Shown: positions 1 through 64,000 of the stretch, piece by piece
How positions within the stretch are numbered: the stretch's first letter is position 1
Layout: the number at the start of each line of letters is the position of its first letter
The notes under the pieces: generated by a model
Told to the model about the DNA's origin: nothing
The model's input: only the letters and a program-made list of their open reading frames with translations
Database searches by the model: none
Made by a program: the position numbers and the translations under genes
Origin: Gemmatimonas sp.
GTDB taxonomy: Bacteria > Gemmatimonadota > Gemmatimonadetes > Gemmatimonadales > Gemmatimonadaceae
Length of the DNA stretch: 64,000 nucleotides
Assembly (NCBI GenBank): GCA_031414535.1
Contig: JANNVQ010000055.1
Location: forward strand, 1-64,000
Direction: 5' to 3'

Positions 1-132
1 CGGCAAGCCGACGAAGGTCGCGCTCACCGCGTGCATGCGCCGCCTACTCATCATCCTCAACGCCATGGTCCGCAAGCAGGAACGGTGGCAGGCCATCACG
101 CCCACCACCGCTTGACTTCCAACACAGCCTCT
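1..132 (+). mobile_element. Right end of an IS110-family insertion sequence (truncated by window start)
   Basis: Transposase C-terminus followed by CTTGACTTCCAACACAGCCT-CT, resembling IS110-group right ends (TTGAC...CAACACAG...CT core). The junction is followed directly by the tail of the family A repeat. Confidence 0.75.
2..115 (+). CDS. IS110-family transposase/recombinase, C-terminal fragment (partial)
   Basis: Manual translation of frame 2: GKPTKVALTACMRRLLIILNAMVRKQERWQAITPTTA*. This matches the typical IS110 C-terminal 'GKxxKVAxxACMRKLLxILNAMxR..W' motif. Not in the ORF track. Confidence 0.85.
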   Translation, partial: GKPTKVALTACMRRLLIILNAMVRKQERWQAITPTTA

Positions 133-141
133 TCGTGGTGA
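131..141. repeat. Truncated right arm of a family A palindromic element (CT-TCGTGGTGA)
   Basis: Identical to the last 11 nt of the copies ending at 29305, 46110 and 51073; lies 6 bp from the sucB stop, a typical position for this family. Confidence 0.65.
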
Positions 142-147
142 CGCCGT

Positions 148-1359
148 TCAGTCGTCAATCAACATGGATGCCGGATCTTCCATCAGTTCCTTGACCCGAA
201 CGAGGAAGAGCACCGCCTGCTGCCCATCAATGATGCGATGGTCGTAGCTCAGCGCGACGTACATCATGGGGCGGATCTCGACCTTTCCGTCTACTGCCAT
301 GGGCCGCTCTTGAATCTTATGGAGCCCAAGAATCGCGACCTGCGGGTAGTTGATGATCGGCGTGGAGAGCAGTGAGCCGAACACACCGCCATTCGTGATG
401 GTGAACGTGCCGCCGGTGAGATCATCCATCGTCAGCTTGCCATCACGCGCTCGCTTGGCCACCGCACCCATCGCGCGGGAGAAGCCCACCATGCCCATGC
501 GGTCGGCGTCCTTCACGTTCGGTACCACCAAGCCCTGCTCGCTGGCCACGGCAATGCCGAGGTTCACGTAGTGTTTATAGATGACGGAGTCGCCGTCGAG
601 CTGCGCGTTCACCACCGGATACGTCTTGAGCGCGAGCGCGGCGGCCTTCGCGAAGAACGGCATGAAGCTGATCTTCACGCCGTGTTCCTTCTCCACGCGC
701 TCCTTCATCCGCTCACGCACAGCAGACACGGCGCTCATATCAATCTCATTGAACGTCGTGAGATGGGCCGTGGCGTGCTGTGCCTGCAAGAGGTTCTCGG
801 CGATGCGCTTGCGGCGCGTCGTCATCTTCTCGCGGGTCTCGCGCAGGCCTTCGGGGCGGGGCGCAGGAGCGGGCGCGGCCTTCACCGGCGCCGTTGTCGG
901 TGCGGGAGCTGGGACAATGGCCTTGGCTGCGACTGGCGCCGCTGGTGCAGCGCTCGCGGCAATGACATCAGGCTTGGAGATGACGCCGCCGCGGCCCGTG
1001 CCTTGCACCGTGCTCAAGTCTACGCCTGTGGCGGTTGCGAGCTTCTGCGCACTTGGCGCGGCGCGCAACTCTGACGGTGCCGCAGCCGCGGGTGCGGCGG
1101 CGGCTGGCGCCGCGGCGGCCACCGCGCCTTCTTCCAAGTGCCCAAGAGACTCGGCCACTTGTACCACATCGCCCTCGGACTTCAGGCGCTTGCGGAGCAC
1201 GCCGGCATTGAGGGCCGGCACCTCGACGGTGATCTTATCCGTCTCGAGCTCCACGAGCGTGTCGCCAATTGCAATGGCGTCGCCTTCGTTCTTGAGCCAG
1301 CGGGAGACGGTTGCCTCGGTGATCGATTCGCCGAGGGGGGGAACCTTGATCTCGATCAT
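148..1359 (-). CDS. sucB: 2-oxoglutarate dehydrogenase E2, dihydrolipoyllysine-residue succinyltransferase
   Basis: Lipoyl domain ([10 protein letters not shown]), Ala/Pro linkers, E3-binding domain ([13 protein letters not shown]), catalytic SYDHRIIDG. Start placed at MIEIKVP (1359). Confidence 0.92.
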
Positions 1360-1385
1360 GCGGGAAATATAGCGAGGGAGTCGTA

Positions 1386-2429
1386 GTGCGAGCACTTACC
1401 ATAGATGCGCACGGCGGGACGGACGTGATTCGGTACCGAGAGGACGTGGCGATGCCCCAACTCTCGGCCCCGGGCCAGGTTCGGGTGCGAGTCAGAGCGG
1501 TCGCCTTGAATCGTCTGGACCTCTGGACCCTCGGCGGCCTGCCGGGCGTGAAAATCACCCCTCCGTGGATCCTCGGCGCCGACGGCATGGGCGTGGTGGA
1601 TGCCATCGAAGGCGTGGCGCCGGGGCTCAAGGTTGGGGACCGCGTGGTGATCAATCCGGGTATCTCCTGCCGTCGCTGTGAGTGGTGCCAGCGTGGCGAG
1701 CATCCGCTGTGCGTGAAGTTCGGTCTCCTCGGTGAGCATCATCCCGGCAGCTTCGCGGAGTATGTGGTGTTGCCCGCGGAGAATGTGCTGCCGATTCCTG
1801 ATTCGGTGCCGGACGAGGTAGCGGCAGCGTTCACGCTTGCCACGTTGACGGCGTGGCGGATGTGCGTGTCGCGCGCGCAGGTGAAGCCAGGCGAGGACGT
1901 GCTCATTTGGGGCATCGGCGGTGGCGTGGCGCAGGCGGCGCTGCGCATTTGCAAGCAGATCGGTGCGCGTGTGTGGGTGACGTCGTCGAGTGCGGAGAAG
2001 TTGGCGCAGGCCGCGGCAATGGGTGCGGACGAATGCATCAACCACGCCACGGAGGATGTGGGCAAGCTCGTGCGGGAGCGCACGAAGAAGCGCGGCGTGG
2101 ATGTGGTCATCGAATCTGTGGGCGAAAAGACTTGGAACGCCTCGCTGCAATCGCTCACTCGTGGCGGGCGCCTGGTGACCTGCGGCGGGACTTCAGGACC
2201 GAAGCTCGAAATCGATGTGCGCCGTCTGTTTTGGTATCAGTGGTCGCTGATGGGCTCCACGATGGGCAACGATGCGGAGTTCGCGGCGGTGACGGCTGAG
2301 CTGTGCGCCGGGCGGCTCTGGCCGCGGGTTGATACGGTGTATCCGTTGGCCGAGGGCCGCGCTGCGTTTGAGCGGATGGCGCGTGGGGAACAGTCGGGCA
2401 AACTCGTGCTGAGAGTCCGCGATGTCTGA
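1386..2429 (+). CDS. Zinc-binding alcohol dehydrogenase / quinone oxidoreductase (MDR family)
   Basis: CxxCxxC structural Zn motif (CRRCEWC...C), GIGGGV Rossmann motif, C-terminal GKLVL. Confidence 0.88.
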
Positions 2430-2646
2430 AAAGGCGCAGTACACGGCAGATGAGGAACGCGCCGTGCGTGAGGCTTACCGACGTGACGGTCACGCCGAAT
2501 GTCCGCGTTGCGCCGTGCGAATGCACGAGAAGGCGATTGGTGGCGGGAGCTTCGGGCTCGGCTATGCGCGGCAGCGGGAGTGGCTGTTGTGCGGGCAGTG
2601 CAAGCGCTCGGTGTTGTTCGACTTGAAGCGCGGCACACGCAATTAG
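2422..2646 (+). CDS. Small zinc-ribbon protein
   Basis: 74 aa with CPRC...CGQC pairs; overlaps the upstream stop by 8 bp. Confidence 0.65.
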   Translation: MSEKAQYTADEERAVREAYRRDGHAECPRCAVRMHEKAIGGGSFGLGYARQREWLLCGQCKRSVLFDLKRGTRN

Positions 2647-2671
2647 CATCTCCACGCAATAGATTCCCCTT

Positions 2672-3829
2672 ATGCAAATCCTCCTTCGCGCACTCGTAGC
2701 CGTAACATTCGCCGGCTCCGCATTGTTCGCCCAGCAGGAGCCGCCGCGCCGCCTCGACCTCGGCGACAGCGTACGGGCAGTTGAACCTCGCGACACTGTG
2801 CGCGAGCGCCTTCCCACCTCGCAAGAAATGCGCAACAGGTTTGTGCGCAATCAACTGCTCCTCGGTGCGGTGGCCTACGGACCGTCGTTCGCGGTGATGA
2901 TCAGCACCGAGCCGGCGACGCGTCTTGCCTCGTACTTGCTCATGGCCGGCGGATCGTTCTTCGCGGCGAGTGAAGTGGCAAGGCAATGGGAGATCACGCC
3001 GGCGCGGCAGGTGCTCAGCACACGCATGGCCTGGCGCGAAACGGCCACTGGCCTCGCGCTCGCCAATGCCTGGGAACTGAAAGAAGGCGAGGTAGGAGCG
3101 CTCGCTCTCGTGGGCGGGCTCGCCGGTTCGGCGACGGGCATCTGGCTCGGATCAGGCCTCACGGAGGGCGAGGCCGTCGCCTCGCTCGTCGGTCACGACA
3201 TCGTCGCAGCGTCCGCATATGCGATGACCTGGATGCTGAACCCCGACAGCGATGGCCCGGACGGCATGCGCTGGCAGACTCGCATTGCGGCACCACTGGT
3301 GGCAGGCTGGGCGGGTTATGCCATTGGCCGCTCGTGGGCGGGCAACGCGTCGTACGAGGTCACGGCAGGCGACGCCTCGCTGTTGTGGCTCGGTGCCGCG
3401 ATTGGCTCAGCGGCGGCGGCTACCATTATCGTCGAGTCCAATCCCGATGCTGAAACAGTAGCGGCCTCGCTGCTCGGCGGCGGCTTGCTCGGCGTTTGGG
3501 GAGCCGAGCGATACTTCGTGCGTCGCTTCGATCACTCGCGAGGCGACGCGCTGATGGTGGCGTCGGGCGCGGGCGCTGGCGCCTTGATGGGCATTGGTGT
3601 GGGCGTGTTGGTGTCTGGCGAAGCCGAACGGAACTCCGCGCCGACGATGGCGTTCGGAACCCTAGGTGCAATCGCCGGCGCTTGGCTCACGGAGCGCTAC
3701 GCGCAGCCCGCGCGCGATGAAGGTCGGCGCATGGAAGTCGGCAGTCGCCTGCAGTTGAATCCAGTGGGTGCCGTTGCTGCGTTGACCGGAGCGCCCGGCA
3801 TGCATTCGCTCGTTCGCTTCACGTTCTAG
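2672..3829 (+). CDS. Gly/Ala-rich multi-pass membrane protein with signal peptide, function unknown
   Basis: Signal peptide (ALFA|Q), many glycine-zipper-like hydrophobic helices, terminal Phe. Confidence 0.7.
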   Translation: MQILLRALVAVTFAGSALFAQQEPPRRLDLGDSVRAVEPRDTVRERLPTSQEMRNRFVRNQLLLGAVAYGPSFAVMISTEPATRLASYLLMAGGSFFAASEVARQWEITPARQVLSTRMAWRETATGLALANAWELKEGEVGALALVGGLAGSATGIWLGSGLTEGEAVASLVGHDIVAASAYAMTWMLNPDSDGPDGMRWQTRIAAPLVAGWAGYAIGRSWAGNASYEVTAGDASLLWLGAAIGSAAAATIIVESNPDAETVAASLLGGGLLGVWGAERYFVRRFDHSRGDALMVASGAGAGALMGIGVGVLVSGEAERNSAPTMAFGTLGAIAGAWLTERYAQPARDEGRRMEVGSRLQLNPVGAVAALTGAPGMHSLVRFTF

Positions 3830-3846
3830 CATCCGAGAGCACACAC

Positions 3847-4566
3847 GTGTCGTTTCTTGATCGCCTGCAAGAAAGTCTGTTGACCCTCTGGGAGTACATC
3901 CCGGCGCTCTTCGGCGCTGCGGTGGTACTCACGGCAGGGTACTTCGTGGCGCGACTCGCGCAACGAGCCATGCACCGTTTGCTGCGGCGTGTGCACCTCA
4001 ACGAGGCGCTGCAGAAGGGTGGTGTTGCACCGCCGCTCGACCAGTACGGCGTACCGCTTACGCCTTCGCGCGTGCTCGGCAATGTGGTGTTCTGGTTCAT
4101 CATCTTCACCGCGGTCCTGGTTGCCGCGAATGCGCTGGGCATCGACTACCTCGGCCAGGCCTTCGCTGAGCTCGTGAGTTATGTGCCGAGCGTGATTGCC
4201 GCGGTGGTGATTGTGATTCTTGGTCTTGTGCTCGGCGATCTCGTGGCCGCGCTGATTGCCGCGAGTGCTGGTGCGTTGGCGGGCGCAAGCACGCTGGCGC
4301 GAGTGGGCAAGGGCGGCGTGGTGCTGCTTGCCGTGTTCATGTCACTGCAAGAATTGGGCGTCGCGACGAGCATCGTGACGACGGCGTTCGCGATTATCTT
4401 CGGGGCGATTGCCTTGGCCTTAGCGCTCTCGTTCGGTCTCGGTAATCGCGAACTTGCGGGTGAAGTGACGCGGCGTTGGTACGAAGATTGGCGCACTGAG
4501 CGCGAGGTGATGCGGAAGGCGTCGGAGCAGGCTGAGTCCGAGCAGGCGAGCGCGGATCCGCGCTGA
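3847..4566 (+). CDS. MscS-associated TM-helix repeat protein (CmpX-like)
   Basis: Two repeats of 'Y(I/V)PxxxxAxVxxxxG' TM modules; C-terminal ALALSFGLG. Confidence 0.75.
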   Translation: MSFLDRLQESLLTLWEYIPALFGAAVVLTAGYFVARLAQRAMHRLLRRVHLNEALQKGGVAPPLDQYGVPLTPSRVLGNVVFWFIIFTAVLVAANALGIDYLGQAFAELVSYVPSVIAAVVIVILGLVLGDLVAALIAASAGALAGASTLARVGKGGVVLLAVFMSLQELGVATSIVTTAFAIIFGAIALALALSFGLGNRELAGEVTRRWYEDWRTEREVMRKASEQAESEQASADPR

Positions 4567-4574
4567 ACTGCATT

Positions 4575-4708
4575 TCACCACGGAGACACAGAGGCGCGGA
4601 GACTGCAACTGCAGGAGCCGCCATTTCAGGGGGGCCCGCGCCGAGAAGTCGATGCGGGCCCCCCAATCTTTCTCAAGTAGTCTCCGTGTCTCCGTGCCTC
4701 CGTGGTGA
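4575..4708. repeat. Family A palindromic element, copy 1 (3-unit arms)
   Basis: TCACCACGGAGACACAGAGGCGCGGAGACT ... AGTCTCCGTGTCTCCGTGCCTCCGTGGTGA with inner hairpin GGGGGGCCCGC/GCGGGCCCCCC. Confidence 0.9.
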
Positions 4709-4734
4709 GAGCAGTTTAACCGGCACAAACCCCG

Positions 4735-4763
4735 TTGTTTGCGCCCGCGAAATCGGCTAACTT
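4735..4763 (+). promoter_or_regulatory. Putative sigma70-type promoter for gyrA
   Basis: TTGTTT-17 bp-TAACTT, 46 bp upstream of the ATG. Confidence 0.45.
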
Positions 4764-4809
4764 CAGAGGTCGCTGTACCCTCTAGAAATCGCCCTCAAAT
4801 CGAGCGTCT

Positions 4810-7323
4810 ATGACGGCCCCGAACAACCGTGAACGCATCCTCCCGCGCCTGATTCAAGACGAGGTCAAGGAATCGTTCATCAACTACTCGATGAGCGTCA
4901 TCGTGAGCCGCGCGCTGCCGGACGTGCGCGACGGACTCAAGCCAGTGCACCGGCGCGTGCTCTACGCGATGAACGAACTCGGGTTGGTCCCGGGGCGTGC
5001 GTACAAGAAGTCAGCGACGGTGGTCGGCGACGTGCTCGGTAAGTACCACCCGCACGGCGACCAGTCGGTGTACGACGCGCTCGTGCGCATGGTGCAGGAC
5101 TTCTCGCTGCGCTATCCGCTCGTGGATGGTCAGGGCAACTTCGGCTCGATGGACGGCGATCCGGCGGCGGCGTACCGCTACACGGAATCACGCCTCACGC
5201 GCATCTCAGTGGAGATGCTCGTCGACATCGACAAGAACACGGTCGATTTCGCGCCCAACTTCGACGATCGCCTGGAAGAGCCGACGGTTCTTCCCTCGGC
5301 GTTCCCGAACTTGCTCGTGAACGGTTCGTCCGGCATCGCCGTCGGTATGGCCACGAACATTCCGCCGCATAACCTGCGCGAAGTGGCCGCGGCCATCACG
5401 GCGATGATTGACAATCCCGACATGACGACGGACGAAATCCGTCAGCACGTGAAGGGTCCGGACTTCCCAACCGCGGCGTTCATCTACGGCCGCGCCGGCA
5501 TCAAGGACTACATCGAGACGGGTCGCGGCAAGGTGATTATGCGCGCTCGTGCGGTGATCGAGGAGAAGGAATCCTCGAACAAGTCGCAGATCGTCATCAC
5601 CGAGCTGCCGTACCAGGTGAACCGCGCGAATCTCGTGCTCTCCATCGCCGAACTGGTGCGCGACAAGAAGGTAGAAGGCGTGTCGGACCTGCGCGACGAG
5701 TCGGATGATCAGACGCGCATTGTGATTGAGCTCAAGCGCGATGCGATTCCGAAGGTGGTGCTGAACCAGCTGTACAAGCACACGTCGATGCAGAGCACCT
5801 TCGGCGTCATCATGCTGGCGCTGGTGCCGGACCCCGTGACGCGTCGCCTCGTGCCGAAGATCATGGGCATGCGCGAAGTGCTCGGCCACTACATCGCGCA
5901 CCGCCATGAAGTGATCGTGCGCCGCACGCAGTACGATCTCGACAAGGCCAAGGAGCGCGAACACATCTTGGAAGGCCTCAAGATCTGCGTTGATAACATC
6001 GACGAAGTGATCAAGGTCATCCGCGCGGCCGACGACACGCCGCAGGCCAGTCTTGAATTGCAGCGCCGCTTTAAGCTCTCGGAGCGTCAGGCCGAAGCCG
6101 TGCTCAACATGCGTCTCGCCAAGCTTACCGGTCTTGAGATCGAGAAGCTTGAAGAAGAGCTGGCCGAGGTGCGCGGGCAAATCAAGGATTTGGAGACGCT
6201 GCTCGCCAGCACGGAGTTGCGGCGGAAGGTGATGAAGGATGAGCTGAGCGCACTCGTGGGCACCTTCGGCGACGAGCGTCGCACGGAGATCGTGAGCGAC
6301 GAAGGCGAGTTCTCGATCGAAGACTTGATTGCGAATGAAGAGATGGTGGTCACCATCTCGCACGCCGGCTACATCAAGCGCACCAACATCTCCACGTATC
6401 GCAAGCAGCGGCGTGGCGGCGTGGGCACGAAGGGCACGGAGCTGCGCACGGATGACTTCGTGGAGCACCTCTTCGTGGCGCAGACGCACGACTACCTGCT
6501 CGTGTTCACGCACGACGGACGCTGCTTCTGGCTCAAGGTGCACGAGATCCCTGAGGGCGCACGCGCGACGCGCGGCAAGCCGATCGTGAACTTGATCAAC
6601 GTCTCGCCCGAGACGACGGTGCGGGCGATCGTGCCCGTGAAGAAGTTCTCGGACGACGAGTTCCTGATGTTCTGCACCAAGCACGGCACGGTGAAGAAGA
6701 CGGCGCTTTCTGAGTATTCCAACGTGCGCTCGACGGGCATCAAGGGCATCAAGCTCGATGACGGCGATGAGTTGGTGGACGTGCAGATCACGTCCGGTAC
6801 TTCGGACATCGTGCTCGTGACTCGTCACGGCTTGTCCATCCGCTTCCACGAGCAGGAAGCGCGGCCGATGGGTCGCGACACCACTGGTGTGCGTGGCATT
6901 GCATTGAGCGATGGCGATCGCGTTGTCGGCATGGTGGTGAACAAGCGCAATGCGTCGTTGCTCGTGGTCACCGAGCTCGCGCTGGGCAAGCTGACGAACA
7001 TTGATGAGTATCGTGTGCAGGGCCGCGGTGGTAAGGGCATCCTCACGGTAAAGCGCACTGAGAAGACCGGAGACGTGGTCGGTTTGCTCGAAGTGTTGCC
7101 GGATGACGGGCTCATGCTGATCACGCGTGGCGGGCAGTCGCTGAGGTGCGCGGTGAGTCAGATCCGCGAGACTGGGCGCGTGGCGCAGGGTGTGAAGCTC
7201 AAGGATCTCGAGATGGGCGACGTGGTGGCGGCGATCGCTCGCGTGGTCTCGGATGACAAGGAAGATGTCGTCGAAGGGGACGCTGGCCCCGATGAGCAGA
7301 TTGAATTGAGTGCTGGTGAGTAA
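4810..7323 (+). CDS. gyrA: DNA gyrase subunit A
   Basis: [21 protein letters not shown], catalytic RYTE, GyrA-box QRRGGVG, C-terminal pinwheel repeats, acidic tail. Confidence 0.97.
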
Positions 7324-7336
7324 CTACTAACGGCGG

Positions 7337-7458
7337 TCACCACGGAGGCACGGAGGGAGCCGCAATGAATTCACGGGCCCGCAACGCCAGAGAAGCAATT
7401 GCTTCTTGGAATTGCGGGCCCGTGAGTTTGCAGAGCACCCTCCGTGCCTCTGTGGTGA
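7337..7458. repeat. Family A palindromic element, copy 2
   Basis: TCACCACGGAGGCACGGAGGG ... CCCTCCGTGCCTCTGTGGTGA; inner CACGGGCCCGCAA..GAAGC-AATT-GCTTC..TTGCGGGCCCGTG. Confidence 0.9.
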
Positions 7459-7481
7459 ATTCTGTGGGGTATATTCACGGC

Positions 7482-8048
7482 ATGATGACCTCAATCCGCG
7501 CGTCGCTACTGGCGGCGCTACTAGCTGCGGGCGCCGATGTGGCGCAGGCGCAGGTGAACGCCGAGGCGATGGTGCGCACGTCGCTCCGTACGGCACTTGG
7601 CGAAATGGATGTGGCACGGACGTACCGGATCTACCCCGGCAAGCTGCTCGAGCAGAACGGGATGGATATCACCACTGCGCACGCGGTGCCGCGCTCTCCG
7701 ATTGCCTCGTCGGTGTATCAAGTCACGTTTCGCAATGTGTCTGGACCGCCGGTCTGTACGCGGTTCAAGGTGATGTACGAGGACGACCAGTATCACGATC
7801 CGCAGTTCGTGCAGTCCACGAGTGAGAATCATCTTGTCGCGCCGCGCACGCACGTGAACTTGTTGGCGGTGTGGGGCACGATTGAAGGGCAGACGTTCAA
7901 TACGCCGAAGTGGCGGTTTGGGTATTTCTTCTGGGAACCGGCGCCGGAAGGTGAGAAGCGCTGTGAGGCCACTGCGCCCTCCGACCTAGACGCTTGGATT
8001 GCGAGCAGATACGACACCTACGCCGAGTTTCGGCGCACGAGGCCATAG
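7482..8048 (+). CDS. Secreted hypothetical protein
   Basis: Start moved to ATG 7482 (the upstream part of the track ORF lies in the repeat); signal peptide ending AQA|Q; two Cys. Confidence 0.6.
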   Translation: MMTSIRASLLAALLAAGADVAQAQVNAEAMVRTSLRTALGEMDVARTYRIYPGKLLEQNGMDITTAHAVPRSPIASSVYQVTFRNVSGPPVCTRFKVMYEDDQYHDPQFVQSTSENHLVAPRTHVNLLAVWGTIEGQTFNTPKWRFGYFFWEPAPEGEKRCEATAPSDLDAWIASRYDTYAEFRRTRP

Positions 8049-8049
8049 C

Positions 8050-9228
8050 ATGCAGAAGCATTTCGTTCGCGCGTCGCAGCTTGCTGCGCGCTCGCTTACA
8101 CGCACACTCGCACTCACGATTGTGCTCGCGGCGCCGATTGCAGCCCAGCAACCTCGCGCGGCGCGACCGTTGCCGGCACCGAACGCCGAGCTCGAGGAGC
8201 CGTGGTCGGGTCCGTTGCAGTTGGTGGAGTTGCGCAATGGTGATGTCGTGGTGCACGACTCGCGCGAGAAGCGGCTGGCTGTGGCGAGCTTCACGTCGCA
8301 GGAGCAGCGCGAGTCCTCACGTGAGGGCTCTGGGCCCACGGAGTTCAAGAGCGTGATTGGGATGTGGCGCATCCCTGGCGATTCGGTTCAGATCTTGGAC
8401 TTGATGCAGGGGCGCATGTTGATTCTCGATCCCACGGGCCGCGCGCGTCGCACGGCGCCGTTGCCCGGTGCCGGTGATCCAATGGCGATGATGCGTGCAC
8501 CGATGACGCGCACGCTGGACGCCGCGGGGCGCTGGTACGGTGAGGGCCGCGACATGAAGTTCGAGAACGGCCGCCTCTCGATGGGCGATTCGGTGGTAAT
8601 CGTCCGCACGAACCCTCGCACGCTGCGCGCTGATACCTTGGCGAAGATGGTGAACATCGTGCGGGCGCCGCAGATCTCGCCGCAGGTGATGCGCATTCCG
8701 GTGCCAGGGTATCCCAAGATGGACATCTGGGGCGTGTTTCCCGATGGTCGCGTGATCGTGATGCGTGGCGAAGGCTATGTGCCGGAGATCATCGGCGTGG
8801 ACGGGCGTCGTCGTCGCACGGCGGCGCTGCCGTATCCGCGGTTGCCCGTCACGGCGGCCGACAAGCGCCAGATGATGGACTCGGTGCGGCGCACGCTGGA
8901 CGAGGGTCTCCGCCAGGCGTCGGGAAACATTCCCGCTGGCACGCAGATGCCGCGCTTTGACCTCACCGAGCCTGAGCCGTGGCAGACGGAGAAGCCGCCG
9001 TTCACCGGCGACCGGTTGTTGATTGATCCGAAGGGACGCGCGTGGGTGCCGGTGGTGGATCGCACGCCCGGGCAGCGCTATGACCTCGTGGACAGCAACG
9101 GCGCCGTGGTGGACGCCATCAAGATGCCGAACCGCGTGTTCGTGCTGGGCTTTGGCGCGAACTCGATCTACACGGCGCTGCGGGATGAGGATGATTTGCT
9201 GACCATTCGTCGGCATCCGCTGCCGTAG
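8050..9228 (+). CDS. Secreted 6-bladed beta-propeller-like protein (paralog 1)
   Basis: Signal peptide; REGSGPTEF motif; C-terminal 'VLGFGANSIYT..RDEDDL'. Confidence 0.75.
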   Translation: MQKHFVRASQLAARSLTRTLALTIVLAAPIAAQQPRAARPLPAPNAELEEPWSGPLQLVELRNGDVVVHDSREKRLAVASFTSQEQRESSREGSGPTEFKSVIGMWRIPGDSVQILDLMQGRMLILDPTGRARRTAPLPGAGDPMAMMRAPMTRTLDAAGRWYGEGRDMKFENGRLSMGDSVVIVRTNPRTLRADTLAKMVNIVRAPQISPQVMRIPVPGYPKMDIWGVFPDGRVIVMRGEGYVPEIIGVDGRRRRTAALPYPRLPVTAADKRQMMDSVRRTLDEGLRQASGNIPAGTQMPRFDLTEPEPWQTEKPPFTGDRLLIDPKGRAWVPVVDRTPGQRYDLVDSNGAVVDAIKMPNRVFVLGFGANSIYTALRDEDDLLTIRRHPLP

Positions 9229-9333
9229 ACGGGGAAACCTTTCAGGCGTCCGGCGGTGACAGATTCTATGTACCGTCGGTTGCCTGTCTTCTGCCGTCTG
9301 CCATTGCGCACTACACAATTCTCCGGACTTGAT

Positions 9334-10620
9334 ATGCGATTGACCGCATCTCGCTTGTTCTCACTCGTGGCGCTTTCTGCTGCTGCTGCGCTTCCACTTG
9401 AAGCGCAGCAGGGCCCGCGCTCATTGCCCGCACCCGACAAGGAATACGGGGAGCCGTTCAGCTCTGTGGGCGTTGGCACGATTCGCGAACTCCGCGACGG
9501 CCGCGTAATCGTGGCCGACGCGCGGGACAAAGTCGTGAGCCTCGTGGACCTCCGTAGCGGGAGCGCGACGTCTATTGGCCGAGAGGGAAGCGGCCCGCAG
9601 GAGTTCGGATTTCCGATGCGACTGTTCGCTGCGCCGGGCGATACCACTTTCCTGTTTGATCCGCTCAACTCGCGTTACCTGATCATCGGGCCTGATGGGA
9701 AGGCCATCAATACGTTTCGCACGGAGGCTGACCCTCCAGCCGCGCGCCCGCAGGGTCAGGCCCAAGGCCGCCCCGGCGCAGCCGGCGGTCCCGGTGGCGG
9801 TTTCTCCGTTGGCGGTTTGACCACGGGGCGGGTATCGGATGCGCGTGGCCGCATCTATGCAGAGGGTGCGCCAGTTCAGATGGGCCCGAATGGCCCCGAA
9901 AGCATCGACTCGGTGGCGCTGATTCGCTTTGATCGCGCCACGCGGCGACTCGACACCTTGGCCTACCTGAAGTTGCCCGCTTCCAGCATGCAGATTTCTG
10001 GCGGACGCGACAACATGCGCGTGATGGTCGGTGGGGCGAATCCGTTGGAGCCGCGCGATGAGTGGACGGTATTCCCCGATGGCCGCGTGGCCATCGTACG
10101 CGCCAGGACCTACCACGTGGACTTTATTATGCCCGACGGAAGCAAGCGTTCGGGCGGACGCATCGCGTACACGCCGGTGCGGATGAGTGCCGCCGAGATT
10201 CGTCACGAGGAAGGCCTGCGCAATGCCGCGCGTGCCAACCAGATGATGATGACGATGAACAACAACAACGGGAACGTCTCTCGTAGCGCGACGATGGGCC
10301 CGGGCGCCAACGCGCCGCCACTCGAGCCGCTTACCAACTGGCCCGAAGTGAAGCCACCCTTCCGCTCTGGCATGGCGAGTGTGGTGGCGCGGCCAAACGG
10401 CGAACTGTGGGTGCGGCGCACCGAGAGCGCGCAGGCTCGCGGGACGCTCTACGACGTAATAACGCCGCAGGGTAGTGTGGCCTTCCAAGTGCGCATTCAA
10501 GATGGCTGGACGCTGGTGGGCTTCGGCGCTAACACCATCTACACGACGCGAAAGGACGAGGACGATCTCGTCTACCTGCAACGGCATCCGGCGGGGGAGC
10601 AGGCGCTTCGAGGCAACTAG
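9334..10620 (+). CDS. Secreted 6-bladed beta-propeller-like protein (paralog 2)
   Basis: Signal peptide; IGREGSGPQEF; C-terminal 'LVGFGANTIYT..KDEDDL'; clearly homologous to 8050-9228. Confidence 0.75.
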   Translation: MRLTASRLFSLVALSAAAALPLEAQQGPRSLPAPDKEYGEPFSSVGVGTIRELRDGRVIVADARDKVVSLVDLRSGSATSIGREGSGPQEFGFPMRLFAAPGDTTFLFDPLNSRYLIIGPDGKAINTFRTEADPPAARPQGQAQGRPGAAGGPGGGFSVGGLTTGRVSDARGRIYAEGAPVQMGPNGPESIDSVALIRFDRATRRLDTLAYLKLPASSMQISGGRDNMRVMVGGANPLEPRDEWTVFPDGRVAIVRARTYHVDFIMPDGSKRSGGRIAYTPVRMSAAEIRHEEGLRNAARANQMMMTMNNNNGNVSRSATMGPGANAPPLEPLTNWPEVKPPFRSGMASVVARPNGELWVRRTESAQARGTLYDVITPQGSVAFQVRIQDGWTLVGFGANTIYTTRKDEDDLVYLQRHPAGEQALRGN

Positions 10621-10640
10621 GACGGATGACGGATGACGGA
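10621..10640. repeat. Family B heptamer array (GACGGAT)x~3, left arm only
   Basis: GACGGATGACGGATGACGGA directly after the stop codon. Confidence 0.7.
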
Positions 10641-10643
10641 AGA

Positions 10644-10672
10644 GGGCGGGGCCGCGAGGTCCCGCCCCTTTC
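10644..10672 (+). terminator. Intrinsic terminator-like hairpin
   Basis: GGGCGGGGCC-GCGA-GGTCCCGCCC followed by CTTTC. Confidence 0.6.
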
Positions 10673-10728
10673 ATTAGGCTTCGGTGAATGTGGTTGACGG
10701 CTTCCGTACTGAGGCGCAAATAGGGCGT

Positions 10729-11883
10729 ATGAGACGATTGCTCGGACTTGGATTTCTGTCGCTGACCCTGGCGGCCTGTGCCGCTGAGGCGCCGGTGATT
10801 ACAGACGTTGTGCGTGCGGATTCGGCGGGCGTGAAGCTCATTACTTCGCTGCGCGCGGATACGGCATTGGCTTGGAAGTTCGATACCGTGGGCACGCTCA
10901 CCGACTCCCTGGGCGAGCCGTGGCTGTTTACGGGACTTTCGCCCGAGATGGTGATCACCGACCGCGCCGGCCGCACCTACGTCCTCGAGCGCGAGCCAGT
11001 GATTCGGCGCTTTGGTCGTACCGGCCAATACGAGCGCAGCGTTGGACGAAAGGGCGGCGGACCTGGCGAGATGGAGTTTCCCATTAGCCTCGTGCAGCAG
11101 GGCGATTCGCTCGGCGTGATGGATATGGGTCGCAGCGCCCTCGTGCGCTGGGGGGCCGACTTTGAGCCAATCAACGACCTGCCACTGCGAGACGGACTTG
11201 CTCGCACCCAACGCATCGCGTTCCGCATGGGCGGCTTCTGGCTCGAGCGCTATTCATTTGATTCCACCGGCACAATCGTGGAATTGCGCGCCGACACCAC
11301 CGGCGGCGAGAGCCTGATGTCGCTCTTTCAGCCGACCCCCAAGAACCGTCGCATGCTCGAGGCCTGCGGTGGTCAGATGCGCTTGATGCAGCCGCGGTTC
11401 TTTGAGCCGACCTTGCAGTGGGATAACGATGGTGCGCGTGCCTTGGCCTACACGGGTCCCGCCTATGAGCTGCGCTTGTATGAGGGCAGTCGCCTGCTCG
11501 CAATCGTGCGCCGCGAACTCCCGCCGACCGCACCAACAATGGACGATGTGCGACGCCTGTACCCTGAGGGGATGAAGGTGCAGGCGGGACCGTTGAACTG
11601 CGAGATCTCACTGGAGCAGCTCACGGAGGGCGCCGAGATGGCCCCCGCGCTGCCGTTTGCCAACGGTGTTGCGCTTACAAAGGACGGCACTATGTGGGTG
11701 CAGCGCTCGCTGCGAAACGAACCGCCGGTGCTCGACGTCTTTGGTTCAGATGGCGCGTACGCGGGTACGGTGCGAGGGTTTGGGCTTCCGCTGGGGCTGC
11801 TGCCCAACGGAGAATTGCTCGTCCCGCAAGAAGACGAAGAGAGCGGCGGGTTTGTGATTACCCGTCTGCGCGTATCGAGATAG
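10729..11883 (+). CDS. 6-bladed beta-propeller-like lipoprotein (paralog 3)
   Basis: Lipobox LAAC; GRKGGGPGEMEFP motif; C-terminal DVFGSDGAYAG. Confidence 0.75.
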   Translation: MRRLLGLGFLSLTLAACAAEAPVITDVVRADSAGVKLITSLRADTALAWKFDTVGTLTDSLGEPWLFTGLSPEMVITDRAGRTYVLEREPVIRRFGRTGQYERSVGRKGGGPGEMEFPISLVQQGDSLGVMDMGRSALVRWGADFEPINDLPLRDGLARTQRIAFRMGGFWLERYSFDSTGTIVELRADTTGGESLMSLFQPTPKNRRMLEACGGQMRLMQPRFFEPTLQWDNDGARALAYTGPAYELRLYEGSRLLAIVRRELPPTAPTMDDVRRLYPEGMKVQAGPLNCEISLEQLTEGAEMAPALPFANGVALTKDGTMWVQRSLRNEPPVLDVFGSDGAYAGTVRGFGLPLGLLPNGELLVPQEDEESGGFVITRLRVSR

Positions 11884-11990
11884 CTCTTAAAGAATTGGCA
11901 GCAGTCACGGCAACTCCTGAGCAACCCTCGGCACACGGCTGGGGTCAAATCCTCCGTAGCGACATCCCACTCCCCGCGTTCTCAACACCG

Positions 11991-13142
11991 ATGTCTCAGC
12001 CGCTTCGTCTCATCGCTTTCATTGTTGCCACCAGTAGCATCGTGGCCTGCGACAAGCTCAAGTCGGCCGCCGGTGGTGATGCTGTGGCGGCGGCGGACTC
12101 ATCGGCGACGGCCACGGATTCTGGCGGTACGTCCGGCGGCTCGACCGTCTCTCTGCCTGTAGTCGCTGGTGAGGTTACCGATGGCGACCTCGTGCTTTCT
12201 ATCAACACCACGGGCCAGGTGCGCTCCGAGTCCGAAGGCCGCATTCGCAGCGAAGTCGCCGGCACGGTGGTGCGCGTGGCCGTGCGACCCGGCGACCGCG
12301 TACGCCGCGGACAAACCATCGTGGAGCTCGACGCGCGCCCCTTTGAGATTGATCTCGCCGAAGCGGAAGTCGCGCTTAAGTCCGCCGAGCAGCAGTACCA
12401 AGATCTGTATCGTCCCGATTCCGCCGCCACGGGCGTAATGCCCACGCAAGTTCGCCTCGACGCCTTCGTCATTCGCTCCGGCCTTGCGGCCGCGCGCGTG
12501 CGACTCGACCGCGCCAAACTCGCGCGTGAGCGCTCCACCATCGCGGCGCCCTTTAGCGGAACCATTGATCGCGTGAACACAGTAGTTGGCGACCGCATCA
12601 ACGCCGGCCAGGATATTGGCACGTTGGTGGACTTGGAGAACCTGCGCATCGAAGCGGCAGTGCTCGAGCACGATTTACCGCTCATTCGCGTGGGCGGCGA
12701 GGCGGTCATCACGAGCGCCGCGATTCCTGGCCAGGCGATTAATGGGCGCGTGGCAGCCATCTTGCCGATGGTAGACAGCATCACGCGTGCAGGTCGTGCC
12801 TTCGTGCGCACCACCGGCGGCGGCGCACTGCGCCCTGGCATGTACGCCGATGTACGTCTTGAAGCGCAGCGCCTCACCGGGCGGCGCCTCGTGCCCACGC
12901 GCGCCATCATCGAGCGCGATGGTCGCCCTCTTGTGTTCGTCGTGAAGGATGGCCGCGCCCAGTGGACCTATGTGCAGCCGGGCCGAAGCAACGGTCGTGA
13001 AACGGAGATCCTCGCCGACTCCACGAGTGGCATCATCCCTGTGAATGTCGGTGATCGCGTCATCGTCGAAGGGCATCTCACGCTGACGCACGATGCGCCG
13101 GTCCGCGCCGTGGCGGCGCGCGAGCGCAACAACAACAACTAA
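11991..13142 (+). CDS. RND efflux periplasmic adaptor (membrane fusion protein), lipoprotein
   Basis: Lipobox IVAC; lipoyl/hairpin motifs SEVAGTV..GDRVRRGQ, IAAPFSGTI, LRPGMYA. Confidence 0.92.
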   Translation: MSQPLRLIAFIVATSSIVACDKLKSAAGGDAVAAADSSATATDSGGTSGGSTVSLPVVAGEVTDGDLVLSINTTGQVRSESEGRIRSEVAGTVVRVAVRPGDRVRRGQTIVELDARPFEIDLAEAEVALKSAEQQYQDLYRPDSAATGVMPTQVRLDAFVIRSGLAAARVRLDRAKLARERSTIAAPFSGTIDRVNTVVGDRINAGQDIGTLVDLENLRIEAAVLEHDLPLIRVGGEAVITSAAIPGQAINGRVAAILPMVDSITRAGRAFVRTTGGGALRPGMYADVRLEAQRLTGRRLVPTRAIIERDGRPLVFVVKDGRAQWTYVQPGRSNGRETEILADSTSGIIPVNVGDRVIVEGHLTLTHDAPVRAVAARERNNNN

Positions 13143-13154
13143 CGGAAGCGCGCG

Positions 13155-16100
13155 ATGTCGCTCTCCGCATTCGCTGTCCGTCGTCCAGTGACGACGGTGG
13201 CGGCGACCTTAGCCATCGTCCTGCTCGGCAGCGTCTCACTGACGCGCCTGCCCGTCACGCTGCTCCCCGATGTGACGCTGCCGGTGCTGACGGTGCGCAC
13301 CACCTACACCGGTTCGGCGGCAGAAGAAGTCTCGCGCTTCGTGGCGGAGCCCATCGAGGCAGCCGTCGCGGCGACGCCGGGTCTCGTGGAGCTCCGCTCC
13401 GTCAGTCGCAACGGCGAAGCGGTGACCACGATGCGCTTCCAGTGGGGCACGGACATGCCCACCACCATCCTCACGGTGCGCGAGCGGCTCGACCAAGCGC
13501 GCGCACGCTTGCCCGAGGGCGCGGCGCGTCCAACGCTGCTCACGAGCGATCCGGGCGAGCGACCAATCGCCGTCATCGGTCTTACCGGCCTCAACGACCT
13601 CCGACTGCTTGGCCGCACCGCAAACGATGTGCACGCGCGCCGACTTGAGCAGATCGCTGGCGTGGCGAGTGTGGCCGTTGTGGGTGCACCTGAGGACGAG
13701 ATTCGCATTGAGGTGGACCCTGAGCGTATGCGAGCGCTCGGCATTTCCACCAACGATGTTGCCAACGCCGTACAAGCAGCAAATGCCAATGGAGCGGGTG
13801 GCACGATCCGCCGCGGACAATTCCGCTTCTCCGTGCGGGCGCTCACGGAGCTCCGTGCGCTCGATGAGATCGCGGAGACGCCGGTAGGTCCGGCCACGGC
13901 GAACCTCCGCCTCCGCGACATCGCGACGATCACGAGCACGCTCGCCGAGCCGCGGACGCTCACGCGCTTGGACGGCGGCGCGGCGGTTGGCTTGGTGGTC
14001 TATAAGGATGCCGGCAGCAACACCGTGGCCGTCACTGACAACATGCGCGACGTCATCGCGCAGTTGCAGACAGAGTTTCCGACCATCCGCATGCACGTCG
14101 TGGCCGCCCAGGCGGATTTCGTGGTGGATGCGCTCTCCAACCTCGGGCAGGAAATCGTGGTCGGCGGTGCGATGGCGCTGTTGATGATTTTGGTGTTCCT
14201 GCGCCACTGGCGATACAGCATCGCCATCGCGGTGATTCTCCCGCTGTCGGTGATGATCGCGCTGGTGTTCCTGCAGTTGTTTGATGTTACGGTGAACGTG
14301 CTTTCGCTGGGCGGTCTCGCGCTCGGTGTGGGCTTGCTCGTGGACAACGCCATCGTCGTAGCTGACGCCACGGGCCGAAAGATGGAAGAGTCCAATCTTC
14401 CGCTCGACGAAGCGGCGATTGCCGCCACGGACGAGGTGGCCGGTCCATTGTTCGCAGGCACGCTCACCACCGTGCTGGTGTTCGGTCCCATCATCTTCGT
14501 GAAGGGCTTGGCGGCCGCGTTGTTCCGCGACCTCTCGTTGGCGGTGGTGCTCTCGGTGGGTGGTTCGTTGATTCTTGCGCTCACGCTGATGCCAGTGATG
14601 ATCGTCGGTCGCCGCAAGTTTGCCGCAGCGCAGCGCGATCGCGTGGCGCGCGAGCCTGGCCCGATGGAAGCCAAGCTGCTGGCCTTCGGCGAGCGTTGTG
14701 CCAATGTGTACGAGCACGGCATGGAGTGGGCACTCAAGCGGCCACTAGCGATGTTGGGACTGGCGCTCGCAATGGTCGCGGTGATGGTCGTCTCCATCTG
14801 GAAGTTGCCGCGGGAGATTCTGCCGCAGGTGGATGAGGGCATTGTTGTTGCCGCGCTGCAGCTTCCCGAAGGCACGGCGATTGACGAGACGACGCGCCAG
14901 GTCGAACGCGTCGAGGCCATCGCGAAGTCGCTGGGCTCTAACGGCGTGTACTCGCGTGTGGGCATCGCCACGGACGAGGAAGTGCTCTCCGGCGCGGAGC
15001 CTGGTACATCGGCCACAGCGCAGTTGCTCGTGCCTATCCCGGATGGCATTGAGGCCGCGGACTTCGCCAACAGGCTTCGCGCGGCGGTGCCGGATCTATC
15101 GGGCAGCGGCTCGCTCGCGCTGGACCTCGCGGGCCAGAGTGAATTCGGTTCGCTCATTGGCCGCGAGGGGCGACTCGTGCGCGTGGAAGTGAGTGCGCGC
15201 ACGTTGGCCGAGAGCCAAGTGTGGGCGGACTCGGTGCGTCGTCGTTTGGCATCGCTGCCCACGTTGAGTGATGTGCGCGATGCCTACAGCACGACGCAGC
15301 CGCAAATCGAAGTGCAGCTGGAGCGTGGGCGACTGGCCGAGCGTGGCATTTCTGTGCAAGCGGTACAACGCGCGCTGCAGGGTGGGCTTGGAGGTGTGAG
15401 CGCAAGTGAACTCCGCGAGACGGACCGTCGCACGCCAATCCGTGTGCGTTTCGCTGGCAACGCCAACGAAGACCTGCAGGTAGCGCTCGCTACGCCTGTG
15501 AGTGGCGTGCCGCTCTCACAGCTCGTGACTTGGCGTGAAGTGCGCGCGCCAATCGAAGTGGTGCGCGTGAATCAGCGGCCCGTTAGCATCGTTGAGGGTC
15601 TCATCGAAGCAGGCGGCACGGCCAAGGCCACGACGGACGTGCAGGCGCAGCTCGCGGCGCTCACGCCACCGGCGGGACTGACCTGGGCGGTGACGGGCGC
15701 CGACGTCGAGCAACGGCGCACCACTGAGCAACTCGCGCTGGTGGCGATTCTCTCGGTGGCGCTGGTGTTCCTCGTGCTCGCTGGCGAGTTCGCGTCGTTC
15801 ACGATTCCGATGGTCGTCATGATCACGGTGCCGCTGACCGCCGCCGGTGGCTTCATCCTGCTCTGGATGACGGGCCAGAGCATCAATGCCGTGTCGCTGA
15901 TCGGCATCGTGGTGATGATTGGCATGGCCGACAACGAAGCGGTGGTGAAGCTCGACGCCATCCGGCGCTTCCGTGAGGAGGGGCACTCGATTCACGATGC
16001 GGTCTTGCTGGGCGGTCGCCAACGTCTGCGCGCAATCACCATGACTTCACTGACGACGATCTTCGGCGTGCTGCCGCTGATGCTCGGCATCGGTAGCGGT

Positions 16101-16271
16101 GGCGCGCTGTATCAGCCGCTGGCAGCTGCCGTGATCGGTGGTGCCATCAGCGCGCAGCTCGTGACCTTCTTCTTGCTGCCGGTGGCCTACTCGGAGCTGG
16201 AGAAGTGGCAGGAGCGTAAGGCCGCGCGCCACGCCGTGAACGCTCTCGTGGCGCCGGTGACCGACGCGTGA
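13155..16271 (+). CDS. RND efflux permease subunit 1 (AcrB/MdtB-like)
   Basis: 1038 aa; RRPV N-terminus, GLLVDNAIVV, RLRAITMTSLTT, PLAAAVIGG. Confidence 0.93.
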   Translation: MSLSAFAVRRPVTTVAATLAIVLLGSVSLTRLPVTLLPDVTLPVLTVRTTYTGSAAEEVSRFVAEPIEAAVAATPGLVELRSVSRNGEAVTTMRFQWGTDMPTTILTVRERLDQARARLPEGAARPTLLTSDPGERPIAVIGLTGLNDLRLLGRTANDVHARRLEQIAGVASVAVVGAPEDEIRIEVDPERMRALGISTNDVANAVQAANANGAGGTIRRGQFRFSVRALTELRALDEIAETPVGPATANLRLRDIATITSTLAEPRTLTRLDGGAAVGLVVYKDAGSNTVAVTDNMRDVIAQLQTEFPTIRMHVVAAQADFVVDALSNLGQEIVVGGAMALLMILVFLRHWRYSIAIAVILPLSVMIALVFLQLFDVTVNVLSLGGLALGVGLLVDNAIVVADATGRKMEESNLPLDEAAIAATDEVAGPLFAGTLTTVLVFGPIIFVKGLAAALFRDLSLAVVLSVGGSLILALTLMPVMIVGRRKFAAAQRDRVAREPGPMEAKLLAFGERCANVYEHGMEWALKRPLAMLGLALAMVAVMVVSIWKLPREILPQVDEGIVVAALQLPEGTAIDETTRQVERVEAIAKSLGSNGVYSRVGIATDEEVLSGAEPGTSATAQLLVPIPDGIEAADFANRLRAAVPDLSGSGSLALDLAGQSEFGSLIGREGRLVRVEVSARTLAESQVWADSVRRRLASLPTLSDVRDAYSTTQPQIEVQLERGRLAERGISVQAVQRALQGGLGGVSASELRETDRRTPIRVRFAGNANEDLQVALATPVSGVPLSQLVTWREVRAPIEVVRVNQRPVSIVEGLIEAGGTAKATTDVQAQLAALTPPAGLTWAVTGADVEQRRTTEQLALVAILSVALVFLVLAGEFASFTIPMVVMITVPLTAAGGFILLWMTGQSINAVSLIGIVVMIGMADNEAVVKLDAIRRFREEGHSIHDAVLLGGRQRLRAITMTSLTTIFGVLPLMLGIGSGGALYQPLAAAVIGGAISAQLVTFFLLPVAYSELEKWQERKAARHAVNALVAPVTDA

Positions 16272-19200
16272 TTCGCTGGGCGGTGAGCCGGCCGGCCGTG
16301 GTCTGGGCGGCGTCCGTGGCCATCGTGCTGGGTGGCGCGGTGTCGTTCACGCGGCTCGCGCTCGCCACTCGTACAACAGTGGAGTTGCCGCGTCTGCAGG
16401 TGAGCGCGAGCTGGACGGGAGTGTCCGCCGAGTTGGTGGAGATGTACATCTCCTCGCCGGTTGAGGCCGCAGTGCAGGGCGTGCGCGGGGTGAAGCGCAC
16501 GAGTTCCACGTCTCGCGACGGCACCTCGTCCATCAACATCGAGTTGGATCCGCAGGCGAACGTGCAGATGACGCGGCTCGCCATTTTGGAGCGACTCGAG
16601 TTGCTGCGTGGCGAGTTTCCGCTCGGCGCTACGCAACCAACCGTCGGCAATCTGGTGCCCGAGCAACTGGAAGAGCCGCCATTGTTGCGCGTGAACTTGA
16701 GCGGCCCGTATACGCCAGGTGCGCTGCAGCGTGTGGCGGATGAAGTACTCACGCCGCGCTTGAGCGCGGTGAACGGCGTCAGCGCCGTGTCGGTACAAGG
16801 CGGCACCGAGTTCGGTGCCAGCGTGGCCTACGATCCCCAGTTGCTGCGCCAAGTCGGCGTGGATCCGCAGACCTTGGCTACAGCGGTGCGTGAAGCGCGC
16901 GTCGTGGCGTCGTTGGGCACGGAGCGGCTTGGCGCGAGTAAGCGCGAAGTGGTGCTGCGCGATCAACCCGATGCGCTCGAGCAGCTCGAGGAGCTTCCGA
17001 TTCGCGGACGTGGCGGTCGGGTGTTCAGGTTAGGCGAGCTCGCCGAGGTGCGCCCTGAGGAAGACACGCGTGGGATGTTCTTTCGTGTGAACGGCAACAC
17101 GGCACTGTCCCTCACCGTGACGCGCGAAGCGGGCTCCGATGCCATCAAGACGGCGCGAGCTGTGCGCGAGACGATGCGCGGCATGACGTCGGAACTTCCG
17201 GCGGGCATCAGTTGGCGCGTGACCGCCGATGAGTCCGTGGAGCTGGATCGTCAGCTCAACGATTTGTTTTTGCGCAGCGCGATTGCCTTTGCCGCCGTGG
17301 CACTGGTGCTGCTCATTGCCCTACGAAACGGCCGAGCCGTGTTGCTCGTGATGGGCTCCGCCGCGGTGGCCATCGCTGGCACGGCGCTCGGACTCTTCTT
17401 GCTCGACATTCCATCCAACATGCTCACGCTGGCCGGTCTCGGGATGGGCATCGGCGTGCTGGTGCAGAACGGCCTCGTGGTCGTCGAGCGCCTGCGATCA
17501 GCGCCTGACACCGAGGAGGGTCGCGCCAGCGTGGCGCAGCGCATGCTGCCCGCCGTACTCGGCTCCACGCTCACAACGGCGGTGGTGCTGTTTCCATTTC
17601 TGTATCTGCAAGGCAACGCGCGAGCGGCGTTCTTTCCCTTTGCGGCGGCGTTCACGCTCGCGCTAGCGTGGTCAGTGTTGTCGGCGCTCGTGATGGTGCC
17701 GGCCCTCGCTGGAGGACACGGCCTCAAGGACACGCACTGGCCGCGCGCGCAACGCACGTACGGGTGGATGGTGAAGAAGACGCTGCGTTGGCGCTGGGTG
17801 ACGATCCTCCTCACCACGGCGATGATCGGCGGACTGAGCTGGGTGTTCGTGAAGAAGATCCCGCGCTTCTCGTTCAGCGGCTTCGGCGTGCAGCGCAACA
17901 CGGTGCAGGTCAGCATCAACTTCCCGCGCGGCTCCGATCCCGCGGGGCTCGATGCCGCGATGCGCGAGATGGAGGCGGTGGTCGTCGGTCGCGATGGCAT
18001 CGAGGAGGTGGTGGCGCAGAGCTTCGGCGTATTCGGCGCGGGCATGCGCGTGTCGTTCACGTCCGCCGCCGAAGTGACCGCTATTCCACTCGAGGTGCAG
18101 GAAGCACTGACGGCGCGCGCCGTCTACGTGGGCGGCGCCAGCATCTTCGTGAGCGGCCAAGGCCCGGCGTTCAGCTCCGGCGGTGGCGGCGGCTCCAGTT
18201 CCAACTTCCGCATTCGCGTGCTCGGCTACTCCTACGCAGCCGTGGCGGAGCTCGCGGAGGATATCCGATTGCGCTTGGAGCGCATCACGCGTGTGCGCAA
18301 CGCCACCGTCACGAGCGGCAGCTTCTTTGGCGGCGACAAGGCCTTCGCCGTAACGCTTGATCCCGACCGCGACGCGCTCGCGCGCTACGGCGTGACGGCA
18401 GCCGCATTCACGCAGGCGGTGGGCCGTGAAGTGCGCGGACCCGTGGGCGGTCAGCGCTTGGAGATTGGAGGCGAAGAGATCCCCGTCACGGTCAAAGCCA
18501 ACGGCGCGCGCGAGCGTACGCTCGATCAGTTGCGCGACGCGCTGGTGCCCACCACGACGGGTACTCCGGCGCGCATCGCCGATCTCTCGCAGGTTGATGA
18601 GCGCGAACAGTTGGCCACGGTCACGCGAGAGGACCAGCAATACCTGCGCGTGGTGGCCTACGAGTTCCGAGGACCCAATCGCCTGGCCCAGCGCACGCAC
18701 ACGGCGTTCATGAACAGCATCAGCGTGCCGCCCGGGTTCACGGTTGAAGACCAAGCGCTCTTCCAACAGCGCGAGGATGAGAGCCAAAAGGGCCTCTGGC
18801 TCGTGTTCGCGATTGGCGTCGTGCTCGTGATTCTTAGCGTCGCGATGGTCTTCGACTCCACGTGGGGCGCCGCGATGGTGTTCCTCTCGTTGCCGGTCGC
18901 GCTCGCCGGTGTAGTGGCGGCGTTCTGGGCCGCCGATGCCGCGTTCACGCGCGAGGCCGCCGTGGGCGTGATTCTCGTGGTTGGCCTAGCAGTGAACCAG
19001 AGCATCCTGCTCGTGGACGCCGCGCTCGAACGCCGCAGAAAGTCGAGCGGCAGGCTCTCGGCCGCCCAAGTGTATCGCGCGGCACTGGACCGCTCGGGGA
19101 TGATCGTGATGGTCACGCTGACCACCATCGCGTCGCTTATTCCGCTCGCTGTGGGAACGAGCGCGAATACGCTATTTGGCGCTATCGCGCTGGCCACAGC

Positions 19201-19279
19201 TGGTGGTACGGTGGCGGGTACCGTCGGTGCGACGCTGATCTTGCCGGCGTTGCTGGCGAGGTTGCGCCGCCGCGCCTAG
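16268..19279 (+). CDS. RND efflux permease subunit 2 (divergent)
   Basis: 1003 aa, 4-bp GTGA overlap with subunit 1; RND topology with degenerate TM4 (GVLVQNGLVV). Confidence 0.9.
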   Translation: MIRWAVSRPAVVWAASVAIVLGGAVSFTRLALATRTTVELPRLQVSASWTGVSAELVEMYISSPVEAAVQGVRGVKRTSSTSRDGTSSINIELDPQANVQMTRLAILERLELLRGEFPLGATQPTVGNLVPEQLEEPPLLRVNLSGPYTPGALQRVADEVLTPRLSAVNGVSAVSVQGGTEFGASVAYDPQLLRQVGVDPQTLATAVREARVVASLGTERLGASKREVVLRDQPDALEQLEELPIRGRGGRVFRLGELAEVRPEEDTRGMFFRVNGNTALSLTVTREAGSDAIKTARAVRETMRGMTSELPAGISWRVTADESVELDRQLNDLFLRSAIAFAAVALVLLIALRNGRAVLLVMGSAAVAIAGTALGLFLLDIPSNMLTLAGLGMGIGVLVQNGLVVVERLRSAPDTEEGRASVAQRMLPAVLGSTLTTAVVLFPFLYLQGNARAAFFPFAAAFTLALAWSVLSALVMVPALAGGHGLKDTHWPRAQRTYGWMVKKTLRWRWVTILLTTAMIGGLSWVFVKKIPRFSFSGFGVQRNTVQVSINFPRGSDPAGLDAAMREMEAVVVGRDGIEEVVAQSFGVFGAGMRVSFTSAAEVTAIPLEVQEALTARAVYVGGASIFVSGQGPAFSSGGGGGSSSNFRIRVLGYSYAAVAELAEDIRLRLERITRVRNATVTSGSFFGGDKAFAVTLDPDRDALARYGVTAAAFTQAVGREVRGPVGGQRLEIGGEEIPVTVKANGARERTLDQLRDALVPTTTGTPARIADLSQVDEREQLATVTREDQQYLRVVAYEFRGPNRLAQRTHTAFMNSISVPPGFTVEDQALFQQREDESQKGLWLVFAIGVVLVILSVAMVFDSTWGAAMVFLSLPVALAGVVAAFWAADAAFTREAAVGVILVVGLAVNQSILLVDAALERRRKSSGRLSAAQVYRAALDRSGMIVMVTLTTIASLIPLAVGTSANTLFGAIALATAGGTVAGTVGATLILPALLARLRRRA

Positions 19280-19326
19280 CGTTCGGGGTCAGCAATGCGG
19301 CAATCACACTCCAGCCTGACCTGAAC

Positions 19327-19935
19327 ATGCGCGTTCTGCTTCGTTCGCTTTTGCTCGTGTTTGTGCCGGCGGCACTCATCGCCCAGCAGCACGATGCCTC
19401 GCACCACGCGCCCGCTGCGGCGGCTCCGCATCAAGAGCCCACGCTCGTGATTTTCGTGCGCCACGGCGAGCGCGGCACGACCCCGGCCGACGATCCAGAA
19501 CTCACGCCAGCTGGTCGCGAGCGGGCCCTCGCGCTCGTTCAGGCTGTGCGCGACGCCAAGGTGCAGGTCGTCATCCATACGCCACGCGTTCGCACTCGCG
19601 ACACCGCGCTGCCGGTGGCACAGCACTTTGGTCTCACACCCGAGGTTGTGCCGCTCTCCGCTGGCGCCTCACACGTGGAGGCTATGGTTGCCGCCATTCA
19701 GAAGCATCACGGCAAAACCATCGTCGTCGTCGGACATTCCAACACCATCATGCAATACATCGCGGCGCTTGGCGGCCCGCGCCGAGCCGACCTCTGCGAC
19801 CACCAATACAACGGCCTCTACACGCTGGCGCTCATGCACAGCGAGGCCTTCCTGGTCGAGGGTCAGTACGGGGCCGCGAACCCGCCCGCCGCACCGGGTT
19901 GCGCCTCAATGACCGCCCCGACGATGCGCCCGTAG
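19327..19935 (+). CDS. Secreted histidine phosphatase (phosphoglycerate mutase/SixA family)
   Basis: Signal peptide; RHGE, LTPAG, RTRDTA, VVGHSNT motifs. Confidence 0.85.
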   Translation: MRVLLRSLLLVFVPAALIAQQHDASHHAPAAAAPHQEPTLVIFVRHGERGTTPADDPELTPAGRERALALVQAVRDAKVQVVIHTPRVRTRDTALPVAQHFGLTPEVVPLSAGASHVEAMVAAIQKHHGKTIVVVGHSNTIMQYIAALGGPRRADLCDHQYNGLYTLALMHSEAFLVEGQYGAANPPAAPGCASMTAPTMRP

Positions 19936-20052
19936 CTTCGTCACTGCTTTTCGAGCGTTTTTCCCTCGCAAAACGAGGGTCCTCAAAGTTGCGGAAGTGT
20001 CGGCGGTGGAGCAGATTACCCCTCGTTCGCGCCCCTCTGGAGACCCTCCTCG

Positions 20053-21480
20053 ATGGTTCCGCACGTGACCCGCTTTTTCCTCGCCATTTCCGCCCTTGCC
20101 CTGATGGCAATGCCGGTGGCGGCTCAGCGCCCTGCACTCACGGGCGAAAAGGCCCAGGTCGCCGACGCGGTCAAGGCAGATCTCTCGCGGCTCTCCGACC
20201 TGCAGACGGCGCACCACAACCGCACCCGCGTCTACGCTGCGGATGCTCGCGACCTGAACTTCACGCCCACCTCGGGCGCCACAGTCAACATCGCCTACGC
20301 GTCCATGAACGCGTGGGCGGCCAACGCCACGCACCCCACGCTGTCGCCGGTGGCCTGTTTCATCATCATCTCCTCGGCGGAGCCCACGGGCCCAGCCGCG
20401 CAGCCGTTCTGTCAGGAGGGTCGCCCTGGTTCTACCACGGTGGCCTCGGGACAGCCCAGCACGGGAGCGGCCACCACGCCGCGTAACGCGCCCACCGCCT
20501 CGCCAAACGCGCCGGCCACCACGCCCAACACGGCACCCTCGACGCAGACGACGCCCGCGCAGCCTTCGCGGTCGGGCACGCCGAGCGTCCCGGTCACACC
20601 CGTCCCGGCGCCGGGCGTTCCGGCAGTAACCACCTCGCCCTCGCAGCCGGCTCGCGACGCACAGCCGACGCGAACTGACGCTCCGGCCCAGACCAGCACA
20701 CCGCGTCCGGAAACAGGTATGTCGCCAGTGCAGCCGGCTCAGCCGCTGCGCCAGCCGGGTGCCATTCAGCAGACGGGCGGCCCCATCATCCGTCCGCAGC
20801 AGCCGAGCGCGCTCCCGTATAGCGACATCCCAGCCAGTGCCCGCGCCGGTACGCGCGACATTGACCCCGCTGGCATGACTGTCCCCAGCGCAACAGAGAA
20901 CGTCACGCCGGCGCAGTTCTCGGCCAAGCTCAACGAGTTCGCACAGGGTGCCACCACGCTCCTCGCGCAGATTCCGGCCGATCTCGAGCGGATTGTTCGC
21001 GATCCCTACGAGAGCACGGCGGAGTTCCAGGCACGTCGCGCCGCGGCCCTCGAGTCAGCGCAGCGCAAGGAACGCGAGTTCTTCCAGCAGAACAGCAAGA
21101 CGTACAACGTGGCCGTGCCGGTGCGCGAAGTGCGGTACGATCCTGATCGCGAGATTTTTGAGTTCACCGTGGATGGCATGGGCCTGCCCATCACGCGCGG
21201 CGAAGGCACCGCGCCGGGTACGCTCACCTTCACTTGCTACTCGCGTCCCGTTTTCTGGTGCAGCACCGAGGCCGGCATAACGTACGAGGCCGGCGATATG
21301 TGGAAGATTCCGCGCGCCACGGCGCGCCAGTACGACATCCTCCGCACGCCGCTCACGCTGTACGCTCGCTTTGCCGTCGGTCGCCGCAACGACGCTTCCG
21401 TACTGGCCATCGCGCTGGTCTCGATGGATCTTCAGGCGCGTGGGCAGTCGGTTTCGCGGTGGGACGGCACGTCGCGCTGA
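20053..21480 (+). CDS. Secreted protein: pilin-like globular domain + Pro/Thr/Gln-rich linker + unknown C-terminal domain
   Basis: Sec signal peptide; 'KADLSRL..Q..H......Y....LNFTPTSG...WAANATHP...C...C'; long low-complexity linker. Confidence 0.65.
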   Translation: MVPHVTRFFLAISALALMAMPVAAQRPALTGEKAQVADAVKADLSRLSDLQTAHHNRTRVYAADARDLNFTPTSGATVNIAYASMNAWAANATHPTLSPVACFIIISSAEPTGPAAQPFCQEGRPGSTTVASGQPSTGAATTPRNAPTASPNAPATTPNTAPSTQTTPAQPSRSGTPSVPVTPVPAPGVPAVTTSPSQPARDAQPTRTDAPAQTSTPRPETGMSPVQPAQPLRQPGAIQQTGGPIIRPQQPSALPYSDIPASARAGTRDIDPAGMTVPSATENVTPAQFSAKLNEFAQGATTLLAQIPADLERIVRDPYESTAEFQARRAAALESAQRKEREFFQQNSKTYNVAVPVREVRYDPDREIFEFTVDGMGLPITRGEGTAPGTLTFTCYSRPVFWCSTEAGITYEAGDMWKIPRATARQYDILRTPLTLYARFAVGRRNDASVLAIALVSMDLQARGQSVSRWDGTSR

Positions 21481-22460
21481 GCCCGCTCGTCGGGCTCAAC
21501 GATTTCCGCGCCGCCGCTGACATTCTTCGCGGCGTCGCCGTTCGCACGCCGCTACTGCCCGACGACGCACTTTCCGAGCGACTCGGCGTACCGATTCTAT
21601 ACAAGCCCGAAACCCTCCAGCGCGGTGGAGCCTTCAAGTTCCGCGGCGCCTACACCTACCTCGCGAAGCTCTCGCCCGAAGCGCGCGCACTCGGCGTGAT
21701 TACGGCGAGTTCAGGCAATCACGGCCAAGGCGTGGCGTTGGCTGCCAAGATGTTCGGTGTGCGCGCCACGGTCGTCATGCCCACCACCGTGCCGCGCGCC
21801 AAACGCGATGGCGCCGAGCGCTTGGGCGCTCGTTGCTTCTACCATGGCGTGACCACGGCAGAGCGTATTGCGCGCGCCACCGAGATTCAGAATGCCGAGG
21901 GACTGACCTTCGTGCCGCCGTTCGACGACGACACCATCATCGCGGGGCAGGGCACCTGCGGTTTGGAGATTGTCGAAGACCTTCCGAATGTCGGGACGGT
22001 GCTCGTGCCGATCGGTGGCGGTGGATTGAGTTCTGGCGTGGCCGCAGCGGTGAAGCTGCTCGCGCCCAATGCGAGAGTGATTGGCGTGGAGCCCGCGGGT
22101 TCTCCCAAGTACACGAAGGCCAAGACCGCCGGCGAACCGGTGACCATCCCCGCCAACCCTGACGGCCTCGCCGATGGCCTGCTCGCCGTGCGCATCGGTG
22201 CGCGCAATTTTGAGCATCTTCAGGCATACTTGGATGATGTGGTGACGATACCTGATTCAGTACTGCACTGCGCCATGCAGTACGCGCTCGAGCGGATGAA
22301 GTTGGTGTGCGAGCCCAGTGGTGCCATCACGCTGGCGGCCCTACTTGATGGCACGGTGAAGCCGACCGGCCCCACGGTCGCCGTATTGAGTGGCGGGAAT
22401 ATTGAATACGACGGCGTCCGCGCTCTCTTAGGTGATGGCGCAATGGGAGGAACCACCTGA
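21459..22460 (+). CDS. PLP-dependent threonine/serine dehydratase family protein
   Basis: RTPL, GAFKFRGA (PLP Lys), SSGNHGQG, PIGGGGL, EPSGA, LSGGN. Start estimated at GTG 21459. Confidence 0.9.
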   Translation: MGRHVALSPLVGLNDFRAAADILRGVAVRTPLLPDDALSERLGVPILYKPETLQRGGAFKFRGAYTYLAKLSPEARALGVITASSGNHGQGVALAAKMFGVRATVVMPTTVPRAKRDGAERLGARCFYHGVTTAERIARATEIQNAEGLTFVPPFDDDTIIAGQGTCGLEIVEDLPNVGTVLVPIGGGGLSSGVAAAVKLLAPNARVIGVEPAGSPKYTKAKTAGEPVTIPANPDGLADGLLAVRIGARNFEHLQAYLDDVVTIPDSVLHCAMQYALERMKLVCEPSGAITLAALLDGTVKPTGPTVAVLSGGNIEYDGVRALLGDGAMGGTT

Positions 22461-23485
22461 TGGCAATGCGCTGCCCATCTTGCGGCACCGAGTACGCTGA
22501 CGACGCGCGCTTTTGCACCAAGGACGGCACGCGCTTGGGCACGAGCGAAGGTCCTTCGGCACGCGCCACGGCCGTGCGTGCAAACGATGGTCCGTCGGCG
22601 GCGACGCTCGGTGCGCGTCCGGCCGCCACTAGCCATGCGAACATGGCCGGTCAGGTGCTGGATCGCCGCTACGCCATCGTGAAGAAAGTCGGCGAGGGTG
22701 GTATGAGCTATGTGTATCTCGCCCGCGACGTCTCGAGCGATACACGCTACGCCATCAAAATCCTTTCGCCCGCGCTCTCCAAAGACGAAAACGCGATGGC
22801 CCGCCTGCGTCGTGAAGCGGCGCTCGGTATTCGCCTCGCGCATCCGAACGTCTGCCACATCGTGCGTATGGGCGAGACTGAGGATGGGCTCTGCTATGTG
22901 GTGATGCCCTTCGTGGAAGGCGAGATCCTCTCCGATCGCAATTATCGCGTGGGCAAGACGACGCTGGCCGACACGGGCAAGTTCATCTCGGAGATCGCCG
23001 ACGGGCTGCATGTGGCGCATCAATTGGGCATAGTCCATCGTGACCTCAAGCCCGAGAACATCATGATCTGCAAGCGTCCCACGGGTGAGGAATACGCCGT
23101 GGTGATGGACTTCGGTCTCGCCAAGGAGCGCAAAGCTGGTGGCGAACTCCAGAAGCTCACCGCCACGGGCATCATTCTTGGCACGCCGGAGTTCATGAGC
23201 CCCGAGCAACTGCGTGGAAGGCCGCTCGACCCGCGCACGGACATCTACTCGTTGGCGCTGATGACCTACGAGATGCTGACGTCCAAGCTGCCGTTCGAAG
23301 GTGGCAATCAGCAGGCGATGATGATTGCGCGTCTGCGCGCCGAGCCGATTCCGGCGCGGAGTCGCCTGCCAGAATTGCCGGAGGCGGTGGACCGCGTGTT
23401 GCTCAAGGGTATGGCTCGCGAAGCGGCCGATCGCTACGTCACGGCACCGGAGTTTGCCGCCGCACTGCGCGCCGCAATCGGGTGA
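22460..23485 (+). CDS. Hanks-type Ser/Thr protein kinase with N-terminal zinc ribbon
   Basis: CPSC..FCTKDG ribbon; GEGGMSYVY, AIK, HRDLKPEN, DFG, GTPEFMSPEQ; no TM segment. Confidence 0.92.
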   Translation: MAMRCPSCGTEYADDARFCTKDGTRLGTSEGPSARATAVRANDGPSAATLGARPAATSHANMAGQVLDRRYAIVKKVGEGGMSYVYLARDVSSDTRYAIKILSPALSKDENAMARLRREAALGIRLAHPNVCHIVRMGETEDGLCYVVMPFVEGEILSDRNYRVGKTTLADTGKFISEIADGLHVAHQLGIVHRDLKPENIMICKRPTGEEYAVVMDFGLAKERKAGGELQKLTATGIILGTPEFMSPEQLRGRPLDPRTDIYSLALMTYEMLTSKLPFEGGNQQAMMIARLRAEPIPARSRLPELPEAVDRVLLKGMAREAADRYVTAPEFAAALRAAIG

Positions 23486-24357
23486 GCGCCAGGCTCGCTG
23501 CCGCGCTCACAATCCTGCTGGCGGCACCGCTCGCCGCACAACCCGCAGCACGATCGGCAGTTCAGCAACCGCGGTTCGCGCAACCCGGCCGCGCGGATTC
23601 CCTCCTCGCACAAGGCCGGCTCGCCGCGGCGGAGGACGCGCTCTACGCGGCAGCGGATGCCAAGCCGCGTGATCCCGGGTCGCGGGGCGCGCTCGCGGCG
23701 TATCTCGCTTCGCGCGGGCGCTTCACCATCGCGCTGGTGTTGTTCGATGAAGCGCAGCGCTTCGGCGCGGACCCCGGGCGAGTTCAGCTCGCGCGGGCGT
23801 CAATTCTGCCGTACTTGAACGCCGCCGCTGCCGGCCCCGAAGTCAGCGTCCCGCTTACACCAGCACGGCAGCCTCGCACCCTTGGCCTCATTCCAGTGCG
23901 TGCTGTGCGCGCTGCGCCGGCTACGCAGCTGGCCGCCATTGACCCCAACGTCGCCGGAGTGGTGATGGGGACTGATGCCGCACGGCGGTTCGAGATTCAA
24001 CGCGGACGCCCGCTGCCCGAATTGTGGATTGGGGAGCGTCGTGTATTGCGCTTGTCCGTGCGCATCGACTCGACGTATTCGGCCGACGAAATTCGGATTG
24101 GCCTCGACGTACTCTGGGGATTGCAGCCGCTGTTTGACGAGCGTGCCGGCACGCTCACACTCGGTCGGAGCATTCCCGCTGAGAGCGGCGTGCCTGAAAT
24201 TCCTTGGATTCTGACCTTCCCCGGGCTCTTGCTGGTGCCCGACGTTGGCCAAGCTCCTGTACGCATCGAAAGCGCGCGCGGCCGTGCGTTGCTTCGTGGC
24301 GCGCGTTGGCAGATTGACACCCGCGCGGCCACCATCCGCGTCGAACGGCCGCAGTAG
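23482..24357 (+). CDS. Secreted hypothetical protein, TPR-like N-terminus, possible degenerate retropepsin-like domain
   Basis: Signal peptide; helical TPR-like segment; IGLDVL...FDERAGTLTL; GTGA overlap with the kinase. Confidence 0.6.
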   Translation: MSARLAAALTILLAAPLAAQPAARSAVQQPRFAQPGRADSLLAQGRLAAAEDALYAAADAKPRDPGSRGALAAYLASRGRFTIALVLFDEAQRFGADPGRVQLARASILPYLNAAAAGPEVSVPLTPARQPRTLGLIPVRAVRAAPATQLAAIDPNVAGVVMGTDAARRFEIQRGRPLPELWIGERRVLRLSVRIDSTYSADEIRIGLDVLWGLQPLFDERAGTLTLGRSIPAESGVPEIPWILTFPGLLLVPDVGQAPVRIESARGRALLRGARWQIDTRAATIRVERPQ

Positions 24358-24387
24358 CGCGACCACAGCGCAATCACGCACTCGACT

Positions 24388-25284
24388 ATGCCGTCAATTC
24401 GCGCCCGCCTTGCCAACCTCGCCGCACGGCTTCTCGTGAAGCGTGTGCTCAACAAGCCGACGTTCAGTCTCGCCGAGACGCGTCGTGCGATGGGTTCGCG
24501 CGGTACGATGCCGGCGTTCCTGCCTCGTGGTTTGCGCGTGGTCGCATCGACCGACGCTGCGCTGCCGGGTGAGTGGCAGCGCCCTGATGGCGCTGCTCAC
24601 GATGCGGTGATTCTGTTTCTGCACGGCGGCGGCTACGTGGCTGGCTCTCCCAAGACGCATCGCTCATTCAGTAGCTGGCTGGCGGAGGAGGCGCAGGTGC
24701 CCGCGATGTCGCTGCGTTATCGTCTGGCACCGGAGCATCCGTTTCCCGCTGGGCTGGATGACGCCGTGCTCGCGGCACGGACTTTGGCGAAGCGGGGTAG
24801 TCGCGTTGTGATTGCGGGTGACTCCGCGGGTGCCGGTTTGGCGATTGCCACGGCGCTACGGCTCCGCGACGAGGGCGAGTCATTCGTGCGCGGACTGGTG
24901 CTCATTTGCCCGCTCACGGATCTCACCGAGACCTCGGAGTCACTGCGCTCTAATAAAAACTCTGAGCCTTTGCTCGGCTTGCGGCATCGCGAGCATGTAC
25001 TCCGCAGTTATGCCGCAGAGACGGTGCTCACACACCCGTACCTATCACCCGTGTACGCCAATCTCGCGGGCCTGCCTCCGATGATCGTAGAGGCGAGCCG
25101 CATCGAAGTGCTTTGGGATGACGCGCGGCGTTTCGTGGAGGCCGCACAAGCGGCCGGCTGTGAGATTGCGTTTCATCCCCACGATGGCCTCGCGCACGAC
25201 TGGCAGCTGATGGTGCCCATCACGCCGGAGTCTGTTGCCAGTACGCGACGGCTCGGCGCCTGGATCGCCGAGCGGATGCGCTAG
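24388..25284 (+). CDS. Alpha/beta hydrolase, HSL-family esterase
   Basis: HGGGY oxyanion motif, YRLAPEHPFPA, GDSAG nucleophile, C-terminal His. Confidence 0.92.
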   Translation: MPSIRARLANLAARLLVKRVLNKPTFSLAETRRAMGSRGTMPAFLPRGLRVVASTDAALPGEWQRPDGAAHDAVILFLHGGGYVAGSPKTHRSFSSWLAEEAQVPAMSLRYRLAPEHPFPAGLDDAVLAARTLAKRGSRVVIAGDSAGAGLAIATALRLRDEGESFVRGLVLICPLTDLTETSESLRSNKNSEPLLGLRHREHVLRSYAAETVLTHPYLSPVYANLAGLPPMIVEASRIEVLWDDARRFVEAAQAAGCEIAFHPHDGLAHDWQLMVPITPESVASTRRLGAWIAERMR

Positions 25285-25721
25285 CGACCGTTTCGCTTGA
25301 GCTCGACGAGCAGGCAACGATCCTGAACGACTTCGATGTCTGACCGCGCCAGCTCGGCGGCCACTTCGTCGTTGCGAATGCCTAACTGGAACCACACCGC
25401 CCGCGGGCGTGCCGCCAGAAGGTCATCGAGGTGGCCGGGGATATCTGACGGCCTCCGAAAGACGTTCACCAAGTCCACGCGCTCACCAATTTCGCGGACG
25501 CTGCGGACGACGGGCTCGCCGAGGATTTCGGTCACGTCCGGGTAGTAGACTGGCACCGGATAGATCTTGAGGCCGGCGCGCTGGGCGTACTCCGGCACGT
25601 AGTAGGCCGGCGCTCCTGATTCCGCTGTCTTGATGCCCAGCACCGCCACGGTGCGCACGCGCGCGAGGAGGTCGTCAATCTGCGCCGAGCGTTCGAGGAG
25701 GCGGGACTGCCAATCGGTCAT
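25281..25721 (-). CDS. CoA-binding protein (YccU-like)
   Basis: TVAVLG, VDLVNVFRRP, AVWFQLGI, VVQDRC. Start at MTDWQ. Confidence 0.88.
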   Translation of the reverse strand: MTDWQSRLLERSAQIDDLLARVRTVAVLGIKTAESGAPAYYVPEYAQRAGLKIYPVPVYYPDVTEILGEPVVRSVREIGERVDLVNVFRRPSDIPGHLDDLLAARPRAVWFQLGIRNDEVAAELARSDIEVVQDRCLLVELKRNGR

Positions 25722-25810
25722 CGTCGGATGGAGGCGGGGTGAAAATCTGAGTGAAAATCCGGTAGATTTGGAGGCTGTCCAGAAAAGTACCCCCCGTCCG
25801 GAGCCATACA

Positions 25811-26962
25811 ATGCGGATGCTCGTCCTCGGTGCCGGCCTTCAAGGCTCGGCGTGCGCATATGACCTACTACAAAACGATTCCATCACCGAGGTGCGCCTC
25901 GCGGACAGAATCGTCGATCAGCTGCCAAAGTTCCTCCAGCCCTATGTGGGCGGGGAGCGCCTCAAGCTCATCACACTGGACGTGAAGGATTCCGCTGCCG
26001 TCGCCCAGGCGATGGACGGCGTGAAGTCCGTGATGTGCGCCCTGCCGTACTACTTCAACAAGCCGATGACCGAAGCGGCCATCGCCGCGGGTGCGCACTT
26101 CTGCGATCTCGGTGGCAACACGGAGATCGTTCAGGAGCAGAAGACGCTGAACGCGTCGGCGGCCGCGAAGGGCGTGACCGTCGTGCCCGACTGCGGACTC
26201 GCGCCCGGCATGGTGAACATCCTCGCGCAACTCGGAATTGATCGCCTCGATGTCACGCAGTCGGTGCGCATCTATGTAGGAGGGCTCCCCCAGGAGCCCG
26301 TCGGTCCGCTCAAATATCAGATTGTCTACTCTATTGAAGGCGTGCTCGACTACTACACGACGCTCAGTTGGATTGTGCGCGACGGCAAGCGGATGGAAGT
26401 GAAGGCCCTGAGCGAGATTGAGCCAGTACACTTCGATTCGCCCGTGGGCGAGCTCGAGGCCTTCCACACGGCGGGCGGACTCTCGACGATGGCGCATCGT
26501 TACGAAGGGAAGATTCCGGAGCTTGAGTACAAGACACTACGGTATCCCGGCCACGCCAAGATCATGGAAGCCATTCGTGAACTCGGCTTGATTGACTTGG
26601 CGCCCGTGGACGTGAAGGGCCACATGGTCTCGCCGCGCGATGTCGCGATTGCGCAGATGCATCCGCGCCTCTTTAAGAAAGAGAGCCCAGATCTCGTGGC
26701 TCTGCGCGTAGTGGTGAAGGGCACGAAGGCCGGCAAGGCGCAGGCACACACGTTTGAGCTCGTGGACCGCTTCGACGCCGCCCACGGCATCAGCGCCATG
26801 ATGCGTACGACGGGCTACTCGCTGTCCATCACCGGCCAGTTGCAGGCGATGGGCGATGTGAAGCCAGCTGGCGTGCACACACCGGACGAGTGTATGCCTG
26901 GCGAGCGCTATGTGACGGAGCTTGGCAAGCGTGGGATTCTGATTCGGCAGACGGTTTCGTAA
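25811..26962 (+). CDS. Saccharopine dehydrogenase / lysine 6-dehydrogenase family
   Basis: VLGAGLQG, DLGGN, DCGLAPG, YKTLRYPGH, AMMRTTG. Confidence 0.88.
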   Translation: MRMLVLGAGLQGSACAYDLLQNDSITEVRLADRIVDQLPKFLQPYVGGERLKLITLDVKDSAAVAQAMDGVKSVMCALPYYFNKPMTEAAIAAGAHFCDLGGNTEIVQEQKTLNASAAAKGVTVVPDCGLAPGMVNILAQLGIDRLDVTQSVRIYVGGLPQEPVGPLKYQIVYSIEGVLDYYTTLSWIVRDGKRMEVKALSEIEPVHFDSPVGELEAFHTAGGLSTMAHRYEGKIPELEYKTLRYPGHAKIMEAIRELGLIDLAPVDVKGHMVSPRDVAIAQMHPRLFKKESPDLVALRVVVKGTKAGKAQAHTFELVDRFDAAHGISAMMRTTGYSLSITGQLQAMGDVKPAGVHTPDECMPGERYVTELGKRGILIRQTVS

Positions 26963-26968
26963 GACGTG

Positions 26969-27088
26969 CACCACGAAGGCACGAAGGGCTCACAGTAAAC
27001 TCACGGCCCCGCAATCCTAAAGAAGAAGTGCTTCTTGGAATGGCGGGGCCGTCGGATTGTCGCAGCACCCTTGGTGCCTGCGTGGTGA
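26969..27088. repeat. Family A palindromic element, copy 3
   Basis: CACCACGAAGGCACGAAGGG ... CCCTTGGTGCCTGCGTGGTGA; inner ACGGCCCCGC..AAGAAG/CTTCTT..GCGGGGCCGT. Confidence 0.88.
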
Positions 27089-27118
27089 AAGCAGTTCACA
27101 AAACTTTGAGGTATCGCA

Positions 27119-27709
27119 ATGGTTCGCACCGCGAGCACGATGTTGGAACTGGGGACGCAGGCGCCGGAGTTCGCGCTCTCGCGCGTGGACACCGGCCGAG
27201 TGCTTGCCTTACGCGATCTTGCAGGGGCGCCCGCCACACTGGTCATGTTCCTCTGCGCGCACTGCCCTTACGTGAAGCACGTCGCACCGGCGCTCGCGAC
27301 GCTGACCTCCGAGTTCATTAAGCGCGGAGTGGCGGTCGTGGGCATCGCCTCAAACGATGCGACGGCGTATCCGGATGACGCGCCGGACGCCCTGGCGCGT
27401 GATGCCGCAGATCGCGGATACGAGTTCCCGTATCTCTACGATGAATCGCAGGCGGTGGCCAAAGCCTACCAAGCCGCCTGCACGCCGGACTTCTTCCTGT
27501 TTGATAAGGACCGTCGCCTCGCGTATCGTGGGCAGTTCGATGCCTCACGACCGCGCAACGACTTGCCAGTGACCGGCGCCGACCTCCGTGCGGCCCTGGA
27601 GGCTGTGCTCGCGGGCACGCCCGTGCCAAAGCCCCAGTACCCGAGCATCGGCTGCAACATCAAATGGAAGGACGCGCCGGAGTACTTCAAGCCTGAAGGC
27701 GTGAAGTAG
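27119..27709 (+). CDS. Thioredoxin-fold (AhpC/TSA, redoxin) protein
   Basis: CAHCPYV, YPDDAP, FPYLYDESQ, AACTPDFF, SIGCNIKW. Confidence 0.9.
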   Translation: MVRTASTMLELGTQAPEFALSRVDTGRVLALRDLAGAPATLVMFLCAHCPYVKHVAPALATLTSEFIKRGVAVVGIASNDATAYPDDAPDALARDAADRGYEFPYLYDESQAVAKAYQAACTPDFFLFDKDRRLAYRGQFDASRPRNDLPVTGADLRAALEAVLAGTPVPKPQYPSIGCNIKWKDAPEYFKPEGVK

Positions 27710-27720
27710 CCTCAGACTGA

Positions 27721-27778
27721 GACGGATGACGAATGACGGATGCCGAAGCAGTAAAGCATCCGTCATCCGTCTTCCGCC
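27721..27778. repeat. Family B heptamer hairpin element
   Basis: GACGGAT-GACGAAT-GACGGAT-GC / 12-nt loop / GC-ATCCGTC-ATCCGTC-TTCCGCC. Confidence 0.85.
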
Positions 27779-27807
27779 CACCCTCTGGGCGCGGATAGCC
27801 CTCCCCC

Positions 27808-27853
27808 TTGCCATCCGCTCGGAGCGGCCCTAACCTACAACCGAATGGTTGCA
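27808..27853 (+). promoter_or_regulatory. Promoter and palindromic operator of the ArsR-SRPBCC operon
   Basis: TTGCCA-17 bp-TAACCT, followed by the palindrome CAACC-GAAT-GGTTG (27838-27851) overlapping the ATG. Confidence 0.7.
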
Positions 27854-28210
27854 CGTTTTCCCCTCCCCGACGCGGACCTTGACCGCCTATTCCGCGCACT
27901 CGCCGATTCCACTCGGCGCGACATCGTTGCGCGGGTGCTCTCAGGCGAAGAGGCCTCGGTGTCTGCCCTCGCTGCGCGCTACGACATGTCCTTCGCAGCC
28001 GTACAGAAGCACGTGGCCGTGCTGGAGGATGCGGAACTCGTGACCAAGCGCCCCCAAGGCCGCGAGCGGATGGTGCGCGGCAATCCGGAGCGGCTCGCGC
28101 GGGCGCGCGCCGTGCTTCTTCAACTCGAGGGGCTCTGGATGTCCCGCTTCAGCCAGCTCGATGCGATCCTCGCCGAGCGGCGGCCCACGAAGGAGACGTC
28201 ATGCCAATAA
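27845..28210 (+). CDS. ArsR/SmtB-family transcriptional regulator
   Basis: LFRALADSTRRDI, wHTH MSFAAVQKHVAVLE..LV. Confidence 0.9.
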   Translation: MVARFPLPDADLDRLFRALADSTRRDIVARVLSGEEASVSALAARYDMSFAAVQKHVAVLEDAELVTKRPQGRERMVRGNPERLARARAVLLQLEGLWMSRFSQLDAILAERRPTKETSCQ

Positions 28211-29178
28211 CGGAGATCATCTCGAACGCCGCCGACTTCACACTGAAGATTGTCGCCGACTATCCCGTGTCGGTGGAGCGGCTCTGGGAGGCGTATTCTG
28301 ATCCGCGGCAGATTGAACGCTTCTGGGGACCGGAGCAGTGGCCGGCGACGTTTACGCGGCACGACATGGCTGTAGGTGGCATGTCCACCTATTACATGAC
28401 CGGACCCGACGGCAATACGTCTGGCGGATACTGGCGCTTCCTGACGGTGGAGCCGTACAAGTCATTCGAAGTCCTCGACGGCTTCGCCGATGCTAGCGGC
28501 GCACCCAACGATAGTATGCCGACCATGCGCATGGTCTTTCAGTTCTCCCAGACCGCGACGGGCTCGCGCTTCGAGATCGTGACTTACTTTCCCAGCCTCG
28601 AGGCCATGGAAGAGCTAGTGAAGATGGGCATGATGGAAGGCATGAAGTCGGCGATGGGGCAAATCGATGCCGTGTTGCTCGACTTGAAGACCTTCGCGGC
28701 CACGATGCCGACCGAGGCGCAGATACTCAACGACACGCAGATTCGCGTGAGCCGCGTGATTCGCGGCCGCGTGGCAGACGTGTGGCGCGCCCATCACGAT
28801 CCCGCTCTCATGAAGCGTTGGCTACTTGGTCCCGATGGCTGGACGATGCCCACCTGCGAGATCGCCACCACGGTTGGACAGCGCTATCGCTACGAGTGGG
28901 AGACGCTCGATAAGTCACAGCGCTTTGGCTTCGAGGGCGAGTTGCTGGAGACGAACCCGCCGCATCGCGCAGTCACGAGCGAGCAGATGATTGGGATGGA
29001 CGGTCCCGGAACACGCAACGAGATGACGCTCACCGCGGTCCCGAGCGGGACACTGCTCAGCATCGTCATCACCTACCCGAGCAAGGACGTGCGCGACATG
29101 GTACTCGGCACCGGCATGACGGCCGGCATGGAAACCAGCTATGCGCGGCTTGAGCGTGAGATCCTTGTGAAGGCTTAA
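28201..29178 (+). CDS. Tandem SRPBCC/AHSA1 domain protein
   Basis: Two START-like repeats (LWEAYSDP..ERFWGP; VWRAHHDP..KRWLLGP). Confidence 0.88.
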   Translation: MPITEIISNAADFTLKIVADYPVSVERLWEAYSDPRQIERFWGPEQWPATFTRHDMAVGGMSTYYMTGPDGNTSGGYWRFLTVEPYKSFEVLDGFADASGAPNDSMPTMRMVFQFSQTATGSRFEIVTYFPSLEAMEELVKMGMMEGMKSAMGQIDAVLLDLKTFAATMPTEAQILNDTQIRVSRVIRGRVADVWRAHHDPALMKRWLLGPDGWTMPTCEIATTVGQRYRYEWETLDKSQRFGFEGELLETNPPHRAVTSEQMIGMDGPGTRNEMTLTAVPSGTLLSIVITYPSKDVRDMVLGTGMTAGMETSYARLEREILVKA

Positions 29179-29184
29179 CTGCTT

Positions 29185-29305
29185 TCACCACGAAGGCACG
29201 AAGGGTGCCGCAATAATCTTTCGGCCCCGCAACCCCAAAAAGCATTCCTTTCTTAGGGTTGCGGGGCCGTCAGTTTGCAGGGAACCCTTCGTGCCTTCGT
29301 GGTGA
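29185..29305. repeat. Family A palindromic element, copy 4
   Basis: TCACCACGAAGGCACGAAGGGT ... ACCCTTCGTGCCTTCGTGGTGA perfect arms; inner CGGCCCCGCAACCC/GGGTTGCGGGGCCG; between convergent genes. Confidence 0.92.
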
Positions 29306-29343
29306 TTGCTGTTTCAGTGGCACGACGACGTTGAACCGCGACG

Positions 29344-31830
29344 TCACACGACGACGTTCAGCAACCGCCCCGGCACGAGGATGACCTTCTTGGGCTCACC
29401 GGTGATGAACTTGCCGATTACCGGATCAGCCTTTGCCGCCGCGAGCGCGGCGTCCTGCGTGATGTCCTTGGCCACCACGATCTTGCCGCGCGTCTTGCCG
29501 CCGACCTGCACAACCAGGTCAATCGTGTCGGAGGTCAGCAGCGAGGCATCGAACGCCGGCCAGCGCGACTGGAACACGCTCGTCTTGTGACCGAGCATCT
29601 CCCACAGTTCTTCGGCGATGTGCGGTGCGAAAGGCGCCACCATTTGCACCATCGGCTCCACTTCGGCGCGCGCCGGGACGCGCTCGCCGCGACGCAGCAC
29701 GTTCATGTATTCCATCATCGCGGCGATGGCCGTGTTGTAGCTGAGCGCCGGCGTGTCCTCGCCCACCTTCTTGATCGTCGCGTGCAGCTTGCGCAGCACC
29801 TCATCATCCGCCGCGCCGGTACCGCAGTCACGAACCGAAGCCCAGAGACGATCCAAAAAGCGCTTGACGCCACTGATGCCCGAATCGCGGAAGTCACCGC
29901 CTTCTTCGAAGGGCCCGAGGAACATCAAGTAGGTGCGAAATGCGTCCGCGCCCCATTCATTGATGAAGTCGTCCGGATTCACCACGTTGCCCTTGGACTT
30001 CGACATCTTCGCGCCTTCCTTGATGATCAGGCCATGCGCGCGGAACTTCGTGAACGGCTCCTCGAAGTCGAGATGCCCGGCATCGTGAAGCACCATCGTG
30101 ATGAAGCGCGAGTACAGGAGGTGCAACACGGCGTGCTCGTTGCCACCGATGTAAGTGGTAACGGGCAACCACTTCTTCGTCGTTTCCCGATCGAACGGCA
30201 CGTCGTCGCGCCCCACGCTCGGGTAGCGCAGAAAGTACCAGGCGCTATCCAAGAACGTGTCGCTGACGTCCGTCTCGCGACGTGCCTGCTTGCCGCAGCT
30301 TGGGCAGGGCACGCGGTACCACTCTTGGTGACGAGCCAGCGGCGAGATGCCTGAGTCATCCGGCTTGAAGTCTGGGATGTTGGGCAGCAACACCGGCAGC
30401 TGGTCCTCAGGCACCGGCACGGTTCCGCAATCATCGCAGTAGATGATCGGGATTGGTGGGCCCCAGTAGCGCTGCCGCGAGATGCACCAATCGTGCAGGC
30501 GATAATTGGTTACGCCCACTCCGGCGTGCTTACTCGCGAGCCACGCCGTGGCCTTCACCTTCCCCTCTTCCACGCCCAGTCCGTCGAACTGCTCCGAATT
30601 GACGAGCACGCCATCGCCCACGTAGGCGGCATCGCCCAGCGGAGTCTTGGCGTTGTCGCCGGGTCCCGCAACGACGCGCTGGATGGGCAGGTCAAACTTC
30701 TGCGCAAACTCAAAGTCGCGCTCGTCGTGGCCAGGCACAGCCATGATGGCGCCCGTGCCGTACTCCATCAGTACGTAGTCGGCAATCCAGATCGGGATCA
30801 TCTCGCCGGTAGCGGGATTCACAGCGTAGGAGCCAGTGAACTCGCCGGTCTTTTCTTTGGTCGTCTTCCGGCTCACTAAGTCCTGCTTGACTGATGCTGC
30901 GAGATACTCGCGCACCACGCCTTCCTGCATCGGCGTCGTGAGCTGCTCCACCAACGGGTGCTCAGGCGCAAGCACCAAGTATGTGGCGCCAAAGATTGTG
31001 TCGGGGCGCGTGGTGAAGACTTCAATCTGCGTGCTGCCGCTGCGGACTTCCGTGGTCACGGACACCGCGGAGCTACCAGCATCGGTGAGCGGGTCGAGCA
31101 CGGCAAAGCGCAGGCGCGCACCATCGGAGCGGCCAATCCAGTTGCGCTGGGCCTGCTTGGTGGTGGCGGACCAGTCGAGCGTGTTCAGATTCTCGAGCAG
31201 GCGCGGCGCGTACTTGGAGATGTTGAAGAACCACTGCTCCAGAAAGCGCTGCTCCACCACCGTGCCGCAGCGCTCGCAGGCACCGGCCACGACCTGCTCG
31301 TTGGCGAGCACGGTCTTGCACGAGGGACACCAATTGACGGCTGCGGCCTTCTTATACGCTAGGCCGTGCTTGTGCAGCTGCAGAAACACCCACTGCGTCC
31401 ACTTGTAGTAGCTGGGGTCGGTGGTATCCACCGACTTGCTCCAGTCCACCATCAGACCGGCGCGGTCCAGCTGCCGACGGAAATTCCGGATGTTGCTCGG
31501 AATCAGCTCCATCGGATGGCGGCCCACCTTGAGCGCAAAGTTCTCCGAGTGGATGCCAAAGGCGTCATATCCCAGCGGCTCGAAGACCGTATGGCCTTGC
31601 AGGCGCTGGAAGCGCGCATAGATATCACAACCAGTGAACGCAAAGAGGTTTCCCACGTGCAGCCCTTCGGCTGACGGGTAGGGGAACATCATCAAGGCGT
31701 AAAAGGGGCTCTCGCCCTGCGCGATGTCGGTGCGGTGTGTGCCAAGTTCGGCCCACCGCTCTCGCCATCTCGCTTCAATTGCTGCCGGATCGTAGGCGAC
31801 CGGCTCTGGAACCGATGAAGTCATCGTCAT
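29344..31830 (-). CDS. leuS: Leucine--tRNA ligase
   Basis: MFPYPS..LHVGN (HIGH), FTTRPDT editing domain, [33 protein letters not shown]. Confidence 0.97.
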
Positions 31831-31868
31831 TGGAAGGGAATCCGTTGAATCTAGCCCCCTCGCGAACC

Positions 31869-31906
31869 GCCTCCAACACGGCCTCCAACACGGCCTCCAA
31901 CACGGC
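31869..31906. repeat. 12-bp tandem repeat (GCCTCCAACACG)x3
   Basis: Three perfect units plus GC, between the divergent leuS and MCP genes. Confidence 0.9.
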
Positions 31907-31925
31907 GGGCGCGCCGGAACACGCC

Positions 31926-33206
31926 GTGCGCACGCACATCATAGATCGACTCGCTGACTGGGGTGCGCTGATTGGCTCCATCGCCGTGGTCGTGCTGCTG
32001 GCCGCCGGCTGGTCGAGCGTGGGCCGGCTGAACGCTGCCGGAGATTTCATCTGGTTCGTCGCGCTACTCCTTGCGGTGGCCGTGGCCTCGGCAGCCCTAG
32101 TGGTTCGCTTGGTGGTCTCTCCCATCGTGGGCGAGCAGCTGCGCGGGCTCGCCAATGTGGCCGAGGCGATTGCAGCAGGGGATCTGACGCAGACGCCGGC
32201 GGCGGCATCTGCGGGTGGCCAACTTGGCCGTCTAGGGCGCGCCATGGTGGAGATGGCGGGCACCCTCCGACACATGGCCGCGCTCGTGCGCGAGAACGCC
32301 ACTGCCACGGCCACCCGCGCCACGGAGATCACCGCGAGCACGGAGCACATGGCGCAGGCCGCGTCGGGTATCGCGGAGACGGCGAGTACGCTCAGTGATG
32401 AAGCGGCGCAGATGGCCGAGACCATCCGCCTCTTGAACGCTGACGCAGCCCGGCTGGCAACCTTGGCCGGCAACGTCGCGGGTGGTGCCGCTGATGGCCT
32501 CGCACGCAATGATCGGCTCAAGGCGCTCGCCAACGAGAACGCCGGCATTCTCGACGAGAGTGCGCGGCGTCTCGACGAGCTCGCGATTGACGTACAGGAA
32601 GGCGCTAGGGCTACGGAATCACTGGCCACCGCCTCCGATGAGATTCGCGCCTTCGTAGCGCTCGTGCAGAAGATTGCGCGGCAGTCTAAGCTGCTCGCCC
32701 TTAACGCCGCTATGGAGGCAGCTCGAGCCGGTGAGCACGGCGAGGGCTTTACCGTGGTCGCCAACGAGGTGCGCCGTTTGGCGCAGAGCACGGCGGAGGC
32801 CGCAGAGCGCACAGATGAGTTGATGAAATCGCTCATCGCGCAGATGGAAACCGCAGGCGCCACGGGTGTACGTGCGCGCAGCACAGTGGAAGCCGTGCGC
32901 GGTGCCACCGCCCGCGGACGTCAGGCCTTTGCGCAGGTCGAACGCGCTGTCGGCGATGGTGAGCAATGGGTGGGGGCGATGTCCACTTCGGCCATCGCCG
33001 GTCAGACGCTCGCTGGCGAACTCACCGCAAAGCTCACGTCTCTCGCGCAGGGCACGCAGGCATTCGCGGACTCGATGCACGACGTCGCCGCCGCCAGCGA
33101 GGAGCAAAGTGCCAGCACCGAGGAGATTGCCGCCGCGGCCAATTCCTTAGTGCGAGCGGCGGATGGCGTGACGGAAACGGCGGGGCGTTTTAGGTCGGGT
33201 GGGTGA
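31926..33206 (+). CDS. Methyl-accepting chemotaxis protein
   Basis: Two TM helices, HAMP (IAAGDLT), signalling hairpin [37 protein letters not shown]. Start uncertain (GTG 31926 or upstream). Confidence 0.88.
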
Positions 33207-33308
33207 CGCTGGGCCGTTAGGCGAGCGGCAGTTCATCTAGCGGGCGCATGTCCCCCGTCCCATATTCGCCCCGTCGGTCCTGCCGCCACCATACAACCCA
33301 CGCTCCTC

Positions 33309-36300
33309 GTGCCCACCGCCGCAAGCGGCTCCGCTGACCGCCAACGCGAAGGCGCGTTGCTGCGCCTCTCGTCGGGCATTGCCGCTGCGGAATCTGAGCA
33401 GGGCATCTGTCGTGCGGTGGTGGACGGGTTGCATGATCCCGCGCTGGGGTTCGACTTCGTGGCGATGCTGCTGGTGGACCACGCGAGCGGCGACCGTGTC
33501 GTGGTCGCGTCGCGCGGCGCCGCTGATATGCCCGACGGACATCGCGTGCCGCCGGGCTCGGGCCTCAGTGAGTTGCCGCTCCTCGATGGCCGCCTGCACT
33601 ACACGCCGCAGGTGACCACCGAGACTCGCTACCTGCCCACGCGCAACGAAGGGTCGGAAGTGGATGTGCCCCTTCTCGTCAACAAACAGCTGGTCGGCGT
33701 GCTCGTCGTCGAGAGCAACAAGCACCACGCCTTCGGCACCGATGACTTCGAGGTGCTGCGCGCCGCCGCGCATCAGGCGGGCATCGCCATCGGCCGTGAG
33801 CGCCTGCTACGCGACGAGCGCCGCCGCGCCGACGAGCAGGAAGCGCTACGTGCGACCATCGCCGACCTCTCGGCCCGGCTCGAACTCTCCGATCTGCTCC
33901 AGGCGGTGCTCGAGCGTGCCATCCAACTGCTCAAGGTGAGCCACGGCGAGCTGGCAATCTTCCACCGCGAGCGGGACGAGTTGGAAATCGTCGCCAGCTA
34001 CAACCTCGGCCGCAAGGATACGACCGGCACGCGGATGAAGGTCGGCGAGGGCGCGATGGGCCATGTGGCGCTCACTCGCGAACCCTACATCATCCCGGAC
34101 TACCAAGCCTGGATGTCGCGCTCCGAGCAGTACGCGCAATCCGATTTCCACGCCGTGATGGTCGCGCCGCTGATGATGGGGCGACAGCTGGTCGGGGCCA
34201 TCGCCTTCATGGATCGCGACAGCCGCCGCGCTTTCGGCCCCGAGGACCTGCGGCTGCTCGACCTCTTCGCGCCGCAGGCGGCCGTAGCGATCGAGAACGC
34301 CCGGCTCTTCTCGGCGGAACGCCGCCGCGCTGAGGAGCAGCGGGCCCTGTTGGCCACGATGCAGGATCTCGCGGGCCAGCTGGAGCTGTCCACGGTGCTG
34401 CAACGCGTGCTCGAGCGGGCGGTTGGCCTCTTGAGCGTGACGGGTGGAGAACTTGCCACCGTGGACGCGAGCACCGGCGAGTTGGTCATCGTGGCGAGCC
34501 ACGACATGGGCGCCAATGCCGTCGGGACACGCATCGCGCTCGGCGACGGCGCAATGGGACGCGTTGCCCAGACCCTCGAGTCACTGATTATCCCGCGCTA
34601 TCAAGATTGGGATGGCCGCTCCGACAAGTACGGGCAGACCACGGTGCAGTCCGTGATGGCCACGCCTCTGATGATCGGAACCCGGCTCGTCGGCGCGATC
34701 GCCAGCGTGCACTCCGACCCGCAACGCGTCTTCGGCAACGAGGACCTGCGGCTGCTCGAGCTCTTCGCGCCGCAGGCGGCCATCGCCATCGAGAACGCGC
34801 GACTCTTCACCCAGGCGCAACACCAGCAACAGTATTTCAGCGAGCTGGTGGCGAACAGTCCCGTCGCCATCGTCACGCTAGATCGCAATCACAACGTCGT
34901 CAGCTGCAATCCCGCCTTCCTCACACTCTACGGCTACGCCGAATCGGAGGTGATTGGGTACCAGCTCGACGCGCTCATCACGTCTGAACAGGATCGCGCC
35001 GAGGCCGTGCGCTACACCACGGAGGCGCTCGCCAGCCGTCCGGTGCGCGCGATCGCCCGTCGCAACCGCAAGGACGGCAGTCTCGTAGACGTCGAGGTCT
35101 TAGGCGTGCCGGTGGTGGTGGACGGCGAGCTCGTGGGCCTGATGGCGCTCTATCACGACGTCACCGCGCTGTTGCGGGCCCGTCGCGACGCCGAGGCGGC
35201 CAACGCGGCGAAGAGCGACTTCCTCGCCAACATGAGCCATGAGCTGCGCACGCCGCTTAACGCAATCATCGGCTATAGCGAGATGCTCGAGGAGGATGCG
35301 GTGGACCGCGAGGCTGCGGAGGCCATCACGGACCTCCGTCGCATTCGTTCGGCGGGGCATCACCTGCTCGCGCTCATCAACGACGTCCTCGATCTCTCCA
35401 AGATTGAGGCGGGGAAGATGGAGCTGCACCTCGAGACCTTCGACCTCAGTGCGGCCGTGGATGCCGTGGCGTCCACGGTGGCACCGCTCATTGAGAAGAA
35501 CGGCAATGCGCTCGTGCTCGAGCTCGACGAACGCCTCGGCAGCATGCACGCGGACGTCACGCGGGTGCGGCAGGTGCTGTTCAACCTGCTCTCCAACGCG
35601 AGCAAGTTCACGGAGCGCGGGCGCATCACGCTCGGGGCGGTACGGCGCGACGAGGACGCGCGTGCGTGGATCGAGCTCACCGTGCGCGACACGGGCATCG
35701 GCATGACGCCCGAACAGCTCGGGCGTCTGTTCAACGCGTTTGCGCAGGCCGAGTCGTCCACGGCCAAGAAGTACGGAGGCACGGGCCTCGGTCTCGTGAT
35801 TAGCCGCATGTTCTGCGAGATGATGGGCGGCACCGTGACGGTGGCCAGCGAGGCCGGGGTGGGCACCACGTTCACGGTGCGCCTCCCGGTGGAAGTGGTT
35901 GACCCCGCAGCCGCGCCGGTGCCAGCGCTGGTCCATGAGGGCCAGGCAGGGGCCGGCTGCGTGCTCGTGATTGACGACGATCCGGCCACCCGCGACCTCC
36001 TCGCGCGCATGCTCGTGCGCGACGGGTACCGTGTGCTGCAGGCCGCGAACGGCGCGACCGGCCTCGCGCTGGCCCGCAGCGAACGTCCCGACGTGATCAC
36101 GCTCGATGTCGTGATGCCTGGGCTTGATGGATGGGAGGTCCTTTCGGCGCTTAAGGAGGATCCGGAGGTCGCGGCAATCCCCGTCGTCATGCTCACCATC
36201 ACCGATGACCGAAACCTTGGCTTCTCGCTTGGCGCATCGGAGTATCTGACCAAGCCGATTGAGCGCGACCGACTCAGCGCCGTGCTCGCCCGCTACCGCA

Positions 36301-36677
36301 AGGGTCCCGATGCGCGCGTGCTGATTGTTGATGACGATACGGCGACGCGCACGATGTTGCGGCGCGCCTTGGAGAAGGATGGGTGGTCAATCGCCGAGGC
36401 CGAGAACGGGCGCGTGGGGCTGGCTGCCGTCGGCGCCTCGGCGCCGCAGTTGATTCTGCTCGATCTCATGATGCCCGAGATGGATGGCTTCGAGTTCCTC
36501 GAGGCGCTTCGAGCCGACGCCGCCAACGCGTCGATTGAGGTTGTCGTGATGACAGCCAAAATCCTCACCGAAGACGACCGCCGGCAGCTTAGCAGCGGGG
36601 TGCAGCGGGTGCTGCACAAGGGTGAGCACAACGAGGCGGCCTTCCTCTCGGCCGTACGGTCGCACATGGTGCACTGA
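33309..36677 (+). CDS. Cytoplasmic hybrid sensor histidine kinase (3xGAF-PAS-HisKA-HATPase-2xREC)
   Basis: Three GAF repeats ending (G/A)IAI/AVAI, PAS (RKDGS), FLANMSHELRTPL, NLLSNASKF, DTGIG, GGTGLGL, two receivers (LDVVMP, LDLMMP). Confidence 0.93.
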   Translation: MPTAASGSADRQREGALLRLSSGIAAAESEQGICRAVVDGLHDPALGFDFVAMLLVDHASGDRVVVASRGAADMPDGHRVPPGSGLSELPLLDGRLHYTPQVTTETRYLPTRNEGSEVDVPLLVNKQLVGVLVVESNKHHAFGTDDFEVLRAAAHQAGIAIGRERLLRDERRRADEQEALRATIADLSARLELSDLLQAVLERAIQLLKVSHGELAIFHRERDELEIVASYNLGRKDTTGTRMKVGEGAMGHVALTREPYIIPDYQAWMSRSEQYAQSDFHAVMVAPLMMGRQLVGAIAFMDRDSRRAFGPEDLRLLDLFAPQAAVAIENARLFSAERRRAEEQRALLATMQDLAGQLELSTVLQRVLERAVGLLSVTGGELATVDASTGELVIVASHDMGANAVGTRIALGDGAMGRVAQTLESLIIPRYQDWDGRSDKYGQTTVQSVMATPLMIGTRLVGAIASVHSDPQRVFGNEDLRLLELFAPQAAIAIENARLFTQAQHQQQYFSELVANSPVAIVTLDRNHNVVSCNPAFLTLYGYAESEVIGYQLDALITSEQDRAEAVRYTTEALASRPVRAIARRNRKDGSLVDVEVLGVPVVVDGELVGLMALYHDVTALLRARRDAEAANAAKSDFLANMSHELRTPLNAIIGYSEMLEEDAVDREAAEAITDLRRIRSAGHHLLALINDVLDLSKIEAGKMELHLETFDLSAAVDAVASTVAPLIEKNGNALVLELDERLGSMHADVTRVRQVLFNLLSNASKFTERGRITLGAVRRDEDARAWIELTVRDTGIGMTPEQLGRLFNAFAQAESSTAKKYGGTGLGLVISRMFCEMMGGTVTVASEAGVGTTFTVRLPVEVVDPAAAPVPALVHEGQAGAGCVLVIDDDPATRDLLARMLVRDGYRVLQAANGATGLALARSERPDVITLDVVMPGLDGWEVLSALKEDPEVAAIPVVMLTITDDRNLGFSLGASEYLTKPIERDRLSAVLARYRKGPDARVLIVDDDTATRTMLRRALEKDGWSIAEAENGRVGLAAVGASAPQLILLDLMMPEMDGFEFLEALRADAANASIEVVVMTAKILTEDDRRQLSSGVQRVLHKGEHNEAAFLSAVRSHMVH

Positions 36678-36695
36678 GCGGCCGACCGCCGCGGT

Positions 36696-37763
36696 TCACC
36701 GCGGTTGCTCCGACCGCCGGAACAGGAATGCGCACTCCTCCACCCGCGGTCCGCGTTCATCACACACCGCGAACCCCGCGCCTTCGTACATCGATGCCCC
36801 CGCGTAGCGCCCGTCCTTGTGGACCACGTAAAACTGCAGGTCGAACTTCGGACGCCCGCGCTCATCGAGTAATCGGCGCTCGGTCATCGCCACGACGCGT
36901 TCGAGCGTCCGCAACGCCGCATCACGTGGCGAGAGGCCGTTGCGCATGAACTCCACGATCTGATACGAGGCACAGGTTTTGATGTTGGCCTCACCGCGTC
37001 CCGTGGAGCCGGCTGCACCCACCGTGTTGTCGCAGTACTGACCGGCGCCCACGATCGGCGAGTCGCCCACGCGACCAGGCACCTTCCACGCCATTCCACT
37101 CGTGGTGGTCACCGAGCTTAAGTCACCGGCGGCGTTCACGGCGTTCATGTTGATGGTACCAGTCGTGAACTTGATGGCCACGTTGCCGTCGTAGTCGAGG
37201 AAGCTATCGTTCGCATTCAGCCGCGCGCGCCAGCGGAGCCACTCTTGCCGTGTCTTCTCGGTGAGCAGGTTCTGGGTTTGAAAGCCCATCTCAATCGCGA
37301 AGCGCCGCGCGTCCTGCCCCACAAGCATGATGTGGTCGGTGTAGTCCATCACGGCCTTCGCCACCAAGCTGGGTGTCGCAATGTCCTCGAGGCAGCCGAC
37401 GGCCCCCGCACGCTTGGTGGGGCCGTGCATGCAACTGGCATCGAGCTGCACCACGCCGTCACGATTGGGCAGGCCACCAAGTCCCACCGAAGTATCGTCG
37501 GGATCCAACTCCTGAATGTTCACGCCAGCGATGATGGCATCGAGCGCGTCGCCACCTGCGGTGATTTGGTCATAGGCCACCTTCACGCCGCGAATGCCAT
37601 TGGCAGACGCGACCACACAAGGCCGCGCCCGGAGGGGGGAACCCCCGAGCCCGATGAGCGCCGGCGCACCCTCGAGTCGGCTGGCCTGAGCCTCGGTGGG
37701 AAGTGCGGCGGCCGCCACGGCGGCTGCGGAAGTGGCCAGAAAATCTCTACGGGAAGTGGACAC
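36696..37763 (-). CDS. Tat-exported N4-(beta-N-acetylglucosaminyl)-L-asparaginase family (Ntn hydrolase)
   Basis: SRRDFL Tat motif; SVGLGGLP, LDASCM, GTI autoprocessing site, GRVGDSPIVGAG. Confidence 0.88.
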   Translation of the reverse strand: MSTSRRDFLATSAAAVAAAALPTEAQASRLEGAPALIGLGGSPLRARPCVVASANGIRGVKVAYDQITAGGDALDAIIAGVNIQELDPDDTSVGLGGLPNRDGVVQLDASCMHGPTKRAGAVGCLEDIATPSLVAKAVMDYTDHIMLVGQDARRFAIEMGFQTQNLLTEKTRQEWLRWRARLNANDSFLDYDGNVAIKFTTGTINMNAVNAAGDLSSVTTTSGMAWKVPGRVGDSPIVGAGQYCDNTVGAAGSTGRGEANIKTCASYQIVEFMRNGLSPRDAALRTLERVVAMTERRLLDERGRPKFDLQFYVVHKDGRYAGASMYEGAGFAVCDERGPRVEECAFLFRRSEQPR

Positions 37764-37853
37764 GAAGTCTCCGAAGGTGTGACGATGGTCTTGCATATCG
37801 TAGCCCGTTCCGGCGACGTTCACCACATCGTCACTCCTTCACCTGGATTCCTG

Positions 37854-39254
37854 ATGCGCTCTTTCCGCCTGTTCGCCGCACTGTTTCTGACCCTCGTCGC
37901 CATCCCACTCACGGCCCAAGGCCGCCAACTCACACGCTGGGAGCAGCAGGCCCGCGCGCTGCTCAAGGAACTGGTCGAGATCAACACCTCGCATTCCGTG
38001 GGCAGCACCGTCACCGCCGCACAGGCGATGGCGAGGCACATGCTGGCGGCGGGATTCCCCGCTGAAGATGTGGTGGTGGTGGAGAACGCACCGCGGAAGG
38101 GGAATCTCATTGTGCGATACCGCGGGCGCTCACGCACGCAGCGCCCCATCCTATTGCTCTCGCACATTGACGTGGTAGAAGCAAATCCTGCCGACTGGAC
38201 TCTACCGCCGTTTGAGTTCATCGAGCGCGATGGAATGTTCTACGGCCGCGGCGTGGCCGACGACAAGGACGAGAGTGCCATCCATCTCACCCTCCTCCTG
38301 CGTATGAAGGCCGAGGGCATCGTGCCCGCCCGTGATATCATCGTGGCGCTTACCGCCGACGAGGAAGGCGGCCCCGAGAACGGCGTGGAGTACCTGCTCG
38401 CGAATCGCCGTGAGCTGGTGGACGCAGCCTATGTGCTGAATGAAGGCGGCGGTGGCATCGTGGAGGGTAGCCGCAAGGTTTCCAATACCGTGCAGTCCGC
38501 CGAGAAGTACGTGGTGAACTTCAATGTTGAGGCCACGAACTCCGGCGGTCACAGCTCCGTGCCGCGTCCCGACAACGCCATCTACTCATTGGCCCGCGCG
38601 CTCGACCGCCTTTCGCAACTGCAGCAGCCGGTGAAGCTGAACGAGACAACCCGCGCCTACTTCACGCGCCAGGCCGACATCCTCGGCGGCGAAACTGGCG
38701 CGGCCATGCGTCGCCTCATCGCGAACGAGCGCGATGCCCAGGCCTCGGCAATCGTCTCGCGCGACTTCTCCAACAATTCCCGCCTGCGCACCACCTGCGT
38801 GGCCACGATGCTTGAGGGCGGCCACGCAATGAACGCCCTGCCGCAGCGGGCCAAGGCCACGGTGAACTGCCGCATCCTTCCGGAAGAAACGCGCGCCGAC
38901 GTACAGGCTCGCCTCGTCGCTGCCATCAATGACACGGGCGTGAAGGTCACGGTCGAGCGTGAGGATTCCAACTCGCCTGCCTCGCCCCTCACACCCGAAT
39001 TGCTGCGCGCCATCGAGGCCGCCACGCAGGAAGTCTTCCCCAACACGCCGGTGGTGCCGACCATGAGCACCGGTGCTACGGATGGGGCATACTTCCGCGC
39101 CGCGGGTATACCCGTGTACGGCGTCAGCGGCTTGTTCTATTCCGCGCCCAACGCCCACGGAATGAATGAGAAAGTCGAGAGTGAGGCCTTCTACCAAGGC
39201 CTCGAGTTCATGTACCGTCTCGTGCGCCGGCTGACCACCGGCCCCGGGATGTAA
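37854..39254 (+). CDS. Secreted M20/M25/M40 metallopeptidase
   Basis: Signal peptide; SHIDVV, GRGVADDK, ADEE, GGHSS, GATDG, AHG.NE. Confidence 0.9.
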   Translation: MRSFRLFAALFLTLVAIPLTAQGRQLTRWEQQARALLKELVEINTSHSVGSTVTAAQAMARHMLAAGFPAEDVVVVENAPRKGNLIVRYRGRSRTQRPILLLSHIDVVEANPADWTLPPFEFIERDGMFYGRGVADDKDESAIHLTLLLRMKAEGIVPARDIIVALTADEEGGPENGVEYLLANRRELVDAAYVLNEGGGGIVEGSRKVSNTVQSAEKYVVNFNVEATNSGGHSSVPRPDNAIYSLARALDRLSQLQQPVKLNETTRAYFTRQADILGGETGAAMRRLIANERDAQASAIVSRDFSNNSRLRTTCVATMLEGGHAMNALPQRAKATVNCRILPEETRADVQARLVAAINDTGVKVTVEREDSNSPASPLTPELLRAIEAATQEVFPNTPVVPTMSTGATDGAYFRAAGIPVYGVSGLFYSAPNAHGMNEKVESEAFYQGLEFMYRLVRRLTTGPGM

Positions 39255-39263
39255 GGAGAAACA

Positions 39264-41114
39264 ATGGCCGCTGACGACCTGAACAGCATCCCCTTCTTTG
39301 AGGGGCTGCCCGATCAACTCCGATGGCATCTCGCGCGCGCTGCCGAGCGTCGCGAGTATCCCGTGGGGGAGAAGCTTTTCGTGGATGGCGACCAGCGCAC
39401 CGGCCTGTGGACCATTCTCGAGGGCACACTCGCCATTGAAATCACGAGTGGTGGCGCCCCTCACCGCCTCGCCACGCTCGGCCCCGGCGATGTGGTCGGT
39501 GAGTCCATCCTGCTTGGCGACGACACGCATCACACCGAAGGCCGGGTGCTCGCGCCGCTGGTGACCCTGCGATTCGGCAAGGACGTGCTCGAGCCCCTGC
39601 TCAAGGATCAGCCGCGGCTCCACGCTGCGCTACTCGGCAAGTCGGCACGCGTCCTCGCGGCGCGCCTCAAGGCCGCCGACGCCACGCTGTCTGGCCGTGA
39701 TCGCGCGGCAGGATTTGGCGGGCCGACGCGCAAGGACAAGGATCTTCTCGGCGAGCGCGATGTGCCGCAGGCCGCGCTCTACGGCGTGCAGACCCTGCGG
39801 GCCATCGAGAACTTCCCGATTACGGGCGTGACGCTGCAGAGCTTCCCCGAACTCATCGTGGCGCTGGCGCAGGTGAAGGAAGCCGCGGCCAAGGCCAATA
39901 TGGAGATCGGCACGCTGCCCGCCGACGTGGGTGATGCCATTGTGCGTGCCTGTGCGGAAATCGAGGCGGGCACGCACCACGAGCACTTCCGCGTGGACAT
40001 GATCCAAGGTGGCGCCGGTACCTCGACGAACATGAACGCCAACGAGGTGATTGCGAATCGTGCTTGCGAGTTGCTCGGCGTGCCTCGGGGAACGTCTTCG
40101 CGCGTACACCCCAACGAGCACGTGAACCTCGCACAGAGCACCAACGATGTGTATCCGACGGCCGTGCGGCTCGCACTGCACGCCGCCATTGGAGATTTGC
40201 AGGCAGAGATGCGGAAGCTCGTCGAGTCGTTCCGCGACAAGGGCAGGGAATTTGCGCCGCATGTGAAGATGGGTCGCACACAGCTGCAGGACGCCGTGCC
40301 CATGACCCTCGGCCAAGAGTTCCGGGCGTTTGGCAACACCATCGCCGAGGATGTGGACCGACTGGAAGAGGCCAAGGCCCTGTTACGCGAGATCAACATG
40401 GGCGCGACGGCCATCGGCACCGGCATCACGGCGCCGCGCGGCTACACCGAGAAGGTGCGCGCCCAGTTGAGTGAAGTGACGGGCCTCGCCTTGATTACCG
40501 CACCGGATTTGGTGGAGGCCACGAGCGATACGGGCGGTTTCGTGCAACTCTCCGGCGTGCTCAAGCGCTGTGCGGTGAAGCTGAGCAAGGTTTGCAACGA
40601 TCTGCGCTTGCTCTCCAGCGGCCCGCGCACGGGCTTCGCTGAGATTCGTTTGCCGGCTATGCAACCGGGCTCGAGCATCATGCCCGGCAAGGTGAATCCC
40701 GTGATCCCCGAAGCCGTCAATCAGGTTTGCTTCGATGTGATTGGCGGCGACGTGACGGTGACGATGGCGGCCGAGGCGGGGCAGCTACAGTTGAATGTGT
40801 TCGAGCCGATTATCGCGTATCGCTTGCTTCGCAACATCTCAGCGCTGGAAAATGCCTGCCGCATTTTACGCGAGAAGTGCATAGTAGGCATCGAGGCCAA
40901 CCCGCAGATAATGCGGGAGTATGTGGAACGGTCCATCGGCCTCGTGACGGCACTGCTCCCGGCGCTGGGTTACGAGAAGTGCAGCGCGTTGGCCAAGGAG
41001 GCGCTGGAGAGCGGCAGAGGCGTGGCGGAACTGGCGCTGGAGAAGAAGCTGCTGACTCGCAAGGAGCTTGATCAGATACTTGATCCCGAGCGGATGGTTG
41101 GGGGATCTCACTAG
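39264..41114 (+). CDS. aspA: Aspartate ammonia-lyase fused to an N-terminal cNMP-binding (Crp-like) domain
   Basis: N-terminal ~140 aa cNMP fold (LGPGDVVGE); YGVQTLRAIENF, GGAGTSTNMNANE, KMGRTQLQDA, GSSIMPGKVNP. Confidence 0.9.
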   Translation: MAADDLNSIPFFEGLPDQLRWHLARAAERREYPVGEKLFVDGDQRTGLWTILEGTLAIEITSGGAPHRLATLGPGDVVGESILLGDDTHHTEGRVLAPLVTLRFGKDVLEPLLKDQPRLHAALLGKSARVLAARLKAADATLSGRDRAAGFGGPTRKDKDLLGERDVPQAALYGVQTLRAIENFPITGVTLQSFPELIVALAQVKEAAAKANMEIGTLPADVGDAIVRACAEIEAGTHHEHFRVDMIQGGAGTSTNMNANEVIANRACELLGVPRGTSSRVHPNEHVNLAQSTNDVYPTAVRLALHAAIGDLQAEMRKLVESFRDKGREFAPHVKMGRTQLQDAVPMTLGQEFRAFGNTIAEDVDRLEEAKALLREINMGATAIGTGITAPRGYTEKVRAQLSEVTGLALITAPDLVEATSDTGGFVQLSGVLKRCAVKLSKVCNDLRLLSSGPRTGFAEIRLPAMQPGSSIMPGKVNPVIPEAVNQVCFDVIGGDVTVTMAAEAGQLQLNVFEPIIAYRLLRNISALENACRILREKCIVGIEANPQIMREYVERSIGLVTALLPALGYEKCSALAKEALESGRGVAELALEKKLLTRKELDQILDPERMVGGSH

Positions 41115-41116
41115 AT

Positions 41117-41182
41117 GGACGGATGACGGATGACGGATGCTGGGGCAGTTCGCTTGTGGCATCCGTTATCCGTCTTCCGTCC
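41117..41182. repeat. Family B heptamer hairpin element
   Basis: G-(GACGGAT)x3-GC / 18-nt loop / GC-ATCCGTT-ATCCGTC-TTCCGTC-C, just after the aspA stop. Confidence 0.85.
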
Positions 41183-41199
41183 CAATTGGAGTAGAGCGT

Positions 41200-41574
41200 A
41201 TGGCAGGAGTTAAGCTCGACGGCGCTGGCACGCAGAAGATGAAGACCTTGGAGGAAGCGCAGATTACCCTCCAGAAGATTCACGGGATTGTGGAGCGCAT
41301 GGCACTCGACGTGAAGAATCAGCGCGGCGTCGGCCTCACGGTCGGGCAGATCAAGCGCACAGCCGAGCCGCTGCAGGGTCAGCTGAAGGGGCAGTTTGGC
41401 ATTATTGCCGACCAGGTCACCGCGATGGTCTTGTCTATGGGCAGGGGTGGTGGCGAGCAGAGCAAGGTGCGGGTACTTCGCGAGTCCGTGGCACAATTGC
41501 GTACCGCAATGGAGATGGCCGCATCAAAGGTAAAGAAGGAGCACGCGGTGGAGATTGAGATTTCGCCGGACTGA
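41200..41574 (+). CDS. Hypothetical helical protein
   Basis: GGAG upstream of ATG 41200; 124 aa, amphipathic helical pattern. Confidence 0.65.
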   Translation: MAGVKLDGAGTQKMKTLEEAQITLQKIHGIVERMALDVKNQRGVGLTVGQIKRTAEPLQGQLKGQFGIIADQVTAMVLSMGRGGGEQSKVRVLRESVAQLRTAMEMAASKVKKEHAVEIEISPD

Positions 41575-41731
41575 GGCTGGACCATTACAGGACTGGGGTT
41601 CGGAACCCGTTCTGGCTCCACAACTTGCGAGAATCTCCCGCTTGCCCCACCCAATCGGGTGGGGTAGCTTCCTCGGGTCGCAATCGTGGGCAGTTCCCGG
41701 TTCCGGTTTTGTTCCCCCAGCCTCAGAAAAA

Positions 41732-43006
41732 ATGTCGATGCTGCGCCTGCGCAAGGCAGCACCAGCCCTGCTTGCTGCAGTGGCTCTCCTGACGCTTAAC
41801 GCGTGTAGTGGAATGGAGTCCGCTCCGAATTCCACTTTTAATCACACCACTGATCTAAACACGTCCATCGACGGACTTTGGGATCTCCTGCTACTCTGGG
41901 GAACCATCGTCTTCGTTGTTGTGGAAGTGGCGTTGATTTTCACGATCTACCGCTTCCGGAAGCGGCCGGGTGGTGCGCCTGCCAAACAGATTCACGGCAA
42001 TGTTGCGCTTGAAATCACGTGGACGGTGATTCCGGCGGTGATTCTCGTGTTGATCGCCGTGCCGACGGTGAAGACCATCTTCCAGACGCAGGCGCCGGCT
42101 CCCGCTGGCGCGCTGACCATCGAAGTCACGGGCCATCAGTGGTGGTGGGAATTCCACTACCCCGAGTACGGCGTGACGACGGCCAACGAGGTGTACATCC
42201 CCGTCGGTCGCACGGCGAACTTCGTGCTCCGCACCAAGGACGTGTTGCACTCGTTCTGGGTTCCGCAGATGGGCGGCAAGCGCGACCTCATCACTAATCG
42301 GACCAACACACTCTGGTTTACGCCGCGTGTGGATCTTGGGACTAACGCGTGGAACGGCTTCTGCACTGAGTACTGCGGCTCCAGCCATGCGAACATGAAG
42401 TTCCGGCTCTTTACGGTGCAGCCCGACGAGTTTGCCTCCTGGGCAGCGCACCAGGCACGCCCGGCACTTCCGCATGACACGGCCACTTCTACCGCGGCGC
42501 CGGCAGTCCCCCCCGTGACGGTGGCTTCGGCCTCCGCCACGATGCCGGTGCCCGCGATGCAGGCGCCCGAGGCATCCGCAGCGGGCTACGTGTTCCCGGC
42601 GGCAAATCTTCCGGAACACGTTATTCCGCAGACGCCGATTCCGGCCTCGCTCAAGTTCGACGACGCTTTGCTCGCGCAGGGTGATGCCAAGCGCGGCGAG
42701 ACCTCGTTCATGATGGGCGGCTGCATCGGTTGCCACGCTATCAGCGGCAACCCGATGGCCATGAGCAACGTCGGACCGAACCTCACGCACTTCGCTTCTC
42801 GCCACACGCTCGGCGGCGGACTCTTCCGCAACGACGACACGACGCTGGCACGCTGGATCAAGAACGCCCGCGCAATGAAGCCGGGCGCCTTGATGCTCGT
42901 CGTCGGCATTGGCGAGTACAGCCCCGACCTCAAGGGCCCCGTCACTGCGGGCCTCACCGATGCGCAGATCGCCGATGTCGTGGCGTACCTGCGGTCGCTC
43001 AAGTAA
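41732..43006 (+). CDS. coxB: Cytochrome c oxidase subunit II with fused cytochrome c (caa3-type), lipoprotein
   Basis: Lipobox LNAC; GHQWWWEF, DVLHSFW, CuA CTEYCGSSHANM; heme c CIGCH. Confidence 0.95.
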   Translation: MSMLRLRKAAPALLAAVALLTLNACSGMESAPNSTFNHTTDLNTSIDGLWDLLLLWGTIVFVVVEVALIFTIYRFRKRPGGAPAKQIHGNVALEITWTVIPAVILVLIAVPTVKTIFQTQAPAPAGALTIEVTGHQWWWEFHYPEYGVTTANEVYIPVGRTANFVLRTKDVLHSFWVPQMGGKRDLITNRTNTLWFTPRVDLGTNAWNGFCTEYCGSSHANMKFRLFTVQPDEFASWAAHQARPALPHDTATSTAAPAVPPVTVASASATMPVPAMQAPEASAAGYVFPAANLPEHVIPQTPIPASLKFDDALLAQGDAKRGETSFMMGGCIGCHAISGNPMAMSNVGPNLTHFASRHTLGGGLFRNDDTTLARWIKNARAMKPGALMLVVGIGEYSPDLKGPVTAGLTDAQIADVVAYLRSLK

Positions 43007-43023
43007 TCCGGAGACCCTGACTC

Positions 43024-44940
43024 ATGGCATCCATCGCTCACCCCACGACTGCGGCCCACGCGTCGGCGGAGAATGAGAACACCGGTATCTGGAGCTGGAT
43101 CACAACGGTCGATCACAAGCGGATCGGCACCTTGTACCTCTGGACCGCGCTCTTCTTCTTCCTCGTCGGCGGCTTCGAGGCCACCCTAATCCGCACGCAG
43201 CTCATGAAGCCGAACATGGGCTTCGTGAGCGCCGAGACGTACAACCAGCTGTTCACGATGCATGGAACGACGATGGTGTTCCTTGCCGTGATGCCGCTCT
43301 CGGCGGCGTTCTTCAACTATTTGATTCCGCTGCAGATTGGCGCGCGCGACGTGGCGTTCCCGCGTTTGAACGCGTTCTCGTACTGGGTGTATTTACTCGG
43401 CGGCATCTTCATCACGCTGCCGATTCTGTTCCAGGTTGCGCCTGATGGCGGCTGGTTTGGCTACGCGCCGCTTACCACGCCACGCTTCTCGACCGGACCG
43501 AATATCGACTTCTGGGTGCTCGGACTCCAGATCCTCGGCATCTCCTCGCTCGCGGCGGCGTTCAACTTCATCACCACCATCGTGAACCTCCGTGCGCCAG
43601 GCATGAGCCTGATGCGCATGCCGATGTTTACGTGGATGTCGTTTGTGGTGCAGTTCCTCATTATCCTCGCGTTCCCGCCGATCACGGTGGCGCTGTTCTT
43701 CCTCCTGATGGATCGTTTCTTCGGGACGAACTTCTACGCGATTGCCGCCGGCGCCGACCCGCTGCTGTGGCAGCACCTGTTCTGGGTCTTCGGTCACCCA
43801 GAGGTGTACATCCTGATTCTCCCGGCCTTCGGACTCGTGTCCGAAGTGCTGCCCACCTTCTCGAAGAAGCCGCTGTTCGGCTACAACGTGATGGTGTACT
43901 CGGGCATCATGATCGGCTTCCTCGGCTTTGGCGTCTGGGCCCACCATATGTTCGCGGTGGGAATGGGCGCGGTCGCTGACTCGATATTCTCGCTGATGAC
44001 GATGCTCATCGCGATTCCCACCGGCGTGAAGATTTTCAACTGGATTGCCACGATGTGGAGCGGCGAGGTCCGCTTCACGGTGCCGATGAAGTTTGCGATC
44101 GCGCTCATCGCGATGTTCACCATCGGTGGCATCTCCGGCGTGATGCACTCGTCGCCGCCGGCCGACCTGCAGCAGACGGACACCTACTTCGTGGTGGCGC
44201 ACTTCCACTACGTGCTGTTCGGCGGCTCCATCATGGGCATCTTCGCCGGTATCTATTTCTATTATCCGAAGATGACGGGCCGGCATCTCAACGAGACGCA
44301 AGGCAACTGGCATTTTTGGCTGAATTTCATCGGCATGAACCTCACGTTCTTTCCGATGCACTTCAGCGGCCTGATGGGTATGTCGCGCCGCATCTATACG
44401 TATGACGCGGGGCAGGGCTTCGACCTGTTCAACATGATGGCGACCTACGGGACATACCTGCTCGTGGTGGCGACGGCAATTTTCGTCTGGAACTTCGTGC
44501 GCAGCCACAAGCACGGCGAGATTGCCGGCAACGACCCCTGGGGAGGCGCCACGCTCGAGTGGTCCATTCCTTCGCCGCCGCCGGAGTACAACTTCGCGCA
44601 GATTCCTGAGGTCACCTCACGCTATCCGCTGTGGGATCTGAAGGATCCGAAGATGACGGCGGGTATTGATCACTCGCACGCCGACGCGAAGGTCATCACC
44701 GACACGCACGCGGTTCCGGTGCACGAGGAGACGCAGCGTCACACGGCCAAGGAGCTCGGCATTCCAATGCCGCTGCCCACGGCCAAGCCACTGTTCGTCG
44801 CCTTTTCGATGGTCGTGATGTTCTGCGGCCTGCTCTTCCTGCGCATAGATATGTTCGCCGTCGCGTTGACGGTAATGCTTGGCGGCGCCGCAGCCATGAT
44901 CGCTGGGCTGTATCTGTGGCTCACCAGCCCCCTCGAGTAA
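43024..44940 (+). CDS. ctaD: Cytochrome c oxidase subunit I (A1 type)
   Basis: DHKRIG, FTMHGT, WVFGHPEVY, WAHHMF, AHFHYV; two extra C-terminal TM helices. Confidence 0.96.
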   Translation: MASIAHPTTAAHASAENENTGIWSWITTVDHKRIGTLYLWTALFFFLVGGFEATLIRTQLMKPNMGFVSAETYNQLFTMHGTTMVFLAVMPLSAAFFNYLIPLQIGARDVAFPRLNAFSYWVYLLGGIFITLPILFQVAPDGGWFGYAPLTTPRFSTGPNIDFWVLGLQILGISSLAAAFNFITTIVNLRAPGMSLMRMPMFTWMSFVVQFLIILAFPPITVALFFLLMDRFFGTNFYAIAAGADPLLWQHLFWVFGHPEVYILILPAFGLVSEVLPTFSKKPLFGYNVMVYSGIMIGFLGFGVWAHHMFAVGMGAVADSIFSLMTMLIAIPTGVKIFNWIATMWSGEVRFTVPMKFAIALIAMFTIGGISGVMHSSPPADLQQTDTYFVVAHFHYVLFGGSIMGIFAGIYFYYPKMTGRHLNETQGNWHFWLNFIGMNLTFFPMHFSGLMGMSRRIYTYDAGQGFDLFNMMATYGTYLLVVATAIFVWNFVRSHKHGEIAGNDPWGGATLEWSIPSPPPEYNFAQIPEVTSRYPLWDLKDPKMTAGIDHSHADAKVITDTHAVPVHEETQRHTAKELGIPMPLPTAKPLFVAFSMVVMFCGLLFLRIDMFAVALTVMLGGAAAMIAGLYLWLTSPLE

Positions 44941-44946
44941 CCGACA

Positions 44947-45633
44947 ATGTCCGCACACGCAGACGGCGCAGCACACGCCGAACATCACACGCACTACACG
45001 ACCACCGGTCTCGACAACCGGAAGATCGCCATCTGGGCGTTCATCGGGTCGGAGTGCATGCTCTTCGCTTCGCTCATCGCGACCTACCTGATTTACAAGG
45101 GCAAGTCGCTGGTCGGTCCGTATCCGCACACCGAGTACATCGATGCCGCGGGCAAGGTGTTCAAGCCCATCCTCGACATCCCAGTCACCTCGGCGTCCAC
45201 CTTCGTGCTCTTGGCGTCATCGTTCGCGATGGTGCTCGCCCTGCAGGCCGTGCAACTAAAGGGCGTCCCACTGCCCTCGGGCGCTGGCTGGTGGACGCGC
45301 GCGCAGCGCTCCTCGCAGCTCTGGCTCGCAGTGACCGCCGCACTGGGCACCACCTTTCTCGGCTTCCAGGCCTACGAGTTCACCGCATTCGTGAACGAAG
45401 GCCTGACCATCAAGACCAACCTGTTTGGCTCCACGTTCTTCACGCTGACCGGCTTCCACGGCGCGCACGTGACCGTGGGCGTGCTCTGGCTGATGTCGCT
45501 ACTCTGGGTGGATCGCACCCGCGGCCTGGCCGGTCCGGGCGATGAGCTGCTCGTAGACATCACGGCGCTGTACTGGCACTTCGTGGACGTCGTCTGGATC
45601 GCGATCTTTACGCTCGTCTACCTCATTCAGTAA
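44947..45633 (+). CDS. ctaE: Cytochrome c oxidase subunit III
   Basis: WAFIGSECMLF, LTGFHGAHV, LYWHFVDVVW. Confidence 0.93.
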   Translation: MSAHADGAAHAEHHTHYTTTGLDNRKIAIWAFIGSECMLFASLIATYLIYKGKSLVGPYPHTEYIDAAGKVFKPILDIPVTSASTFVLLASSFAMVLALQAVQLKGVPLPSGAGWWTRAQRSSQLWLAVTAALGTTFLGFQAYEFTAFVNEGLTIKTNLFGSTFFTLTGFHGAHVTVGVLWLMSLLWVDRTRGLAGPGDELLVDITALYWHFVDVVWIAIFTLVYLIQ

Positions 45634-45645
45634 CCGGGCACCGAA

Positions 45646-45969
45646 ATGGCACACGAATCCGCGCACGTCGACAAGCACGCCGCCCACGCGCATCCGAACG
45701 GTGCGACCTACCTCAAGATCTTCGTCATCCTGACGCTGATTACGGTGGTCGAGGTCTGGGCGTACTACATCCCAGCCCTCGTTGCGTCCCCGCTGTTCAA
45801 TCCGTCGCTCATCATCATGTCGGCGGTGAAGTTCGCCATCGTGGTGATGTTCTATATGCACCTGAAGTACGATCACAAGATTTTCAAAATGCTATTCAGC
45901 GGACCGCTCGTCATTGCCATGGCGACGATTGTGGCGCTGTTGTTCCTGTTCCGGCAGCTCAGCTTCTAG
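45646..45969 (+). CDS. Cytochrome c oxidase subunit IV family protein
   Basis: LTLITVVEV, KFAIVVMFYMHLKYD; last structural gene of the operon. Confidence 0.88.
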   Translation: MAHESAHVDKHAAHAHPNGATYLKIFVILTLITVVEVWAYYIPALVASPLFNPSLIIMSAVKFAIVVMFYMHLKYDHKIFKMLFSGPLVIAMATIVALLFLFRQLSF

Positions 45970-45988
45970 AAAGAACGGCAGAGGCCTT

Positions 45989-46110
45989 TCACCACGAAGG
46001 CACGAAGGGAATCGAAACACACTCACGGCCCCGCAACCCTAAAGAAGCTCTAGCTTCTTGGCGTAGCGGGGCCGAAAGTTTTCTGCAAACTCTTCGTGCC
46101 TTCGTGGTGA
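45989..46110. repeat. Family A palindromic element, copy 5
   Basis: TCACCACGAAGGCACGAAG ... CTTCGTGCCTTCGTGGTGA; inner CGGCCCCGC..AAGAAGC-TCTA-GCTTCTT..GCGGGGCCG. Confidence 0.92.
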
Positions 46111-46132
46111 AAGCCGTTAAATTTCCAGACGA

Positions 46133-46963
46133 ATGCGCATTCCACAGATATTCCTGCACCCCAACGTTGACCTGAGCCAAGGCGGATTCACTACGCATTG
46201 GTCTACAGTCACGGGGTTGGTCGTATTGCAGGCGCTGTGGATTCTTCGTGCACGCGCGCATGCGCCCCACGAGAAGCCGAGCCCACTTCAGACTTTCTGC
46301 TTCACCATCGGTCTCGTGGTGATGTTCTTCGCGTTGAATGGGCCGGTGCACGATATCTCCGACTTCTATTTGTTCAGCGGACACATGGTGCAGCATCTCG
46401 TGCTTACCATCGTCGTGCCGCCGCTGCTCCTGCTGGGCACGCCGGGCTGGATGCTGCGGCCTGCGCTCAAGAACGCCACCGTGAATCGCGTCGCGAAGAT
46501 CATCACCGTCCCGACCGCGGCATTCACAATCTTCAATCTCGTCCTCGCTGGCTGGCACCTGCCGCCGATGTATAACGCGGCCATGTACTACCATGCCGTG
46601 CACATCATTCAACACCTGATGTTCCTGGTGGCGGCAGTGCTCATGTGGTGGCCCATGCTGAGCCCGTTGCCGGAGTTGCCGCGCTTGAGCTACCCGGGAC
46701 AGATGCTGTACAGCTTCGTGATGACGCTACCGATGACCATCATATCAATCTTCATCGTCTATGCCGACCACGTGCTGTATCCCGCCTACGCGAGCTCGCC
46801 GCGGCTCTGGGGGCTGTCTCCACTGGAGGACCAGCGGCTTGGTGGACTCATCATGTGGATACCGGGCGGATTGTTCTTTTATCTACTGACTTCGGTGATT
46901 TTCTTCCGCTGGGTGACGGCCGAGCGCGACGATCAGGTCGGAGCTCAGGTCCGCGAGGCCTAG
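46133..46963 (+). CDS. ctaG: caa3-type cytochrome c oxidase assembly factor
   Basis: LFSGHMVQHL, WHLP..Y, H..QHL, DQRLGGLIMW. Confidence 0.88.
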   Translation: MRIPQIFLHPNVDLSQGGFTTHWSTVTGLVVLQALWILRARAHAPHEKPSPLQTFCFTIGLVVMFFALNGPVHDISDFYLFSGHMVQHLVLTIVVPPLLLLGTPGWMLRPALKNATVNRVAKIITVPTAAFTIFNLVLAGWHLPPMYNAAMYYHAVHIIQHLMFLVAAVLMWWPMLSPLPELPRLSYPGQMLYSFVMTLPMTIISIFIVYADHVLYPAYASSPRLWGLSPLEDQRLGGLIMWIPGGLFFYLLTSVIFFRWVTAERDDQVGAQVREA

Positions 46964-46997
46964 GAGCAACCCCTCCGGGGTGCTAACCTACGAGGAG

Positions 46998-48554
46998 ATG
47001 CCACCGCGACCGCTACTTCTTCTGACCCTCTCTGCGGCCTTGCTGGCTGCTGAGGTTGGCGCGCAGGGCACGAGTCGGCCACCAGCACCACGCCCCACCG
47101 GGCAGGTGGCCCGTCCCACGGTCTCCGCCGCTGCCCGCAGGCCCGCACCGAACCGCAGCGTGTTGCGCGCCACCACGCCCAGAGGTTTGGCCGCGCTCAA
47201 GCGCGACTTGGACTACCTCGTGAACTCGAGTACGAATCGAGGTGAATGGGGCGTCGCCGTCGTATCGCTCACGCGTGGAGACACGCTGTACGCGCGCGAA
47301 GCGGATGAGATGCTGCTCCCCGCTTCGACGATGAAGCTCTTCACGGCCGCGATCGTTTTTGAGCGGTTTGGCCCGGCGCATCAGTTTCGCACGGATATCC
47401 TTCGCGACGGAGAGTTGGGTCGCGATGGGACTTTGAGTGGGAACCTGTATCTCAAGGGTGCAGGCGATCCTTCGCTCGGGGCGCGGTATCGCGCCTGGCA
47501 CGGCGGTGTGGCACCGATGGAAGCAATCGCCGACCTTGTCTATGCCTCGGGTGTGCGCCGCGTCTCCGGCGGCATCATTGGCGATGCGTCGGCGTTCGAG
47601 AGTCGTCGCGTGCCCGAAGGCTGGCGTACACGCTACCTGCAAGCTGGCTATGCAGCCCGAGTCTCGGCGCTCTCGGTCAATGAGAATGTCGCCAACATCG
47701 TGGTGCGCTCCACGGCCGGCGGCGCGACGGTGAGTTTCGACGAGCCCCTCATTGGCATACCCATCTATCCCACGGTGCAGGTGCGTCCCGGCCAGCGCGG
47801 CGCGCGCATCAGCGTGTGGCAAGACACGACGGCGGATCGCTTTCGCGTCACTGGATGGATTGGCGCCCTGAGTCCCGAGCGTACGTATCGCGTCGTGGTG
47901 GAACAGCCGGAGCGCTTCGCGGCGGCGGCGTTCCGCGCGGCGCTTGAGAAGCGAGGCATCGTGGTGGATGGCGAGACGTCCGCCTCCACCGCACCCGCGA
48001 CTGCGGAGCGCCTCACAGCCTGGGCATCACCGCCACTCGCGCAACTCGTGGTGACCATGAACGGCGAGAGCAACAATCACTTTGCCGAATTATTGTTCCG
48101 CAACGCCGCGCGCTCGGTGAGCGGAGTGGGGAGCGCCGAAGCGGCGAATGAGGCGCTCCGCACCTTCTTGTCGGAGCGGGTCGGCGTTCGGCGGGACGCC
48201 GTGTACGCCGCTGACGGCAGTGGTCTCTCGACGCTCGATCGCGTGACGGCGCGCTCAATGGTGCAACTGCTCGCCTACGCCGGCTCGGCGCCCTGGGGGC
48301 AGGTGTTTCAAGCCACGCTCCCGGTGGCGGGACGCAGCGAGACGCTCCGCACTCGCATGCGCCGCACGCCCGCCGCCGACAATCTGCGCGCCAAGACTGG
48401 CACCACCAACGACGTCACCTCGCTCGCCGGCTACGTGAGTACGCACGACGGCGAGCCACTAGCCTTCGCATTCATCTATAACGGTCGTGATCCGTGGCGC
48501 GCACGCGCCGCGATTGACGCGATGGGTGTGACGCTCGCGGGATTCTCCCGCTAG
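46998..48554 (+). CDS. dacB: D-alanyl-D-alanine carboxypeptidase/endopeptidase (PBP4, S13)
   Basis: PASTMK (SxxK), GAGDPSL, SNN, DGSGLS, AKTGT. Confidence 0.92.
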   Translation: MPPRPLLLLTLSAALLAAEVGAQGTSRPPAPRPTGQVARPTVSAAARRPAPNRSVLRATTPRGLAALKRDLDYLVNSSTNRGEWGVAVVSLTRGDTLYAREADEMLLPASTMKLFTAAIVFERFGPAHQFRTDILRDGELGRDGTLSGNLYLKGAGDPSLGARYRAWHGGVAPMEAIADLVYASGVRRVSGGIIGDASAFESRRVPEGWRTRYLQAGYAARVSALSVNENVANIVVRSTAGGATVSFDEPLIGIPIYPTVQVRPGQRGARISVWQDTTADRFRVTGWIGALSPERTYRVVVEQPERFAAAAFRAALEKRGIVVDGETSASTAPATAERLTAWASPPLAQLVVTMNGESNNHFAELLFRNAARSVSGVGSAEAANEALRTFLSERVGVRRDAVYAADGSGLSTLDRVTARSMVQLLAYAGSAPWGQVFQATLPVAGRSETLRTRMRRTPAADNLRAKTGTTNDVTSLAGYVSTHDGEPLAFAFIYNGRDPWRARAAIDAMGVTLAGFSR

Positions 48555-48560
48555 AGCGGG

Positions 48561-48815
48561 CTAGCTGAGCAGCGGTCCTTCGGTGGCGCTCGGGTCCGTC
48601 GCCGCGGTGGCATCAAGAATTCGCACCGCAGTGTCCACGTCGCCCTGACGCACGACGAGGCGCACGGGGTTCAACACATTCAAGAACGGCAGCATCCCGC
48701 CAGCGTTGTCCTTCAAGAGCATGCTGACAATGCCGTTGGCATCGAGCACCGATTGCGCAAACTCGGCTTCGATGCTGTTCTGATACGACCGGACGACGAA
48801 CGCATTCTCTGGCAT
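48561..48815 (-). CDS. DUF2007-like putative signal-transducing small protein
   Basis: EAEFAQSVLDANGI...VRLVVRQGDVDTA pattern; GGAGG SD before ATG 48815. Confidence 0.75.
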   Translation of the reverse strand: MPENAFVVRSYQNSIEAEFAQSVLDANGIVSMLLKDNAGGMLPFLNVLNPVRLVVRQGDVDTAVRILDATAATDPSATEGPLLS

Positions 48816-48925
48816 CGTACCTCCGGAGGCCGTGTGGATGAGCGGGTATCGTAACCTTGGCGCCGAATGTTGGCTAGGCGCTCCCATGTGGGAAGATACC
48901 GTGCGGTGAGCGCAATAGTTCCCCG

Positions 48926-50125
48926 CTAGCCCTCGCGCATCCAGCGCAAGGTTTCACGAAGTGTCGGCTCCTTCCCGTACATCAACATGCCAGCGCCAAA
49001 CACCTTGCCCGCTATGCGTCTGAAGAGCCAAGTGGTCGCGGAAAGCAGCAACAACGCCAATACTACCTCCCACCACGCGACCGTCGTCACCGCGAGACGC
49101 ATCGGCATCATCGCGCTGGAGGTAAGGGGAAAGACGCCAAGCACTTGAGCCGCCGGCGAATCAAGCTTGGATGTCATGCCGAACGCCACGCCAATCGGCA
49201 GCATCGGCGCAAAGAGGAGCAGCGTGCGCGTCGAGCTGTTCGGATCGTCAATCGTCGCGGCGATTGCGGCCATCAGGCTGAACCACAGCACCACGCCCAG
49301 TAGCGTGATGAGGGTAATGAGCGCGAGTACACCGAAGTCCCCGCCCAGTGACGGCATGGGCAATGCGCTGCGACCGAGCGCCAAGGGTAGCACCTTCACC
49401 ACGGCGTAGAGGCCGATGGTCGTGATGCCGGTTCCTACCAGCGCCGCACCGGTAAGTCCGATGATCTTGCCGTCCATCCACACCTGCGGCGGAACGATGG
49501 CAACCAACTGTTCCGTCACGCGCTGCTGCTTCTCACCCGTGATGCCCGTGAACAGCGTACCAAATCCGCCCATGACCAGCGTGAACCCGATGAACAGGAT
49601 GGCCAGCGCCGTGATGCGCGTCGAGAGTTCCGTACGCCTGGCGCCAGCATCTGTGAGTGTCTTGCGGAAGGCGAATGGCGTCACTAAGGCCGCGCCTTCC
49701 GGCGACGCGGCCACGACCCGTGCGAGCAACGCGGACTGCCGCGCTGCCGTCAGCGCACGCTCGAGAGTTTCCGCCCACTCGGCCTGTGATCGAATCATCA
49801 GTTCCGCCTCGAGGGCCGACGTCACCACGAGCACGCCGCTCAGTCTCTTCTCAGCGAGCGCCGCGCTTGCGGACGCCACCGTCCACGATTCGGAGCTATC
49901 CCAGGCCACGGGCTTGGCCTCGGGAAGCGGGAAGCCCAGCAAATCGCCGCCAATCACAGCAATCATCCTCGGCTTTTGCTCCGCCTTCGCAACGGATCGT
50001 CCAACGAAGCCTCCGCCGAAGCCCATCACGAGCAAAATCGCGAAGCCAATGAGCTGCTGCTTCCACTTCACGAAGCGCATGAATTCCCAGCGCGCCACCT
50101 CCCACGTCTGTTGCCAGCGCGTCAC
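48926..50125 (-). CDS. ABC-2 type permease (NatB-like)
   Basis: VARWEF, GEKQQRVTEQL, GKIIG, MPMRL. Confidence 0.88.
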   Translation of the reverse strand: MTRWQQTWEVARWEFMRFVKWKQQLIGFAILLVMGFGGGFVGRSVAKAEQKPRMIAVIGGDLLGFPLPEAKPVAWDSSESWTVASASAALAEKRLSGVLVVTSALEAELMIRSQAEWAETLERALTAARQSALLARVVAASPEGAALVTPFAFRKTLTDAGARRTELSTRITALAILFIGFTLVMGGFGTLFTGITGEKQQRVTEQLVAIVPPQVWMDGKIIGLTGAALVGTGITTIGLYAVVKVLPLALGRSALPMPSLGGDFGVLALITLITLLGVVLWFSLMAAIAATIDDPNSSTRTLLLFAPMLPIGVAFGMTSKLDSPAAQVLGVFPLTSSAMMPMRLAVTTVAWWEVVLALLLLSATTWLFRRIAGKVFGAGMLMYGKEPTLRETLRWMREG

Positions 50126-50865
50126 GCCGCCTCCCCATTGGTGATGCCAAGTTCCGCGTTGGCCGCTCCTACCTTTTCGACGTAGAGATCGTGCAGCGTC
50201 CCTCCGGCCACGAGCTCGCAGATACTCCCGTGCAGGAGTTCCTTGCCGCGATGTAGCACCATCACACGATCCGCCATTCGCTCTACCAGCGACATCTGGT
50301 GCGCGCTGAACAGCAGCGTGGTGCCCGCCGCGCGAAGCTCACGCACAATCGAAAGGAATAACTCTTGATTGATCGGATCGAGGCCGCTGAATGGTTCGTC
50401 CAGAATCGCGAAGCGTGGCGAATGCAGAATCGCTGCGGCCAGCTGCACCTTCTGCTGGTTGCCCTTTGACAAAGCGCTCAGCTTCTCCTTGGCGCGGTCG
50501 CCGAGTTCAAAGCGCTCAAGCCAAGTACTGGCGCGGCGTTCTGCCTCAGGGCCCGCTATGCCGCGCAGACGCGCGAAGTACGTGAGCGTGCGCTTGATGG
50601 GCATATCCTGATACAGGCCGCGATCCTCAGGCAGGTACCCCAGGTCGGCTGGTGGCAGCGATGAAGCGCCGCCCTGCCACACAATCCGTCCACGGTCTGG
50701 CCGCGTGATGCCGACGAGCATGCGGAGCAGTGTGGTCTTGCCAGCGCCGTTGGGGCCGAGCAACGCGACGGCCTCGCCGGGCTGCACCTCGAGAGAAATG
50801 CCCGCGACGGCCTGCACCGTGCTGTAGCGCTTCTCGACGCGATCAATCGTGAGGAATGCTGTCAT
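50122..50865 (-). CDS. ABC transporter ATP-binding protein (NatA-like)
   Basis: GPNGAGKTT, LSKGNQQ, ILDEPFSGLDP, H-loop. Confidence 0.93.
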   Translation of the reverse strand: MTAFLTIDRVEKRYSTVQAVAGISLEVQPGEAVALLGPNGAGKTTLLRMLVGITRPDRGRIVWQGGASSLPPADLGYLPEDRGLYQDMPIKRTLTYFARLRGIAGPEAERRASTWLERFELGDRAKEKLSALSKGNQQKVQLAAAILHSPRFAILDEPFSGLDPINQELFLSIVRELRAAGTTLLFSAHQMSLVERMADRVMVLHRGKELLHGSICELVAGGTLHDLYVEKVGAANAELGITNGEAA

Positions 50866-50949
50866 GGTTCCCGATACGAAAGCGTGCGGGCTAACGTTTC
50901 GGCAAGAGCGCAACGATTTGCGTGATAGCTGGACAAGTACAAGGGCTAT

Positions 50950-51073
50950 TCACCACGAAGGCACGAAGGGCTCCCTGCAGCGTCCATCATCGACGCGCCC
51001 CCTAAAGTTCTTAGACTTTAGGGGGCGCGCTGAGTTACAGATCTGCTGGAAACCCTTCGTGCCTTCGTGGTGA
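50950..51073. repeat. Family A palindromic element, copy 6
   Basis: TCACCACGAAGGCACGAAGGG ... CCCTTCGTGCCTTCGTGGTGA; different inner hairpin GCGCCCCCTAAAGT/ACTTTAGGGGGCGC. Confidence 0.92.
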
Positions 51074-51079
51074 AAGTCG

Positions 51080-52912
51080 TTACCGCGAACGCAGCGTCGA
51101 ACTCCCACCCTTCTGCGAATCAGCCGTCACGGTAAACGGCCCCGCTCCCTGCACAATCCACTTCACGCGCACGATGCCCTGACCGGGAATGTTGCCCACG
51201 CGAATCGTGCCTGGATTGTTCTTCTGCTCCGTGGCATCGCCATTGAGCGGATTGTCCACGATGAAGCCCGAGATTACACGCCCGCCCGACAGCGAAATCA
51301 GGTTTGGCCGTGAGATGCGATTCTCGATGTCCTGCTGCGTGTGCGTCGGCGCAACGCGGCGGTTCACCACCACCGCCGTGACTTCCGTGAGCCCGTTGCC
51401 CAGCGAGCGCGTCGTCACCGAGTCCACCTGTACCAGTGGCATCTGCGAGGTCTGGTAGAGCGTAAACATCATGTTGCGATGCCCGTCGCTCTGCAGCATG
51501 AAGCCTGGCTCCACGCGCCCGAAGTTCTTCTTGGTGCCGCCAACTTCCACGCGCCCGTACTGCGGGTGGCCTACTTCCGTCCACTCCACCATCGCCTCGC
51601 CCATCAGCAGCAGGCGATTGAAGCGGGACTCCGTGGTCTGGTAGCGACGATTCTGCGCATTCCCGCCGCCAAAACCACCATCATCCTGCGCGTTCTTGTA
51701 GAAGTAGAGGAACGGCGTCCACAGCTCGTTGGAAAACGTCAGGATACCGCGCGCCCCATAAAACCAATCGAGTTCTCCACCCCACACCGTGTAGAGATCC
51801 TTCCACACAATCATGTAGCGGTAACCCGGCAGCACTTCCTCGCCAACGCGGCCGAGCTGGTCGAAGACCTGCACGTCCTGCGGGCGATACTCATCCTGAG
51901 GCACGCCCGGACCACGGAGCAGCATCCCGCCGCTGTTGTGGTAGCTCTGGGCGCCGGCAATGTTGGGATGCGCAATCACGAAATTCATGATGTTGCGCGT
52001 CTCCATGAGCGAACCGGGATAGCGATCCGCGCCGCCCTGCACATACTGCGGCGCCCAACGCCAAGGCCAATTACGGTTCGGGTCGTAGACGCCGGGCCCG
52101 TCTTCGTTCACGACGCCGTCGCCGTCGTTGTCAAAGCCCTCGGCGCCGAGTAGGTCGTACTCGCCTTGTTCGCCGGGCAGCACCGGCACCAAGAGCCGCG
52201 GATCTTCCGGCGACACACGAAAGCGGCCGTTCGTATTGCGACGGCGCATCTGCGTGATGTGGCCGTCGCCATTCAGGTCATCCAAGCCGTCTTCGTCCAC
52301 GCGCCCGTCGCCGTCCGTGTCGCGCGGCGCGAGACCGGTACGCGGCGAACTCGCGTTGTTGGGCTCGTGGATGTAATGGTCGCGTCCGTCCGGATTGATG
52401 CTGGGCACGATGTACAGCGTGTAATTGCGCAGCAGCGAATCCACGGCCGGCACGCGGTCCGCCATCTCCGCGAGGTACCACGCCGTGTACAGCGAGAACT
52501 CGGCGCCCTGTATCTCGTTGGCGTGGATGTTGCCGTCAATCCACATCGCCGGCTTCTTGTCTGCATCACCCACCGCGAAGTTGGTGACGGTGACCAGGAA
52601 CATCTCACGGCCTTCTGTGCTCTTGCCAATCGTGCCAAGCTTCACGAAGCCCGGATGCGCCGTGGAGAGACGACGGGCAATCTCGTGCAGGCCGGCGTGA
52701 TCGTAGAAGCGATCCCAGCTGACGGCCACCTTTGGGTTTGGGGGCGAGCCGAGTGCGGCCAGCGCACCAGCCACTGGTGGCTGCGTGGCGCGCGTGGCTG
52801 GTGGTGAGGTTCGGATTTGCGCACACAGCGCAACAGGTGTGGCCACGAGGGCCGCGAGCGTGAATAGCGCACCAATGCGTGGTGCGACGGACTTCGTCAA
52901 TGCAAATGGCAT
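51080..52912 (-). CDS. Secreted M14 zinc carboxypeptidase-family protein (intact active site)
   Basis: IHANE (HxxE), NPDG, DPNRNW, SYHN; DxDGDG repeats. Confidence 0.88.
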   Translation of the reverse strand: MPFALTKSVAPRIGALFTLAALVATPVALCAQIRTSPPATRATQPPVAGALAALGSPPNPKVAVSWDRFYDHAGLHEIARRLSTAHPGFVKLGTIGKSTEGREMFLVTVTNFAVGDADKKPAMWIDGNIHANEIQGAEFSLYTAWYLAEMADRVPAVDSLLRNYTLYIVPSINPDGRDHYIHEPNNASSPRTGLAPRDTDGDGRVDEDGLDDLNGDGHITQMRRRNTNGRFRVSPEDPRLLVPVLPGEQGEYDLLGAEGFDNDGDGVVNEDGPGVYDPNRNWPWRWAPQYVQGGADRYPGSLMETRNIMNFVIAHPNIAGAQSYHNSGGMLLRGPGVPQDEYRPQDVQVFDQLGRVGEEVLPGYRYMIVWKDLYTVWGGELDWFYGARGILTFSNELWTPFLYFYKNAQDDGGFGGGNAQNRRYQTTESRFNRLLLMGEAMVEWTEVGHPQYGRVEVGGTKKNFGRVEPGFMLQSDGHRNMMFTLYQTSQMPLVQVDSVTTRSLGNGLTEVTAVVVNRRVAPTHTQQDIENRISRPNLISLSGGRVISGFIVDNPLNGDATEQKNNPGTIRVGNIPGQGIVRVKWIVQGAGPFTVTADSQKGGSSTLRSR

Positions 52913-52919
52913 TGGTCGC

Positions 52920-54608
52920 TTACCTCGCGCGGAGTGTGATGGTTTGCGTGCTGAGTCCCGCGTGCGGCGAGCCCACGTTGAGTGTCACGGTGGAGTTCGG
53001 CGCAGCGACGAGTACCCATTCAAAGGCCTCGGTTCCCCCGCTACCGGGAATCGCATTCACGTACTGCATCCTGCGGCCGCTGCTGAGCTGCTGGCCGTTA
53101 CCGAGCACCAGTTCCACGCGCGCGCGCTGCGGCAACCGTGAGCGCACGCCGATGGCGGCGTTGCTCGGGAGAAAGCCGTTGTTCTGAATCACCGCGCGCA
53201 GGCGATACACACGCGGCCCGACTTCCGTCACGGTGACGGTAGGCGTCGCGATGCGCGGCAGCATCTTCGCGAGGTCGGTCACGAAGGCTGTGTGCTTCAT
53301 AGCCAGCGAGTCGAGCTGCGCGCCCGCTGGATTGAGCAGCGCGAAGGGTGCGAAACCACCAACCTCTACCTGTTCACCGTCAATCATCATCCCCTGCACG
53401 GGCGTCCATTCCACGAAGCCCGCCGGATTGTTGGCCTTCATCCAGCGATAGTCGTTGCGCTCGGCGGCAATCGGATCCACTGCCGGTGCACGGCGCGCCG
53501 CGGCGGTGTCGGCCGTAGCCTTGCCCGGCCACCACACGCGCGAGCCGAACGCGAAGCGTCCCATGTGGAAGTAGGCCCATGAGAGCGGGTCACCAACGTC
53601 CGCTGCAGTCGCCGGACCTTCGCTCCACCCTGTGCTCGCCTTGAAGCGGCGCGACACTTCGTTGAACCAGCCGTTGTCTTCCGGCAACGAGGCCGTAAAC
53701 GGTCCGCCGGCCGAGGTGCCCTGCGGCGAGCCACCGATGCCCGGCACGCGTCGACCTTCCCAAGCCTTGATCAAGTTGTCCTGCATGCCGAGCACATACA
53801 CGGCGGCGATGTTGTCGTGCGTACTGACGAACTCCGCGAGCCCGCGCGACTCGTCGGCCGAGAAGGGGTGCAGGCCGCTGTTCTCACCGAAGAAGCGAAA
53901 GTTGTTGCTGAAGTTGCGCGAGATGTCGGTGCCGCCGGGCGGGTCCTCGTTGTATTCGCTGTCGTTGTCATCGTCGCGGCCTTCCGTGAGCAGGCGATAC
54001 ACGCCCCGCTCACCCTTGGTGGCGTCGGCGCGACGCATTAGCGCGGGGTCCACGGCATCGGCAATCCATTCACCGCCCGCGGCCTTCACACGCATCATCG
54101 TGATGAGGCCATCGCCGTTGAGGTCGTTTGGTGCGTCCTCATCATCCATCATGTCGCGATCGTCATCGAAGGCGCCGTCGTTTCCCTTCCGCTCCCAGCG
54201 CAGGGGGCCAAAGAAGGTCTCGCTCGCATCGGGGTTCAGGCGCGGCACGATGTAAATCGTATTCTCCTGCAACAGCGCCGCGGAGCCGTTGGAGCGCACG
54301 ATGTCGCGAATCATGCGCAGCGCGACTTCTGAACTGCTGAGTTGCGGCCCGTAGGCACCGGCGAGGACGAGCACGGCGGGGCGCTCTTCGGGGCCGCCGA
54401 GGCGCACTACGTGGATTGTCCGACGGCCGGGCGAGGTGGCGAGAACCTCCAGGCGAACCAAGCTGGCGCTGCTGCGCGCAATGGAGTCGAGAGCCGCGGT
54501 CAGGCGGGCGGCGTTGTGGTACCCGTCGGTGGGGCGCCCTTGGGCGCCGGACGGGAAGGCGAGAGCCGCGACAAGGGCGACTGCGCCGAGCGAGCGAATC
54601 TGAGGCAT
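52920..54608 (-). CDS. Secreted M14-like protein lacking zinc ligands
   Basis: Paralog of 51080-52912 (PRLNPD, DLNGDGLITMMR, VEVGG) with AYGPQ in place of IHANE. Confidence 0.82.
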   Translation of the reverse strand: MPQIRSLGAVALVAALAFPSGAQGRPTDGYHNAARLTAALDSIARSSASLVRLEVLATSPGRRTIHVVRLGGPEERPAVLVLAGAYGPQLSSSEVALRMIRDIVRSNGSAALLQENTIYIVPRLNPDASETFFGPLRWERKGNDGAFDDDRDMMDDEDAPNDLNGDGLITMMRVKAAGGEWIADAVDPALMRRADATKGERGVYRLLTEGRDDDNDSEYNEDPPGGTDISRNFSNNFRFFGENSGLHPFSADESRGLAEFVSTHDNIAAVYVLGMQDNLIKAWEGRRVPGIGGSPQGTSAGGPFTASLPEDNGWFNEVSRRFKASTGWSEGPATAADVGDPLSWAYFHMGRFAFGSRVWWPGKATADTAAARRAPAVDPIAAERNDYRWMKANNPAGFVEWTPVQGMMIDGEQVEVGGFAPFALLNPAGAQLDSLAMKHTAFVTDLAKMLPRIATPTVTVTEVGPRVYRLRAVIQNNGFLPSNAAIGVRSRLPQRARVELVLGNGQQLSSGRRMQYVNAIPGSGGTEAFEWVLVAAPNSTVTLNVGSPHAGLSTQTITLRAR

Positions 54609-54739
54609 CGTCTCGAGGGAAAAGGGGACAGCCAAGTCTACGCTTCGGGGGGCTGTGGCGTTGGGTCACAAAGGGTCTTGGTGAAACCTTAGCATCGGCG
54701 CGGGGCGTAGGCGGGGGAGCCACCCCTCTCGAGTACCCA

Positions 54740-57160
54740 ATGGATTCTTGGCTCCGCGACTTCAAGCTCGGCCTGCGCACGCTCCGCAAGAGCCCCGCAC
54801 TGACTATCGTCTCGACCATCGCCTTGATGTTCGGTATCGGGTTGACGACGATGATGTTCAGCATCGTGTACGGTGCGATTCTCCGCGGCCTGCCCTTCGA
54901 GGGCGGCGATCGCATCATGGCGGTGTATCGCGAGAATCCGCGCACGAACATTACGCGACAGGGTCCCTCCATCCAGGACTTCGCGGATTTGAAGGGTCAG
55001 GTGAAGTCCTTCACGTATTTCGGTGCCTTCACCAGCGGCACGATGAACGTGGCTGGCACGGACCGCGCCGAGCGTTACTCCGGAACTTGGATTACCCGCG
55101 ATGGGCTGGCGATGAGCGGTGTACAGCCGATCCACGGACGCAGCTTCCGCGAGGGTGAAGACGCGCCTGGCGGCGCTAAGGTCGCAATCCTTGGCTACGC
55201 AATGTGGCGTGATCGGTTTGGCAGCGATGCGACGGTGCTTGGCCGCAGTATCCGCGTGAATAGCGAGCCCTACGAAATCATTGGCGTGATGCCAGAAGGA
55301 TTCCGATTCCCTGACGGCGGCGAGTTGTACCTGCCGCTGCAGACCGACCCGCTGCTTGGCGTGCGTGGCGAAGGACAGTTCGTGCAAGTCATGGGTCAGT
55401 TGGCACCGAGCGTAGACGTGGATCAAGCCTCCGCCGAACTCGCGACGATCTACAGCCGCCTGGCGGTGGACTATCCGGAGAGCAATAAGGACTTCACGGC
55501 GTACGCGATTCCGTTCGTGGATGCGTACATCGGTCCTGAGCCGACACAGCTGCTCTACACGATGCTTGGCGCGGTGTTCTTTGTGCTGCTCATTGCCTGC
55601 TCCAACGTCGCGAACCTGCTGCTCGACCGCGCCGCGCATCGTTCCAAGGAAGTGGGCGTACGCGCCGCACTCGGCGCGACGCGCGGGCAGATCGTTCGCA
55701 TCTTTCTTTCGGAAGCCTTGGTGCTTTCCGCTGGCGGTGCCGTGCTCGGTGTGATCCTCGCCAAGGTTGGGATGGACGCGTTCACGCGCGCCATCGTGAA
55801 TACGAATCCGCCGTTTTTTATCAAGATTGACCTGTATCCGCCGGTGCTTGCGTTCTCCATCGGCGTCTCGTTTCTGGCGGCGCTGCTCGCCGGCTTGATT
55901 CCGGCGTTCCAGGCATCGCGGCCTGACGTCGCGGAGATCTTGAAGGATGAATCGCGTGGTGCCTCGAGCATGCGCATCGGAAAGCTCAGTAAGGCACTCG
56001 TCGTCTTCGAGATTGCGCTCTCCTGCGGATTGCTCGTCGCCGCGGGCTTGATGGTGAAGAGTGTGCTCAAGGCCAACACGCGCGACACGGGCTTCGCCAC
56101 GGAGTCCGTATTCACCGCGCGCGTTGGGTTCCCCACGACGTATACCGACACCGTGGCGCAGAAACTGTTCTGGGATCAGTTGCCCGAGCGCTTGCGCGCC
56201 ATTCCCGGCGTGCAGTCCGTCACGCTTGCCTCGTCACTGCCGGGTGCGCAGCAGGGCTTCAATCGCGAGTTGATCCAAGTGGACGGCCGGGTGTACGAGC
56301 GGCAAGACGATATGCCTCGGGTGCGCACCGGCGCCGTCTCGCCGGACTTCTTGCAGACCCTCGAGATTCCGCTGAAGCAGGGTCGGACGCTCGACGCCAC
56401 CGATCGCGAGGGTGCCTTGCCGGTCATCATCGTGAACGAACGATTTGCTCGCGAGATGTTCCCTGATGGCAACGCGCTCGGACAGCGCATCAAGCCCGGC
56501 GGTCTTGAGAGCACAGCGGAGTACCTGACCATCGTCGGTATCTTCGGGGATCTCTTCGCCGGTGACGCGCAGGATCCGCGTCCACCCATTTTGCTGCGTC
56601 CGCTGGCACAGTCGCAGCCGGCGTTTGCCTACATCACGCTTCGCGGGGCAGGCGATCCCCTGTCGTATGTACCGCAGGTGCGCGCGGCTGTGGCCTCGCT
56701 CAATCCTGACCTGCCGATTTATTGGCCGATGACGTTGGCGCAGGCCATCTCCGAACCGCTGTGGTTCGTGCGCGTGTTCGGTACGATGTTCGCCATCTTC
56801 GGTGTCGTCGCGCTGTTCCTGGCCAGCATCGGTCTTTACGCCGTGATGAGCTTCGCGGTGAGCCGCCGTACGCGTGAGATGGGCATTCGCATGGCGCTCG
56901 GCGCCACGCCCGGGCGCGTCGTGAAGCTGATCTTCAACAACGGTGCTTGGCAGCTTGGCATCGGAATGCTGATCGGACTCGGACTCGCTGCGGGCATCGC
57001 GCAGTTGCTGACCGTAGTGCTCTTCGATGTGCAGCCCCGCGATCCGCTCGTGTTTGGCGGCGTGGCGGCAATCTTACTGCTCACGGGAGCGACGGCCTGC
57101 TTGATTCCCGCGTGGCGGGCGACGCGGGTGGATCCGGCCGAGGCGATGCGCGCCGAATGA
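54740..57160 (+). CDS. Duplicated MacB/FtsX-type ABC permease (ADOP-like)
   Basis: LRKSP, LLIACSNVANLLL, R.ALGA twice, LVVFEIALS, PAWRATRVDP. Confidence 0.9.
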   Translation: MDSWLRDFKLGLRTLRKSPALTIVSTIALMFGIGLTTMMFSIVYGAILRGLPFEGGDRIMAVYRENPRTNITRQGPSIQDFADLKGQVKSFTYFGAFTSGTMNVAGTDRAERYSGTWITRDGLAMSGVQPIHGRSFREGEDAPGGAKVAILGYAMWRDRFGSDATVLGRSIRVNSEPYEIIGVMPEGFRFPDGGELYLPLQTDPLLGVRGEGQFVQVMGQLAPSVDVDQASAELATIYSRLAVDYPESNKDFTAYAIPFVDAYIGPEPTQLLYTMLGAVFFVLLIACSNVANLLLDRAAHRSKEVGVRAALGATRGQIVRIFLSEALVLSAGGAVLGVILAKVGMDAFTRAIVNTNPPFFIKIDLYPPVLAFSIGVSFLAALLAGLIPAFQASRPDVAEILKDESRGASSMRIGKLSKALVVFEIALSCGLLVAAGLMVKSVLKANTRDTGFATESVFTARVGFPTTYTDTVAQKLFWDQLPERLRAIPGVQSVTLASSLPGAQQGFNRELIQVDGRVYERQDDMPRVRTGAVSPDFLQTLEIPLKQGRTLDATDREGALPVIIVNERFAREMFPDGNALGQRIKPGGLESTAEYLTIVGIFGDLFAGDAQDPRPPILLRPLAQSQPAFAYITLRGAGDPLSYVPQVRAAVASLNPDLPIYWPMTLAQAISEPLWFVRVFGTMFAIFGVVALFLASIGLYAVMSFAVSRRTREMGIRMALGATPGRVVKLIFNNGAWQLGIGMLIGLGLAAGIAQLLTVVLFDVQPRDPLVFGGVAAILLLTGATACLIPAWRATRVDPAEAMRAE

Positions 57161-57170
57161 GTGGGCCCGC

Positions 57171-57764
57171 TTAACGCCCGAGCGTGAGTCGTGCGCTGCG
57201 TGGGGCCAGCGCCCGCGCAGCGAGGATTCCACCAAGGAATCCCCCGAGGTGGGCCTGCCAGCTGATTCCTGGTTGGCCCGGCAGTACGCCAGCAACCACG
57301 CCACCCCACATCACGGTGACAGCTACGCTGAGCGCAATCGCGCCGAGTGAACGCGCGTACCAACCGGCAAGCATGAGAAACCCGAGGTAGCCAAATACCA
57401 CGCCGCTCGCGCCGATGTGTACGCTGCCCGGTGCGCCGAGTGTCCACGCACAAAGGCCCGCCCCCAGCATTGAGAGCAGAGTGACGGGGAGAAAGTGCTT
57501 GGAGTCGCGAAGCATTACGAGCCAGCCCAGTATCACGAGCGGCACAGTATTGGCGACCAGATGCTCGACACTCCCGTGCAGGAAGGGCGCGAAGAAAATC
57601 CCCCAAAGCCCCTGCTTGGTGCGAGGGTGGATGCCCCAAGCAACGACGGCGTTGTTGGACACGATCTGGGCCGTGAAGCCCGCCCAGATGGCGGCTACGG
57701 AGCCGCCAATGGTGCTTGCTTGGGCCTTCAATGTGCGCGCTGTGGCTCGAACGACGGTTTTCAC
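57171..57764 (-). CDS. Rhomboid-family intramembrane serine protease
   Basis: FLHG...HL..N, GASG, WQAHLGG. Confidence 0.9.
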   Translation of the reverse strand: MKTVVRATARTLKAQASTIGGSVAAIWAGFTAQIVSNNAVVAWGIHPRTKQGLWGIFFAPFLHGSVEHLVANTVPLVILGWLVMLRDSKHFLPVTLLSMLGAGLCAWTLGAPGSVHIGASGVVFGYLGFLMLAGWYARSLGAIALSVAVTVMWGGVVAGVLPGQPGISWQAHLGGFLGGILAARALAPRSARLTLGR

Positions 57765-57788
57765 AGTGTAAGTAGTGTATCTTTAGAG

Positions 57789-59501
57789 ATGCCTTCCCGC
57801 TCGACCTCCGACTCGTCGCCATTGGGGTTTAGCGCCCTTGGCCTCCCTGAAAAGACCCTCGCCGCTCTGACGGCCCTCGGATACGAGGAGCCGACGCCCA
57901 TCCAGCGGGCGGCCATTCCACCTCTGCTCGCCGGCCGAGACGTCCTCGCGCAGGCTGCGACGGGTACAGGAAAGACTGCGGCCTTCGCGCTGCCGCTGCT
58001 GGCGAATCTCCGGCCTGATGCCACTGCGCGCGAGCGGACCTCCGCGTTGGTGTTGGTGCCCACGCGTGAGCTGGCGATGCAGGTGGCTGAAGCCATCTAC
58101 CGATACGGTCATTCGTCAGGCGCGGTTGCACTGCCCATCTACGGCGGCACGCCGATGGACGGGCAGATTCGCTCGCTGAAGCGTGGTGTGGACGTTGTCA
58201 TTGCGACGCCTGGACGCGCGCTCGACCACATTCGTCGCAAGACGATCTTCTTGGCGCACTTGGCAACCGTCGTGCTCGATGAGGCCGATGAGATGCTGGA
58301 CATGGGCTTCGCCGAAGATCTTGAGGCGATTCTCGCTGCCACGCCCGCGGAAAAGCAGGTGGCGCTGTTTTCGGCCACGCTCGCACCGCGTATCGCCGCG
58401 ATTGCGCGCACACATTTGCGCGATCCCGAAGTCATCGCGATTGCCACAGAGAAGGTGAAAGCTGGAGCCGTTGCCAAGGTGCGCCAAGTTGCCTACGTGG
58501 TGCCGCGCGCGCACAAGACGGCCGCCTTGGGGCGCATCCTCGACGTCGAGCAGCCCAAGAGCGCCATCATCTTCTGCCGCACGCGGACGGAAGTGGATGA
58601 AGTGGCTGAGACCTTGAAGGCGCAGGGATACGGCGCCGAGGCGCTACACGGCGGCCTCTCGCAGGATCAGCGTGACCGCGTGATGAAGCGCTTCCGCGCC
58701 AAGAGTGCGGAGTTGCTCGTGGCGACTGACGTGGCCGCTCGCGGACTCGATGTACAGCATGTGTCGCACGTGGTGAACTACGACGTGCCCTCGGCGACGG
58801 AAGCCTATGTGCACCGCATTGGCCGCACCGGTCGTGCCGGTCGTGAGGGTGTGGCCATCACGCTCTGCGAGCCCCGCGAACAGCGATGGCTGCGCAACTT
58901 TGAGCGCGCCACGGGGCGACCAATCGAAGTTGCGCCGCTCCCGACAGTCGCCGATTTGAAGCAGCGTCGTGTGCAGCAGGCCACCGATGATCTGCGTGAG
59001 GTGTTGCTCGAGGGCGGCTTTGAGGCTTGGCGTGAGGTTGTGGCGCCGCTCGTCGCCGACTTCGATCCACTCGATATCGCGGCGGCGGCCGTGAAGCAGG
59101 CCGCGCGGGCGCAGGGTGAGACAGAGGACGTAGCCGAGATTCCGTCGGCGGCGGCCCCCCGTGAGCGTCATCCCGCGCGTGAGCGCGAAGCGGATCGTAA
59201 GGAGCGGAAGTCCGCTCGTCCGGCGGCCAAGGGTGTGCAACGTGGCGGCGGTGAGATGGTGAAGCTGTATGTGGGAGCGGGGCGCAAGTTGAAGGTGCGT
59301 CCCGGAGATCTCGTTGGTGCGATTGCTAACGAGGCAGGCTTGGCCGCGACGAGCATCGGAACGATTACGGTGTTCGACCGGCATTCGATCGTGCAGGTCC
59401 CGGCGGATGCCGCGGATACCGTGTTGGCCGCGATGGCCAAGGCGACGATTAAGGGGAAGCGGATTCTTGTGCGGCGCGATCGCGCCGATGGAGCGAATTG
59501 A
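57789..59501 (+). CDS. DEAD-box RNA helicase with DbpA-type RNA-binding domain (DeaD/CsdA-like)
   Basis: PTPIQ, ATGTGKT, PTRELA, DEAD, SAT, ARGLD, HRIGRTGRAG; C-terminal RPGDLVGAIANE. Confidence 0.93.
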   Translation: MPSRSTSDSSPLGFSALGLPEKTLAALTALGYEEPTPIQRAAIPPLLAGRDVLAQAATGTGKTAAFALPLLANLRPDATARERTSALVLVPTRELAMQVAEAIYRYGHSSGAVALPIYGGTPMDGQIRSLKRGVDVVIATPGRALDHIRRKTIFLAHLATVVLDEADEMLDMGFAEDLEAILAATPAEKQVALFSATLAPRIAAIARTHLRDPEVIAIATEKVKAGAVAKVRQVAYVVPRAHKTAALGRILDVEQPKSAIIFCRTRTEVDEVAETLKAQGYGAEALHGGLSQDQRDRVMKRFRAKSAELLVATDVAARGLDVQHVSHVVNYDVPSATEAYVHRIGRTGRAGREGVAITLCEPREQRWLRNFERATGRPIEVAPLPTVADLKQRRVQQATDDLREVLLEGGFEAWREVVAPLVADFDPLDIAAAAVKQAARAQGETEDVAEIPSAAAPRERHPAREREADRKERKSARPAAKGVQRGGGEMVKLYVGAGRKLKVRPGDLVGAIANEAGLAATSIGTITVFDRHSIVQVPADAADTVLAAMAKATIKGKRILVRRDRADGAN

Positions 59502-59803
59502 TGATCAAGGGTTTTGAGTTCAAGGACGGCGACAAGTCTTACGTGTGCACCATCGAAGAGCTTCGTGGCCCGGTGGAGGAGTCGTGGTGGTGGTTCTCCG
59601 TGAGCGGAGATCCGCAGCGCTACGCGCCGTTCCGTGCGGCCTCTGGTGACACGCGCACGAGCGTGCAGGAGCGCATTATCGCCTTCTACACGAACCGACT
59701 CTTCCAACTCGCGCAGCCGCGTGAGCGCGGTGGGCATTTCGGCAGCCGTAAGCGCCCCGTGACCCCGGTGGCCGCTCCGGTTGCGGACGCACCGCCAGCG
59801 TAA
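59498..59803 (+). CDS. Hypothetical protein
   Basis: Coupled to the helicase stop; WWWFSVSGD..RYAPF aromatic motif. Confidence 0.7.
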   Translation: MMIKGFEFKDGDKSYVCTIEELRGPVEESWWWFSVSGDPQRYAPFRAASGDTRTSVQERIIAFYTNRLFQLAQPRERGGHFGSRKRPVTPVAAPVADAPPA

Positions 59804-59805
59804 GC

Positions 59806-60123
59806 ATGGTTGCGAACCTCGAGGCGGCGTTCGCGGCAATCAGGGAGCACTGGGCTCCGGTGGTGATTGGCGAACTGAACGGCCAAGAGGTGAAAGCCGT
59901 GAAGTTCCGTGGTGAGTTCCACTGGCACCAACACACGCACGAAGATGAAATGTTCCTCGTACATCGCGGTGAGTTCAGGATGGAATTCCGCGACCGTACG
60001 CTCACGCTGCGTGAGGGTGAGTTTCTGATTGTGCCACGTGGGACGGAGCATCGACCCGTCGCGGAGCGAGAGGTCGAGGTGATTCTCTTCGAGCCCGCGA
60101 CGACCATTCGCACGGGTGACTGA
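59806..60123 (+). CDS. Cupin domain protein
   Basis: GEFHWHQH..EDEMF, VPRGTEHRP. Confidence 0.88.
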   Translation: MVANLEAAFAAIREHWAPVVIGELNGQEVKAVKFRGEFHWHQHTHEDEMFLVHRGEFRMEFRDRTLTLREGEFLIVPRGTEHRPVAEREVEVILFEPATTIRTGD

Positions 60124-60159
60124 GTCGCGAAAGAATCGATGTCGAACTGCCACAAACGA

Positions 60160-60193
60160 CGAAGGCGCGGACTCGAATGAGTCCGCGCCTTCG
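60160..60193. terminator. Hairpin between convergent genes (likely bidirectional terminator)
   Basis: CGAAGGCGCGGACTC-GAAT-GAGTCCGCGCCTTCG, perfect 15-bp stem. Confidence 0.75.
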
Positions 60194-60214
60194 GTGCGTC
60201 AGGAGCGACGCAGC

Positions 60215-60397
60215 TTACATCGCCTTCGTGGCGGTCGAATCCATCTTCGTCGAATCCATCTTCGTCGAATCAGTCATCATTGCTGCGGAATCAGCCATCG
60301 GAGCAGCCGGAGCGGCCATCTCGGACGAGGTCTCCTCGGCCTTGGGGGCGCAAGCAGCGAACAGCACAACGGCAGCGAGAAGAGCAAGGCGCTTCAT
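60215..60397 (-). CDS. Small (60 aa) Met-rich lipoprotein
   Basis: GGAG SD; MKRLALLAAVVLFAAC lipobox; DSTKM repeats. Confidence 0.8.
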   Translation of the reverse strand: MKRLALLAAVVLFAACAPKAEETSSEMAAPAAPMADSAAMMTDSTKMDSTKMDSTATKAM

Positions 60398-60503
60398 ACT
60401 TGGTAAATCTCCAGATCGGTGAGGTAGTGCGGGAAGCGCGACCATTTCGCGCCCTGCGCACTGAGGACGAAATGTAGGGTTGTCTGGCAACATCGTCAAC
60501 TGG

Positions 60504-60594
60504 CTAAGTCTATGATTAACAGGAGGTTACGCTCATTCCCCGGGACCTAGTTCTCACCACTAGCGACGTAACTCTAATTCTGACAACGACTTAG
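60504..60594. repeat. Inverted pair of 28-bp motifs CTAAGTC-N15-GTTACG
   Basis: 60504-60531 CTAAGTCTATGATTAACAGGAGGTTACG; reverse complement of 60567-60594 is CTAAGTCGTTGTCAGAATTAGAGTTACG. Confidence 0.7.
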
Positions 60595-60778
60595 GGGCTT
60601 CTGTCCATTTGTGGGAGGTCTTCTCCCAGAATCCCGTCCGAATACGCGCGCAGCGGCATATTTCAGCATGACCGAACGCAATCGTTTGATTGATGCGTTA
60701 CGCCGCGTGCATAACGGTGTGCCCTGGCACGGACCGTCATGCGCTGCTGCTGCAGCATCCCCCCACTCTTAGGTCGCT

Positions 60779-63532
60779 GTGTCCTCTCTCCTCACGCCCC
60801 AACGCCGCGCGACGCTGATTTTCATCGTCGGCGTCATCCTGCTCCTCGCGATTCCCGCGCTCGCCACCGCCGTCACCGACTGGCTCTGGTTCCGCGAGAT
60901 CGGATTCGAGCGCGTGTTCACGCTCAAGATCACCGCACAGTTATTTCTTGGCGGTACTGCCTTCGTACTTGGCTTCACGGCGCTCTACGGTTCGGCGCGT
61001 CTCGCGCTGCGGGGCCTTGAGCGTTCCGCGGAAAGTATTCTCGTGCTGGCTGAGGGCGGTGTGCAGATGCGCACCAAGTTCCTCGTGCGCGTGGCGCAGG
61101 CGCTCACGTTGCCGGCGACATTGTTGCTCTCGTTTTTACTCGCCTCGGGCCTGGCTTCGCGCTGGCGTACGCTGATTCAGTTCTGGTACCGTACGCCTTT
61201 CGGTGATACTGATCCAATCTTCGGGCGCGACATCGCGTACTACGTATTCACCTTGCCGGCGCTGCAAGTGGCATTGGATTGGATTTGGGGATTGCTGTTT
61301 CTCTCGCTCATCCTTATTTCCATCCCGATCTATGTAGTGCGTGGTGACATCGGTCTGCGGTTGGGCCGCCTGCGCATCGATCAGCAGGCAGAGTGGCACC
61401 TAGCCGTTCTCGCGGCGCTGTGGCTCGTGCTGTCGGCGGTACGTTCCTGGTTGATTGGTATGCCAGGGGTGCTCTTTGGGACGCACGCGCCACTCCAGGG
61501 TGCCAACTGGACCGACTTGCACGTGCGCCTGCCCGGCATGCAAGTGATGGCCGTGTTGTTGCTCGTTGGCGCGGTTGCGGTTCTGTGGGGTGCACGTCGC
61601 GGGATCTTGGCGCGCATCGCGGTAATTGTCGTGGTGGGAAACTTCCTGCTGACGGCGCTCGTGAACGGTGTGGTGCCAAGCGTGGTGCAGCGCCTCGTAG
61701 TGCAGCCCAACGAACTGGCTAAGGAATCGGCGCAGATCATCCATCACATCGCGGCCACGCGCCGCGCCTGGTCGCTTGACAGTGTGGAGCGTCGCGAGCT
61801 GGACGGCGACCAGCAACTCACGGCAGCAGACATCGCCGCAAACCGCTCGACCATTGATAACGTGCGGCTATGGGATCGCGAGCCGCTGCTACAGACCTTC
61901 GGGCAGATTCAGTCCATCCGCACCTACTACGACTTCGTGGCGGTGGATGACGATCGCTATCGCGTGAACGGTGAATTGCGCCACGTGTTGCTCTCAGCGC
62001 GCGAACTCGATCCCGCGGCTTTGCCCACGCGCACCTTCGTGAATGAGCATCTGACCTTCACGCACGGTATGGGCCTTACGCTCAGCGCGTCGAACGAGGT
62101 CACGCCGGAAGGACTGCCGGTCTTGTGGATGAAGGATCTCCCGCCGACATCAACGATGACGCAGCAGGCTCGCGTGCCGCAGATCTACTTCGGCGAGTTG
62201 GCGCGCACCTGGGTGATGGCGCCGTCGCGGCAGCGCGAGTTCGATTTTCCATCCGCCGAGGGTGATGCCGCGGAGTATTCGACCTACACCGGCAAGGCCG
62301 GCGTGGCGCTCAATGCGTATTGGCGTCGCTTGGCCTTCGCCATCCGCTTCGGAAGCATCAACATCTTGCTGTCATCCGATCTCACCGACAGCACGCGCAT
62401 CATCTTCAATCAGCAGGTGCGGACGCGGGCTCAACTCGCGCTGCCCTTCCTGACCTTTGACGGCGATCCATACCTCGTTGTCAGCGACAGTGGTCGCATG
62501 ATCTGGATGCTCGACGCGTACACGGCCACAGACCGCTATCCGTACTCGGCGCGCACGGGCGAAGGCATCAACTACCTGCGTAACAGCGTGAAGGTGACCA
62601 TTGACGCCTATGATGGTGACCTGAAGGCGTACTTGGCGGATCCGACAGATCCAATGATCAACACGCTGAGCCGCATTTATCCGGGCCTGCTACGTCCGCT
62701 CGCCGAGATGCCGGAAGACCTGCGGGCGCACATGCGCTATCCGGAGGACCTCTTCCGCGCGCAGACGGGGCTCTACGCCACGTTTCATATGACGGATCCC
62801 GAGACGTTCTACCACCGCGAGGACCAGTGGCAGATTCCTGAAGCGCAGCAGGGTGCGGTACGTAGCGGCTATGCGCGGCACATCGTGATGCGCCTGCCTG
62901 GGGAGAAGGGGGCGGAGTACCTGATGATGCGCCCCTTCACGCCGCGGCAGAAGGACAATCTCGCGGCCTGGATGGTGGCTCGAAACGACGGGGAGCACTA
63001 CGGCAAACTGATTGCGTACCGCTTCCCGCGGCAAAGCTTGGTGTTTGGCCCGACGCAGATTGCGAACCGCATTAATCAAGACACCGAGGTGTCGCAGCAG
63101 GTGTCACTGTGGGACCAGGGTGGCTCGGAAGTGATTCGGGGCGAACTCTTGGTTATTCCGATTGAAGCGTCGCTGCTGTACGTGCAGCCGCTCTACTTGC
63201 GCGCGCAAGGCGGCAAGATTCCTGAGCTCAAGCGCGTGATCGTGGCGCACGAGGGGCGGGTGGTGATGGAAGAGACCTTCGAGCAGGGGTTGGAGGCTTT
63301 GTTTGGCGATGGTGCGGCCTCAAGCGCTCGTGGTGCCACGCGCCCGGCGCAGCGTACCGACTCCACCGCCACGCCGACGTCGCGCGCGGCCGATGCGGCC
63401 CGTGACGCACTCGTGCAGCAGGCCGTACAACTCTACGAGCGCGCCAAGACGGCCCAGCGCGCCGATGATTGGGCGGCGTACGGGGACGCGATGCAGCGAC
63501 TGGGTGAAGTGCTGCGGAGATTGCGGCAGTAA
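60779..63532 (+). CDS. UPF0182 family membrane protein
   Basis: TDWLWFREIG, DPIFGRDIAYY, NVRLWD, HLTFTHG, NYLRNSVK, HMRYP, LLYVQPLY, PELKRVI. Confidence 0.92.
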   Translation: MSSLLTPQRRATLIFIVGVILLLAIPALATAVTDWLWFREIGFERVFTLKITAQLFLGGTAFVLGFTALYGSARLALRGLERSAESILVLAEGGVQMRTKFLVRVAQALTLPATLLLSFLLASGLASRWRTLIQFWYRTPFGDTDPIFGRDIAYYVFTLPALQVALDWIWGLLFLSLILISIPIYVVRGDIGLRLGRLRIDQQAEWHLAVLAALWLVLSAVRSWLIGMPGVLFGTHAPLQGANWTDLHVRLPGMQVMAVLLLVGAVAVLWGARRGILARIAVIVVVGNFLLTALVNGVVPSVVQRLVVQPNELAKESAQIIHHIAATRRAWSLDSVERRELDGDQQLTAADIAANRSTIDNVRLWDREPLLQTFGQIQSIRTYYDFVAVDDDRYRVNGELRHVLLSARELDPAALPTRTFVNEHLTFTHGMGLTLSASNEVTPEGLPVLWMKDLPPTSTMTQQARVPQIYFGELARTWVMAPSRQREFDFPSAEGDAAEYSTYTGKAGVALNAYWRRLAFAIRFGSINILLSSDLTDSTRIIFNQQVRTRAQLALPFLTFDGDPYLVVSDSGRMIWMLDAYTATDRYPYSARTGEGINYLRNSVKVTIDAYDGDLKAYLADPTDPMINTLSRIYPGLLRPLAEMPEDLRAHMRYPEDLFRAQTGLYATFHMTDPETFYHREDQWQIPEAQQGAVRSGYARHIVMRLPGEKGAEYLMMRPFTPRQKDNLAAWMVARNDGEHYGKLIAYRFPRQSLVFGPTQIANRINQDTEVSQQVSLWDQGGSEVIRGELLVIPIEASLLYVQPLYLRAQGGKIPELKRVIVAHEGRVVMEETFEQGLEALFGDGAASSARGATRPAQRTDSTATPTSRAADAARDALVQQAVQLYERAKTAQRADDWAAYGDAMQRLGEVLRRLRQ

Positions 63533-63560
63533 TCGGCCACCGAAGGCGGCAACTGCTGAT

Positions 63561-63628
63561 TCACCACGGAGACACGGAGGCCCGGAGACTGCTTGAGTAG
63601 TCTCCGGGCCTCCGCGCCTCTGTGGTGA
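63561..63628. repeat. Family A palindromic element, copy 7 (minimal, no inner hairpin)
   Basis: TCACCACGGAGACACGGAGGCCCGGAGACT-GCTTGAGT-AGTCTCCGGGCCTCCGCGCCTCTGTGGTGA; between convergent genes. Confidence 0.92.
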
Positions 63629-63652
63629 AATGCAGGTGTAGTTACTAATGCA

Positions 63653-64000
63653 CTAGCGTCGCCCCGGAGTCCACGGCGCGCCCTGCGCCTCGGCTTCACG
63701 TTCGAGCCGTGCCATATCGGTGGCGATGAAGGCGTCGAGCGCGGCCTTGATGGACGGGAACAGGTTCGCCACGATCACTAGCTGATCCTGCTGGGTCTTG
63801 GTTGGCACACCTAGCGATTCGCCGAAGCTTGCGGCGCGCTGCATGCGGCCAACAAGGGACGTGGCGACGGGCTCGGAGTAACGGCCCGGCGTGTTGTCGC
63901 CGTTCAACTGCTCGCGGATTCCGCGCAGCTTCACGATGGCCGCCCGCACGTCGGCGTCCAAAGTGGTTTGGCGCGTGATACGCTGCACGGCCTGCTGCAG
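63653..64000 (-). CDS. C-terminal part of a large protein, probably a VPS10/BNR-repeat glycosyl hydrolase-like protein (partial)
   Basis: Frame open to the window end; helical tail with PTKTQ and terminal GAPWTPGR, reminiscent of that family. Confidence 0.55.
   Translation of the reverse strand: MQQAVQRITRQTTLDADVRAAIVKLRGIREQLNGDNTPGRYSEPVATSLVGRMQRAASFGESLGVPTKTQQDQLVIVANLFPSIKAALDAFIATDMARLEREAEAQGAPWTPGRR

Follow-up and report, generated by a model that had tools for sequence, protein, structure and literature searches.

A probable bridge-RNA IS110 element inserted in the arms of a palindromic intergenic repeat of Gemmatimonas

IS621 inserts into a repeated extragenic palindrome, as Choi is said to have described in 2003, and does so at a single fixed position. 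The insertion of IS110-family elements in extragenic palindromes has long been known (Tobes and Pareja 2006, PMC1525189), and RNA guidance in the family has been established since 2024 (PMC11208160, PMC11208158). Two further IS110 elements, ISPpu9 (PMC12288879) and ISPpu10 (10.64898/2026.03.19.712850), target REP sequences in Pseudomonas putida; by their descriptions every copy of these multi-copy elements lies in one conserved intergenic repeat, the sites often forming convergent pairs less than 200 bp apart, and the stem-loop described for ISPpu10 forms locally, as a 5-bp hairpin with the left target inside it. The IS110 group proper is described as having a long left end and a short right end, whereas IS1111 elements carry their RNA in a long right end and have subterminal inverted repeats of 7–17 bp (PMC11208160); the IS1111 group and the seekRNA elements use the same recombinase family and likewise choose their sites by RNA guidance (PMC11187229).

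The element that we describe here lies at one edge of a 64,000-nucleotide stretch of Gemmatimonas sp. DNA, the whole of which we call the window. It resembles IS621 in its two-domain recombinase (E = 1e-36) with five catalytic residues aligned, its CT core, its long left and short right end, a predicted two-loop RNA in which the target loop precedes the donor loop, a right donor with TGTAT as its first bases, a -35-like box in the right end, and a repeated palindrome as target. It differs from IS621 in its protein, which is only ~35–40% identical, in a left target guide that would pair 5–7 nt (9 in IS621) and never pairs the core T, in a right target guide of 7–8 nt (4 in IS621), and in its host repeat, a ~121-bp palindrome with 19-nt arms of tandem octamers rather than the E. 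coli REP. Like ISPpu9 and ISPpu10 as they are described, it is present in several copies, all in one conserved intergenic repeat, at sites that often form convergent pairs less than 200 bp apart; unlike at ISPpu10, the complementary partner lies ~100 bp off, in the opposite arm, and three of the six occupied sites have none. Unlike IS1111, the element has a right end of 17 nt and its putative RNA in the left end. The phenomenon is already known from IS621, ISPpu9 and ISPpu10, and there is no new mechanism here. In a limited sample of the literature on Gemmatimonas IS110 elements and on palindromic intergenic repeats of Gemmatimonadetes, neither this element nor this repeat was described.

The assembly comprises 3.70 Mb with 116 contig ends, and the window is positions 1–64000 of contig C55 (genome G000). 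Its left edge is a contig end because the element is repeated; window 1–132 belongs to an insertion sequence of 1148 bp, as its right end, and half of a repeat arm and the sucB gene follow:

2–115, plus strand: 3' end of the IS110-family recombinase gene, the last 37 codons (GKPTKV...TPTTA) and the stop TGA at 113–115
112–117, plus strand: TTGACT, a -35-like hexamer overlapping the recombinase stop, read directly
116–130, plus strand: non-coding right end CTTCCAACACAGCCT, read directly
124–130, plus strand: left-donor heptamer ACAGCCT, copied by the putative donor-loop guide ACAGCCACU
131–132, plus strand: CT core dinucleotide, found at each of the two junctions in all copies and a single time in empty sites
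131–137, plus strand: CTTCGTG, complementary to the putative right target guide CACGAAG, by sequence comparison
133–141, plus strand: right target TCGTGGTGA, the outer 9 nt of the host repeat arm, by junction alignment
148–1395, minus strand: sucB (2-oxoglutarate dehydrogenase E2), with its stop at 148–150, 6 nt from the repeat arm

A sequence-only reading of this DNA had placed the C-terminus of an IS110-like transposase at 115, then a right end, a CT at 131–132 and a repeat half at 133–141, just past the sucB stop, and each of these coordinates was confirmed to the base. The sucB ORF scored well above the cut-offs of two NCBIfam profiles (TIGR01347, 485.9 bits vs. 378.65; NF004309, 519.7 vs. 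449). The same reading took CT-TCGTGGTGA for the end of an arm of a dispersed palindrome (its family A), and the full arm 19-mer CTTCGTGCCTTCGTGGTGA was indeed found 36 times in the 3.70 Mb.

Window 1–141 was matched at 99–100% identity at five further places (the starts of contigs C53, C32 and C31, the end of C12, and C35:930-1071); there are six right junctions in the assembly, and a blast search with the left end found six left junctions, at the ends of C24, C46 and C8 and the starts of C43, C12 and C57. In all six copies the insertion point is the CT that joins CTTCGTGC to TCGTGGTGA, two of them showing small variants, and the orientation never differs, so that the anticipated placement at one position of the arm holds for the other copies as well. 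The flank directly before the element is CTTCGTGCCT in five of the six and CTCTGTGCCT at C12, in agreement with what had been predicted for the left side; at the junction itself CTTCGTGC-CT is followed by TGTATGTCTCC in five copies and C12 has CTCTGTGC-CT. On the right, ACAGCCT-CT is followed by TCGTGGTGA in four of the six, by TCGTGGTAA at C12 and by CCGTGGTGA at C35.

Genome-wide, 36 exact 19-mers CTTCGTGCCTTCGTGGTGA are uninterrupted, with a single CT and no element, and their comparison with the filled sites therefore fixes the boundaries of the element: filled sites read ...GTGC-CT-[element]-CT-TCGTGG and empty sites ...GTGC-CT-TCGTGG, which gives 1148 bp including one CT. The element begins TGTATG... 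and ends ...ACAGCCT, with no inverted repeats on direct reading. The contigs overlap by 140 or 141 nt, which looks like the word length of the assembler, and it is from these overlaps that the copies are seen to cease being alike at window 141. That the copies are identical up to 141 and not just to 132 might be taken to mean that the conserved flanks, from CTTCGTGCCT to window 141, belong to the element and that no host repeat is involved; the empty sites refute this, and with it an element boundary at 141, while the left flanks run on into the repeat centre and the opposite arm and the overlaps just mark the point at which the copies diverge. We give the idea next to no chance of being right.

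Only one copy has an assembled interior (C35:1-1061), the first 141 nt of which overlap the start of C57. The left ends of five copies are identical or 1 nt apart; the remaining copy, formed by C57:99-228 on the reverse strand together with C35 (C57|C35), differs at element positions 20, 57, 72, 80 and 87, four of the five being in the target loop. The change at position 87 of that copy makes a handshake-like AG, which could pair donor positions 7 and 6. Contig C12 (22,633 bp) starts with the left end of the element and, in an unchanged orientation, finishes with the right end; the two half-sites are degenerate (CTCTGTGC-CT and CT-TCGTGGTAA), and the contig is either a segment between two copies or a circle with one copy. 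In all, the element accounts for at least 11 of the 116 contig ends: four right junctions at contig starts, five left junctions and both ends of C12.

With ~120 bp of repeat homology at many loci, the copies might also have spread by duplication or homologous recombination between repeats from one ancestral insertion. Yet the sequence past the arm is different at each junction, the contexts of the occupied arms differ (full palindromes, a five-unit octamer array, short forms), five left ends are as close to identity as stated above, and relatives in other genomes occupy the corresponding point of the repeat variants that those genomes have; we regard spread of this kind as very unlikely.

The arm with the insertion point belongs to an intergenic palindromic repeat of ~121 bp. 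The sequence CTTCGTGGTGA is present 61 times in 3.70 Mb, and the guide-covered 11-mer GTGCCTTCGTG 57 times against 2.6 expected from base composition; the repeat match at the end of the window is far beyond chance. The 19-mers form inward-facing pairs ~100 bp apart. Allowing up to two mismatches, we counted 93 arms and 32 paired elements, 21 of which measure 120–126 bp, with the layout arm TCACCACGAAGGCACGAAGG, ~20-nt spacer, GC-rich centre hairpin, spacer, arm CCTTCGTGCCTTCGTGGTGA. Two arm subfamilies are equally abundant, CTTCGTGCCTTCGTGGTGA (36 exact, T-type) and CTCCGTGCCTCCGTGGTGA (37 exact, C-type), alongside three hybrids. The predicted right guide of the element fits only the T-type, and the right half is T-type in five of the six copies, which is consistent with arm discrimination, at a binomial estimate of ~0.1 that is not significant alone. 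Repeats of both kinds occur in the window:

29185–29305, no strand: intact unoccupied 121-bp repeat with two exact T-type arms, i.e. two potential landing sites
45989–46110, no strand: intact unoccupied repeat with two exact T-type arms
50950–51073, no strand: intact unoccupied repeat with two exact T-type arms
4690–4708, 7337–7458 and 63561–63579: C-type arms

A partner arm lies near three of the six occupied arms (C8, C24 and C57); of the other three, that on C46 lies in a five-unit CTTCGTGC array, that on C43 is a short form and that on C12 a degenerate site. The octamer CTTCGTGC was seen in tandem arrays at the end of C46 (~41660-41709, with five units at the junction) and on C17 around 18478, and in such arrays the full guide-covered site is recreated at each unit junction. 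Beyond ...GTGGTGA many arms show a loose motif 1–3 nt further out (GCAGTT, GCCGTT; for example at window 142–147), and the repeat may extend some 8–10 nt beyond the 19-mer.

The left neighbour of the window could be identified from a genome of the same genus (G051), in which the next gene starts 11 nt after sucB. The G051 DNA downstream of sucB matches C24:48101-49517 in our genome (81% identity over 1423 nt), where the ORF is that of dihydrolipoyl dehydrogenase, lpd (TIGR01350, 554.7 bits vs. a cut-off of 408.8); sucB and lpd being adjacent in G051, it follows that the end of C24 adjoins the window's contig on the left. From the lpd start, that end runs through 62 nt, TCACCACGAAGGCACGAAG, the centre hairpin and CTTCGTGC-CT to the left end of the element, which is exactly the half-palindrome that had been foreseen for the left flank. 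Here the gap between sucB and lpd is ~190 nt with the repeat (L101:1710-1882 together with window 133–150), plus the 1148-bp element, which is antisense to both genes. The view of the repeat as a safe landing site needs qualifying, since this copy parts sucB from lpd, which are neighbours in the sister species.

The recombinase gene is intact at C35:109-1041 (311 aa) and is the sole IS110-type gene in the genome. The full protein carries both domains expected of it, DEDD (PF01548, DEDD_Tnp_IS110; 7.2e-23, residues 7–142) and Tnp (PF02371, Transposase_20; 1.9e-21, residues 186–269), and passes the profile for 'IS110 family RNA-guided transposase' (NF033542, 214.9 bits vs. a cut-off of 140). By sequence, the best match among solved structures is ISCro4 (PDB 9t56, E = 7e-40, residues 3–295), followed by IS621 (8wt6, E = 1e-36). 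Residues D7, E50, D92, D95 and S230 align to positions 13, 62, 104, 107 and 243 of the IS621 chain, which, less a constant offset of 2, are D11, E60, D102, D105 and S241, the residues named as essential in IS621 (PMC11208158).

The non-coding ends measure 195 nt before the ATG and 17 nt after the stop, which is the layout of the IS110 group. The minimum-energy fold of the left end has two modules, each made of an outer stem, a large internal loop and a small inner hairpin; the IS621 RNA is described as having two such internal-loop modules (PMC11208158). Folding energy was not significant (z = -0.69; 48 of 200 shuffles folded as well), so the claim of structure rests on covariation. Ten left ends were aligned (alignment A1: the variant copy C57|C35, L014–L018, L020, L022, L024 and L025), leaving out a truncated one (L019), two from the same element as L020 (L021 and L023) and loci fetched later. 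RNAalifold retained both modules on this alignment, with compensatory changes in 14 of 22 pairs. When the inner hairpin of the target loop was added, for 26 pairs in total, 90.4% of cells over the ten left ends were paired vs. 78.0% in shuffles, and 15 of the 26 pairs were changed on both sides vs. a shuffled mean of 8.4, neither value being reached in any of 500 shuffles; sliding the partners by 1–3 columns left 32–45% paired. Covariation, and not folding energy, thus supports the view that the left end encodes a structured bridge RNA with two internal-loop modules. Searches of Rfam 15, which may lack a bridge-RNA model, gave no match for two element loci (E-value threshold) or for the whole window (gathering threshold).

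In the circular form, TTGACT would stand 17 nt upstream of TATGTC (element positions 3–8). The box TTGA(C/T) at the stop codon, in which the TGA stop is embedded, is conserved in the relatives inspected (L014–L025, L094 and L096). IS621 is described as having a junction promoter across its right and left ends (PMC11208160, PMC11208158), and by analogy TTGACT/TATGTC is a candidate for one. By eye, there is also a TTGATG in the repeat spacer, at 19 nt, a -35-like box for the integrated state.

The geometry of the guides was taken from IS621, in which left guides copy the top strand of the left flank plus core and right guides are the reverse complement of the core plus right flank (PMC11208160, PMC11208158). 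In the first loop, the putative right target guide CACGAAG on the 3' strand is the reverse complement of CT+TCGTG at 7 of 7 positions, whereas the putative left target guide on the 5' strand, GUGCC, equals GTGC plus the core C (five contiguous matches, six of nine in total) and leaves the core T unpaired. The sequence-only reading had called for guides against both halves of the site, and it was borne out for CT+TCGTG; for TTCGTGCCT the match is confined to GUGCC. In IS621 the left target guide is given as 9 nt, with pairing of both core bases strongly preferred (PMC11208160, PMC11208158). The canonical IS621 register for the left guide, 9 nt plus a 1-nt linker before the inner hairpin, was tried and rejected: it gives CAAGGUGCC, in which the last two bases are not CU. 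A register ending on the core C fits four of five clade members, and L014 fits one base further left.

In the second loop, the putative donor guides match the element's own joined ends, ACAGCCT-CT-TGTAT. By eye, ACAGCCACU matches ACAGCCT-CT at eight of nine positions, with the mismatch at position 7, where one is reported to be tolerated in IS621 (PMC11208160, PMC11208158), and AU..GCAAG matches CT-TGTAT of the left end discontiguously, as in IS621. Where it was compared with the IS110 group, the element appears on its sequence to have the features of the group, except that its left target guide is shorter than that of IS621.

The variant copy C57|C35 has guides that fit its own hybrid site CTTCGTGC-CT-CCGTGG poorly, with three contiguous pairs on the right and three on the left. 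We considered another site that these altered guides might specify and rejected it: the corresponding 11-mers match four and three times, at chance level, in unique sequence that is unoccupied. As for the regular guides, perfect 12-nt matches to both (GGTGCCTTCGTG) occur outside the repeat at four places (C29:128749, C38:119686, C54:116249 and C54:19915), all unique, apparently coding and unoccupied. A sequence match alone may be insufficient, or in-gene insertions may have been lost to selection.

A homologue was found at E ≤ 1e-20 in 13 of 61 genomes sampled from the family, our genome included, as well as G007, which is unpublished and enters this count alone. We compared the RNA of 12 elements with their sites by the longest stretch of exact reverse complementarity to the cognate core together with its right flank. 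It is at least 7 nt in nine of the 12 and 6 nt in two, L018 and L014, the flank of the latter ending 4 nt past the core at a contig end; in the variant copy of our own genome it is 4 nt. Off-diagonal matches of 7 nt fall between elements with the same site (L014, L015 and L094) and between the L016 RNA and the CT-CCGTG of the variant copy; one further such match, L016 against L024, lies in a hairpin loop and is due to chance.

Within the Gemmatimonadaceae clade the putative right guide stands at one constant position of the RNA, as CACGAAG here, CACAGAG in L014, L015 and G051, and CACGGAG in L016, and the matching sites are CT-TCGTG, CT-CTGTG and CT-CCGTG, respectively. The left guide shifts with the site too (GUGCC, GUGCC, CGCGUC in L016 with the site CGCGT-C, and GUGUC in G051 with one G-U pair), and this covariation argues that it is a guide, though a shorter one of 5–7 nt. 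In the five clade members the base after it is A or C, never U, while the distant relatives L017 and L020 keep the canonical ...CU ending. The repeats of the host genomes behave accordingly: the pattern CTYYGTGCCTYYGTGG occurs 94 times in our genome and 99 times in G051 (its reversed control, 0 in both), where nearly all of the arms among those listed are CTCTGTG, as read by the guide of the G051 element, and the arms of our genome are CTTCGTG or CTCCGTG. On these sequences, then, the predicted guides vary in step with the local repeat variant in related genomes.

Such variation bears on whether the recombinase might instead recognise the palindromic DNA, as a hairpin or cruciform, with the RNA match secondary or coincidental. 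The target does lie within a long palindrome, three of the six occupied arms have a partner arm and the GC-rich centre hairpin nearby, no copy occupies any of the four 12-nt sites in unique sequence that match the guides perfectly, and the stem-loop of the ISPpu10 target is described as adding specificity (10.64898/2026.03.19.712850). However, the partner arm is absent at the other three occupied sites (the C46 octamer array, C43 and C12), the guides of relatives change with the site while the protein is still 77–86% identical, and RNA guidance has been established by experiment in this family (PMC11208160, PMC11208158). We hold recognition of DNA structure to be improbable.

To the reading of the locus as an IS110 element whose bridge RNA directs it to the repeat arm we give a probability of roughly 0.88; that the RNA is expressed, that circles form, and that the RNA and not protein or DNA structure selects the site are what we infer. 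Under the bridge-RNA reading the element would excise as a circle, placing TTGACT (window 112–117) 17 nt upstream of the -10-like TATGTC, and this junction would drive a bridge RNA from the left end. The first, target-binding internal loop would carry the two target guides and the second, donor-binding loop would read the joined ends. The 311-aa DEDD/Tnp serine recombinase, in complex with the RNA, would then recombine the circle at its CT core with GTGC-CT-TCGTG, a sequence whose place in the repeat arm would offer dozens of equivalent landing sites.

An element that moved recently could by now be inactive, for example through a defect of the RNA or the recombinase in all copies, the pattern being historical. 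With its short left guide and its core T left unpaired, the element does not follow the rules of IS621, one copy has a degraded target loop, and the short Logan contigs of four sequencing runs showed no circle junction (nor any contig that spans the repeat at an empty sucB–lpd site). Against this stand the intact ORF with all five catalytic residues, the five near-identical copies, and the conservation of the short-left-guide design in five related elements from five genomes, which argues for function; we think inactivity unlikely. In run X1 the depth of the element-end contig is 74 vs. 12–18 in the flanking contigs, and, such depths not being copy numbers, this agrees only roughly with several copies. 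Compared with window 1–141, runs X1, X2, X4 and X5 also contain diverged relatives of the element end in the same metagenomes; one such contig has 12 differences in 131 nt at a depth of 28.6 in X1, and contigs of 1078 and 1168 nt have five differences and continue through position 141, with the same arm type in another strain.

Taken as a bridge-RNA element, the locus is a well-resolved natural example from a little-studied phylum, with six filled sites, dozens of empty ones and a small series of relatives, in whose guides the differences fall precisely at the positions that vary between the host repeats. What is modestly new is the combination of short left and long right guides without core-T pairing in one clade, and the stepwise tracking of repeat variants. 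We offer more tentatively, as a possibility with somewhat less than even odds, that the Gemmatimonadaceae clade as a whole has this shifted geometry (left guide of 5–7 nt, core T unpaired, right guide of 7–8 nt) and that its guides have been naturally reprogrammed along with species-specific repeat variants, CTTCGTG here, CTCTGTG in the sister species and CTCCGTG in another. If so, element and repeat would be a co-evolving pair, and in this genome one guide position would separate two arm subfamilies of equal abundance (36 vs. 37 exact). A natural reprogramming series of this kind would help to show what lengths of guide and what rules of core pairing are tolerated by bridge recombinases, the case here being a left guide that is short, a right guide that is long and a core T that stays unpaired.

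Follow-up and report, generated by a model that had tools for sequence, protein, structure and literature searches.

Hairpin repeats with word-built arms at gene ends in Gemmatimonas, and a GxxExxY nuclease gene enclosed by the same arms

Family A copies in the window and at gene ends

The window, a stretch of 64,000 nucleotides, carries seven palindromic copies of a repeat family (family A) at the ends of genes that include gyrA and leuS, together with an IS110-family element that splits an eighth copy at its left edge (Table 1). The preliminary description had listed the seven, and all lie where it placed them save that the third starts at 26968 rather than 26969; the eighth adds to its count. 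The arms are rows of tandem CAC-R-R-AG-N words with no internal palindrome, and 14 arm matches were found in the window against 0.02 expected, a number reached in none of 100 shuffles. Five copies are 120-124 bp long as described, but the divergence ascribed to their interiors holds only in part, those at 7337, 26968, 29185 and 45989 forming one interior subfamily (families D2 and D6; I1 83% complementary). A stop codon lies within about 20 bp of six copies (6-20 nt), as claimed, but not of the copy at 63561 (25 and 29 nt). Directly outside the arm, the motif AAC(T/G)GC is present at 80 of 137 arms versus 0.9% of random windows. Left and right arms agree in being GAAG or GGAG in 56 of 59 pairs, as the suggestion that the two sides change together would have it; the agreement is mostly a subfamily effect, and two other variable arm positions do not follow it.

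Table 1. Positions of family A copies and of the IS110-family element in the window
Feature	Position	Strand	Description	Orthologous site in relatives
IS110-family element, 3' end	1..130	+	Last codons with the stop at 113-115, and a short right end; lies within arm of eighth copy	
Eighth family A copy, arm remnant	131..150	.	CT core 131-132; remainder at end of contig C24; outer motif overlaps stop codon of sucB-like gene	
Family A copy	4566..4716, core 4575-4708 (134 bp)	.	Arms of three GGAG-type units, type ii interior (by eye); outer AAC(T/G)GC motifs; between MscS-type gene and gyrA	Different type in G078; G017 has a nested copy of 9-nt type; no copy in G024
Family A copy	7329..7458, core 7337-7458 (122 bp)	.	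Arms of two GGAG units, type i interior; follows gyrA	Filled in G078, with GAAG arms
Family A copy	26968..27088 (121 bp)	.	Two GAAG units, right arm decayed, interior type i	No copy in G003 (spacer of 3 bp) or G004; copies of other type in G078 and G023
Family A copy	29176..29305, core 29185-29305 (121 bp)	.	Arms of two GAAG units, type i interior; convergent genes either side, at leuS 3' end	Other types in G023, G027, G078, G003, G012 and G017; IS110 inside arm in G024 and G029
Family A copy	45989..46110 (122 bp)	.	Two GAAG units, interior type i	G078 has a hairpin without arms; arms in G023 and G017 are of family B type
Family A copy	50950..51073 (124 bp)	.	Two GAAG units, interior type iii; 93% to copy at C14:353648	
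Short family A copy	63561..63628 (68 bp)	.	Three GGAG-type units, almost no interior; convergent genes either side	G023 and G078 have long copies of type ii

The genome of the window (G000) holds 61 paired copies, which are intergenic. Spacers between convergent genes contain 26 of 60 copies and divergent spacers 3, compared with 128 and 362, respectively, of the 1332 spacers of at least 60 bp. Co-oriented copies lie within 15 nt of a stop codon in 22 of 31 cases and within 15 nt of a start in one, and the outer AAC motif overlaps a stop codon at 33 of 75 stop-facing arms versus 333 of 3034 genes. REPs that lie no more than 15 nt from a stop codon reportedly stall ribosomes. We observed no target duplication, as noted before: 4 of 60 flank pairs share at least 6 bases directly (control, 5.2%). 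We saw no very recent copying event, the closest paralogues in the genome being no more than 94% alike.

A GxxExxY nuclease gene between family A arms

One of the 61 pairs (C24:46966-47401) encloses the sole TIGR04256 match of the genome, an intact gene whose start codon follows directly after one arm and whose stop codon lies against the other. The search for copies enclosing an open reading frame, proposed with the first description of the repeats, thus yielded a gene for a GxxExxY PD-(D/E)XK nuclease. The accompanying remark that the window holds no cognate mobilising gene is correct, yet by synteny the cognate gene lies only ~3.5 kb to the left of position 1. A RAYT/Y1 gene (PF01797), considered as the mobiliser, was found neither in G000 (98% complete) nor in any of five relatives; the arm-flanked gene belongs to PF13366.

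The protein has 123 residues with no separate DNA-binding domain and is a full-length member of the GxxExxY / PDDEXK_3 family (TIGR04256, PF13366; E values of 5.9e-40 and 1.1e-39). Profile, fold and the catalytic D...E-x-K all place it in the PD-(D/E)XK family, and the D-E-K triad is invariant in 29 of 29 aligned proteins and 120 of 120 database proteins. Structural matches are to the general kind of fold (best Z 8.0); Foldseek gave no match at E<=0.001, and a PDB sequence search with the nuclease profile gave none at E<=10. A homodimer prediction scored 0.00, which is evidence neither way. In the 6 measurable of 9 nuclease gene pairs dN/dS was 0.04-0.17, and 28 of 30 genus nuclease genes examined reside in the sucB-lpdA neighbourhood. 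As with RAYT genes, inheritance at one neighbourhood under purifying selection makes it likely that the host would benefit from the hairpins at gene 3' ends.

The association extends beyond the genus. Inverted arms surround 59 of 78 GxxExxY genes across phyla as against 2.6% of 2158 control ORFs, and the family is large (7996 matches among 8000 scored candidates). Tandem doubles make up 95 of 120 longer homologues, and the triad is intact in 91 of the first domains and in one second domain; these doubles may represent one or a few lineages. In 23 of 25 single-domain fusions from other phyla the nuclease is the C-terminal part of a longer ORF, which is often that of a housekeeping gene. A 2012 survey lists, in its accessible part, the function of GxxExxY / PDDEXK_3 as unknown (PMC3424549), and our literature search found no link between GxxExxY and repeats.

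Arm words follow the resident gene at long-occupied sites

Arms are abundant in 22 of the 26 genus genomes that have the gene and in 4 of the 29 where it was not found; these genomes are kin and hence not independent counts. The exceptions are four arm-rich genomes in which the gene was not found (82-92% complete) and four gene-positive genomes that are arm-poor. The unit at the gene is also that of the commonest gene-less copies, whether of 8 nt (G000, G003, G006, G023, G027 and G062) or of 9 nt (G017, G028, G029 and G063), and in G078 the GAAG word at the gene is likewise that of the commonest gene-less copies. G017, which carries the 9-nt gene only, nests among 8-nt hosts and carries 9-nt copies where G000 has the 8-nt type. 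One mismatch is found in G000 itself, where a two-unit GAAG subfamily, common to G078, is unlike the GGAG arms of the gene.

Syntenic sites of G078 copies are filled in G000 in 25 of 30 cases, among ~3000 spacers, but the best G000 match to a G078 copy is its orthologue in only 1 of 24. The content of shared sites has changed between very close hosts as well. G028 and G069 differ in 1 of 151 upstream columns, yet their cassettes differ, and this one gene swap shows that the nuclease gene is exchanged too. Five of the 13 usable sites of this pair are swapped, each towards the word of the genome's own gene. The other eight keep the same arm word, so that the commonest word of G069 is not that of its gene. 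The cassette with the gene and four copies lacking it have been exchanged between the outermost arm units in two very close species, each in agreement with the gene of its own genome; the boundaries fall at the outermost CACCACAG unit, and the outer AAC(T/G)GC flanks largely stay. The dominant dynamic is replacement at long-occupied sites rather than scattering to new ones.

Empty sites, which the preliminary description had suggested looking for, do exist: in G003, G004 (26968), G024 (4575, after sucB) and at 5 of 30 G078 sites, in each case at flank identities of 75-85%. None was found among the 13 sites of the closest pair, G028/G069, nor an empty joint at three sites examined in a ~92%-identical relative. 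Four more searches of G069 for empty sites gave one deletion leaving an arm remnant and three cases without orthologous flanks spanning the copy. Contigs from DNA runs (four on 20000-39999 and three on 45200-51800), one run being probably the source sample, had no clean copy-skipping joint among the best-supported ones listed. We also observed nested copies and, at the orthologous sites of G028, G069 and G078, GC hairpins that lack arms but look like the interiors.

Origin of the repeats and related systems

From these sequence comparisons we consider it probable that family A palindromes are copies of the nuclease cassette that lack the gene, the full form having the GxxExxY nuclease between the same arms. 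The nuclease would recognise its own arm word and, perhaps as a dimer and by nicking, would nick or cut resident copies; repair from another copy would then overwrite everything between the outermost arm units. That same-site copies in relatives have swapped to the arm type of the resident gene makes it likely that the enzyme rewrites the repeats. The earlier suggestion of a non-autonomous mobile family, possibly undescribed, fits these results in that a gene-carrying form exists, sites can be empty and Rfam has no match in the window at the gathering score. Our literature search, which did not extend to the supplementary repeat lists of REP surveys, found no description of the repeats.

The hairpins might instead be kept by the host as 3'-end signals that terminate transcription in both directions or stabilise mRNA; ordinary host recombination would then homogenise them, and the gene would be a passenger or a self-regulator that only binds the word. 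Their placement between convergent genes and close to stop codons agrees with this, as do the arm-less hairpins at orthologous sites. A parallel family in the same genome brackets a four-helix-bundle gene, so the arm-bracketed architecture also occurs without a nuclease. We nevertheless judge this account unlikely, as it predicts neither the scarcity of repeats where the gene was not found (25 of 29 genomes) nor the adoption of the resident gene's word by swapped copies. The invariant catalytic residues, an arm homology of just ~20-30 bp and the absence of a transcribed-strand bias also speak against it. A conventional MITE, excised and inserted as a unit, with shared sites reflecting repeated insertion at few stop-codon hot spots, would explain the empty spacers, the nested copies and the C-terminal nuclease of the fusions. 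It is an improbable reading given the lack of target duplication and of a Y1 enzyme, the flanks that are largely kept while the inside changes, and the 25 sites common to G078 and G000.

Very stable folds (every window copy forms a single long hairpin, z -6.3 to -13.9) and two-sided changes in 10 of 39 pairs of type i and 8 of 44 of type ii could suggest a structured RNA family with pairing under selection, the alternative first offered for these repeats. Folding is a property of any DNA palindrome, and any would also score in a covariance model; the covariation here follows the subfamilies, and changes on both sides can equally result from descent within a subfamily or from correction of one arm by the other. 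The transcribed strand has 11 G-U and 17 A-C mismatches, the comparison of sense with antisense folding energies gives p = 0.46, orientation is mixed (8 sense, 4 antisense) and Rfam is silent; the sequence lends this reading no support, and we regard it as very improbable. Integron cassettes likewise have an outer AAC motif that often overlaps a stop codon, but we rejected the idea that the copies, with outer ends reading AAC...GTT, are attC-like recombination sites, since the RYYYAAC ... GTTRRRY core boxes are wanting (full RYYYAAC box before just 8 of 80 outer motifs), the copies sit among housekeeping genes and the nuclease gene is enclosed by a single palindrome rather than flanked by two sites.

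The rewriting of copies by the nuclease, our preferred account, invites comparison with REPIN-RAYT systems. Shared features are dispersed intergenic hairpin doublets and a flanked single-copy gene under purifying selection (Bertels 2017, PMC5581495; REPORTH, 10.1101/2024.10.14.618302; both in the parts accessible), with housekeeping-like inheritance and a repeat type that follows the gene. REP ends, according to one partly accessible source, also supply stop codons to flanking genes (PMC3733652). In contrast, the enzyme here is a 123-aa PD-(D/E)XK nuclease rather than an HUH tyrosine transposase, the gene lies inside a single arm pair, and the arm is a row of 8-9-nt words, unlike the short REP palindrome with a conserved tetranucleotide described in the available text of PMC3686654. 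Like bacterial MITEs, the family has terminal inverted repeats around a non-coding interior, and its ends recur on a longer form that carries a gene; it differs in having no target duplication, a full form without a DDE transposase, and content replaced at old sites.

More tentatively, the repeats may be a second, convergent REPIN-like system, widespread across phyla, in which a stand-alone Cas4/Hjc-like nuclease dimer would nick its own arms of tandem words and rewrite dozens of gene-end hairpins where they stand, without a transposase. If so, the REPIN way of life arose twice, with an unrelated enzyme that is possibly a very small site-directed nickase; together with the four-helix-bundle families, a general class would emerge of small single-copy genes each maintaining its own word-armed repeats. 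The GxxExxY family gains a candidate DNA substrate with mapped exchange boundaries and two specificity variants that occur in nature (units of 8 and 9 nt; the words AGAG and AGGG), from which a direct assay can be built.

The arms are also a target for IS110 elements. A near-complete copy on contig C35 matches PF01548 and PF02371, and with its CT core and fixed target belongs to the IS621 group. All six left and all six right ends have their junction at the same arm position, and in two lineages guide-like segments in the left end match target and donor by eye, which is consistent with predicted bridge-RNA guides directing the elements to the arms; the putative bridge RNA folds with no greater stability than shuffled sequences (z 0.63). 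Both Pfam domains, the CT core, one fixed position in a host palindrome and guide-like segments in the left non-coding end are shared with IS621, as far as the accessible text goes (Durrant 2024, PMC11208160). The difference is that the target here is a GxxExxY arm, and that IS110 elements of two separate lineages within the genus share one target base.

Family A copies and their surroundings

The palindromes of family A, whose arms are built of tandem words, are real. All seven copies proposed for the window in the preliminary description lie where it placed them (14 arm matches against 0.02 expected), and each folds into one long hairpin; the divergent interiors that it ascribed to the 120–124-bp copies hold for one of the five copies of 121–124 bp, the other four having one interior subfamily in common. 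An eighth copy is interrupted by an IS110 element. A relaxed arm pattern gave 139 matches (61 pairs and 17 unpaired arms, a few of the matches being chance) in G000, the genome holding the window (3.70 Mb assembly, 98% complete). Genome-wide, the interiors can be sorted into three hairpin types, with short forms and others besides; nearest paralogues are 81% identical at the median and 94% at most. Type i and ii cores are nearly always within arms in G000. Because arm-less GC-rich hairpins like the interiors occur at orthologous sites (L044 and L047 in the relatives G028 and G069; L063 in the relative G078), some interiors may be captured terminators. No Rfam family matched, and homologue names indicate Gemmatimonadota.

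Using custom-made gene calls (3034 genes), we found the neighbours of 60 copies to be convergent in 26 cases, co-oriented in 31 and divergent in three, with 44 copies within 15 nt of a stop codon and 54 within 25 nt. Of the 31 co-oriented copies, 22 are no more than 15 nt from the stop, a count that none of 10000 simulations attained (null mean 7.3), and a single copy is that close to a start. Of 75 arms that face a stop, 33 have the stop codon overlapping their outer AAC motif. As first described, no target duplication was found around the copies; the structured-RNA reading lost ground, as no transcribed-strand bias was found. Copies were also considered as attC sites, a reading rejected because full attC boxes are rare at the arms.

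Positions of family A copies and other repeats in the window and in G000 contigs
Feature	Position	Length (bp)	Remark
Family A copy	window 4575	134	
Family A copy	window 7337	122	
Family A copy	window 26969	121	core from 26968
Family A copy	window 29185	121	leuS site
Family A copy	window 45989	122	
Family A copy	window 50950	124	
Family A copy	window 63561	68	
IS110 3' end	window 1-130		interrupts the eighth copy
IS110 at arm CT	window 1-150		
Family B palindrome	window 10621-10645		GACGGA(T/A) heptamer arms
Family B palindrome	window 27721-27771		GACGGA(T/A) heptamer arms
Family B palindrome	window 41118-41181		GACGGA(T/A) heptamer arms
Family A pair	C24:46966-47401		surrounds GxxExxY gene
Third word family	C29 (L227) 1400-1990		brackets second four-helix-bundle gene

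The GxxExxY gene and its arms

One pair, on contig C24, does enclose an ORF, as had been thought worth looking for: the sole match in G000 (E 5.9e-40) to the nuclease-like GxxExxY family (TIGR04256), with its start codon directly after one arm and its stop against the other. The window indeed holds no mobilising gene, but the gene cognate to the arms is close by. In G017, a nearly complete relative, the stretch matching the end of C24 runs on into that matching the window start, which puts the gene ~3.5 kb to the left of window position 1, beyond the break at the IS110. From many phyla we retrieved 80 related genes, two of which were left out at contig edges; in 59 of the remaining 78 the upstream and downstream flanks align as inverted repeats with scores beyond the 99th percentile of shuffled sequence. 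The corresponding figure for 2158 long G000 ORFs is 2.6%. In direct orientation 16 of 78 pass, and mismatched pairs pass at 22% because the arm word is common to phyla.

The G000 protein has 123 residues, with E27, D67, E77 and K79 invariant in all 29 aligned rows, and its confident structure model (pLDDT 96) is closest to PD-(D/E)XK nucleases (among them Cas4, restriction domains, lambda exonuclease and Hjc), with no single standout. Values of dN/dS are 0.04–0.17 in six of nine pairs, the other three being saturated. Among the 120 longer homologues listed, 95 are tandem doubles (in P0121–P0213), possibly from few lineages, and the catalytic triad is intact in 91 of 95 first domains and one of 95 second domains, which suggests that GxxExxY may be a dimer needing one active site. 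Of the other 25 listed, 23 have the domain placed C-terminally in a longer ORF that is frequently a housekeeping gene, and in several of these fusions the linker resembles translated arm word.

Gene and repeats occur together. At least 20 matches to a general arm pattern were present in 22 of 26 gene-positive versus 4 of 29 gene-negative genomes of the genus (Fisher p 1e-7, overstated as kin are not independent; the cut-off was picked after the counts were seen, and reversed-pattern controls reach 8). The four exceptions are 82–92% complete. The sucB-lpdA neighbourhood holds 28 of the 30 genus genes examined. In the gene tree one branch (95/94) separates genes with 8-nt arm units from those with 9-nt units (labels assigned by eye, leaving 9 of 32 rows without one), a split that linkage between arms and gene would produce by itself. 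Stronger evidence comes from the dispersed copies, which track the arm type of the resident gene: G017, whose only gene is of the 9-nt type and which is nested among 8-nt hosts, has 50 9-nt matches and none for three-unit 8-nt patterns, G000 has 53 three-unit RGAG matches and no 9-nt match, and G078 has 28 three-unit GAAG matches, its gene's type, and 16 RGAG.

Occupied sites and exchanged content

We mapped 42 G078 arm pairs onto G000 (two being duplicate listings of nested copies and ten lacking two-sided synteny), and of the 30 unique syntenic sites 25 are occupied in G000 and five unoccupied. In all 24 site pairs compared (the IS-split site omitted) a G078 paralogue is closer than the orthologue, which is the best G000 match in one; drift also lowers orthologue identity, but it cannot convert one interior type into another. 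Window site 26968 is empty in the relatives G003 and G004 and filled with other types in G078 and G023, and the leuS site takes at least four other forms across six relatives.

The clearest case is that of G028 and G069, which have near-identical LeuS. At their GxxExxY locus the upstream flank shows 1 difference in 151 columns, but the cassette of arms plus gene is not the same one, and the boundaries of the exchange lie in either arm at the outermost CACCACAG unit. In G069, 30 of 44 arm hits form 18 clusters, of which 14 were matched on two sides and one was dropped for a poor flank. Five of the resulting 13 sites (four gene-less and the gene itself) are swapped, carrying the AGGG word of the resident gene in G069 and the AGAG word of the resident gene in G028, a change that may have gone in either direction; at the other eight the word is identical in both genomes, the interiors of some having diverged, and none of the 13 is empty. 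AGGG is the only word in 6 of the 18 G069 clusters and in 1 of 20 G028 clusters. Taken together, these alignments indicate that the sites are old and their content replaced. Copies of one arm type nested within another at the same site were seen at L082, L121, L076, L228 and L253 (G078, G017, G028, G069).

We think it probable that a nuclease drives this overwriting. The GxxExxY protein would recognise its own arm word and nick or cut the resident copy, and repair templated by another copy would replace the inside and keep the outer flanks. The main alternative, in which host recombination works on hairpins that serve the cell at gene 3' ends, seems unlikely; in its favour, a second family in G000 flanks a four-helix-bundle gene on both sides. 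Nuclease-driven overwriting would make family A work like REPIN-RAYT, the hairpin-repeat system run by a Y1 transposase, in which REPINs at conserved spaces are overwritten in step with the resident RAYT, as the REPORTH preprint describes (10.1101/2024.10.14.618302); RAYTs are single-copy and mostly vertical, according to PMC5581495. Family A is nevertheless not a member, because no Y1 enzyme, one of the partners first suggested, was found in G000 or five relatives and the arm anatomy differs. We found no paper linking GxxExxY, by name or Pfam/TIGR ids, to repeats in a search largely confined to non-subscription literature, in keeping with a possibly undescribed family.

Insertion sequences and parallel families

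In G000 the IS110 junctions, six left and six right and every one at a contig end, share a single insertion point, one CT in the arm word, and 100 of 107 target-like 14-mers are located in arms. In two IS110 lineages the left end contains segments that by eye match target and donor, laid out as in IS621 (PMC11208160); the elements are of a known kind, whereas their target, the family A arm, is new. Between them, the two lineages occupy this arm CT at loci in G078, G024, G029 and G006 as well as the window start. IS110 also sits in an arm of G078's own GxxExxY cassette, and IS481-like and IS30-like elements (by eye) lie within interiors of family A copies (L098 and L089, G078).

An attC-like (integron) repeat, unrelated in sequence to family A, breaks several G000 contigs (ends of C9, C10, C16, C23, C26, C31 and C36). 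Family B has 302 matches genome-wide; of the 88 pairs scored, 64 have a stop codon no further than 15 nt away. On contig C27 its arms flank a four-helix-bundle gene (TIGR02436), a counterpart to the family A system in which the protein is unrelated. The third word family (GAAGAGC-type) has 52 matches genome-wide.
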